Source: Myxococcota bacterium (GTDB lineage: Bacteria > Myxococcota > UBA4151). From it: 24,600 bases of DNA. Every line of letters starts with the position of its first letter. Position 1 is the stretch's first letter. Both the position numbers and the translations under genes were made by a program. Below, piece after piece: positions 1 to 24,600 of this stretch. The stretch covers positions 1 to 24,600 of the forward strand of contig JAYZBQ010000078.1 of the NCBI GenBank assembly GCA_036338695.1. Direction: 5' to 3'. Under the pieces are notes generated by a model. It made no database searches. It worked only from the letters and a program-made list of their open reading frames with translations, and had not been told where the DNA came from.

Positions 1-2
1 AA

Positions 3-539
3 GCGGGTGAGGTCTGCGACGACGGCAACCGCAGCGACAACGACCTGTGCACCAACGCCTGCCAAGTCGCCCGCTGCGGCGACGGGATCCTCCACACCGG
101 CGTCGAACAGTGCGATGACGGCAACCAGAACAACAACGACAACTGCTCGAACACGTGCACCTCGGGTGCAGCGCCCGAGGGCTGTTATTTCGTCGCCAAC
201 CGAACCCCTGTGACCATCTCATGCAACCGCTGGGTTAACTGGTCAGATGCGCGGCGAGCATGCCGGGATTGGGGCGGCGAGCTCGCCTCGGTGATGGATC
301 AAAACGATCAAAACCTGCTCTGGGCGGCCGCGCAGCGCAACGACCACTGGATCGGCTTAAAGAGGCACCGTGGGGGGTGGCGCTGGGAGAGTCGAGCGTC
401 CAACTTTAGCTATTGGGCGGACAACCAGCCCGATGACTGGCGTAACAACGAGGATTGCGGCGAGATCTGGGCTCGCCCGAACGGCCGCTGGAACGACGTC
501 CGCTGCGACGAACGCAACCGCTACTTCTGTGAGCGATAG
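3..539 (+). CDS. 5'-truncated surface protein: Myxococcus cysteine-rich repeats (DUF4215-type) followed by a C-terminal C-type lectin domain
   Basis: Frame +3 is open from the window edge and reads AGEVCDDGNRSDNDLCTNACQVARCGDGILHTGVEQCDDGNQNNNDNCSNTC, in frame with the 210..539 ORF. The lectin domain has WSDARRAC, WIGL, QPD, EDC, WND and a terminal YFCE. Confidence 0.9.
   Translation, partial: AGEVCDDGNRSDNDLCTNACQVARCGDGILHTGVEQCDDGNQNNNDNCSNTCTSGAAPEGCYFVANRTPVTISCNRWVNWSDARRACRDWGGELASVMDQNDQNLLWAAAQRNDHWIGLKRHRGGWRWESRASNFSYWADNQPDDWRNNEDCGEIWARPNGRWNDVRCDERNRYFCER
9..158 (+). repeat. Two Myxococcus-type cysteine-rich repeat units (E-x-CDDGN...D-x-C...C)
   Basis: EVCDDGNRSDNDLCTNACQVARCGDG and EQCDDGNQNNNDNCSNTC in frame +3. 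Confidence 0.85.
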
Positions 540-585
540 GCCGGTCAACCGAGTCGAGACTTGACCCGAATTCGCTTTGCTCGCC

Positions 586-1185
586 ATGGGCACCCTCATG
601 ATGACACTGATCGCCGCACTGACCGTTCTGCAAACGCAAGCTCATGAGCTCTTCGGCGCCTACCCAAGCGCCGCGCAAGTCGCCAACTTGGAGCGCTCCA
701 AAGCCGCCTCTTGCGATGACCACGCGGCGGCGCTGAGCGATCGCCTCGAGCCGGCGCGCGCAGTGTTGGTCCTGGTGGGCTGCTCGAACAGCCGCAGCTG
801 CCAGCGCTCGGGACGCATCAGCCGCTGCGCTGGAACACCTCGAAGCCAAGATAAGGTCACGCTCGTGAGCTGGTATGGCGAGGAGCTCTTTCAAGGGCGT
901 GCCTCGGGATTCGCCGCCATCCTCGCCGCGAAAGACTGCGGTGCGCCGCGACTCGCCATCGAAGCGAAGAACCGGCGCGGTCAGCGCGACGCCGAGCTGA
1001 CGCAGCTGCTTCGAGCTCAGCTCGCCCAAACCCCGTTTCGAACGGTCCGAGCGACCCAAAACGACGACACGACTCGCCGCCTCCAAGACCGTTGGATGGC
1101 GACGGCGATGCGGGGTGGCTCGAGCGGATCTTATCCAATCAAGCAGCCCTCAAGCAGCTCATTGAGCGCGCCGATCCCGCCTTGA
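586..1185 (+). CDS. Hypothetical secreted, Cys-containing protein; 3' end possibly frameshifted
   Basis: ATG at 586; hydrophobic N-terminus (LMMTLIAALTVLQTQA) resembles a signal peptide; fills the gap between neighbours; no family recognised. Confidence 0.55.
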   Translation: MGTLMMTLIAALTVLQTQAHELFGAYPSAAQVANLERSKAASCDDHAAALSDRLEPARAVLVLVGCSNSRSCQRSGRISRCAGTPRSQDKVTLVSWYGEELFQGRASGFAAILAAKDCGAPRLAIEAKNRRGQRDAELTQLLRAQLAQTPFRTVRATQNDDTTRRLQDRWMATAMRGGSSGSYPIKQPSSSSLSAPIPP

Positions 1186-1277
1186 TCGAACAACTACACC
1201 TGGAGCCTTGGGCCGACTACCTGCTCGAAAACAATGTGATCAAAGCGGCTGACTTGGACCCAGCGCGCGGCGGCTGA
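1092..1277 (+). CDS. Small hypothetical ORF, or the frameshifted C-terminus of the preceding protein
   Basis: Amphipathic, protein-like sequence (WLERILSNQAALKQLIERADPALIEQLHLEPWADYLLENNVI); only a TTG start; stops 4 bp from the stop of the convergent SDR. Confidence 0.4.
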   Translation: MDGDGDAGWLERILSNQAALKQLIERADPALIEQLHLEPWADYLLENNVIKAADLDPARGG

Positions 1278-1281
1278 CGCG

Positions 1282-2046
1282 TCAGCGATCGCCGGGCTCG
1301 TCACCCTGAGCAGCGGCTAAAAAGGCGGGCGATTCGCCCCCCCCGTGCAGCGGGATGCAACCGCCGGTAAGATAGCGAGCAGCCGGTGAGTCGAGATACA
1401 GACACAGCGAGGCGAGGTCCTCAGCGGTGGCCATCCGCTGCAGCGGCACCGTCTTGGCGACTCGCTCCACCCCTTCGGCACCGCCGTAATGCGCTAAGCT
1501 GTCCGGTGTCTCGACAAACCCCAAGGCCACGGCGTTGACCCGCAGCGCAGGCGCCCACTCCACCGCAAGGCTTTGCGTGAGATGAATCAAACCCGCTTTC
1601 GCGGCTCCGTAGGCTGCGGTTCCCGGCGAGGGTCGCTGACCACTCACCGAGGCGACGTTGATGATCTGCCCACCCTCGGGCTGCGTCTTCATCACCGCGT
1701 GCGCGGCCGTTGCGCAGTACAGCGGCGCCAAGAGGTTGAGCTCGATGATCTTACGCGAAAAGCTGCTCGAGGCTTGATCAGCCGGCACCATGGGGCTGCC
1801 GCCTGCGTTGTTGATGAGCAGGTCGATGCCGCCGAGATAGGCGGCTGCTTCTTCGCAGGCTGCAGCGGCTTGATCCGGGTCGCGCAGGTCAGCGACCGTG
1901 AAACCGACCCCTTGCGTCAAAGCTTGGTCTGGGCGGCGGCGCGCACAGGTAAACACGCGATAGCCGCTCTCGACAAAAGCCTCGACCAGCCCGCGACCGA
2001 CCCCACGACTACCGCCTGTAATCCAAACTCGTCGCGTCGCCTTCAT
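1282..2046 (-). CDS. SDR family oxidoreductase, Rv3549c-like (HIP cluster associated)
   Basis: TGGSRGVG, NNAGG and YGAAK motifs; RPSPGTAAYGAAKAGL..LTQSLAVEWAP.LRVN and C-terminal LHGGGE.PAFL recalled from this family. Start ATG 2046 (TTG 2052 alternative). Confidence 0.9.
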   Translation of the reverse strand: MKATRRVWITGGSRGVGRGLVEAFVESGYRVFTCARRRPDQALTQGVGFTVADLRDPDQAAAACEEAAAYLGGIDLLINNAGGSPMVPADQASSSFSRKIIELNLLAPLYCATAAHAVMKTQPEGGQIINVASVSGQRPSPGTAAYGAAKAGLIHLTQSLAVEWAPALRVNAVALGFVETPDSLAHYGGAEGVERVAKTVPLQRMATAEDLASLCLYLDSPAARYLTGGCIPLHGGGESPAFLAAAQGDEPGDR

Positions 2047-2141
2047 GGTCAAACCATGATGCAGAAGCGCCCGGCAAACAAGTTCTCGGCACTTGTCATG
2101 TGGCGCACCCTGCCGCAGGACAAGATGGATCGGAGGAGCTA

Positions 2142-3047
2142 ATGACTCGACTCTGCGATGGGCGCGTGGTGATCGTGACCGGCGCAGGCGCTGGGATTGG
2201 GCGGGCGCACGCGCTGGCGCTCGCAGAAGCCGGCGCCACCGTGATCGTCAACGATTTGGGCACCTCAAACCATGGAGAGGGCGCCAGCGAGGGGCCTGCC
2301 CAGACCGTCGCCAAGGCGATCACCGACGCCGGTGGGCGAGCGCTTGCGAACACAGACGATGTGACCGACAGCGACGCCATGCGCGCGCTCGTCGACGAGA
2401 CGATCTCCACCTTTGGGACCTTACACGCCGTCGTCAACAACGCCGGTTTTGTCCGAGACCGCATGTTTGTTTCCTGCGGTGACGACGAGTGGGATGCGGT
2501 GATGAACGTCCACCTGCGCGGGCACCTCGCCTTGTCTCGTGCGGCTGCCCAATTCTGGCGGGCTCAAGCCAAGGCCGGCGATCCGGTCGATGCGCGCATC
2601 ATCAACACCAGCTCGGGCGCCGGCTTACGCGGCTCGGTGGGACAATCGGCTTACTCAGCAGCCAAAGCGGGGATCCTCGCGCTCACGCTGGTCCAAGCGG
2701 CTGAGCTCAAACGCTATGGCGTGACCGCCAATGTCCTCTCGCCTGCGGCGCGCACGCGTATGACGGAGGCCGTCTTTGCTGAGATGATGGCTCGCCCAGA
2801 GACTGGCTTTGACCGCATGGACCCAGCCAACATCAGCCCGCTGGTCGTCTATCTTGCGAGCGATCGTTCGGGGCATGTCAGCGGGCGTAGTTTTGAGGTG
2901 GAAGGCGGCCTCATCGCTCTCAACAGCGGCTGGCGTCGCGGCGCACAGCGCAGCCAGCAAGCGCGCTGGGATGCGCAGGCGCTCGGATCCGTGATCGACG
3001 AACTGATCGCCGAACAACCGGCGGACACGCCCCCCTACGGCGCCTGA
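2142..3047 (+). CDS. SDR family oxidoreductase (3-hydroxyacyl-CoA dehydrogenase-like), Rv3548c-like
   Basis: DGRVVIVTGAGAGIGRAHAL, VNNAGFVRDRM, DARIINTSSGAGL.GSVGQ..YSAAK; GGAGGAG RBS just upstream of ATG 2142. Confidence 0.92.
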   Translation: MTRLCDGRVVIVTGAGAGIGRAHALALAEAGATVIVNDLGTSNHGEGASEGPAQTVAKAITDAGGRALANTDDVTDSDAMRALVDETISTFGTLHAVVNNAGFVRDRMFVSCGDDEWDAVMNVHLRGHLALSRAAAQFWRAQAKAGDPVDARIINTSSGAGLRGSVGQSAYSAAKAGILALTLVQAAELKRYGVTANVLSPAARTRMTEAVFAEMMARPETGFDRMDPANISPLVVYLASDRSGHVSGRSFEVEGGLIALNSGWRRGAQRSQQARWDAQALGSVIDELIAEQPADTPPYGA

Positions 3048-3535
3048 TTCGCTGCCTCTGGCGGCATCCCAGCGTAGTCGGTGCGGCGATAGTTTTGATG
3101 GCACGCAAAGCAGCCATCGCCGCCCGCCGTCGGCTGCTGAGGGTTCCCCTCCTCATCGGGCGTGACCATCTCCCAGCGCCAGTTCCCGTTCGCCGTATCG
3201 CCGCCCACCTCCAAGCGGGTCATCATCGTCCAGCTCTTGAGCGTCGAACAGTTCGAGTTGCTGTATTGTGCCTTGAGCAGCACCGAGCCCGGCTGAAAAG
3301 CGACCATCTCACCTGGCGGCAAGGTGCCAAGTTCTGGATCGATGCGCTGCGCCCAATCTGTATAAGTCGGCTGCGCCAAGTCGTTGGCGAAGACGCGGAT
3401 CGTGTCGCCCCCGTGCACTGAGCCCTCGGTGCACGGCTTTACCTGCTTCCAGCTCGTCGTGTAATCTTCCGGGAAAGGTGGCTCTTCACCGCAACCGGTG
3501 AGCGCGACACTCGCTGCTAGGACAAAACGCATCAT
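3035..3535 (-). CDS. Cytochrome P460-family (beta-sheet) monoheme lipoprotein
   Basis: Lipobox LTGC; FPEDY..W, VFAN, F.PGSVLLK, GNWRW, C-terminal CFACH followed by DY, which is the P460/c'-beta layout; GGAGG RBS; begins 21 bp after the thiolase stop. Confidence 0.8.
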   Translation of the reverse strand: MMRFVLAASVALTGCGEEPPFPEDYTTSWKQVKPCTEGSVHGGDTIRVFANDLAQPTYTDWAQRIDPELGTLPPGEMVAFQPGSVLLKAQYSNSNCSTLKSWTMMTRLEVGGDTANGNWRWEMVTPDEEGNPQQPTAGGDGCFACHQNYRRTDYAGMPPEAANQAP

Positions 3536-3556
3536 ACTGCACCTCCGGGCTGTCCC

Positions 3557-4720
3557 TTACAGACGTTGCAGCAGAAGCGCCATCCCCTGACCGCCGCCGA
3601 CACACAAGGTCGCAAGGCCGATCTCTAGGTCCTCATCTTCCAGGGTATGCAGTAGCGTGGTGACGAGGCGGACACCGGTCATGCCGAAGGGGTGCCCCAG
3701 CGCCAGCGCGCCCCCCCGCACGTTCAAACGATCGTCTCGAATGCCGAGCTGCTGCTGGCACGGAATGACCTGCGCAGCGAAGGCTTCGTTGAGCTCGATA
3801 CGGTCGACGTCGGCGAGGGTCATGCCGGCAGCCTTGAGGACCCGCCGTGTCGACTCGACCGGGCCCATACCCATGAGTTCTGGGGACACCGAGCTGACCG
3901 CCGTGGCGATGATCCGGGCGCGCGGCCGCAGCCCGAGCTCGGTCACCCGGCGTCCGCTCATCACAACCGCTGCGGCGGCGCCGTCGTTCAAGGGGCAAGC
4001 GTTGCCCGCGGTCACGCGACCGTCCTCGCGAAAAACAGTCCGCAGCCCTTGCAACCCCTCCAGGCTGGTTCCCGCGCGTGGCGACTCATCCCGATCAAAG
4101 CGTCTGCCGGCGCCGAGCGGGACCGCCACGATCTCACGCTCAAAGCACCCGGTCTCGAGGGCGTGTACCGCCCGGCGCTGGCTCTGAACGGCGTAGGTGT
4201 CCATCTGCTCACGCGTGACCCCGTAGGTATCGGCGACCCGCTCAGCGGTCTCGCCCATCGCCAGGTAAACATCCGGCAGGTCCGGCTCGGCTGCAAAGCG
4301 CGGGTTTTTGCTGCCCTCCATACCATCCGCTTTGCCGACATGGTAGCGACTGATCGCCTCAACGCCGGCGGCAATTTGAACCTGCGCCTCACCGGCTCGA
4401 ATCGCGTGATAAGCCATCCGAAGCGCCTGCAACGAGGAGGCGCAATAGCGATTGACGGTGGCACCTGCCGCGCCAGCCAGACCCGCTAGGAGCGAGACCG
4501 GTCGCGCCATATTGTAACCCTGCTCACCCGCTGGCTGGGCGCACCCGAGGAGCACATCCTCGACCTCGCTTGGGTCAAGCTCCGGCACCTCACCAAGCGC
4601 CGCTTGGATGGTCCAAGCCGCTAAGTCGTCGGCTCGCCAATCGACCAGGCTCCCTTTGAACGCCCGGGCGATGGGTGTTCGCTTGGCTGCAACCAAAACG
4701 GCGTCATGAGGTCGTAGCAT
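3557..4720 (-). CDS. Acetyl-CoA C-acyltransferase (thiolase), resembling the actinobacterial FadA3-type clade
   Basis: NRYCASS active Cys, NEAFA, GHPFG and CVGGGQG; LPDVYLAMGETAE and TAGNACPLNDGA signatures; overlaps the fadD3 stop by 17 bp. Confidence 0.93.
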   Translation of the reverse strand: MLRPHDAVLVAAKRTPIARAFKGSLVDWRADDLAAWTIQAALGEVPELDPSEVEDVLLGCAQPAGEQGYNMARPVSLLAGLAGAAGATVNRYCASSLQALRMAYHAIRAGEAQVQIAAGVEAISRYHVGKADGMEGSKNPRFAAEPDLPDVYLAMGETAERVADTYGVTREQMDTYAVQSQRRAVHALETGCFEREIVAVPLGAGRRFDRDESPRAGTSLEGLQGLRTVFREDGRVTAGNACPLNDGAAAAVVMSGRRVTELGLRPRARIIATAVSSVSPELMGMGPVESTRRVLKAAGMTLADVDRIELNEAFAAQVIPCQQQLGIRDDRLNVRGGALALGHPFGMTGVRLVTTLLHTLEDEDLEIGLATLCVGGGQGMALLLQRL

Positions 4721-6314
4721 CGTGCGCTCGCTCCTTGAGTTTGTATTTGAGCACCTTGCCGCTCGCGTTCATGGGCAACGAGTCGACCCACCGCACTGCG
4801 CGCGGTACCTTGAAATTTGCGAGGCGCTCCCGGCACAGGCTCATCAGCCCCTCCTCCTCGGCGACCGCGCCCTGCTTTGCCACCAAGTAGGCGACGCACA
4901 CCTCACCTAAGCGCTGATCAGGGACCCCGACCACCGCCGCTTGAGCCACCGCTTGATGCGCCAAGAGGACCTGCTCGACCTCCGCAGGGTACACGTTGAA
5001 GCCGCCCACGATCACCATGTCCTTTTTGCGGTCCGTGATCTGGAGGTACCCACGCGCATCGAGCATGCCGATGTCTCCCGTGTGCAAAAACCCATCCGAC
5101 TCGATCGCCTCGGCTGTGGCGACGTCATCGCGCCAGTAGCCGCTCATGACGTTGTAGCCGCGCACCATCACCTCGCCCGCCTCGCCGGCCTTCGCCTGTA
5201 GGCCATCCGAGCGGATAATTTTGACCTCCACGTCAGGGATCGAGCGCCCCGAGGTGGTTGCGATGGTCTCTGGGTCGTCATCGTGGCGACACATGGTCAC
5301 CACGCCGGTGGTCTCCGTTAGACCATACCCGGTGATGACGGTCTCAAAGCCGAGCCGGTGGCGCATCTGCTCGATCAACGTCACGGGAATCACCGCCGCG
5401 CCTGTCACCGCCAACCGCAGGCTCGAGCGGTCGTACGCGTCGAGGTCCTGGCGCGCCAAAATCGTCTGATAAAGCGCCGGAGGACCCGGTAAAACGCTCA
5501 CCCGATCGCGCCCGACGCGCCGAAGTAAGCGCTCGGGGTCAAAGACAGGCTCGGGCAACACGGTGGCGCCGGTCATCAGGCAAGCCAGCCAGCCAGCCTT
5601 GTAGCCGAAGGAGTGGAAGAAGGGCATCGCCACAAGGTACCGATCACCGGCTCGCAGACCGACGACCTCGGCCCAGTCTCGAAACACCCGCAGCGTCTGA
5701 GCGTGTGTGCTCGGCACCCCTTTGGGGGCGCCCGTGGTTCCCGACGTGAACAGAAGGTCGCAGAGATCATGGGCGCGCACCTGACGCCGGCGCGCTGCGA
5801 GCTCAGCGGGTGCCACCTCGGCACCGAGCGCTACAAAGCGCTGCCAGGACACCGCGCGCTCGTCGAGGCCGTCGAGCAGGACGACGTGGTCGAGCTGCGG
5901 CTGGCTTTGAGCGCGCGCGAGCAGGTCGAGGTAATCGGTGTCGAGGAAGCCCTCGATGGTGACGAGAAGACGGGCGCCGCTACGCTCTAAAATATAGGCT
6001 GCCTCATCGCCTCGGTACCGCGTGTTGATCGGCACCAGGCACGCGCCCACGCGCTGAATGCCCAGGGCCACAAGCACCCAATTCGGGTGATTCGGCGCCC
6101 ACAGCGCGACGCGATCACCCTGCGCGACGCCGAGCGCCATCAAGGCGGTCGCCGCCCGGTCCACAAGCTCTGGTAAGTCCGCGAAACGGATGCGCACCGA
6201 GTCAGCCTCGATGAACACGGCGTCGCCGTGAGCCTGCGCGGCGTGATCGACGAGGTCAGCGAGGGTCTGATAGACAAGATCGCCGCGGCAGCCTGATGCT
6301 TCAAAATCGGCCAT
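4704..6314 (-). CDS. fadD3: HIP-CoA ligase (FadD3-family acyl-CoA synthetase)
   Basis: FTSGTTGAPKG, PFFHSFGYKAGWLACL (FadD3-type), GYGLTE, LHTGDIG, GGFNVYPAEVE, GKVLK. Start reassigned to ATG 6314 with an AAGGGAG RBS; lies next to echA20-ipdABC. Confidence 0.88.
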   Translation of the reverse strand: MADFEASGCRGDLVYQTLADLVDHAAQAHGDAVFIEADSVRIRFADLPELVDRAATALMALGVAQGDRVALWAPNHPNWVLVALGIQRVGACLVPINTRYRGDEAAYILERSGARLLVTIEGFLDTDYLDLLARAQSQPQLDHVVLLDGLDERAVSWQRFVALGAEVAPAELAARRRQVRAHDLCDLLFTSGTTGAPKGVPSTHAQTLRVFRDWAEVVGLRAGDRYLVAMPFFHSFGYKAGWLACLMTGATVLPEPVFDPERLLRRVGRDRVSVLPGPPALYQTILARQDLDAYDRSSLRLAVTGAAVIPVTLIEQMRHRLGFETVITGYGLTETTGVVTMCRHDDDPETIATTSGRSIPDVEVKIIRSDGLQAKAGEAGEVMVRGYNVMSGYWRDDVATAEAIESDGFLHTGDIGMLDARGYLQITDRKKDMVIVGGFNVYPAEVEQVLLAHQAVAQAAVVGVPDQRLGEVCVAYLVAKQGAVAEEEGLMSLCRERLANFKVPRAVRWVDSLPMNASGKVLKYKLKERAHDATTS

Positions 6315-6325
6315 GCTGCGCTCCC

Positions 6326-6355
6326 TTGACGGCAAACTGAAACACGTTTCATTCT
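6326..6355 (+). promoter_or_regulatory. Putative sigma70-type promoter for the echA20-ipdABC arm
   Basis: TTGACG (6326-6331), 18-bp spacer, CATTCT (6350-6355), within the only intergenic gap between the divergent operons. Confidence 0.5.
6338..6351. promoter_or_regulatory. 14-bp palindromic operator TGAAAC-AC-GTTTCA matching the KstR consensus TnnAACnnGTTnnA
   Basis: Perfect 6-bp inverted arms; AT-rich against a GC-rich background; lies between the -35 and -10 and overlaps the -10. Confidence 0.75.
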
Positions 6356-6387
6356 GCGGTGGCAAGCGCCGAGGAACGACGACGACG

Positions 6388-7134
6388 ATGGCGATCACAA
6401 CGCATTTCGATGGAGCCATCGCCGAGGTCGTGGTGGACCGACCACCCGTCAACGCGCTCGACAGCCAGGCCTGGTTTGAGCTGGCTGAGGCCATCACCGC
6501 CGCAGGGCGACGTAACTCGGTCTGTGTCGTGGTGCTGCGCGCCGAGGGGCGGGGCTTCAACGCCGGCGTCGACCTCAAAGCGTGTCAGGCGAGCGACGGA
6601 CACGATGAGCTGCTGGCGGTCAACAGAGCATGTTTTGCTGCCTTCAAGGCGATCTATGAGTGCGAGGTCCCGGTGCTCGCCGCGGTGCACGGCTTCTGTC
6701 TGGGCGGTGGCGTCGGTTTGGTCGGAAACGCCGACCTAGTGATCGCCGCGAGCGACGCGAGCTTCGGTTTGCCCGAGGTGGACCGGGGCGCGCTCGGCGG
6801 CGCCACGCAGCTGGCGCGGCTGGTGCCGTCACCTCAGCGGCTGCGCAGTCTTGTGTTCACGGGCGAGCGGATCGGCGCAGACGAGCTGGCGCGCTATGGC
6901 TCGGTTCAAGAGGTCGTTGCGCCCGAGCGCTTACGTGAGGAGGCGCTGCGCTGGGCGGGTAAACTTGCGCAGAAAGACCCCAAGGTGCTGCGCGCCGCCA
7001 AGGACTGCCTCAACGGGATCGATCCGGTCGACGTCAACAGGAGCTATCGCTACGAGCAGGGCTACACCTTTGAGCTCAACCTCAGCGGGCATGGTGACGC
7101 CGCTCGACAGGCTTTTGTCCGCGGAGAGGACTGA
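6388..7134 (+). CDS. echA20: EchA20-type crotonase (HIEC-CoA hydrolase, steroid ring D opening)
   Basis: PPVNAL, AEGRGFNAGVDLK, GFCLGGGVGLVGNAD, FGLPEVDRGALG, DVNRSYRYEQGYTFELNL; GAGGA RBS before ATG 6388; immediately precedes ipdA. Confidence 0.9.
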   Translation: MAITTHFDGAIAEVVVDRPPVNALDSQAWFELAEAITAAGRRNSVCVVVLRAEGRGFNAGVDLKACQASDGHDELLAVNRACFAAFKAIYECEVPVLAAVHGFCLGGGVGLVGNADLVIAASDASFGLPEVDRGALGGATQLARLVPSPQRLRSLVFTGERIGADELARYGSVQEVVAPERLREEALRWAGKLAQKDPKVLRAAKDCLNGIDPVDVNRSYRYEQGYTFELNLSGHGDAARQAFVRGED

Positions 7135-7955
7135 TGCGCCCCGATAAGCGCATGACGCCTGAGGAGGCGGTGGCTGAACTCGAAGACGGGATGACCATCG
7201 GGATCGGCGGCTGGGGCTCTCGACGCAAGCCGATGAGGCTCGTGCGCGCCTTGCTCGAGAGCGCGCTGAGTGAGCTGACCGTTGTCAGCTATGGCGGCCC
7301 GGACGTCGGCTTGTTGGCGCGCGCCCAGCGCATCAAGCGCCTCCTCTATGGCTTTGTTTCGCTCGACTCGATTCCGCTCGAGCCCCACTTTCGCCAAGCG
7401 CGTCAACGGGGCGCCTTCGAGGCGGTTGAGATGGACGAGGGGATGCTCTGGTGGGGGCTCTATGCTGCGGCGCTCAAGCTCCCCTTTCTACCGACGCGTG
7501 CCGGGCTCGGCTCCGACGTGGTGACGCGCTCAAGCCTGCTCAAAACCGTCCGCTCACCCTATGCGGATTGCGAGGAGCTCGTCGCCGTTCCGGCGATCAA
7601 ACTCGACGCCGCCTTCATCCACGTCCACCGCGCCGACGCGGCAGGCAATGGCATGATCCTTGGACCCGACCCCTATTTTGATCGGCTCTTTGCGCAAGCC
7701 GCCAAGCACACCTACATGAGCTGCGAGCAGCTCGTTGAGACCGAGTCGCTCTTTGATGAGGCGACCTATCAGAGCGAGTCGATCGCCCGCCTTCACGTCC
7801 ATGGCGTCATCGAGGCGCCCAAAGGGGCAGGGTTTACCGAGTGCCTACCGGACTATGCGCGCGACGAGGCGCTGCAATCGCTCTATGCACAAGGAGCCAA
7901 AGACGACGAAGCGTGGGCTGAGTTCGAGCGCCGGTTCATGCAGGAGGCCCCATGA
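7134..7955 (+). CDS. ipdA: Steroid ring C-cleaving hydrolase, alpha subunit (class I CoA-transferase fold)
   Basis: GMTIGIGGWGSRRKPM, YGGPDVGLL, YGFVSLDS, EMDEGM, LPFLP.RAGLGS, DPYFD.LF, PDY.RDE, all matching IpdA/Rv3551 as recalled. Confidence 0.92.
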   Translation: MRPDKRMTPEEAVAELEDGMTIGIGGWGSRRKPMRLVRALLESALSELTVVSYGGPDVGLLARAQRIKRLLYGFVSLDSIPLEPHFRQARQRGAFEAVEMDEGMLWWGLYAAALKLPFLPTRAGLGSDVVTRSSLLKTVRSPYADCEELVAVPAIKLDAAFIHVHRADAAGNGMILGPDPYFDRLFAQAAKHTYMSCEQLVETESLFDEATYQSESIARLHVHGVIEAPKGAGFTECLPDYARDEALQSLYAQGAKDDEAWAEFERRFMQEAP

Positions 7956-8674
7956 GCGAGCGCCGCGCCGATATCTGCATCGCCGCGATCGCCGACGCCT
8001 TCGCCACCGACCGAGAGATCTTGGCGAGCCCGATGGGCCGCCTGCCCTCGCTGGGCGCCCGACTCGCTCGTCAGACCACCTCACCCCAGCTGATGATCAG
8101 CGACGGGGTCGCAAGCCTCACCACGGAGGCGGGTGCGCTCGAGGCGCACCTGCCCTATCGCGAGGTCTTTCACACGCTCTGGTCAACCAAACGACACGTG
8201 ATGATGGGCGCCAGTCAGCTCGATGCCTACGGCAACCAAAACATTAGCTGCATCGGCCCGTTCGAGGCGCCCAAGGCGATGCTCATCGGTGCGCGCGGCG
8301 CGCCGGGTAACACGCTGTATCATCGAACCTCTTACTGGATCCCCGTTCAGTCGCCGCGCAGCTTTTGTGAGGCGGTCGATTTCGTCTGCGGCGTCGGCTT
8401 TGATCGTGCGCGCTCCCTCGGCGCACGAGACAGCCGCTATCACGACCTGCATCGGGTCGTTACGAACCTCGGCGTCTACGGGTTCAATCAGGAAGGTCGC
8501 CTCACTGCGCTGACCTTACACCCCGGCGTCGACCAAGCCGCAGTCAACCAAGCCAGCGGCTTTGAGATCGACTGCTCGAAGGCGACGGTCAGTCGGCCCC
8601 CGACCGCCCTCGAGATGGAGTGGATCGAGCGCTTTGACCCTGAGGCGAAGCGCTATCAGGAGGTCAGCGAGTGA
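7952..8674 (+). CDS. ipdB: Steroid ring C-cleaving hydrolase, beta subunit
   Basis: ASPMG, GARLAR, RHVMMGASQLD.YGNQNIS, G.RGAPGNT..H.TSYW, VVTNLGV, LHPGV; ATGA overlap with ipdA. Confidence 0.92.
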   Translation: MSERRADICIAAIADAFATDREILASPMGRLPSLGARLARQTTSPQLMISDGVASLTTEAGALEAHLPYREVFHTLWSTKRHVMMGASQLDAYGNQNISCIGPFEAPKAMLIGARGAPGNTLYHRTSYWIPVQSPRSFCEAVDFVCGVGFDRARSLGARDSRYHDLHRVVTNLGVYGFNQEGRLTALTLHPGVDQAAVNQASGFEIDCSKATVSRPPTALEMEWIERFDPEAKRYQEVSE

Positions 8675-9735
8675 GCCCCGTCAGCAGCAGCTTTTGTGCG
8701 CTGGTCGGCTGTCGCGTCCCGATCGTTCAAACCGGCATGGGCTGGGTGGCGACACCGCCCCTCGTCGCCGCCGTGAGCGAGGCCGGTGCGTTTGGCATTT
8801 TAGCGGGCGCCACGCTGACGCTCGACGAATTGCGAGCGAGCATCGACGCGGTCCAGGCGGCGACCGCTCAACCCTTTGGCGTGAACTTGCGCTCCGACGC
8901 ACCCGACGCTGCGGCGCGCGTAGACCTCTTGATCGAAAAGCGGGTCCGCTTGGCGAGCTTTGCGGCGGCGCCCCAGCGCGCGCTGATCGATCGCCTCAAG
9001 GGGCAGGACGTCCTGGTCATGCCGACGGTCGGTAAGCGACGCCACGCGGAGAAGGTTGCGCAGTGGGGCGTCGATGCGCTGATCGCGCAGGGACATGAGG
9101 GAGGTGGTCACACCGGACCGGTCCCGACCAGTCTCTTGCTCCCAGACGTCATCGACGCCGTGGATCTCCCCGTGCTCGCAGCCGGTGGCTATCGCTGCGG
9201 TCGTGGCTTGGTCGCCGCCATGAGCTTTGGCGCCGCAGGCATCGCCATGGGGACGCGCTTCTTGCTGAGCCAAGAGAGCCCGGTCCCGCAGCAGGTCAAG
9301 GCGCGCTACCTCGAGGCGCAGGTGACGGACACCACGGTCTCGACGCGTATCGACGGGCACCCTCAACGGGTGATCACGACCCCCTTCGTGCATCGGCTCG
9401 AGGGGCGCGGCGCGCTGGGGCGACTCTTTCTGGCTCTGCGCTCAGGCCTCGCCTTTCGACGGGTGACCGGGGTTGGGTTGTTTGGCCTCTTATCCGCCGG
9501 TCTGACGATGCGCCGCAGGCAAGGTCTGAGCCTCGCACAAGCGATCTCTGCGGCGAATGCGCCGATGCTCACCCAGCAAACCATGGTCGACGGTCAGCTC
9601 AACGCCGGCATCCTACCCACTGGGCAGGTCACCGGTCTGATCGAACACACCCCGCCTGCGCGCGAGATCATCGAGCGCATCATGTCCGAGGCAGACGAGA
9701 CCCTAAACCGCCTCACTGGAGCCCGAAATGGCTGA
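8671..9735 (+). CDS. ipdC: IpdC-type flavoprotein (nitronate monooxygenase/FabK-like fold) of HIP catabolism
   Basis: PIVQTGMGWVA, PFGVNLR, QGHEGGGHTG, GIAMGTRFLL.QES, AANAPML, GILPTGQV.G; GTGA overlap with ipdB. Confidence 0.88.
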   Translation: MSPVSSSFCALVGCRVPIVQTGMGWVATPPLVAAVSEAGAFGILAGATLTLDELRASIDAVQAATAQPFGVNLRSDAPDAAARVDLLIEKRVRLASFAAAPQRALIDRLKGQDVLVMPTVGKRRHAEKVAQWGVDALIAQGHEGGGHTGPVPTSLLLPDVIDAVDLPVLAAGGYRCGRGLVAAMSFGAAGIAMGTRFLLSQESPVPQQVKARYLEAQVTDTTVSTRIDGHPQRVITTPFVHRLEGRGALGRLFLALRSGLAFRRVTGVGLFGLLSAGLTMRRRQGLSLAQAISAANAPMLTQQTMVDGQLNAGILPTGQVTGLIEHTPPAREIIERIMSEADETLNRLTGARNG

Positions 9736-10567
9736 ACTGGTCCTGTACCGTGTCGACGAAGGCATCGCTCGTATCACACTCAACCGGCCTGAGTATCGCA
9801 ACGCTCAAAACGTCGCGATGCTGCACGCGCTCGATGATGCGATGAGCGCTGCAGCCTCTGATGACTCGGTCAAGGTGATCATCCTCGCCGGGGCGGGCGA
9901 TCACTTCAGCGCCGGTCACGACATCGGCACGCCGGCGCGCGACATCCCGGAGCCCTTTGAGCGGCGCGCAACGCAGTGGTGGGACCATGCGGATAAATCC
10001 GATTCAGAGAGCACCTTCGTTCGCGAACGGGAGGCCTACATCGGGCTATGCCGTCGCCTGCGCGCGGTCCCCAAACCGACCGTCGCGCAGGTTCAAGGCG
10101 CCTGCGTCGCAGGGGGGCTGATGCTGGCGTGGTGCTGCGACCTCATCGTCGCCAGCGAGGACGCCTTTTTTGCGGACCCGGTGGTGCGCATGGGGATCCC
10201 GGGCGTCGAGTGGTTTGCCCATGTTCATCAGCTCAACGCGCGGCTCGCCAAAGAGTTTTTGTTTACCGGCACGCGGCTGACCGCTGCGCGCGCCCACGAG
10301 ATCGGGATGATCAACCGCTGCGTCCCGGCCGATCAGCTCGAGACCCAAGTCAACGAGCTCGCTGAGCGCATCGCAACCATGCCGCGCATGGGCTTGGCGC
10401 TCACCAAGATGGTGATCAACCAAGCAGAAGACCGGTTGGGGCTCCGAGACACGGTCGAGCACGCCTATGGACTTCATCACTTTGCACACACGCACAATGC
10501 GGCGCAGAGCGACTATTTAGCCGGGCAGGACGTTCAAAGCATCAAGAAGAGCCTAAAGGACGACTAG
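9728..10567 (+). CDS. Enoyl-CoA hydratase (EchA13-like crotonase)
   Basis: ITLNRPEYRNAQN, HFSAGHDIG, QGACVAGGLMLAW.CDLIVAS, FADPVVRMGIPGVE; 8-bp overlap with ipdC. Confidence 0.88.
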   Translation: MAELVLYRVDEGIARITLNRPEYRNAQNVAMLHALDDAMSAAASDDSVKVIILAGAGDHFSAGHDIGTPARDIPEPFERRATQWWDHADKSDSESTFVREREAYIGLCRRLRAVPKPTVAQVQGACVAGGLMLAWCCDLIVASEDAFFADPVVRMGIPGVEWFAHVHQLNARLAKEFLFTGTRLTAARAHEIGMINRCVPADQLETQVNELAERIATMPRMGLALTKMVINQAEDRLGLRDTVEHAYGLHHFAHTHNAAQSDYLAGQDVQSIKKSLKDD

Positions 10568-11692
10568 TTGAACCTGACCGACCGCCCCGAAGACATCGAA
10601 TTCCGAGCTGAAGCGAGGGCTTGGTTGCGCAAGCACGTGCCCACCGGTTTAGCCAGCGGCGACACCGAGCAAGGGTTCGCAGAGCACCTTGAGTGGGAGC
10701 GCCAACTGCACGCGGCTCGGTGGGCGGTTGTCAGCTGGCCAAAAGCTTACGGAGGGCGCGACGCGTCGATTCGGCAGTGGCTGATTTTTGAGGAAGAGTA
10801 TTATCTGGCAGGCGGGCCACAGCGGGTCACCCAAAACGGTATCTTCCTGCTCGCGCCGACCCTCTTTGAGTTCGGGACACAGGCACAAAAGGACGCCATT
10901 TTGCCGGCGATGGCTGCTGCGGAGACGCTCTGGGCGCAGGCGTGGTCCGAGCCCGGCGCTGGCTCCGATCTCGCCGCCGTACGCAGCCGCGCCGAGCGCG
11001 TCGATGGAGGCTGGAGGCTCTACGGGCAAAAGACGTGGTGCACGAGGGCGGCTTTTTGTGACGCCTGCTTTGGCTTGTTTCGCACCGACCCCGACTCAGC
11101 GCGTCACCAGGGGCTCACCTACTTTATGGCGCCCCTGACAGGAGAAGGTGTCGAGGTGCGCGGGTTTGGTCGCCTCGACGGTGATGAAGGGTTCGCTGAG
11201 GTCTTCTTCGACGGCCTCTTCGTACCCGACGACGCCGTCATCGGAGCGGTTTCGCAAGGCTGGAAGGTCGCCATGGCGACGACCTCGTCTGAGCGCGGGC
11301 TGACGTTACGCAGTCCCGGGCGATTCCTGGCCGCGACCAAGCGCCTTGACCTCCTGCGGCGCCAACAACCTGTCGATCCGGCTCGCGACCTGCGCTGTCT
11401 TGATGCGGCGCTCAAGGCCGAGGCCTATCGAGTCTTTACGGAGGCTGCCGTCCACAACATGGAGCGTGGTCAGGACCTTGGCTCACGCTCGAGCCTCATG
11501 AAGGTCTACTGGTCTGAGCTCGACATCGAGCTGCATGAGACGGCTCTTGAGCTTCTGGGTGATGACGCAGCCCTCGAGCATGACTGGAGCAAAGCGTATC
11601 AGTTTAGCCTGGCTGGGCCGATCTACGCCGGGACCAACGAGATCCAGCGCAAAATCATCGCCGAGCGCTTGCTCGGCTTACCGAGGCGCTGA
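10568..11692 (+). CDS. fadE31: Acyl-CoA dehydrogenase, FadE31-like (catalytic subunit of a heteromeric ACAD)
   Basis: WP..YGGRDA...W.IFEEEY, WAQAWSEPGAGSDLA, SSERG.TLRSP.RF, KVYWSELD, GPIYAGTNEIQR.IIAERLLGLPR; TTG start abuts the previous stop. Confidence 0.85.
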   Translation: MNLTDRPEDIEFRAEARAWLRKHVPTGLASGDTEQGFAEHLEWERQLHAARWAVVSWPKAYGGRDASIRQWLIFEEEYYLAGGPQRVTQNGIFLLAPTLFEFGTQAQKDAILPAMAAAETLWAQAWSEPGAGSDLAAVRSRAERVDGGWRLYGQKTWCTRAAFCDACFGLFRTDPDSARHQGLTYFMAPLTGEGVEVRGFGRLDGDEGFAEVFFDGLFVPDDAVIGAVSQGWKVAMATTSSERGLTLRSPGRFLAATKRLDLLRRQQPVDPARDLRCLDAALKAEAYRVFTEAAVHNMERGQDLGSRSSLMKVYWSELDIELHETALELLGDDAALEHDWSKAYQFSLAGPIYAGTNEIQRKIIAERLLGLPRR

Positions 11693-11695
11693 CCG

Positions 11696-12688
11696 ATGGG
11701 TTACCCCCTGAGCTCCGACCAGAAGGCTCTCTCGGACGCGATCGGCGAGCTCAGTCGACGCCACTGGACGCTCGACCACCGCGAGCGCGCATGGTTTGGC
11801 GATGAGGCCGCCGAGAGCGAGCTCAAGCGAGCGCTCATCGACGCGGGCGTCCTCGGGCTCATGGCGCCTGAGACGTGCGGCGGCATGGGGCAAAACCTCG
11901 TCGACAGCGCCGCCGCGCTCGAGCGGTTCGGGTATGATCTTTTTCCGGGCTGGGTCGCGCACCACGTCGTCGCCTGTTGCCTGTTAGTACGCCACCCGGA
12001 GCTCGCCGCCGAGGCAGGGCAGGGCAAGCCCCTCCTGCGTCTGCTCGACGCAGACCGCCACCTCCCCTATCCGCAGCAGGTCGAGACGGTGATCGCTTGG
12101 GGTGAGCAAGGTGTTGAGCTGCTGTCAGAGTTAACCTTCAAAAAGCTCGAAAGCACCGATAAAAACCGACCTCTTGCGCGCCTAGTCCGAGCGGGTCGAC
12201 GTCACGCGCTCAAGCACGCTCAGGGCGATGCGTTCGGCCGGCGAGCCTCCGAACTGAGCCTCCTCGCGGACGCCCTTCAATTGCTGGGCATGGGTCAAGC
12301 GGCGCTCGATATGAGCGTCGACTACGTCAGCCAGCGCCATCAGTTCGGTCAGCCCGTCGGCGCGCAACAAGCGGTTAAGAATCAGCTGGCAGATGCCCTG
12401 ATTGCGCTCGAGTTTGCGCGCCCCATGGTCCAGCGCGCCGCCTACGCTTGGCAGGAGGAAGAGGCGCTCACCGCCGGCCGCGTCAGCGGCTGCTGGATCC
12501 TCGTGACCGAGGCGGCACAGCGGGTGGAGCGCGCCGCATTGCAAGTTCACGGCGCAATGGGTTACTCGATCGAATATCCGCTGCATCAACTGCTCAAGCG
12601 GAGCTGGTCGCTGCGCGCAGCCCACGGCCGGCTTAGCGAGCATCGAGCGCAGGCACAGGAGTGGCTTTTGGGAGGGAACAGCGAATGA
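11696..12688 (+). CDS. fadE32: Acyl-CoA dehydrogenase partner subunit, FadE32-like
   Basis: Short, divergent ACAD with R.QFGQP.G..QAVK.QLAD and LQVHGAMGY..EY.L; lacks the C-terminal GTNEI motif; tandem with fadE31. Confidence 0.75.
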   Translation: MGYPLSSDQKALSDAIGELSRRHWTLDHRERAWFGDEAAESELKRALIDAGVLGLMAPETCGGMGQNLVDSAAALERFGYDLFPGWVAHHVVACCLLVRHPELAAEAGQGKPLLRLLDADRHLPYPQQVETVIAWGEQGVELLSELTFKKLESTDKNRPLARLVRAGRRHALKHAQGDAFGRRASELSLLADALQLLGMGQAALDMSVDYVSQRHQFGQPVGAQQAVKNQLADALIALEFARPMVQRAAYAWQEEEALTAGRVSGCWILVTEAAQRVERAALQVHGAMGYSIEYPLHQLLKRSWSLRAAHGRLSEHRAQAQEWLLGGNSE

Positions 12689-13839
12689 CGGAAGCGTACA
12701 TCATCGACGCCGTGCGAACGCCCGTTGGGCGACGCCGAGGCGGCCTTGCTCAGGTGCATCCGGCGGACCTGGGCGCGCACGTTCTGCAAGCCCTCATCAA
12801 CCGCACGAAGATCCCGGATGAGGCGGTCGACGACGTCGTCTTTGGCTGCGTCGACGCCGTGGGGCCGCAAGCGGGGGACATCGCAAGGACCTGCTGGCTT
12901 GCGGCTGGCTTTCACGAGTCCGTGCCCGGTGTGACCGTCGATCGACAGTGCGGCTCCTCGCAACAGGCGCTGCATTTCGCAGCGCAAGGCGTGATGTCTG
13001 GCACCCAAGACCTGGTGATCGCAGGCGGGGTGCAGAACATGAGCATGGTGCCGATTGGCGCCTCCATGATCGCAGGCAAGGAGCTGGGGCACGCCGACCC
13101 CTTTAGCGGCTCTTCGGGCTGGATCAAGCGCTACGGCGGTCAACCGGTCAATCAGTTCTACGGCGCCGAGATGATCGCCAAGCGCTGGGGCTGCACGCGT
13201 GAAGACATGGAGGCCTTTGCGCTGCAGAGCCATCAGCGAGCGATTACAGCTCAGGATGAGGGGCGTTTTGACAACGAGCTCTCGCCTTTGCTCGGGGTGA
13301 CACAGGACGAGGGACCGCGCGCTGAGACCAGTCTTGAGAAGATGGCGAGTCTCGACGTCCTGATGCCTGACGGGCGCATCACGGCAGCCTGCTCGTCTCA
13401 GATCTCCGACGGCGCCGCAGCGCTCTTGGTCGCTTCGCGCGCCGCGCTCGACCGCTACGGGCTCACCCCCCGGGCGCGCGTGCACCACCTGAGCGTGCGC
13501 GCAGCCGACCCGATCTGGATGCTCACGGCGCCGATCCCTGCGACGCGATATGCGCTGAAGCGCTGTGGTCTGAGCCTGAACGAGATCGACCTTTTCGAGG
13601 TGAACGAGGCCTTTGCGTCCGTGCCGATGGCTTGGCAGCGCGAGCTCAACGCCGACCCTGCCAAACTCAACGTGAGCGGCGGCGCGATTGCGCTGGGACA
13701 CCCCTTAGGTGCTACGGGCGCTCGCTTGATGACGACCCTGCTCAACGAACTCGAGCGTACGGGGGGTCGTTACGGGCTGCAGACCATGTGCGAGGGCGGC
13801 GGTCAGGCGAACGTGACGATTATTGAAAGGCTCACATGA
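12685..13839 (+). CDS. fadA6: Thiolase FadA6 of HIP catabolism
   Basis: MTEAYIIDAVRT, VPGVTVDRQCGSSQQA, AGGVQNMS, MLTAPIPAT, NEAFA, GHPLG, MCEGGG; ATG 12685 overlaps the fadE32 stop; GGAGGG RBS. Confidence 0.88.
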   Translation: MTEAYIIDAVRTPVGRRRGGLAQVHPADLGAHVLQALINRTKIPDEAVDDVVFGCVDAVGPQAGDIARTCWLAAGFHESVPGVTVDRQCGSSQQALHFAAQGVMSGTQDLVIAGGVQNMSMVPIGASMIAGKELGHADPFSGSSGWIKRYGGQPVNQFYGAEMIAKRWGCTREDMEAFALQSHQRAITAQDEGRFDNELSPLLGVTQDEGPRAETSLEKMASLDVLMPDGRITAACSSQISDGAAALLVASRAALDRYGLTPRARVHHLSVRAADPIWMLTAPIPATRYALKRCGLSLNEIDLFEVNEAFASVPMAWQRELNADPAKLNVSGGAIALGHPLGATGARLMTTLLNELERTGGRYGLQTMCEGGGQANVTIIERLT

Positions 13840-14861
13840 AACTCGGACTGATGATCGGATACTCTGGCGCCCATTTGGACCTCCCGGTCGATCTGGTTCA
13901 AGAGGCTGAGAGCCTTGGTTATGACTCGGTCTGGATGGCCGAGGCGTGGGGTAACGACGCATGCACGCCCGGGGGGTACCTCGCGGCCGTGACCGAACGC
14001 ATCCGGCTGGGCACCGCGATCATGCAGGTCCCAGCAAGAACACCGGCCAACGCGGCGATGACCGCAATGACGCTCGATGAATTGAGCAATGGGCGCTTCA
14101 TCATGGGGATCGGCATGAGCGGGCCCCAGGTGGTCGAGGGCTGGCACGGCAAACCCTACCGTCTGACCCTGACTCAGCTGCGAGAATACATCCAGATTCT
14201 GCGTCGGATTTTCGCACGAGAGGAGCCGCTCGAATTTGAGGGCAAGTATTTCCGTATCCCTTACGATGGCGAACGCTCGACAGGACAAGGCAAGCCCTTA
14301 AAGAGCCTCATGCATGGCACCGACCGGATCCCGATTTACACCGGGAGTTTGGCGCCCAAGTCGCAGCAGATGTGCGGCGAGTACGCCGACGGCTGTCTGC
14401 TCACCAACATGATCCCAGAGGTCCCCGAAGCGGTCATGGAGAACCTTGAGGTGGGCTTCGAACGCGCCGGCGGCGGCAAGAGCCTTGAGAACTTTGACCT
14501 CGCCTGCACCGTTGCGGTCGTGCTCGACGACGACCTCGAGCGGGCGCGCACGCCGCTGCGACAGCAACTGGCACGTTACGTCGGCGGGTTTGGGACCAAG
14601 AAAACCAACTTCTACAAAGACTATCTGAGCCGCTGCGGCTGGGCTGAAGACTGCGAAAAGATCCAAGATCTTTTCCTCGCAGGCCATGCCCGACAAGCCA
14701 TCGATGCGGTCCCGAACGAGATGATCGACGCCCTCTATTTGGTGGGTCCCAAGGAGCGGATCCAAGAGCGCTTTGAGGCCTGGAAGCGCTCCCCGATCGG
14801 TACCTTTATGGTCGGCAGTCGCGACCCGCGCGTGATCCGCTTGCTGGCCCAGTGTATGTAG
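13836..14861 (+). CDS. LLM-class (luciferase-like) F420-dependent oxidoreductase, Rv3520c-like
   Basis: MKLGL..GY, AE.LGYDSVW.AEAWG.DA, RLGTAIMQ.PARTP..AAM.A.TLD.LS.GRF, SGPQVVEGWHG, G.GKPLKS; ATGA overlap with fadA6; F420 genes adjacent. Confidence 0.9.
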   Translation: MKLGLMIGYSGAHLDLPVDLVQEAESLGYDSVWMAEAWGNDACTPGGYLAAVTERIRLGTAIMQVPARTPANAAMTAMTLDELSNGRFIMGIGMSGPQVVEGWHGKPYRLTLTQLREYIQILRRIFAREEPLEFEGKYFRIPYDGERSTGQGKPLKSLMHGTDRIPIYTGSLAPKSQQMCGEYADGCLLTNMIPEVPEAVMENLEVGFERAGGGKSLENFDLACTVAVVLDDDLERARTPLRQQLARYVGGFGTKKTNFYKDYLSRCGWAEDCEKIQDLFLAGHARQAIDAVPNEMIDALYLVGPKERIQERFEAWKRSPIGTFMVGSRDPRVIRLLAQCM

Positions 14862-14865
14862 CACC

Positions 14866-15333
14866 ATGCGTGCCCCGTCGGCGGTCTTCATCACGGTGGC
14901 AGCGCTCGTCTCAGCGGGCTGCTCCCCCAAAACGCCGCCTCCCAAGCCGGAAAAGGTCGTCGAGAAGGTGCCGGAGCCTGCGCCGCGCGTCGTGCCGCTG
15001 ATCCCCAAGATGAAGGGCATCAATGAACAGATGGAGCGGCTTGTTCAGGCTGTCAAAGCCGACCAGCGAGAACAGGCGACTGAAGTCGCCAACCTGATCA
15101 ACAACCTCGCGCTCGCCATTCACGTGGAGCACGACCTGCAGCCGGGTTATGGCGATCAGTTTGCGGCGATCACCGCCGACTTCCAAGCCGCCAGCAAGGC
15201 CATGATCGAAGCGACTAAGGGGTCTCCTCAGGACCTAAAAATAGCGCTGCGTCATCTGCATGATCAGTGCCTTCGCTGCCATGATCAGGCACCTGCAGCT
15301 GCCGGAGCGGGCGTCTGCCAGCTCGCCGACTAA
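14866..15333 (+). CDS. Monoheme class II (cytochrome c'-like, four-helix) lipoprotein
   Basis: Lipobox SAGC, Pro/Lys-rich tether, amphipathic helical body and a single C-terminal CLRCH (15268-15282); starts 4 bp after the LLM stop. Confidence 0.75.
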
Positions 15334-15962
15334 CGGTTCTTGAGCCCCTCGATGCTGAGGCTCGCGCTGCCGCCATACTTGCGATTGAGGTGCAGCAACA
15401 CCGGGGTCATCGCCTCCAGGGCGATCGTATTCCTGAGCGGTCCTGCATCGAGGACGCTGACCTCAAGCTGTGCCAGCAGTGGGAGCATCTCCTCACGATC
15501 GGCTTTGGCGCCGCAGACCAAGACGTCGCCAGCGATAGTGTGCTCGAGGTCTGCGAGGTGGGTGTGGCTGATGTGGTGCAAAGCCGCCACCACGCGCCCC
15601 GCGTCACCGAGGATCTCTTGCGCCTCGAGCGCCGCCGACTGACCAGGCGGCAAGAAGACCTGCCGGACCTTGGGCGGCTTGAGCGGCACCGTGATGTCCA
15701 CGAGGATCCGACCTGCGAGCATCGGCTTGATCGCCTCGAGCACGGCTCGGTGGGCGCCGTACGGCACGCAGAGCATCGCGTAGTCAGCGCCCTCGAGCGC
15801 ATGGGCATAGTCACCGCCAACAACGCCGAGCCCCTCGGCGGCTTGCGCGCCGCGCGCCGCGTCCCGCGAGCCGAGGCGCACCGAGACACCCGCTCTGGCA
15901 AACCGACGCGCCAAACCTCGACCTTCTTGCCCCGTACCGCCGATCAACGCGATGGTCTTCAT
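15330..15962 (-). CDS. fno: F420H2:NADP+ oxidoreductase (NADPH-dependent F420 reductase)
   Basis: [63 protein letters not shown]...LE.MTP.L..LN.KY; AGGAGG RBS before ATG 15962. Confidence 0.92.
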
Positions 15963-16022
15963 GGAACCCTCCTGACCCACCTACGGTTGACCAAAAAAGC
16001 TTCGGCGTACAAGACCCACACC

Positions 16023-16787
16023 ATGACAGACGAAGCCTTACAGATCGAAGCCATCTCCGGCTTACCGACGGTGGAGCCAGGTGATGACCTCGCCGCCTTG
16101 GTCATCCAGGCTTGCGCGGCGCAAGGCGGCTTGCGGTCAGGTGATGTGCTGGTCGTGGTCTCTAAGGTGGTCGCGCGGGCAGAGGGGCGCTTTGTGAACC
16201 TCGAGACGGTGCGACCAGACCCGACCTCGGTCAAGCTCAGCCGCGTGGTCAAGAAAGACCCGCGGCTGGTGCACCTGATCCTGCAAGAGAGTCGCGGCTT
16301 ATCGCGCACGGCGCCTGGGGTGATGATCGTTCGCCACAAGCTCGGTTTTATCTCGGCGAACGCGGGCATCGACTCAAGCAATGTCGGTCGCTCCGAGGAG
16401 TGGGTTTTGTTGCTCCCGGAAGACCCGGACGGCTCGGCACGCACACTGCGGCAACGGCTGGAGGCTGAATTTGGTGGACCCATCGGCGTGATCATCTCGG
16501 ACTCGCACGGTCGCCCGTTCCGCAAAGGGACCCAAGGGGTCGCCATTGGCTTATCGGGCATCCCGGCGCTGCTCGACCAGCGAGGTCAGAAGGACCGCTT
16601 TGGGCGGATCCTGACCAGCACAGAGCTCCCCCTCGCCGACCAGCTCGCAGGCGCCGCCGACCTCGTCGCAGGCGCGGGCGCCGAAGGGGTCGCCGCCGTT
16701 CGCTTGCGCGGGCTGACATGGTCGGTCGATGACGCGGCGCGCGCCTCGGATCTCCAACGCCCAGCCGACAAAGACCTGTACGCATGA
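16023..16787 (+). CDS. cofE: Coenzyme F420-0:L-glutamate ligase (stand-alone CofE, no C-terminal nitroreductase domain)
   Basis: GLP.V.PGDDLA, GDVLVVVSKVVARAEGR, ANAGIDSSN, LLPEDPD.SA, IISDSHGRPFR.G, ADQLA.AA.LV.G; real start ATG 16023. Confidence 0.95.
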   Translation: MTDEALQIEAISGLPTVEPGDDLAALVIQACAAQGGLRSGDVLVVVSKVVARAEGRFVNLETVRPDPTSVKLSRVVKKDPRLVHLILQESRGLSRTAPGVMIVRHKLGFISANAGIDSSNVGRSEEWVLLLPEDPDGSARTLRQRLEAEFGGPIGVIISDSHGRPFRKGTQGVAIGLSGIPALLDQRGQKDRFGRILTSTELPLADQLAGAADLVAGAGAEGVAAVRLRGLTWSVDDAARASDLQRPADKDLYA

Positions 16788-17707
16788 AGGTCGTTGCGCT
16801 CTCAGGGGGCGTCGGCGGTGCCCGCTTGGTCGCGGGGCTCGCGGACTGCCTCGACCCGGAAGAGCTCACGGTTATCGTTAATACGGGCGACGACTTCAGG
16901 CATTGCGGGCTCTGGATCAGCCCCGACCTCGACACCGTCTTGTACACGCTCTCAGGCCGCGCACCGCTTGAGCGTGGCTGGGGTCTCGCCCAAGAAGATA
17001 CCCGCGCCATGGAAGGCCTTCGGGCGCTCGGAGGGCCTGACTGGTTCTCGCTGTCCGACCAAGACCTTGCGACCCACCTGCGGCGTACCCATCGCCTTGA
17101 GCAAGGCGCCAGCCTGACCACGGTAACGGAAGAGCTCATGCGGTCGCATCAGCTGCCCTACCGCGTGCTTCCCATGACCGATCAACCCCACCCGACCCAG
17201 CTGCGCAGCGGCGATCGGGTCTACGCCTTTCAGGACTGGTTCGTCGCTCAGCGCGCCAAACCGCCGGTCGATGAGGTCCTTTTTCCTGCAAACGGTAAGG
17301 CGAGCGACGCGGTGATTAACGCCATGGCCTCCGCTGATTTAATCGTGCTGACGCCGTCGAACCCCTACCTGTCGATCGATCCGTTGATCAGCCTTTCGAA
17401 CCTTAGCGAGGCTTGGGCTGATCGGCGCTGCCCTTGCGTCGCCGTCAGCCCGATCGTCGGCGGAGCTGCGGTCAAGGGGCCGCTGGCTCAGCTCATCGAG
17501 CAGCTCGCGCAGCGACCGCCCAGCCCCGACGCGGTCGCTGCGCATTATGGTGACAAGGTCGACGGCTGGATCCTCCAAGACGGCGACGTGCTCACGCAGA
17601 GCATACCGCATCGCCACGCGCAGACCCTGATGACCAGCACGGCGCGACGAAAAGCGCTCGCAAGGGTTGTCCTCGATTGGGGTCCGACCTTACCGTCTCG
17701 CGCATGA
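16784..17707 (+). CDS. cofD: 2-phospho-L-lactate/PEP transferase CofD (FbiA)
   Basis: LSGGVGGARL, IVNTGDDF, ISPDLDTVLYTL, WF.L.D.D.ATH, LPMTD, FQDWFV, PSNPYLSIDP, VSPIVGG.AVKGP. Confidence 0.95.
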   Translation: MKVVALSGGVGGARLVAGLADCLDPEELTVIVNTGDDFRHCGLWISPDLDTVLYTLSGRAPLERGWGLAQEDTRAMEGLRALGGPDWFSLSDQDLATHLRRTHRLEQGASLTTVTEELMRSHQLPYRVLPMTDQPHPTQLRSGDRVYAFQDWFVAQRAKPPVDEVLFPANGKASDAVINAMASADLIVLTPSNPYLSIDPLISLSNLSEAWADRRCPCVAVSPIVGGAAVKGPLAQLIEQLAQRPPSPDAVAAHYGDKVDGWILQDGDVLTQSIPHRHAQTLMTSTARRKALARVVLDWGPTLPSRA

Positions 17708-18249
17708 ACATCCTGCTGCCGATCCGCGCCCCTGAGTTTGCAAAGTCTCGGCTTGATGATGCGCGCCGCGCATCGATCTATCGCCAGCTCGTCGAGCGGA
17801 CCGTTCGCGTCATTCAAGAGCACGCCTCCGATTTTACCGTCTACTTGCTCTGCCCTGAAGAGGAGCAAGCCGAGTGGCCTGACCTGGCGCACATCGCCTG
17901 GCTCGACGACGAGCACCCTGGGCGGCTTGCGCAGGGCATCACCCACGCGCTGAGCCACTGGGAGCCCCCTGCGCTCGTGCTGATGCCGGATCTACCGCTC
18001 CTGTGCGCCGATGATCTCTCGGCGATGCTCAAGCAGACGCAGGACCTTGTCTGGATCCCCGACCGCAGCGGTCATGGGACCAACGGGATGATCTGGCGGG
18101 CTGGACCCCTGCCCTACCTCGCCTTCGGTCGACCGGATTCCATGCGCATCCACCTCAACGCGACGCGCGCCCCACGCCTCTACCGCCGCGGCTTAGCCTG
18201 GGACGTCGACACTCGGGCAGACTGGGACGCCTTACCGGCCGGGCGGTAA
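17704..18249 (+). CDS. cofC: CofC/FbiD guanylyltransferase (short, 181 aa)
   Basis: LLP.R....AKSRL, VLMPDLPLL...D, PDR.G.GTN, FG...S...H, DVDT.AD; ATGA overlap with cofD. Confidence 0.88.
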   Translation: MNILLPIRAPEFAKSRLDDARRASIYRQLVERTVRVIQEHASDFTVYLLCPEEEQAEWPDLAHIAWLDDEHPGRLAQGITHALSHWEPPALVLMPDLPLLCADDLSAMLKQTQDLVWIPDRSGHGTNGMIWRAGPLPYLAFGRPDSMRIHLNATRAPRLYRRGLAWDVDTRADWDALPAGR

Positions 18250-19409
18250 GCAAACGCATCGCTCGCTCGCAGGGTAAAGAAGTCGCCGTAATCCGCTCGC
18301 CATGAGCTCGAATCCGTCGCTTCGGTCGGGCGGTAAAGCGTATCGCGCTGGACCGCTTGACGCCCCACGCTCGCCGCCAGTCCGATCAACTCTTCGGGTG
18401 TCTTGAGTTGACCAAAGGGAGCACCCGCTGCCGTTGAGATGCTCTCGTTGATCAAGGTTCCCCCCAGGTCGTTGGCTCCGGCCTCAAGGAGCTTCTTCGT
18501 GCGCTGATCGCCCTCTTTCACCCAGCTCACTTGAAGGTTCGGGATGAGGTCACCGAGCACCAGACGACTTGTCGCATAGACGGCGAGGCGCTCGGCGTCG
18601 CTCGGCCCGGGTCGAACCCCGGGTTGATCGGCGAACAAAGGCGCCTCTTCGTGGACAAAAGCGAGCGGTACAAATTCGGTAAAACCGCCAGTGCGCGCCT
18701 GAATAGAACGCAGCGTCAGGAGGTGAATCGCCTGCTCTCGTGCGCTCTCGATGTGTCCAAACATCATCGTCGCGGTCGTACGAATGCCAAGCGAATGAAC
18801 GGTCTCAATAACCTCAATCCACTGCTCGGTCGTGATGCGCCCCACGGCGAGCTTCTTTCGGACGATATCGACCAAAATCTCAGCGGATGTTCCCGGTACG
18901 CTGTCCAACCCCGCATCTTTCAGCTGCTTGACCAAGGAGCGCAGCGAGCGCTGACTGCGCCGAGCGCCGTGCTTGAGCTCTTCGGGTGACCAGGCGTGCA
19001 GGTGCAGACTGGGGACCGCCTCTTTGACCGCCGCCGTGATCGCTAAGTACTCGTCAGCGTCTAGCTCGGGCGCAAGGCCTGCTTGAATGCAGATCTCGGT
19101 CGCGCCCATCGCCTCCGCCTCACGCGCTCGCCGCACGATCTCTGTGCGGGGCAGCAGATACCCGCGACCGCTCTGCACATGATCCGAGAAGGCACAGAAA
19201 TGGCAGCGCTTGGTGCAGACGTTGGTGAAATTGATGTTGCGATTGACCACAAAGGTCACCTCGTCGCCGACCTGCTCCCAGCGGCGGCGGTCCGCGCTGC
19301 TCACCAAGCGTTCGAGATCGTCGCCGCGCGCCTCGAGCAGAGCCTGCGCCACCTTCAAGCTTGGCTCCTCGCGCGCTTCCAACTGCGCGAGCGCCTCAGC
19401 GAACCTCAC
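18180..19409 (-). CDS. cofH: FO synthase subunit CofH (radical SAM)
   Basis: VTFVVNRNINFTNVCTKRCHFCAFS, TEICIQAG, PGTSAEIL, TMMFGHIE, TGGFTEFVPL.F, NLQVSWVK, GANDLGGTLINESIS.AAGA; GTG 19409 overlaps the cofG stop; GGAGG RBS. Confidence 0.93.
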   Translation of the reverse strand: MRFAEALAQLEAREEPSLKVAQALLEARGDDLERLVSSADRRRWEQVGDEVTFVVNRNINFTNVCTKRCHFCAFSDHVQSGRGYLLPRTEIVRRAREAEAMGATEICIQAGLAPELDADEYLAITAAVKEAVPSLHLHAWSPEELKHGARRSQRSLRSLVKQLKDAGLDSVPGTSAEILVDIVRKKLAVGRITTEQWIEVIETVHSLGIRTTATMMFGHIESAREQAIHLLTLRSIQARTGGFTEFVPLAFVHEEAPLFADQPGVRPGPSDAERLAVYATSRLVLGDLIPNLQVSWVKEGDQRTKKLLEAGANDLGGTLINESISTAAGAPFGQLKTPEELIGLAASVGRQAVQRDTLYRPTEATDSSSWRADYGDFFTLRASDAFAYRPAGKASQSARVSTSQAKPRR

Positions 19410-20464
19410 GCCGCCTCCAACGCGAGGGCGCATTGTCGCGCAGGCTCGATAAGCCGCTCATCGATCCAGCCCCCCTCAAGCCGATAGCGCTCATAGACCG
19501 GCAGGCGCGGGCGAAGGGTCTTTCCCTGGGCGGCGCATCGTGCCGCGAGCGCATCGATCACGGGCCAAGGATAGCCGGGGTTGATGAAGTCTGGAGTCAC
19601 CGGCGAGATCCCGCCAAAATCGTTGATGCCGGCCTCGATCAAAGCCTCCACGGCGCCTGGCGCAAGATTCGGTGGCGACTGGATCGATATCGAAGCCGGC
19701 AGGCGCATGCGCGCCAACGCAATGGTCTCGAGCAGATCCGGGTCGATCGCGCCAGGGTGAGCTCGCATCTTCGTCCCCGCATGCGCCCGAAAGGGCTGTA
19801 CGATCACCTCTTGCAAGTGACCGTGCTGGTCATGAAGCGCCGCCAGCGCGTCAATCGCCTCGACCCGCTCTCCCTTTGTCTCACCAAAGCCAACGAGAAT
19901 TCCCGATGTAAAGGGGATCATCAGCCGCCCCGCTTCGGCGATCATATGACGCCGAAGCGCCGGTCGCTTATCGGGCGCGCTGTGGTGCGGCATCCCCGGC
20001 TCACACAGGCGGTCCGAATTGGACTCGAGCATCAGCCCCAAGCTGACGTTGCAGCGGCGCAACCTCGCCATCGCCTCCGATGAGAGGATCCCGGCGTTGG
20101 TGTGAGGAAGAAGCCCTCGCTCGATGGCCTGATGAGCGATCCATTCAAGATAGGACACCGTGCTGTCAAAGCCCCAAGACTCGAGCAAGCGCTGGTAAGC
20201 TGGAAAGCCGGTCTCGGGCGTATCGCCGAGACACAAGAGCGCCTCGATGCAGCCGAACGCGCTGGCTTGATCGAGCGCTGCGAGCACCTGCTCTCGCGTC
20301 ATCGTCTGCGCGCCAGGCTGCCCGGGGCTACGCCGAAAAGCGCAATAACTGCAGACGTTTCGGCACAAATTCGTGACAGGTAGGAACACTTTGGGGCTGT
20401 AGGTCAGCGTCTGACCGTACGCCCGATCTCGCTTCGTCGATGCGGCTTCAAGGCGGCGGGGCAT
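19406..20464 (-). CDS. cofG: FO synthase subunit CofG (radical SAM)
   Basis: TYSPKVFLPVTNLCRNVCSYCAF, GC.EAL...GD.PE, GLLPHTNAG, SLGLMLES, PFTSGILVG.GE, HLQEVIVQPF, IQSPPNL, AGINDFGGISPVT.DFINP; AAGGAG RBS. Confidence 0.95.
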   Translation of the reverse strand: MPRRLEAASTKRDRAYGQTLTYSPKVFLPVTNLCRNVCSYCAFRRSPGQPGAQTMTREQVLAALDQASAFGCIEALLCLGDTPETGFPAYQRLLESWGFDSTVSYLEWIAHQAIERGLLPHTNAGILSSEAMARLRRCNVSLGLMLESNSDRLCEPGMPHHSAPDKRPALRRHMIAEAGRLMIPFTSGILVGFGETKGERVEAIDALAALHDQHGHLQEVIVQPFRAHAGTKMRAHPGAIDPDLLETIALARMRLPASISIQSPPNLAPGAVEALIEAGINDFGGISPVTPDFINPGYPWPVIDALAARCAAQGKTLRPRLPVYERYRLEGGWIDERLIEPARQCALALEAA

Positions 20465-22424
20465 CAAGCGGCTCCTTGATCATCGCTTCGCCCGACTTGA
20501 CCTCCAAGACCAAGAAGCCGACGCGGCGGTTTCGGCGGCGCGCACGACGCCCTCTTCGGCGATCGATCGGGCGCGTCCAGCCGTAGCCCTTCGCCTCGAG
20601 CAACTCAGCCGAGACCCCTCGCGCGATCAAAGCCTCCCTGACCTGATCGGCGCGCTTTTGGCTGAGACGGATGTTTGCGCGGCGCCGGCCGCTGCGGTCG
20701 GTGTGCCCCTCGATGCGCAGCTTCACGATCTCTGGGTGGTCTTTGATCAGTTGGGCGATGAGGTCGATGGTCTGCTCCGATCTCTTGGCGATCGCCCAAT
20801 GGTGTTTACGAAAGTGAATCCGCGCCTTGATCCGGTGCGGCTTGAGGCGCTTTCGCTCCAACACGGCCTTTTCTGGGCAGCCATCTTCATCATCGATCCC
20901 GTTCTTTGTCTCGGCCTCATTGGGGCAGTCATCGTCCGCATCGAGCAAGCCGTCGTTGTCATTGTCAGGCTCCGGGCAACCATCCGTGTCTTGCCATTTG
21001 TCGAGGTCCTCTTTGACCTTGGGACACTGATCGTCCGGATCCAAGATACCATCAAAATCCGCGTCTGGCTCAGGGCAACCGTCTTCATCGTCGATCTGGT
21101 TAATGTTTTCTGGGATCAAGGGACACTTATCGTCCGCATCTAGGATCGTATCTCGGTCGTTGTCTGGATCCGGGCAGCCGTCTTCATCTTCAAAGCCATC
21201 GAGATCCTCCGGATTTTTCGGGCAGCGATCCTCAGCGTCTTCGATACCATCTTGATCCTGATCGGGGTCAGGGCAACCGTCGAGGTCAAGATGCCCATCA
21301 AGGTCCTCCGCCTCATCGGGGCAGTCATCCACCCGGTCCAAAATCGCGTCGCCGTCGTTGTCGTCGTCGGGGCAGCCATCAGCGTCCTGAAAACGATCAG
21401 GATCCTCAGCCTTAAGGGGGCATTGATCAGCGGAGTCAGGCACCTGATCTTGGTCGTTGTCCGGGTCGGGGCAGCCGTCTTGATCTTCAAAGCCGTCACG
21501 ATCCTCAGCAGTTTTAGGGCATTGATCGGCAGCGCCGCGCAGTCCATCGCCGTCCGGATCGGGTGGGCGCCGGTAACTCCCAACGACGCCGACGGCCGCG
21601 CCCCAGGCGGGCTGACCCGGGCGGCTGCTCAGCGGACTATAACCGGACACCGGCACGCGCACCGAGCCAAGCCGCAAGGCGACGCCAGCTTGAGCGCTCA
21701 GCGCCAACGCGGGCGCGCCCCCGACCTCGGCGCTGAGCTCACCATGAAGCGCCCAGTCGACGTCCTTGGGCGCGTAGCTCAGACCGGTCAACAAGCGGAC
21801 GTGGTCGTCATAAACTGCCGTAAAGAGGGTGCGATGCGGCTCAAACCGGTACCCGAGTTGCGCCCCCAGGCTCAACGCCTGACCATGCCAGCTCACCACC
21901 AGATCCCACGCGCCGGCCACGGCGCCTCGCCCGCTGAACGCCTCCGAGTCGCCCGCAGGTAAGTCGAGGCTCACGACCGTCGCTGCGTGCCACGGTGCAG
22001 CGACGACCGGCAGGCTCACTTGAACCCAGACGCTTGGATCGATCCAACCCGAACTTGGCAGCTGTCCGCTTTGGTAGCCAGGGTACACGCCCACCTGATC
22101 GATCAGATACGGGACGCTGCCGCCCAGGCGCAGCGCATACGGCAGCGTCACAGCCCAACCGACAGCGCCCTCAACCCTGCGCTCGATGATGCTGCGATTC
22201 TGCTCATCAAGCTGGTCGCTCAAGAGCCCCACATGGTGCCGCAGACCGGCGCCGACATGCCAGCGCCACACCTCGCCGAGGCGGGCATCAAACAGGCTGA
22301 CAAAGGGTGAGCCGTCCAGGCGCTGCTGCGTGGGCATCAGCACGACGTCGGCTCGTCGAGCGTCCCGGTGAGGCGCGGCGGATGCGCCGAGCGAAACGGC
22401 AAGAAGCAGCACGGTCAGGCGCAT
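20448..22424 (-). CDS. TraB-like outer-membrane protein: signal peptide, beta-barrel-like region, thrombospondin type 3 repeats, OmpA C-terminal domain
   Basis: Start ATG 22424 (MRLTVLLLAVSLGASA); alternating aromatic/aliphatic strands; seven Asp/Cys repeats; OmpA motifs IEGHTD, N..LSQKRA..V, GYG...P, NRRV.F. Confidence 0.9.
   Translation of the reverse strand: MRLTVLLLAVSLGASAAPHRDARRADVVLMPTQQRLDGSPFVSLFDARLGEVWRWHVGAGLRHHVGLLSDQLDEQNRSIIERRVEGAVGWAVTLPYALRLGGSVPYLIDQVGVYPGYQSGQLPSSGWIDPSVWVQVSLPVVAAPWHAATVVSLDLPAGDSEAFSGRGAVAGAWDLVVSWHGQALSLGAQLGYRFEPHRTLFTAVYDDHVRLLTGLSYAPKDVDWALHGELSAEVGGAPALALSAQAGVALRLGSVRVPVSGYSPLSSRPGQPAWGAAVGVVGSYRRPPDPDGDGLRGAADQCPKTAEDRDGFEDQDGCPDPDNDQDQVPDSADQCPLKAEDPDRFQDADGCPDDDNDGDAILDRVDDCPDEAEDLDGHLDLDGCPDPDQDQDGIEDAEDRCPKNPEDLDGFEDEDGCPDPDNDRDTILDADDKCPLIPENINQIDDEDGCPEPDADFDGILDPDDQCPKVKEDLDKWQDTDGCPEPDNDNDGLLDADDDCPNEAETKNGIDDEDGCPEKAVLERKRLKPHRIKARIHFRKHHWAIAKRSEQTIDLIAQLIKDHPEIVKLRIEGHTDRSGRRRANIRLSQKRADQVREALIARGVSAELLEAKGYGWTRPIDRRRGRRARRRNRRVGFLVLEVKSGEAMIKEPLDAPPP
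20871..21563 (-). repeat. Seven tandem 33-aa (99-bp) TSP3-like Ca-binding repeats
   Basis: Unit P/D-DxDxDxxxDxxDxCPxxxExxDxxxDxDGCP(D/E) counted seven times in the translation; the DNA copies are diverged. Confidence 0.9.
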
Positions 22425-22504
22425 CGTCGCCGTCGCCGCAAGAAAAGACCAAACGCAAGCAAAAGCAGCGCGCTGGCGTCGACCGAGCCGCACGAGCAGC
22501 CGCC
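22415..22504 (-). other. MYXO-CTERM sorting signal
   Basis: GGCSC motif, short spacer, hydrophobic helix and Arg5 cluster at the extreme C-terminus. Confidence 0.85.
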
Positions 22505-24598
22505 CGTGAGCTCACCTTGGAGGTGGCCAACGAAGTCGTCGTCGGGGTCGAGCGGGTCGGATGCATGCTGAGTTACCTCGAGCCCATCCGAGGCGCCGCC
22601 GCCGTCGGTGTCAGGGTTGAGCGGTGAGGTTCCGGTCCCCTTGACCTCCTGCCCATCGGTGAGGCCATCGCGGTCGCTGTCCGCGCTCAAGCGGTCGGTG
22701 CCGGCGACTCGCTCCTCCTCGTTCAAGAGACCATCACCGTCCGGATCGGCTCCGTAGTCGTCATCGCCGAGCAAGGGGTCGGTGCCATCTTCGAGCAGCT
22801 CGTGCGCGTCGCTGCGGCCGCCTCCGTCGGTGTCCGCTTTATCGGCGCGGGTCTCGCCAGCGTCCAAGCACCCGTCGAGATCTCGGTCCTCGAAGCCATC
22901 GCCCAGCCCGTCTCCATCGCTGTCATCGCTTAAGGGGTCGCTTCGGTGGGGCGTCGCACAGCCCGGGCTTAGCAGCTCCATCCCATCGAGGAGGCCGTCA
23001 TCGTCGCCGTCGGGATCGAGCGGGTCGGTCTCTCCGGCTGAGACGGCGCCGTCGCCGTCAGCGTCTTCCTCCCCGTCGCTCAGGCCGTCGCTGTCCGAAT
23101 CAGCGACTAATGGATCGGTCACGCTCGCTGGGTCGCGATCGAGCGGCGCTTCCCCCAGCTCCAGCGCGTCGCTCAAGCCATCGCCGTCCGTGTCGCCTCG
23201 CAGCGGATCGGTACCACGCATGATCTCGCGTCCATCCATGAGCCCGTCACCGTCGGTGTCCGCGGCGAGCGGGTCGGTCTCATCGACGTCTCGCTCACCG
23301 TTGCCGTTGGCGTCCTCCTCGCCATCACTCAGCCCATCGCCGTCGGTGTCTGCGACCAGAGGGTGGGTCTCATCTTGGTCCACTTGACCGTTGCGATTTC
23401 GGTCCTCTTGACCATCGCTGAGCCCGTCGCCGTCGGTATCCGGCAAGGTCGGGTTGCTGCCTCCATCGCATCCACCCGAGCCACCATAGCGCCCCAACCC
23501 ACCAGCGGACGGTGGCAGCTCGAGGTGATCGCTCAAGCCATCACCGTCGCTATCTTGCGCGCACAGACTCGGCGCCATCGGTGCGCCGACGCACCGAAAG
23601 GTCGCCTCGGCTCGGTTGCTCACGCCGTCACCGTCGGCGTCGGCGTCTGCGTCGCTCGGGTCGAGTGGGTTCAGCGGAGCTTCCTGACACTCGGGGTCTT
23701 GCGCGGAGGCGCGCTCGACGGCGTCGTTGATCCCGTCGCGATCGCTGTCGGCGCGCGCGGCGTCGGTCTCGCCAAGGTCAGGGTCCCAGCGGCCGTTTCG
23801 ATTATGGTCCTCTTGACCATCATCAAGCCCGTCGCCGTCGCTGTCGGGCTCGAGCGGGTTCGTAGTTTTTTCACCGCCATCAGCGTCCGCTACAAACACG
23901 TTCAAGTCGGTGTCGTTTTGATGCTCGAGATGCAGGGAAATTTGCGGTGAGACCAACCCGATTTCGGTGGCGTCAAGCAGACCATCTCCGTCGCTGTCAG
24001 ACTCGATGGGGGCTCGAAGGTAGTCAGTAAACTGACGCTGAGTCTCGAACCCATCGAGTAACCCGTCGTCGTCACTATCAGCATCTCTTGGGTTTGAGAC
24101 GCGATAGTCATTCAAGAACAACAATTCCTGACTGTCGGATAACCCATCACCATCGGAATCGGCTAGGAGGCGACGCGTTCTGCTCACGTTCGCCTCATAG
24201 CGATCAGTCAAGCCATCCGAATCCGCGTCTTCAAGCACATCGCTGGGGTCATCCGCACGCGTACCATCTTCGACCTCGACGACATCGAAGATACCGTCGC
24301 CATCCGTCTCGGTCAGACACGGCGATGATCGCGTTGCGCCACCAAACTCTGAGGCGTCGCCTAGCCCGTCCCAGTCCGAATCGGATAGCGTCGGTCTCAA
24401 GCACTCAAACCCTGGACGGAGTCGCAGCTGCACCTCGAACCCATCGCTCAGCCCGTCTTGGTCCGTGTCCGGATCGAACGGGTCGGTCTCAAGCCGCCGC
24501 TCGCTCCCATCGCTCAGGCCGTCGTCGTCACAGTCAGCGTCGGTGGGGTCTGTCTCGCCTGCGTTGCGGTCAAATCGCCCGTCCCCGTTGAGGTCCTC
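22415..24598 (-). CDS. 5'-truncated large surface protein with many D-x-D-G-D-G-L-x-D-x-x-E Ca-binding repeats and a MYXO-CTERM sorting tail
   Basis: The frame stays open past the ORF-track start (24433) to the window edge (EDLNGDGRFDRNAGETDPTDADCDDDGLSDGSE...); it ends GGCSCGSVDASALLLLAFGLFLRRRRRCA. Confidence 0.9.
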   Translation of the reverse strand, partial: EDLNGDGRFDRNAGETDPTDADCDDDGLSDGSERRLETDPFDPDTDQDGLSDGFEVQLRLRPGFECLRPTLSDSDWDGLGDASEFGGATRSSPCLTETDGDGIFDVVEVEDGTRADDPSDVLEDADSDGLTDRYEANVSRTRRLLADSDGDGLSDSQELLFLNDYRVSNPRDADSDDDGLLDGFETQRQFTDYLRAPIESDSDGDGLLDATEIGLVSPQISLHLEHQNDTDLNVFVADADGGEKTTNPLEPDSDGDGLDDGQEDHNRNGRWDPDLGETDAARADSDRDGINDAVERASAQDPECQEAPLNPLDPSDADADADGDGVSNRAEATFRCVGAPMAPSLCAQDSDGDGLSDHLELPPSAGGLGRYGGSGGCDGGSNPTLPDTDGDGLSDGQEDRNRNGQVDQDETHPLVADTDGDGLSDGEEDANGNGERDVDETDPLAADTDGDGLMDGREIMRGTDPLRGDTDGDGLSDALELGEAPLDRDPASVTDPLVADSDSDGLSDGEEDADGDGAVSAGETDPLDPDGDDDGLLDGMELLSPGCATPHRSDPLSDDSDGDGLGDGFEDRDLDGCLDAGETRADKADTDGGGRSDAHELLEDGTDPLLGDDDYGADPDGDGLLNEEERVAGTDRLSADSDRDGLTDGQEVKGTGTSPLNPDTDGGGASDGLEVTQHASDPLDPDDDFVGHLQGELTGGCSCGSVDASALLLLAFGLFLRRRRRCA

Positions 24599-24600
24599 CT

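Follow-up and report, generated by a model that had tools for sequence, protein, structure and literature searches.

A putative F420-dependent hydride transferase encoded beside steroid C/D-ring breakdown genes in Myxococcota

The locus raises the question of whether bacterial steroid breakdown can include a step that depends on cofactor F420. In the literature searched, no reaction of steroid breakdown is assigned to F420, and the Rv3520c family, placed in the KstR regulon in 2007, is still without an assigned function. The window (the whole 24,600-nucleotide stretch of DNA, from an uncultured member of the Myxococcota, that was analysed) isolates this question: one F420 user, the cofactor supply and a steroid operon are found together, and F420-free sister lineages serve as natural controls that point to a candidate reaction. 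It also narrows the candidate substrates to a few, offers an explanation for F420 synthesis in some Gram-negative bacteria and may supply biocatalysis with a low-potential ene-reductase for steroids. It further strengthens the case for steroid degradation by Myxococcota under the control of a KstR-like switch. The locus likely represents steroid breakdown with an optional, uncharacterised F420-dependent step.

Gene content of the locus

Profile and PDB searches confirm, by family scores, the predicted gene content of positions 1282–20464, i.e. HIP genes, an F420-type luciferase-like hydride transferase (LLM) gene, fno, cofEDC, cofGH and two heme-c lipoprotein genes. Gene order is common to the window and two congeners (G001, G002) of its genome (G000, 93.6% complete); a sister genus is represented by G004. 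The flanks carry a TIGR02232 repeat and OmpA/TSP3 proteins, which fit Myxococcota and agree with the surface genes expected on both sides. The original prediction of one contiguous block of about 19 kb stands for gene content, but there are five transcription units, with fno, on the minus strand, divergent from cofE, and cofG-cofH converging on cofC; ipdF and fadE30-like genes are on another contig, C13. The term ‘island’ does not fit: GC (0.62–0.67) and GC3 (0.71–0.81) are both flat across the window, no mobility gene is present among the scanned open reading frames, and composition offers no sign of a recent island.

Two SDR genes, Rv3549c-like (1282..2046, minus strand; NF005893, 331 bits, cut-off 255) and Rv3548c-like (2142..3047, plus strand; NF005861, 434 bits, cut-off 373), precede a thiolase gene nearest PRK07851 (3557..4720, minus strand; NF005890, 555 bits, under the cut-off of 580), which is absent from the corresponding position in G002 and G004, and fadD3, the HIP-CoA ligase gene (4704..6314, minus strand; NF005801, 714 bits, cut-off 657). 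An operon on the plus strand starts with echA20, encoding the ring D hydrolase (6388..7134; NF005925, 367 bits, cut-off 260), and continues with ipdA (7134..7955; best PDB matches 6con/6co6, E about 1e-81), ipdB (7952..8674; weak PF01144 match, 45–52% to ipdA partners in other steroid degraders), an ipdC-like flavoenzyme gene (8671..9735; FabK-like PF03060 match, and position) and an echA13-like crotonase gene (9728..10567; NF006140, 404 bits, cut-off 280). These are followed by genes for acyl-CoA dehydrogenase (ACAD) alpha and beta subunits, FadE31-like by position (10568..11692; best PDB matches the steroid alpha2beta2 ACADs 4x28 and 6wy9) and FadE32/33-like by position (11696..12688; profile search), and by the fadA6 thiolase gene (12685..13839; NF005865, 681 bits, cut-off 591). 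The genome thus has the HIP C/D-ring set of fadD3, echA20, ipdAB, ipdC, ipdF, fadA6 and ACADs. Best families for the upstream 9,10-seco genes (kstD, kshA, hsaACD) are on C13, C28 and C32, mostly under equivalog cut-offs.

The ninth gene of the operon encodes the LLM (13836..14861, plus strand; TIGR03559, 357 bits, cut-off 335), and its predicted coupling to fadA6 is seen as an ATGA overlap at 13836–13839. It is the sole PF00296 match found by profile search in the genome. A fold search with the LLM model places F420 enzymes at all of ranks 1–12, the closest being Mer, Adf and Fgd, ahead of any flavin monooxygenase; fold and sequence are nearest Mer. The protein is predicted to be an F420-dependent hydride transferase. 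In Fgd, a histidine acts as the base in alcohol oxidation (PMC12384609). The position of Fgd His40, aligned through Mer, is A37 in the LLM, and 114 of 114 family sequences have Ala, Ser or Gly here (His in none); E101 is invariant across the same sequences. The catalytic His of an Adf/Fgd-type alcohol dehydrogenase is thus missing. It should be pointed out that absence of the His across the family does not prove ene-reduction. Reduction of an activated C=C by an LLHT has a precedent in LxmJ (PMC8498797).

The F420 supply genes comprise fno, for NADPH:F420 oxidoreductase (15330..15962, minus strand; TIGR01915, 132 bits, under the cut-off of 150, next family 33 bits), a stand-alone cofE without the nitroreductase domain (16023..16787, plus strand; TIGR01916, 248 bits, cut-off 181), cofD (16784..17707, plus strand; TIGR01819, 256 bits, just under the cut-off of 257.5), cofC (17704..18249, plus strand; TIGR03552, 83 bits, under the cut-off of 105), cofH (18180..19409, minus strand, start inferred; TIGR03551, 439 bits, cut-off 374) and cofG (19406..20464, minus strand; TIGR03550, 395 bits, cut-off 213). 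CofD, CofC and Fno thus score below cut-off with the correct best family. CofE lacks a dehydro-F420 reductase domain. Fno is the only F420-recycling enzyme found in the genome, where Fgd was not found. No FrhB was detected there, and the two PNPOx-family matches are PdxH and a photolyase neighbour. The LLM is therefore the sole F420 user found, in a count that covers PF00296, FrhB and the PNPOx family (the FDOR search with PF04075 had an empty control), yet cofCDEGH and fno adjoin it.

The heme-c lipoproteins have one CxxCH each. The first, with a cytochrome P460-like fold (3035..3535, minus strand; CxxCH at 142; PF16694, E 7e-7, weak), is kept in G001 and G002 and absent from the G004 cluster, and is probably a passenger. 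The second, which is cytochrome c'-like (14866..15333, plus strand; CxxCH at 135; weak cytochrome c' match), has 21 homologues at 44–95% identity, is restricted to the genus and is missing from other LLM-cof loci; this speaks against describing the system as cytochrome-linked.

Predicted regulation and recurrence

A KstR-type operator palindrome lies between fadD3 and echA20 (6338..6351); it matches TnnAACnnGTTnnA (PMC1995591) and is kept in G001, G002 and G004. The genome has 10 strict TnnAACnnGTTnnA sites, this palindrome among them, with 0.19 expected from base composition and four in the reversed control. Strict box counts are 7–16 in nine kshA-positive genomes (reversed-pattern control 0–4) and 0–3 in six others. 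A full-length KstR-like TetR on C13 has its own upstream box and scores 82 bits against a KstR cut-off of 280; it may work like KstR, while not being filed as KstR. We infer that the LLM operon is co-transcribed and induced by steroids. In the window's genus neither fno nor the cof genes have a box, and therefore only the LLM is predicted to be steroid-controlled here. In G095 and G100, of another family, a box is found between fno and cofE and also before an SCP2-ACAD-ACAD-LLM operon, whereas the non-degrader G146 has no box in the fno-cofE gap. Co-regulation with steroid genes is thus predicted for the LLM operon in the window and for fno/cofE in these two genomes.

The LLM belongs to a clade with support 100/100 (IQ-TREE). 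Steroid markers are present at four of four clade metagenome loci of at least 8 kb, vs 0 of 38 outside the clade, and boxes at three of five clade loci vs 0 of 75 outside, with the thresholds for markers and the relaxed form of the box fixed after loci and box results had been seen. Among the clade loci, L171 owes its marker to 35 residues of an ipdF end where the contig stops and L179 to a kshA-like gene (38%); L171 and L172 are closely related. The box is directly upstream of the LLM gene in L170 and L171. L232 shows the window's order again, ipdABC-echA13-fadE-fadA6-LLM, then kshA; L172 has fadE30-ipdF and a 3beta-HSD-like gene, then LLM-fno-cofE-cofD-cofC, and L171 is alike. Compared with the window, these three loci are 55–67% identical in Ipd proteins and 47–49% in CofD. 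The recurrence that the original prediction named as its check is therefore found: the steroid-F420 linkage occurs, with differing junctions, in no fewer than three further lineages, and the association is most likely more than chance. Across the phylum, the LLM was found in kshA-positive genomes and G111 only.

Possible role of the F420 enzyme

The enzyme probably uses F420 on a steroid intermediate. It could reduce a C=C in a CoA ester, though this part is proposed with some reserve. Our tentative first choice among complete readings is that the LLM, encoded at the end of a steroid C/D-ring operon with a KstR-type operator, is an accessory reductase that would use F420H2 to saturate a C=C of a steroid-derived enoyl- or dienoyl-CoA. 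The neighbouring cof genes would make F420 and Fno would reduce it with NADPH. The likeliest job would be that of a 2,4-dienoyl-CoA reductase that clears conjugated double bonds from beta-oxidation of sterols with extra unsaturation. Reasoning from beta-oxidation chemistry, a Delta22 side chain would give a 22,24-dien-26-oyl-CoA, and a ring Delta8 bond a dienoyl-CoA on the C/D fragment. The core HIP route would run without the LLM, and in F420-free lineages an NADPH enzyme would take its place.

The sister genus is consistent with such a replacement. In G004 fadA6 is followed by the gene of an SDR that, among solved structures, matches peroxisomal 2,4-dienoyl-CoA reductase best (E 1e-50). Among the eight kshA-positive genomes at least 80% complete, five have LLM and cofE and no such SDR, and three have the SDR and neither, an exclusion that rests on two vs three genera (p = 0.1 by hand count). 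The SDR is general, being present in 172 of 401 genomes, and adjoins steroid genes in G004 only; the G060 copy is on a 3.4-kb contig without steroid genes. The window's genome has no full-length FadH-like protein, so that both usual dienoyl-CoA reductases are missing. A FadH-like protein and a TIGR03559 enzyme of the Rv3520c clade occur together in G100 and in a Mycobacteroides genome.

The original prediction placed an F420-dependent step within steroid catabolism, which recurrence and boxes support; its placement in, or need for, C/D-ring cleavage does not find support, as the genome has the canonical NAD/flavin gene set, with IpdF, IpdC, EchA20, IpdAB, FadA6 and both SDRs, and the degraders G004, G060 and G065 gave no match to cofE or the LLM. 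A step inside C/D-ring cleavage, the most plausible form of that claim, is unlikely, despite C/D-ring genes being LLM neighbours in the window, L232, L171, L172 and G111 and a 3beta-HSD-like gene being divergent from the LLM gene in L171 and L172. The enzyme for 5-oxo reduction is left open in mycobacteria (PMC5380842, Discussion), and among known LLHT reactions the interconversion of ketones and alcohols is the most frequent (Adf, Fgd, fPKR; PMC8498797). However, the catalytic His is missing, IpdF is present, and Comamonas carries out the reduction with the SDR ScdB (bioRxiv 10.1101/2025.11.20.689525); the Rv3549c-like SDR of the window may be the ScdB counterpart, judging from a distant CNB-2 locus number (PMC5380842, Table 1). 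Moreover, G004 and G060 have ipdAB without F420 genes, and in G095 and G100 (86–88% complete), with boxed F420 genes and kshA, ipdAB was not found.

It is rather doubtful that the LLM, instead of serving a pathway step, is an F420H2 reductase for lipids in general or for enone detoxification, with substrates such as unsaturated fatty acyl-CoA from prey membranes or toxic dienone steroids, drawn into the sterol repressor's regulon. Most Streptomyces loci have TIGR03559 genes next to those for acyl-CoA dehydrogenase and thiolase, boxes in G000 also precede non-steroid lipid genes, and the lack of both usual dienoyl-CoA reductases there would suit this role as well. Against it are the clade-wide tie to steroid-specific genes and the phylum-wide distribution of the LLM. 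Chance adjacency of the HIP operon and the LLM-F420 cassette in one genus is improbable. The fno/cofEDC/cofHG cassette is unchanged in G146, which is without LLM, ipdA and kshA, cof operons followed by LLMs without steroid genes are common (L203, L206, L227, L239), and the window has no box at its cof genes; recurrence with different junctions in the other lineages, boxes at cof/LLM genes away from ipd genes, and the Sterolibacterium cluster described below largely refute it. Finally, an FMN-dependent Baeyer-Villiger-type monooxygenase like the Caenibius progesterone LLM (PMC12239570), with F420 serving something else, is very improbable, as the F420-type family cut-off is passed, fold and sequence are nearest Mer, the gene is joined to fno-cof operons and the PF00296 and FrhB searches found no other F420 user.

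To return to the accessory reductase, a wider proposal is speculative: Myxococcota, Actinomycetota and at least one betaproteobacterium might share an unrecognised F420 branch, TIGR03559 enzymes might be F420H2-dependent 2,4-dienoyl-CoA reductases, a third unrelated class next to the SDR and FadH types, and some lineages might keep the whole F420 pathway, under a sterol repressor, for this reaction. If true, the F420 branch would let its carriers eat sterols with extra double bonds.

Comparison with known systems

The system is not undescribed in full. Rv3520c is under KstR (PMC1995591) in the cholesterol regulon of mycobacteria (PMC1995591, PMC6429209, PMC12855090), and a 2026 review lists it as an F420-dependent cholesterol enzyme (PMC12855090). 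The window LLM shares with it the TIGR03559 family, a steroid cluster and a KstR-type operator. It differs in its place after fadA6 and not by Rv3521-ltp4-ltp3, in adjoining F420 synthesis and recycling genes, and in that Fno, not Fgd, is the sole recycling enzyme found. The divergent Rv3521-ltp4-ltp3 arrangement is absent, those genes being on C13 without an LLM. In the best trees the LLM and the Rv3520c-side protein (Rv3521-syntenic) form separate clades, each 100/99–100, but the AU test does not reject a joint clade (p = 0.053).

The HIP pathways of the KstR2 regulon (PMC5380842, where F420 is nowhere mentioned) and of Comamonas scd genes (bioRxiv 10.1101/2025.11.20.689525) have the same fadD3, echA20, ipdAB, ipdC, echA13, ACADs, fadA6, both SDRs, ipdF and fadE30-like genes; the window differs in its Myxococcota host, a KstR-type and not KstR2 box at the C/D-ring operon, and the attached F420 enzyme and cof genes. 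With the LLHT enzymes Mer, Adf, Fgd and LxmJ and bacterial F420 operons, the locus shares the TIM-barrel hydride transferase fold and the clustering of synthesis, recycling and user genes, but the LLM has no Fgd-type catalytic His and has a steroid context; the LLHT review mentions neither steroid nor cholesterol (PMC8498797). The proposed reaction, and in G004 the gene slot after fadA6, are those of 2,4-dienoyl-CoA reductases (SDR type DECR2/PRK07576; flavoprotein FadH). The LLM has an unrelated fold and another cofactor, and would be an analogue, not a member.

In Sterolibacterium denitrificans (SDENCHOL_10763-10772), cofCDE are drawn within a steroid cluster in the Fig. 11 legend, the sole mention of F420 in that paper (PMC6678751). 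This anaerobic betaproteobacterium differs from the window's host, and no LLM, fno or cofGH is named in the legend, but as in a steroid-F420 linkage of the kind described here, cofC, cofD and cofE are directly before cholesterol-degradation genes, namely those for acyl-CoA synthetase, hydratase, SDRs and a pair of acyl-CoA dehydrogenases.

Organization of the locus and of the host pathway

The window is an entire 24.6-kb contig of a Myxococcota genome (G000; 3.36 Mb, 93.6% complete), whose family comprises six genomes in two genera; the congeners (G001 and G002) are titled Myxococcota. Family scans (26 + 4 ORFs) recovered every gene named in the original prediction. From echA20 to the gene for a cytochrome c'-like protein, ten genes each overlap or lie no more than 4 bases from the next, so that a single operon is likely, the F420-type luciferase-like gene (LLM; TIGR03559, 13836..14861, plus strand) being its ninth member. 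The fadD3-thiolase-P460 genes are oriented opposite to this operon, fno points away from cofE-cofD-cofC, and cofG-cofH are convergent toward cofC. CofE (16023-16787) is without the nitroreductase domain, which in actinobacteria reduces dehydro-F420. A 202-aa open reading frame with a likely signal peptide (577-1185, plus strand) has no Pfam or NCBIfam matches and lies between a lectin-domain gene and the steroid block. Two surface-type genes occupy the minus strand at 20448-24598, one for an OmpA/TSP3 protein and one for a long Ca-binding repeat protein whose C-terminal tail is of myxobacterial type. The OmpA gene end is overlapped by cofG, and the two may be co-transcribed. A promoter and terminator scan gave matches at chance level.

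GC and GC3 are flat across the window and give no sign of a recent island, a reading that is rejected. G001 and G002, the two well-assembled congeners, retain the gene order even though contig breaks interrupt it. A second thiolase gene behind fadD3 (3557-4720, minus strand) is found in G001 and is not at the same place in G002 or in G004, of the sister genus.

Contig C13 of G000 carries hsaA, C, D, E, F and G-like genes, kstD-like and ltp3/ltp4/Rv3521-like genes, acyl-CoA dehydrogenase pairs, a fadE30-like gene and ipdF (NF005880, 423 vs 336 bits), and the two kshA-like genes map to C28 and C32. G000 thus encodes a 9,10-seco route of the aerobic type and, for C/D-ring breakdown, the NAD/flavin enzymes of the canonical HIP pathway (the set in the available text of PMC5380842). 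The LLM is the sole PF00296 match in G000. FrhB was not found there, and the two PF01243 matches are PdxH and a photolyase neighbour; PF04075, one of the FDOR families, gave no matches in G000, with a control search equally empty. Three photolyase/cryptochrome-like genes (C22:55186, C5:2951 and C35:27753) could take Fo from CofGH as antenna; such photolyases would have no need of cofC, D, E or fno.

The locus had also been described as cytochrome-linked, and this part is not supported. The cytochrome c'-like protein has 21 relatives (44-95%), the P460-like heme protein is absent from the G004 cluster, and neither was seen in the best 80 metagenome loci; both look like passengers. Cytochromes as electron partners find no support, being genus-restricted and missing from other loci; F420 is an obligate hydride carrier.

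Recurrence and distribution

The best 120 protein relatives show 57-93% identity, and those with taxon names are assigned to Myxococcota, Polyangiales, Polyangiaceae, Kofleriaceae and Byssovorax. Metagenome loci were taken as the best 80 of at least 592, and five of these form a clade with the window enzyme in trees of 114 and 39 rows (bootstrap/SH-aLRT 100/100 in the latter). Among the best 80, a steroid marker is present in 4/4 clade loci of at least 8 kb vs 0/38 outside the clade (0/75 at any length), with marker thresholds fixed after locus contents had been seen, two loci (L171 and L172) that are kin, and an L171 marker of 35 residues. For these reasons the recurrence amounts to about three lineages besides the window's own. 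Locus L232 again shows echA20/ipdABC-echA13-fadE-fadA6-LLM-kshA. L172 and L171 have (fadE30)-ipdF and a 3beta-HSD-like gene followed by LLM-fno-cofE-cofD-cofC, with cofH and cofG also in L171, and L179 has a kshA-like gene at 38%.

A second clade joins an Rv3521-syntenic Mycobacteroides protein with the LLMs of two other Myxococcota-classified genomes (G100 and G111), and a joint clade of window-type and Mycobacteroides-type LLMs is not rejected (AU p = 0.053). Among GTDB matches, steroid or cof genes were not seen in three Chloroflexota loci with LLM relatives (51-54%), and an acyl-CoA dehydrogenase and a thiolase adjoin the LLM in most Streptomyces loci. Viral contigs yielded no relative, and plasmids yielded only distant actinobacterial LLMs, as well as SDR matches.

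The phylum survey covered 401 genomes with completeness of at least 80%. Six have ipdA (G000, G001, G002, G004, G060 and G111), six have cofE (G000, G001, G002, G095, G100 and G146) and six have the LLM (G000, G001, G002, G095, G100 and G111). G004 (94% complete) and G060 (98%) contain the ipd cluster with no cof or LLM matches, and therefore the F420 step is dispensable. G146 has the same fno/cofEDC/cofHG cassette (L155:7039-12359, G146:C3), and neither an LLM (no PF00296 match) nor ipdA or kshA was found in this genome; thus the cassette is an independent module. A PNPOx-family gene adjoins cofG in G146 and may be the F420 user there. G095, G100 and G065 each have kshA, a KstR-like regulator and 12-16 KstR-type operator palindromes (boxes). 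ipdA was not found in these three, nor ipdB in G095 and G100, so either the assemblies have gaps here or ring C is opened in a different way.

G111 is set aside. Its contigs C73 and C74 (L145, L146 and L150-L152) look actinobacterial, with gpsA-cofC order, mycothiol-deacetylase-like genes and 45% GC; they carry three LLMs and a cofG-cofH fusion that a frame change interrupts. The G111 LLM between an Rv3549c-like SDR and ipdF belongs to the Rv3520c clade. Searches of G111 for cofE, for kshA and for the box set found none of them, and given the actinobacterial features as well, the contigs are possibly bin contamination; G111 was dropped as an independent myxobacterial case.

The link between the LLM clade, F420 supply and steroid catabolism is real and recurs in other lineages. 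The step is optional rather than core, as seen in G004 and G060, and its assignment to the C/D ring in particular is not supported.

Predicted operator sites

A palindrome in the fadD3/echA20 gap (6338..6351) fits the KstR motif TnnAACnnGTTnnA, as it appears in the available part of PMC1995591, and is retained in G001, G002 and G004. The strict box occurs 10 times in G000, where base composition alone would give 0.19 and the reversed control pattern gives 4, preceding hsa, kstD-region, kshA, P450 and thiolase genes, among others. Counts are 7-16 per genome in nine kshA-positive genomes and 0-3 in six others. A full-length KstR-like TetR on C13 (G000:C13:23947-24489, in the region 23947-24550) has a box upstream; it scores 82 vs 280 bits, far under the KstR cut-off. 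Boxes in G000 (C4:18058, C98:44582, C98:50568 and C22:4198) also precede genes for a lipoprotein and an acyltransferase-like protein, genes near an IpdC-like protein, and a thiolase gene, which are likely additional regulon members.

G095 and G100 have one box in the fno/cofE gap and, on a separate contig, another ahead of an SCP2-ACAD-ACAD-LLM operon; the nearest solved structures to the ACAD alpha subunit of this operon are steroid alpha2beta2 enzymes. A relaxed box, with one end base free, is present in 3/5 clade loci vs 0/75 others among the best 80. It is about 40 bases upstream of the LLM in L170 and ahead of LLM-fno-cof in L171. In the window's genus no box was found at fno/cofE or before cofG, which counts against steroid control of the cof genes there.

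Candidate reaction and known systems

The predicted LLM model (pLDDT 87) resembles Mer first, then Adf and Fgd, ahead of flavin monooxygenases. In alcohol oxidation by Fgd, His40 is the base and Glu109 the acid (PMC12384609, available text). Through the Mer alignment His40 maps to A37 of the LLM, a position with His in 0/114 family sequences; E101 is invariant in these 114. The gene after fadA6 in G004 encodes an SDR of the PRK07576 type, with peroxisomal 2,4-dienoyl-CoA reductase as its nearest relative. Among eight kshA-positive genomes at least 80% complete (the kshA search covered 16 genomes rather than all 401), LLM and cofE occur in five, all of which lack this SDR, whereas the other three have the SDR and neither LLM nor cofE. 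The SDR is widespread (172/401 genomes) and is beside steroid genes in G004 only. A full-length FadH-like protein was not found in G000; the sister genus has one, and G100 has a FadH-like protein together with its LLM.

The favoured reading, at moderate odds a little short of even, is that the LLM would reduce a C=C bond of a steroid CoA ester. This is based on the missing Fgd-type His, the Mer-like model, the SDR/LLM substitution pattern and the missing FadH in G000. The first rival is ketone/alcohol redox on the C/D fragment, the type of reaction for which Fgd uses its His, but ketone reduction on this fragment in Comamonas is carried out by an SDR, ScdB (bioRxiv 10.1101/2025.11.20.689525, available text). 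Replacement of IpdF by the LLM is ruled out, as IpdF is encoded on C13 of G000 and also in G001, G002 and G004.

The system had been called undescribed, and this stands in part: annotations of Rv3520c and of the Sterolibacterium cofCDE genes foreshadow the F420-steroid link, with no reaction assigned there. One of the three Sterolibacterium synthetases activates HIP. The cofC, cofD and cofE genes of this organism lie beside ACS3, a hydratase, SDRs and an ACAD pair (PMC6678751, Fig. 11 legend). Available portions of the mycobacterial literature place Rv3520c in the cholesterol cluster (PMC6429209), report KstR binding to its promoter (PMC1995591) and, in a review, list it as an F420-dependent cholesterol enzyme with no reaction given (PMC12855090). 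Steroids and cholesterol are not mentioned in a 2021 F420 review, nor are F420 and myxobacteria in a 2026 cluster comparison or, by word search, in the available text of two steroid-degrader surveys. In the openly readable literature searched, an F420 steroid step or steroid-degrading Myxococcota appear only as the cited annotations.

The progesterone LLM monooxygenase (PMC12239570, available text) is a flavin enzyme and a different case from the window's LLM. In G000 a single KstR-like TetR, with one kind of operator, appears to serve the genes for the side chain, the A/B rings and the C/D rings alike, whereas in mycobacteria these gene sets are divided between KstR and KstR2.

Follow-up and report, generated by a model that had tools for sequence, protein, structure and literature searches.

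Myxococcota are known as sterol makers. What, then, would genes for degrading rings C and D of steroids (the HIP genes) do in a bacterium of this lineage? Aerobic steroid degradation is restricted to Actinobacteria and Proteobacteria in two surveys (PMC4810484, PMC5790920), the main texts of which contain neither 'delta' nor 'Myxo', and our literature search found no paper on steroid genes, KstR boxes or F420 cassettes in myxobacterial genomes. In this paper, we have analysed a window of 24,600 nucleotides, i.e. the whole stretch on contig C78, together with the rest of the host genome (G000; 3.4 Mb, 93.6% complete, 2794 called genes). Judging from a near-complete sterol-breakdown gene set over the genome and a shared repressor site, the organism likely lives partly on the sterols of other organisms. 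The best explanation as a whole, to which we give a probability of about 0.8, would be the sterol pathway, KstR control and electron supply proposed below, with a gene set that is old in the host family.

The ring C/D gene cluster and its F420 neighbours

The earlier note had placed fadD3, echA20, ipdABC, fadE31/32 and fadA6 at 4704-13839, and all of them are in place as open, intact frames, in the operon order echA20-ipdA-ipdB-ipdC-echA13-fadE31/32-fadA6, with fadD3 divergent. The putative HIP-CoA ligase FadD3 (4704-6314, minus strand) scores 714.6 with the FadD3 model PRK07656 (cut-off 657), and the end of its gene is overlapped by a thiolase gene (3557-4720, minus) that is below the cut-off of PRK07851 (555 vs 580), has intact catalytic Cys/His/Cys motifs and keeps its position in the same-genus genome G001 and in locus L030. 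At the end of this arm lies a P460-like lipoprotein cytochrome (3035-3535, minus; PF16694, 30.1 vs 27; CxxCH at residue 142), its position kept in G001 and G002. Two SDRs are encoded beyond it, one Rv3548c/ScdE-like and assigned to the HIP side chain (2142-3047, plus; PRK07791, 434.3 vs 373), the other Rv3549c-like and assigned to the HIP cluster (1282-2046, minus; PRK07856, 331.1 vs cut-off 255); we take these models to be those of the Rv3548c-like and Rv3549c-like SDRs, respectively.

On the other arm, all on the plus strand, the predicted ring D hydrolase EchA20/ScdY (6388-7134) scores 367.7 against a cut-off of 260 with PRK07938, presumably the EchA20 model, and is 44% identical to a Sphingobium gene annotated echA20. 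IpdA (7134-7955) and IpdB (7952-8674) have their best PDB matches in 6con_A and 6co6_A (E 8e-82) and in 6co6_B and 6con_B (E 8e-60), glutaconate CoA-transferase being far weaker (E 2e-20 and 7e-11, respectively). Furthermore, Glu102 of IpdA and Arg81 and Arg115 of IpdB, which we take to correspond to the catalytic residues Glu105, Arg92 and Arg126, are invariant in 33 of 33 aligned rows; Gly52 of IpdB occupies the Gly57beta position and the catalytic Glu of type I CoA-transferases is absent from the beta subunit, which sets IpdAB apart from those enzymes. IpdC/ScdK (8671-9735; PF03060), named from its FabK/NMO-family matches and position, is 45-79% identical to the same-position genes in 32 loci. 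The EchA13/ScdN-type hydratase (9728-10567; PRK08290, 403.5 vs cut-off 280) is 50-59% identical to proteobacterial cluster genes, and its gene is not part of the M. tuberculosis cluster (PMC5380842). The acyl-CoA dehydrogenase subunits that follow, FadE31-like (10568-11692; 49-81% identity to syntenic genes) and FadE32-like (11696-12688; weak syntenic matches), carry Pfam ACAD domains and are named by position and similarity, without a specific model. The FadA6/ScdF thiolase (12685-13839), with intact motifs, reaches 681 against 591 with PRK07801, presumably the FadA6 model. Contig C13 adds ipdF (PRK07831, 422 vs 336) and an IpdE1/E2-like pair, which completes the HIP set of FadD3, EchA20, IpdC, IpdF, FadA6 and two ACAD pairs, the ACADs being named by position; these sequence features support the presence of a true ring C/D (HIP) module in the window.

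Through an ATGA overlap, fadA6 is followed by a gene for an F420-dependent luciferase-like enzyme (LLM) of the Rv3520c subfamily (13836-14861, plus; TIGR03559, 357 vs 335), the sole PF00296 match in the genome and 93% identical in G001. It adjoins the F420 gene set (15330-20464), which consists of an NpdG/Fno-like F420H2:NADP oxidoreductase (15330-15980, minus; PF03807; TIGR01915, 132.2 vs 149.8, below cut-off), cofE-cofD-cofC (16023-18249, plus; TIGR01916, 247.9 vs 180.65; TIGR01819, 256 vs 257.45; TIGR03552, 82.9 vs 105) and cofG-cofH for FO synthase (18180-20464, minus; TIGR03550, 395.4 vs 213.35; TIGR03551, 439.1 vs 374.1); a lipoprotein with one CxxCH (14866-15333, plus) is syntenic in G001 and G002. 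The LLM, the F420 gene set, echA13, the two SDRs, the thiolase at 3557-4720 and the KstR box described below were absent from the earlier note. We rejected the idea that F420 generally stands in for KshB (a KshB-type gene is absent from both G004 and G065, of which the former has no CofD match and the latter does not appear among the matches). Control of the cof genes directly by KstR was rejected as well for the genus (the npdG-cofE gap has no box with up to 2 mismatches in G000, G001 and G002), and so was the PF01933 phylum tally (76/201) as an F420 count (L230, L234 and L239, the top-scoring loci that were checked, have no match to the window's CofD).

A putative KstR-type operator and the predicted upper pathway

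Between the divergent fadD3 and echA20 genes lies a putative KstR-type operator, the perfect palindrome TGAAACACGTTTCA (6338-6351), which is kept in five of five aligned genomes and is the only match within the window (0.13 expected) to the consensus TnnAACnnGTTnnA, the mycobacterial KstR motif as given in PMC1995591; a search of PMC8708139 yielded no KstR motifs. Directly upstream, a -35-like hexamer, TTGACG (6326-6331, plus), the TTGAC of which is likewise invariant in five of five aligned genomes, may belong to the promoter of the echA20 operon. Across the genome, TnnAACnnGTTnnA occurs 11 times in intergenic DNA, whereas 30 simulations gave a null mean of 1.6 and at most 5 such sites. Boxes precede fadD3/echA20, the hsaA operon, kstR, cyp125/echA19, two SCP2 genes and the delta4-dehydrogenase operon, and, in addition, kshA2 has an exact site ahead of its likely start and kshA1 is preceded by one with a single mismatch; none was found upstream of the ipdF/ipdE operon, the SDR pair and kstD. 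A strict box pattern, derived from the sites of G000 itself and hence circular for that genome's count, occurs 7-14 times in the five KstR-positive family genomes, once in the KstR-negative G005, 12-16 times in family f24, 0 times in G014 and G023 and 10 times in an Actinomadura control; the real test of the boxes is the loose published motif and the other genomes.

The TetR protein encoded on C13 has KstR as its best PDB and NCBIfam match, with PF17925 over its cut-off and NF033703 at 82.5 vs 280. KstR2 (PF17932) is not over cut-off in G000, G001 and G002, and has one marginal match in G004 (27.3 vs 26.4; up to 103.6 in the Actinomadura control); all 11 matches in the genome to the KstR2 motif lie inside genes. 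One repressor likely covers what mycobacteria divide between KstR and KstR2. An early sterol-CoA intermediate would release KstR from about eleven boxes, and the HIP operon would therefore be turned on together with the upper pathway, not via HIP-CoA.

The earlier note had proposed a search for upper-pathway genes elsewhere in the genome, and KstD-like, HsaA-, HsaC- and HsaD-like and two KshA-like proteins were found, along with Cyp125-, FadD19- and HsaEFG-like ones; a KshB-type reductase was found in none of six family genomes. Counterparts of the whole aerobic 9,10-seco set (KstD, KshA, HsaA, C, D, E/F/G) are present, several below equivalog cut-offs, the calls being based on best matches, motifs and operon context. 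KstD matches 7p18 best (E 2e-149) and keeps the four catalytic positions (NCBIfam 588 vs 788, below cut-off); KshA_C is over cut-off twice, KshA1 having the Rieske and iron ligands; HsaA matches 3-HSA hydroxylase best (E 9e-83; NCBIfam 398 vs 450, below cut-off); HsaD (198 vs 400) and EchA19 (330 vs 400) do not reach their NCBIfam cut-offs, and the HsaC candidate is nearer BphC-type structures (216 and 211 bits) than 2zi8 (153 bits). The genes hsaA-C-D-E and hsaG-F form adjacent groups. One P450 has a best match labelled CYP125MRCA (E 2e-141), no PDB entry matches a second one (C98) at E<=1e-40, PRK07798 and PRK08313 (upper pathway) are over cut-off, and a KSI-like gene was found. KshA, HsaA and Cyp125 each occur in four of the five other family genomes, and IpdA in four of six genomes of the class. 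No HsaB-type flavin reductase (Flavin_Reduct) was found in the four genus genomes (G000-G003), a motif scan of the genome showed no Mce4-like uptake system, and a search of it identified no 3beta-hydroxysteroid entry enzyme; the best 3beta-HSD-family match, on C58, was dropped as a candidate, being surrounded by what we take to be an oleABCD-like set.

From the characterised homologues, Cyp125, FadD19, a FadE26/27-like pair, EchA19 and Ltp3/4 would shorten the side chain; KSI, KstD, KshA and HsaACD would open rings B and A, with HsaEFG finishing the fragment; FadD3 would activate HIP; IpdE1/E2, the SDRs, a thiolase, IpdF and IpdC would yield HIEC-CoA; EchA20 would open ring D and IpdAB ring C; and FadA6, FadE31/32 and EchA13 would lead to propionyl-, acetyl- and succinyl-CoA. 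KshA and HsaA would draw electrons from general carriers; ferredoxin and ferredoxin-NADP reductase genes are present in the genome. Steroid mineralisation, as the earlier note had supposed, is likely.

That note had alternatively suggested cross-feeding on HIP. An organism that only took up HIP or seco-steroids from other bacteria, its upper-pathway genes inactive without KshB and HsaB, would fit the failure to find these two, an entry enzyme and an uptake system, but we consider it improbable, since kshA, hsaA and cyp125 are all intact, share 74-90% identity within the genus among full-length copies, and each lie downstream of the same predicted operator; moreover, G004 retains an HsaB-type gene, its one Flavin_Reduct, inside its sterol cluster, and Sphingobium Chol11, as described in PMC8399759, degrades bile acids without distinct KshB/HsaB. 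The steroid actually used could also be of a different kind, such as a bile acid. A diet of bile acids or further 7-oxygenated steroids in place of membrane sterols would agree with echA13 inside the operon, a gene to which cholate degraders are linked in PMC5380842, and with the 5alpha-reductase-like gene and delta4-dehydrogenase of the genome; this we likewise consider improbable, as the Cyp125, FadD19, Ltp3/4 and SCP2 genes, for long alkyl side chains, stand behind the same boxes, and PMC7807495 places echA13/scdN at a late ring C step of a phytosterol degrader.

Host and origin of the cluster

The diderm host of Myxococcota type claimed in the earlier note is supported. A myxobacterial cysteine-rich repeat (TIGR02232, 38.1 vs cut-off 20.8) with a C-type lectin (PF00059) lies at 3-539 (plus, 5' cut), TIGR02232 being over cut-off in three of four surface proteins tested and the repeat motif occurring in 100 of the 2794 called genes. 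The TSP3-OmpA protein and two CxxCH lipoproteins were found as claimed, the former at 20448-24598 (minus, syntenic in G001) together with a TSP3-repeat protein with a CTERM-like tail; as to MYXO-CTERM, the GCSC-hydrophobic-RRRR shape of the C-terminus bears it out in part, but no CTERM model matches at E<=0.001. RpoB is 93-94% identical to its nearest named relative, a record labelled Myxococcota, and falls outside the Actinomycetota rows; the assignment is made from record labels and the repeats, the RpoB tree rows including no cultured named reference.

The window belongs to the host genome by native composition and synteny. Had the cluster been acquired recently from a mycobacterium-like actinomycete, or were it a chimera of assembly or binning, this would account for the mycobacterial features (echA20-ipdA-ipdB-ipdC order, KstR box, Rv3520c-type gene) and for a codon distance of 0.055 (mean 0.041; 95th percentile of random gene sets), but such an origin is largely refuted and very improbable: GC3 is 0.767 vs 0.776, C78 ranks 44 of 63 in tetranucleotide distance, and the contig is not chimeric, as the same gene order is found in G001, where it runs on to genes that lie on contig C86 in G000. 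In IpdA/IpdB trees of the kind the earlier note had called for, IpdABC of the host family forms its own clade outside Actinomycetes (support 100/99), and a mycobacterial donor was rejected (grouping with Nocardia and Tsukamurella, p-AU 2.6e-5). The actinobacterial source suggested earlier is supported only in part: the first four genes follow the Actinomycetes order, whereas the tail echA13-fadE31-fadE32-fadA6 resembles a proteobacterial operon. Grouping with Pseudomonadota (p-AU 0.26) or another Myxococcota-labelled clade (0.11) was not rejected, and we thus leave the donor unnamed; the gene set would be old in the host family, exchanged with Actinomycetota at some early time, in either direction.

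Recycling of self-made sterols or hopanoids, conceivable as some Myxococcota make sterols, is also highly improbable, since the squalene-hopene/oxidosqualene cyclase domain was searched for in the 93.6% complete genome and gave no match. With the upper-pathway genes found and the cyclase not found, the organism is likely a whole-sterol degrader, rather than a cross-feeder on HIP or a producer of sterols.

Significance and comparison with known systems

The enzymes themselves are already known. If our reading is true, sterol turnover would gain a third phylum through a Myxococcota family that has small genomes and no cyclase, and in which the sterol pathway is conserved and marked by operators; this has a bearing on the origin of the pathway. 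The compact genome makes testable the role of the Rv3520c-type F420 enzyme, KshA/HsaA function without their own reductases, and the timing of both pathway halves by one repressor. A wider and rather doubtful proposal is that sterol catabolism is old in several Myxococcota families, with an ancestral one-KstR layout, the KstR/KstR2 split being a later actinobacterial change and an origin in mycolic-acid bacteria not required, and that the genus produces F420 mainly for the Rv3520c-type enzyme coupled to fadA6, which would do an undescribed F420H2-dependent sterol step or take over from HsaB the supply of reduced flavin to HsaA.

All enzymes in Table 1 of PMC5380842, for the KstR2-regulon HIP pathway of M. 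tuberculosis, R. jostii RHA1 and M. smegmatis, have counterparts here: two SDRs, echA20, ipdABC, fadA6, fadD3 and fadE31/32 in the window, and ipdF and fadE30/33 on C13. The echA20-ipdA-ipdB-ipdC order is common to both, as is an IpdB without the CoA-transferase glutamate; unlike that pathway, ours lacks a KstR2 above its cut-off, carries a KstR-type box at the promoter of fadD3/echA20, has echA13 and the Rv3520c-type enzyme within the operon, and belongs to a diderm Myxococcota-lineage host. The mycobacterial KstR regulon, as described in PMC1995591, has the same 14-bp palindrome ahead of kstR, cyp125, hsaA and kshA, and likewise takes in an Rv3520c-type gene; in contrast to it, the boxes here extend to the HIP operon, the repressor is only remotely similar (82.5 bits, below the cut-off of 280), and kshB, hsaB and mce4 were not found. 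The counterparts of KstD, KshA and HsaA, C, D, E, F and G are shared with the aerobic 9,10-seco degraders as surveyed in PMC4810484 and PMC5790920. Finally, the proteobacterial scd clusters (Comamonas TA441, Novosphingobium, Sphingobium, Burkholderia), as described in bioRxiv 10.64898/2026.09.18.752586 and PMC8399759, also form one long operon ending in hydratase-ACAD-ACAD-thiolase, with scdN/echA13, and Sphingomonadaceae also have no distinct KshB and HsaB there; however, their order is ipdA-ipdB-echA13-ipdC-echA20, their IpdA is 49-51% identical to that of the window, a KstR box precedes ipdA in none of three loci read, and, unlike them, the genome studied here carries the actinobacterial alkyl side-chain set.

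HIP genes and their host

All the genes that the earlier note had assigned to degradation of HIP, the steroid ring C/D fragment, at 4704-13839 (fadD3, echA20, ipdABC, fadE31/32 and fadA6) are present as open reading frames. FadD3 exceeds its NCBIfam cut-off (714.6 vs 657), as do window proteins on the NCBIfam models that we take to be those of EchA20 and FadA6. IpdA and IpdB match PDB entries 6con and 6co6, presumably the mycobacterial and rhodococcal IpdAB, far more strongly than glutaconate CoA-transferase. IpdA Glu102 and IpdB Arg81 and Arg115 show no variation in 33 of 33 rows, and IpdB Gly52 occupies the position of Gly57 in IpdAB, which replaces the CoA-transferase glutamate according to an excerpt of PMC5380842. 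Beyond these genes, the window holds echA13, two SDRs, a thiolase, an operator, F420 genes and LLM, an F420-dependent luciferase-like enzyme of the Rv3520c type (13836-14861). Neighbouring genes from echA20 to LLM overlap or lie at most 3 bases apart, which indicates a single putative operon. Single-haem lipoproteins are encoded at 3035-3535 and 14866-15333, one at the end of each steroid gene arm, and are syntenic in the related genomes G001 and G002.

The genome, G000, comprises 3.36 Mb in 99 contigs (93.6% complete, 1.0% contaminated), and the GC content of the window stays at 62-67% along its length without a step. The contig is not chimeric: G001, a member of the same genus, has the window's gene order from the SDRs to fadE32 and from fadA6 through LLM, the F420 genes and OmpA to the TSP3 gene, and its order runs on into genes located on another G000 contig (C86). 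Both parts of this order are found in G002 on separate contigs; the genome of locus L001 was left out as independent support for synteny. The GC3 of 36 steroid genes is 0.767 vs 0.776 for the genome, their codon distance of 0.055 is borderline (null mean 0.041; 95th percentile 0.055), and the contig ranks 44 of 63 in tetranucleotide distance. The steroid genes are thus neither chimeric nor recent in G000.

The Myxococcota signatures proposed previously held up in part: TIGR02232 cysteine-rich repeats exceed the cut-off on this contig and on C28, and the repeat motif occurs in 100 of 2794 genes predicted by a simple gene caller. The G000 RpoB shares 93-94% identity with its counterpart in L001's genome, whose record is titled Myxococcota bacterium, and the class of G000 in the tool's taxonomy consists of six genomes in a single family. 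In an RpoB tree of 28 rows this family is a deep branch, separate from the five actinobacterial rows and outside the clade with most other Myxococcota-labelled MAGs; because the tree has no cultured named reference, the phylum name rests on record titles and signatures. The RpoB of a record titled Spirochaetaceae (L010/L123) branches within the clade of Myxococcota-labelled MAGs, so its title is doubtful and probably wrong, and it is unlikely to represent a spirochaete steroid degrader.

Further genes of a probable sterol pathway and its predicted repressor

The earlier note had left kstD, kshAB and hsaA-D to be sought elsewhere in the genome; KstD, KshA and HsaA-, HsaC- and HsaD-like proteins were found, but KshB and HsaB-type reductases, which serve KshA and HsaA, were not. 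Contig C13 carries hsaA-, hsaC-, hsaD-, hsaE-, hsaG- and hsaF-like genes, a ferredoxin, three ACAD pairs, SCP2, a KstR-like TetR gene, kstD, ipdF, and FadD19-, Ltp3-, Ltp4- and ChsH2-type genes. Further genes lie on C32 (kshA1 and a KSI-like gene), C28 (kshA2, a Cyp125-like P450 and echA19) and C22 (delta4-dehydrogenase-like and 5alpha-reductase-like genes). The gene names attached to PRK models in G000 are those we assume. The best structural matches of KstD and HsaA are steroid enzymes. Arguing against the assignments, HsaA, HsaD, KstD, EchA19 and Ltp4 all score under the equivalog cut-offs of their models, and the HsaC candidate resembles BphC-type structures more than 2zi8. Searches for a KshB-type reductase gave a hit in none of the 6 family genomes, compared with 8 of the 12 other genomes searched; a flavin reductase turned up in none of G000-G003, and the sterol cluster of G004 has one. 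Neither a sterol uptake system nor an entry dehydrogenase was identified in G000. As for sterol synthesis, also raised earlier, a domain search of G000 gave no cyclase domain. Two other gene sets were observed. Three genes, encoding a PPIase, HupE/UreJ and DUF3604, interrupt the C13 steroid cluster midway (C13:27363-30960), and a group of thiolase-like, hydrolase, ligase and SDR genes (C58:31228-35809) resembles oleABCD of olefin synthesis.

The published KstR motif, TnnAACnnGTTnnA (excerpts of PMC1995591 and PMC5348764), matches the window once, in the fadD3-echA20 interval (6338-6351), which is weak evidence on its own because 13 of 100 shuffled windows also match. The box and its upstream TTGAC are kept in 5 of 5 aligned genomes, and genome-wide G000 has 11 intergenic TnnAACnnGTTnnA matches (null mean 1.6), which mark the steroid operons as well as kstR. 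With a stricter pattern, the KstR-positive members of the family have 10, 14, 11, 7 and 7 sites, the G000 count being circular since the pattern was derived from its sites, and G005, which lacks kstR, ipdA, kshA, hsaA and cyp125, has one. Nocardia and Tsukamurella carry this box beside cyp125, not echA20, as expected where KstR2 controls the HIP genes (excerpts of PMC5380842 and PMC7807495). No KstR2 domain exceeds the cut-off in G000, G001 or G002; our reading is that a single repressor, with predicted binding, would serve both halves of the pathway in G000. Its KstR-like TetR scores far under the KstR equivalog cut-off, and no box was found in G000 before the ipdF operon, the SDR pair or kstD; a box precedes kstD in G004, and kstD and ipdE/F in G095. 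Taken together, G000, from a deep Myxococcota family, probably has a complete sterol pathway under a single predicted repressor, which exceeds what the earlier note had envisaged.

Boxes were also observed beside less familiar genes. One lies between an SCP2 gene and a pair encoding an acyltransferase and an MpaB/Lcp-type oxygenase (PF09995; C98:44238-46500), possibly an extra side-chain or isoprenoid-cleaving step of the regulon. A perfect box precedes a second P450, unmatched in PDB at E<=1e-40, and an IpdC/NMO paralogue (C98:50568-53052). Another is followed by a gene for a lipoprotein whose domain belongs to the pectinacetylesterase family, and by a DUF2817 gene (C4:18058-20376), candidates for surface release or capture of sterol esters. 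Directly behind a further box, an amidohydrolase_2 gene heads the hsaACDE operon (C13:2997-3848).

LLM exceeds the cut-off of the Rv3520c subfamily model and is the only PF00296 match in G000; its 93% identity with the G001 protein is the highest of the cluster. A bound KstR site is reported at Rv3520c/Rv3521 (excerpt of PMC1995591). The LLM-npdG-cof block lies downstream of fadA6 in G000 and G001, both halves occur in G002, and G004 has no such block. In two genomes of family f24 the interval between the divergent cofE and npdG contains a KstR box (G095:C90 at 2799, L267; G100:C439 at 2714, L269), which puts F420 synthesis there under predicted control of the sterol repressor; the cofE-npdG interval has no KstR box in the genus of G000.

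Origin of IpdABC and spread of the trait

IpdABC trees were built from the window and 32 loci of our choosing, and then from 24 rows after nine near-redundant ones were dropped, with an assumed root, three sampled proteobacteria and a model without mixture. The G000 family forms one clade (100/99) outside Actinomycetes (100/100), grouped weakly with G060, L030 and Acidimicrobiia (81/85); the branch that separates Pseudomonadota (93/99) leaves it with Actinomycetota. The actinobacterial source suggested earlier therefore stands in part: the order echA20-ipdA-ipdB-ipdC is that of the Actinomycetes loci compared (also of G004, G060 and L030), but grouping with Mycobacteriales was rejected (p-AU 2.6e-5). 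A topology uniting every Actinomycetota row to the exclusion of the family was also rejected (0.021); grouping with Pseudomonadota or with the other Myxococcota clade was not rejected in the topology test. An old exchange with Actinomycetota, with no donor named, seems likely from these sequences.

Of 401 genomes sampled from the phylum, 6 encode IpdA (E<=1e-55) and 10 a KstR homologue, the latter confined to families f1 and f24. Loci titled Myxococcota, Myxococcales or Deltaproteobacteria make up 12 of 80 in the genome scan, the remainder being mostly Acidimicrobiia and Actinomadura relatives; hits outside this set include records named Polyangiales and Minicystis. Predicted steroid degradation in Myxococcota is patchy and recurring. 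In G111, from another family of the phylum, IpdABC (C73, L107) is nested among Acidimicrobiia (98/97), and KshA, HsaA, Cyp125 and KstR all have no match; on this sequence evidence its IpdABC is a putative separate acquisition and G111 a better candidate HIP cross-feeder. Among other Myxococcota-labelled MAGs with ipdA (G404-G422; L146-L175, L176-L188), most have KshA-like genes, but HsaA went unmatched at E<=1e-70 in 9 of the 15, a possible sign of another A-ring route.

Comparison with known steroid degraders

A full-text search, covering titles and abstract starts outside subscription papers, found no report of steroid degradation by Myxococcota. 'Delta' and 'Myxo' are absent from the main texts of two surveys (PMC5790920 and PMC4810484), and 'steroid' and 'sterol' from a 2026 Myxococcota survey; an excerpt of PMC5790920 mentions MAGs assigned no further than Proteobacteria, a name that at the time also took in Myxococcota.

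In Novosphingobium, Sphingobium and Burkholderia the gene order is ipdA-ipdB-echA13-ipdC-echA20-fadE31-...-fadA6, and most other Myxococcota-labelled loci have echA20 after ipdC; the window joins an actinomycete-type head (echA20-ipdA-ipdB-ipdC) to a proteobacterial-type tail. Sphingobium Chol11, as described in an excerpt of PMC8399759, has the same two gaps as G000, KshB and HsaB. The predicted chemistry of the G000 sterol pathway is known, and its host and putative wiring are new.

Follow-up and report, generated by a model that had tools for sequence, protein, structure and literature searches.

We found that the short gap between two divergent operons for steroid C/D-ring breakdown in a Myxococcota-like genome holds a palindrome (positions 6338-6351) that, judged by its sequence, is a conserved operator, to which a relative of the mycobacterial cholesterol repressor KstR probably binds. 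The stretch of DNA analyzed, hereafter the window, is 24,600 nucleotides long and represents contig C78 of the host genome (G000) in full. Taken with its counterparts elsewhere in this genome and in related ones, the site suggests that the C/D-ring genes were either taken over by a KstR-type regulon or have belonged to it all along. We thus consider it quite probable that a single KstR-type repressor covers both the upper and the lower pathway, with C/D-ring breakdown inside its regulon. In published accounts, KstR governs the upper pathway and KstR2 the lower, the two acting independently. A search of a largely open-access literature collection returned no paper that reports KstR from Myxococcota or places C/D-ring genes under its control.

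The original prediction placed a KstR-type site in this gap, and the site is present: TGAAACACGTTTCA at 6338-6351 is the sole match to the operator motif TnnAACnnGTTnnA within the window, and its 6-bp arms (TGAAAC/GTTTCA, separated by AC) are perfect, as claimed. The gap measures 73 bp (6315-6387) and separates a minus-strand gene for a FadD3-family ligase from a plus-strand gene for an EchA20-family hydratase. The core of the operator, TGAAAC-AC-GTTTCA, is identical in four relatives (G001, G002, G004, and G005), and the exact 14-mer also precedes the KstR-like gene of G004. When 36 echA20 promoters were compared, the core proved to lie within an extended 18-bp dyad, A-N-core-N-T (6336-6353 in the window), with the A at -2 found in 35/36 and the T at +2 in 36/36. 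The latter base was considered as part of a -10 hexamer and rejected; because it mirrors the A two bases ahead of the box, we read it as part of the operator.

The promoter elements that had been proposed around the box fared unequally. TTGACG (6326-6331, plus strand), the likely -35 hexamer of the echA20 arm, does lie upstream of the box, and a T(T/G)GAC-type hexamer ending 6-8 nt ahead of the box occurs in 30 of the 36 genomes. CATTCT (6350-6355, plus strand; 18-nt spacer from TTGACG) overlaps the operator instead of bounding it, and the hexamer is not kept across relatives; it is at best an uncertain candidate for the -10. No -10 hexamer could be fixed across the 36 echA20 promoters, and a sigma-70 scan of the window did not call a promoter at 6326-6355. 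At the mirror position, 8 nt from the box, TTGCCA (6360-6365, minus strand) is the likely -35 hexamer of the fadD3 arm; GCAAG at this position is kept in G001 and G002 and is weaker in G004.

The chance of a box match in any given 73-bp gap is about 3e-4, and 13 of 100 shuffles of the window contained one. A single match per window is therefore not rare, and the case rests on the genome and its relatives. The site had also been described as not of the KstR2 type. In agreement with this, no KstR2 box is found in any intergenic region of the window, and its three 1-mismatch matches all fall within genes.

The leftward arm, on the minus strand, begins with fadD3 (4704-6314), a member of the HIP-CoA ligase family (NF005801, 714.6 bits, cut-off 657). 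Coupled to it is a thiolase gene (3557-4720; Pfam and NCBIfam profile matches), and beyond a 21-bp gap lies a cytochrome P460-like ORF (3035-3535; PF16694), a possible third gene of this arm. The rightward arm, on the plus strand, opens with an enoyl-CoA hydratase gene of the echA20 family (6388-7134; NF005925, 367.6 bits, cut-off 260), whose plasmid relatives are annotated echA20. It continues with genes for ipdA-like CoA-transferase alpha (7134-7955; PDB 6CON/6CO6, E ~1e-81), ipdB-like CoA-transferase beta (7952-8674; PDB 6CO6/6CON, E 8e-60), an ipdC-like NMO-family reductase (8671-9735; PF03060, named by synteny), an echA13-like enoyl-CoA hydratase (9728-10567; NF006140, 403.5 bits, cut-off 280), fadE31-like and fadE32-like acyl-CoA dehydrogenases (10568-11692 and 11696-12688; Pfam matches, named by synteny), a fadA6-like thiolase (12685-13839; NF005865, 681 bits, cut-off 591), an F420-dependent LLM oxidoreductase of the Rv3520c family (13836-14861; TIGR03559, 357 bits, cut-off 335), and, lastly, a 155-aa ORF without a Pfam match (14866-15333). 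Spacing from echA20 to this last ORF is 4 bp or less throughout. Mycobacterial gene names are used here as assignments by family and synteny. For ipdA and ipdB they depend on PDB entries 6CON/6CO6, which we take to be IpdA/IpdB; echA13, fadE31, and fadE32 (by synteny) and fadA6 are likewise our presumed names for the window genes. The estimate that one site could control up to 13 genes holds as a count (10 rightward, 3 leftward), although two of these are the P460-like ORF and the ORF without a Pfam match.

The host had been taken to be non-actinobacterial, and it is indeed Myxococcota-like: loci of the same genus are labeled Myxococcota, and contig C78 ends in a MYXO-CTERM protein. The assembly (3.36 Mb, 64% GC) is 93.6% complete. 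Orthologous clusters in G001, G002, G004, and G005 make it unlikely that C78 is a stray actinobacterial contig.

A genome-wide scan for the motif near steroid genes, which the original prediction had called for, revealed clear enrichment. Loose box matches in G000 number 26, of which 10 are intergenic, versus about 1.1 expected; set against 64 palindromes of the same shape (mean 1.6), the box has the most intergenic matches of all. The second-ranked control palindrome, AnnTCAnnTGAnnT (8 of 14 matches intergenic), was dropped, its neighbors being scattered and unrelated. In five genomes, the strict motif and its reversed control gave 17/0, 16/0, 17/0, 27/3, and 17/1 matches. Further, a weight matrix trained on 35 sites, all from genomes other than G000, located ten sites in G000 at 19-26 bits, every one at a gene start; the next matches were one intragenic site at 17 bits and a 14-bit site before a second kshA.

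The genome holds ten boxes besides that at 6338-6351. Sites scoring 19-26 bits are found at fadD3/echA20 itself and before the amidohydrolase-hsaA-hsaC-hsaD-hsaE operon, the side-chain operon running from SCP2 to fadD19, a TetR gene on contig C13 (box at C13:24537), cyp125/echA19, a fadA-fadB-steroid dehydrogenase-5-alpha-reductase unit, a second SCP2, a second P450 (P450-NMO), and an esterase-like lipoprotein. The tenth site in this range, before a kshA, falls within an over-long gene call, 46 bp ahead of the likely start. Recurrence of the box before side-chain and A/B-ring genes is thus evident in G000. The boxed lipoprotein belongs to the pectinacetylesterase family (L006:8099-9337, G000:C4), and one box lies between SCP2 and an acyltransferase/Lcp-like oxygenase pair (L004:6674-8501, G000:C98); these genes are candidates for sterol-ester or uptake functions. 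The exact KstR2 box, AnCAAGnnCTTGnT, has 11 matches in G000, all within genes and none in C/D-ring promoters, and we reject these as regulatory sites.

As had been noted, the window encodes no regulator: there is no TetR protein among its gene calls, and a genome-wide TetR_N search placed none on C78. The expectation of a TetR protein encoded in trans was borne out by a KstR-like gene at C13:23932-24510, which has its own box 27 bp upstream. Its product is the only one of eight TetR proteins in G000 with the KstR C-terminal domain (TetR_C_20, over the Pfam cut-off, in addition to TetR_N). The best PDB sequence match of this protein is KstR (E 1e-15), with KstR2 at E 2e-7. Its structural model (pLDDT 93.6) resembles KstR structures with TM values of 0.81-0.86 (E ~1e-8 to 1e-9); the top folds listed are KstR entries and one Rhodococcus TetR, and the next listed TetR proteins stand at 1e-4. 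The recognition helix, VALGTLY, is of the KstR type, that of KstR2 being ILSGSLY. Identity in the HTH region is 61% to an actinomycete KstR and 46% to KstR2; in the ligand domain, the corresponding figures are 21% and 10%.

In a tree of 41 rows, the C13 protein groups with KstR from actinomycetes and Acidimicrobiia (99/97), in a separate non-actinobacterial group (82/88). Its overall identity to mycobacterial KstR is about 27%, and it scores 82.5 bits against the NCBIfam KstR equivalog NF033703, for which the cut-off is 280. We therefore call it KstR-like and not KstR in the strict sense. Other Myxococcota-like orthologues reach 110-143 bits with the same profile, Acidimicrobiia proteins 148-159, and actinomycete proteins 324-332. 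Of 20 orthologue loci outside the actinobacteria, 14 have an exact box within 200 bp before the regulator gene itself, and six have none. A plasmid search with the KstR-like protein returned one weak actinomycete match.

The search for KstR2-like genes, also called for, found none in G000 (93.6% complete; no match at E 1e-12) with a synteny-defined KstR2 query that had been validated against PDB 4W97 (E 2e-71). Because all of the genomes are metagenome assemblies, "no KstR2" here means that it was not found.

Comparison with relatives extends these observations. Our set comprises 36 distinct Myxococcota-like genomes, G000 included, which are related and hence are not independent trials. A box lies within 300 bp directly upstream of echA20 in all 36, and a KstR-like gene is present in 34. 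KstR2 was found in none: the best match stood at E 1.6e-18, whereas actinomycete controls gave 1e-46 to 1e-136. Of 199 echA20 loci, the best 80 were compared; a box occurs within 260 bp upstream in 17/17 Myxococcota-like cases and in 0/62 Actinomycetota, the 62 including one locus that is too short and 19 in which echA20 is inside an operon. In a sample of 251 genomes from the class of a Kofleriaceae-labeled genome, echA20 was found in 23, all 23 of them with the box; a KstR-like gene occurs in 1 of 20 echA20-less genomes of that class. In a sample from the phylum of G000, 8 of 301 genomes have a KstR-like gene, and three of these eight (G091, G121, and G126; 86-92% complete) have no echA20 match. 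Two genomes, G442 and G515, unite the regulator, upper-pathway, and C/D-ring operons in one cluster, with most operon heads boxed.

In two genomes of the set, G005 (93% complete) and G523, the KstR-like gene was not found in the assembly, although echA20 and its box are present. In G005 (L256, G005:C4), fadD3, echA20, and the box are kept, and hsaC and other strong boxes were not found, a pattern that would reflect either missing contigs or a decaying pathway. Three loci labeled Rhodobacterales, Enterobacterales, and Proteobacteria (L054, L056, and L076) were rejected as proteobacterial cases; with 30-39 MYXO-CTERM matches in each of the three genomes, they look like mislabeled Myxococcota.

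These findings suggest a mechanism. A dimer of the C13 KstR-like protein would occupy the spacer and -10 region in each of the two promoters, leaving the -35 hexamers 6-8 nt outside the box. Since TTGACG and TTGCCA flank the box symmetrically, one dimer would cover both promoters, and its binding would block the overlapping divergent promoters of fadD3 and echA20-ipdABC. As described in PMC1995591, KstR binds this class of motif, including a TGAAAC half-site, and the motif partly overlaps the -10. An early steroid-CoA ester (3-oxo-steroyl-CoA), arising after CYP125-like oxidation and FadD19-like ligation, would free all of the sites together. Incoming sterol would in this way switch on the lower pathway in a feed-forward manner, in contrast to mycobacteria, where HIP-CoA induces it stepwise. 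PMC8700777 gives 3-oxo-steroyl-CoA as the KstR effector, and the titles of PDB entries 5CW8 and 5CXI agree with this class of effector. We regard the effector as the least certain step of the mechanism; the ligand domain shares 21% identity with an actinomycete KstR, and the effector may thus differ. We take Arg158 and Trp164 of KstR to be pocket-lining residues. The former position is kept in G000 and is replaced in most orthologues, and the latter is Ser in the genus of G000 and Trp in other orthologues.

The claim of a single-repressor steroid regulon holds to the extent that the upper and C/D-ring operons are boxed, but five C/D-ring genes and kstD are not. In G000, the box is absent at the Rv3548c/Rv3549c-like pair, at the fadE33-fadE30-ipdF-like unit, and at kstD (best candidates, 4-6 mismatches). 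The pair consists of two SDR genes of the window: the Rv3549c-like gene (1282-2046, minus strand; NF005893 over cut-off), at whose promoter the best KstR-site candidate has 4 mismatches, and the Rv3548c-like gene (2142-3047, plus strand; NF005861 over cut-off). The ipdF-, fadE30-, and fadE33-like genes, the last two named by synteny, are on C13, and the HIP catabolic gene set is present in G000. These unboxed genes could mean that KstR is one of two inputs and that an unrecognized second regulator, either an activator or a HIP-CoA-sensing repressor other than KstR2, does the real switching of the lower pathway. An inverted repeat, CAAG-N9-CTTG (2076-2094), lies between the Rv3549c- and Rv3548c-like genes and is kept in G001; it is either a pair of back-to-back -35 hexamers or a separate site. 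The second meaning would suit an additional regulator, as would the occurrence of KstR and KstR2 boxes together before the echA20 operon in some actinomycetes and the retention of the box in G005, where the KstR-like gene was not found. However, the genes that are unboxed in G000 are often boxed in its relatives (G442, G515, G063, and G071), the repeat can also be read as promoter elements, and conservation in the 73-bp gap is confined to the box, the A-rich bases on its immediate left, and the pair of -35 hexamers. We therefore judge a second regulator to be improbable.

It is also conceivable, but very unlikely, that the site represses the echA20-ipdABC arm alone and that fadD3 merely adjoins it. 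The box stays with echA20 in 36/36 genomes, whereas its divergent neighbor varies (fadD3, an Rv3549c-like gene, or ipdA) and in many genomes is 300-830 bp away; one-directional repression from a divergent gap is on record for KstR2 (PMC3068626). Against this stand the 23 bp between the box and the fadD3 start codon, the conservation of the mirror -35 in the genus, and the fact that fadD3 has its own box in other genomes (L049 and L054). Finally, binding of the box by another of the eight TetR proteins of the genome, or its origin as a promoter element or a chance palindrome as the shuffled windows might suggest, deserves hardly any credence, given the enrichment before steroid genes genome-wide, the box at the KstR-like gene itself, the co-occurrence over 36 genomes, and the restriction of the KstR C-terminal domain to a single TetR protein.

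Control of both the upper and the lower pathway by one KstR-type repressor, the reading that we prefer, has its closest precedent in KstR of Mycobacterium and Rhodococcus (Rv3574/MSMEG_6042; PMC1995591). The two systems share the operator TnnAACnnGTTnnA overlapping the promoter, a box at the regulator's own gene, the targets kshA, hsaA-C-D, cyp125, echA19, fadD19, and ltp3/4-like genes, and the fold, HTH, and C-terminal family of the protein. They differ in the Myxococcota-like host, in the low identity of the protein, far under the NCBIfam cut-off, and in the C/D-ring operons, which would belong to the regulon here (echA20 promoter boxed in 36/36) and lie outside the KstR regulon in mycobacteria. 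The HIP-CoA-responsive KstR2 (Rv3557c; PMC3068626, PMC5380842) resembles the present system in its targets (fadD3, echA20, ipdABC, echA13, fadE31/32, and fadA6) and in having one 14-bp dyad in the narrow divergent gap ahead of echA20; here, however, there is no intergenic AnCAAGnnCTTGnT, no KstR2 orthologue was found, and the site is of the KstR type. Among Gram-negative bacteria, TeiR/TesR of Comamonas and EdcR of Caenibius (PMC8700777) likewise control steroid clusters, but they are other proteins with other sites than the KstR-like system. Four proteobacterial C/D-ring loci have no KstR box at their steroid promoters. Their EchA20 proteins are 44-49% identical to that of the window, those of actinobacteria about 60%.

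Other wirings are apparent in Actinomycetota. Among the 62 echA20 loci of this phylum, a KstR2 box (one mismatch or less) was found in 12 and the palindrome CTGAC-N5-RTCAG in 11; KstR boxes occur in 16, mostly ahead of upper-pathway neighbors. In some loci, six of which were inspected in detail, fadA6 shares the box with a fadE26-like gene or directly follows it. The CTGAC-N5-RTCAG palindrome, of Acidimicrobiia type, is located 22-178 bp before echA20 (L066, L071, L072, L074, L075, L078, L082, L089, L091, L093, and L114), and no KstR2 match was found in the Acidimicrobiia-type genomes searched. These bacteria resemble ours in having an echA20 promoter without a KstR2 box, but the separate palindrome presumably serves a separate lower-pathway regulator, with no merger under KstR. 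In several genomes of the genus of G575 (L305, L309, L310, L312, L313, L314, and L316), echA20-ipdABC is joined into one unit with a thiolase gene in a fadA5-like position, and adjacent KstR and KstR2 boxes precede the unit, pointing to possible dual control.

A different arrangement is found in the actinomycete G572 (L094, also L304), of the same genus as G575 (Actinophytocola). Its KstR is canonical, and each of its two C/D promoters bears a KstR box (L094:6251-6264 and 14854-14867); its gene order is unlike that of its congeners; fadA6 and ipdF abut. No KstR2 match was found among the 131-150 of 163 candidates scored, whereas KstR2 is present in 18/18 congeners with echA20. G572 thus indicates that a secondary takeover can happen, and it appears to be an independent takeover by KstR inside Actinomycetota.

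Is the merged wiring in Myxococcota ancestral or rewired? We consider it possible, though less likely than not, that one KstR over the entire pathway is the ancestral state, kept in Myxococcota, and that two-tier control arose later and twice, with KstR2 in actinomycetes and with the regulator of the CTGAC box in Acidimicrobiia. In favor of ancestry, the KstR-like proteins of Myxococcota branch deeply, as a sister clade, two classes of Actinomycetota use two different lower-pathway sites, and lineages with KstR boxes span the unresolved base of the clade of actinobacterial-type enzymes. Further, a CYP125-like P450 (L003:4497-5708, G000:C28) matches CYP125MRCA, a reconstructed ancestor, at 475 bits and modern CYP125/CYP124 structures in the PDB at 313-333 bits. 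Reconstructed ancestors attract distant sequences in any case. In favor of rewiring, G572 has KstR boxes and no KstR2 match amid congeners that bear KstR2. Trees of EchA20 plus IpdA (42 rows, 5 incomplete loci skipped) and of a four-enzyme set (31 rows) both leave the backbone unresolved; the KstR-box group requires three changes in one tree and one change, with support of 19/26, in the other.

If the preferred reading is correct, the sequences make the division of labor between KstR and KstR2 one among at least three ways, each specific to a lineage, of wiring these enzymes, and the merged form recurs across Myxococcota-like genomes. In molecular terms, a TetR repressor acting on a 14-bp dyad is nothing unusual. 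The findings point to sterol degradation in a phylum that two surveys do not mention, the terms "myxo" and "Deltaproteobacteria" being absent from their main text (PMC4810484, PMC5790920). They also predict that the C/D-ring genes would be induced by sterol and not by HIP alone, unless the ligand range of the repressor is wider. Intermediates of HIP catabolism have been linked to toxicity in mycobacteria (PMC5380842), and the merged wiring would provide a natural setting in which to ask why other lineages give HIP catabolism a separate switch. Should the ancestral reading be true, an early form of the cholesterol pathway may survive in this phylum, whose members include predators and makers of sterols.

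Several minor observations concern the surroundings of the cluster. The Rv3520c-family gene is followed by the F420 genes npdG, cofE, cofD, cofC, cofH, and cofG (window 13836-20467), and cof genes likewise border the steroid genes of G063. In Myxococcota, F420 synthesis and the sterol pathway may move together. The flanks (20448-24598 and 3-539) encode an OmpA/TSP3-repeat protein, a Dx-repeat MYXO-CTERM protein, and a C-type lectin with cysteine-rich repeats, which are typical myxobacterial surface proteins. A close strain is present in sequencing run X2, and RNA run X1 (share 0.08) yielded one 207-nt contig, corresponding to 6392-6598.
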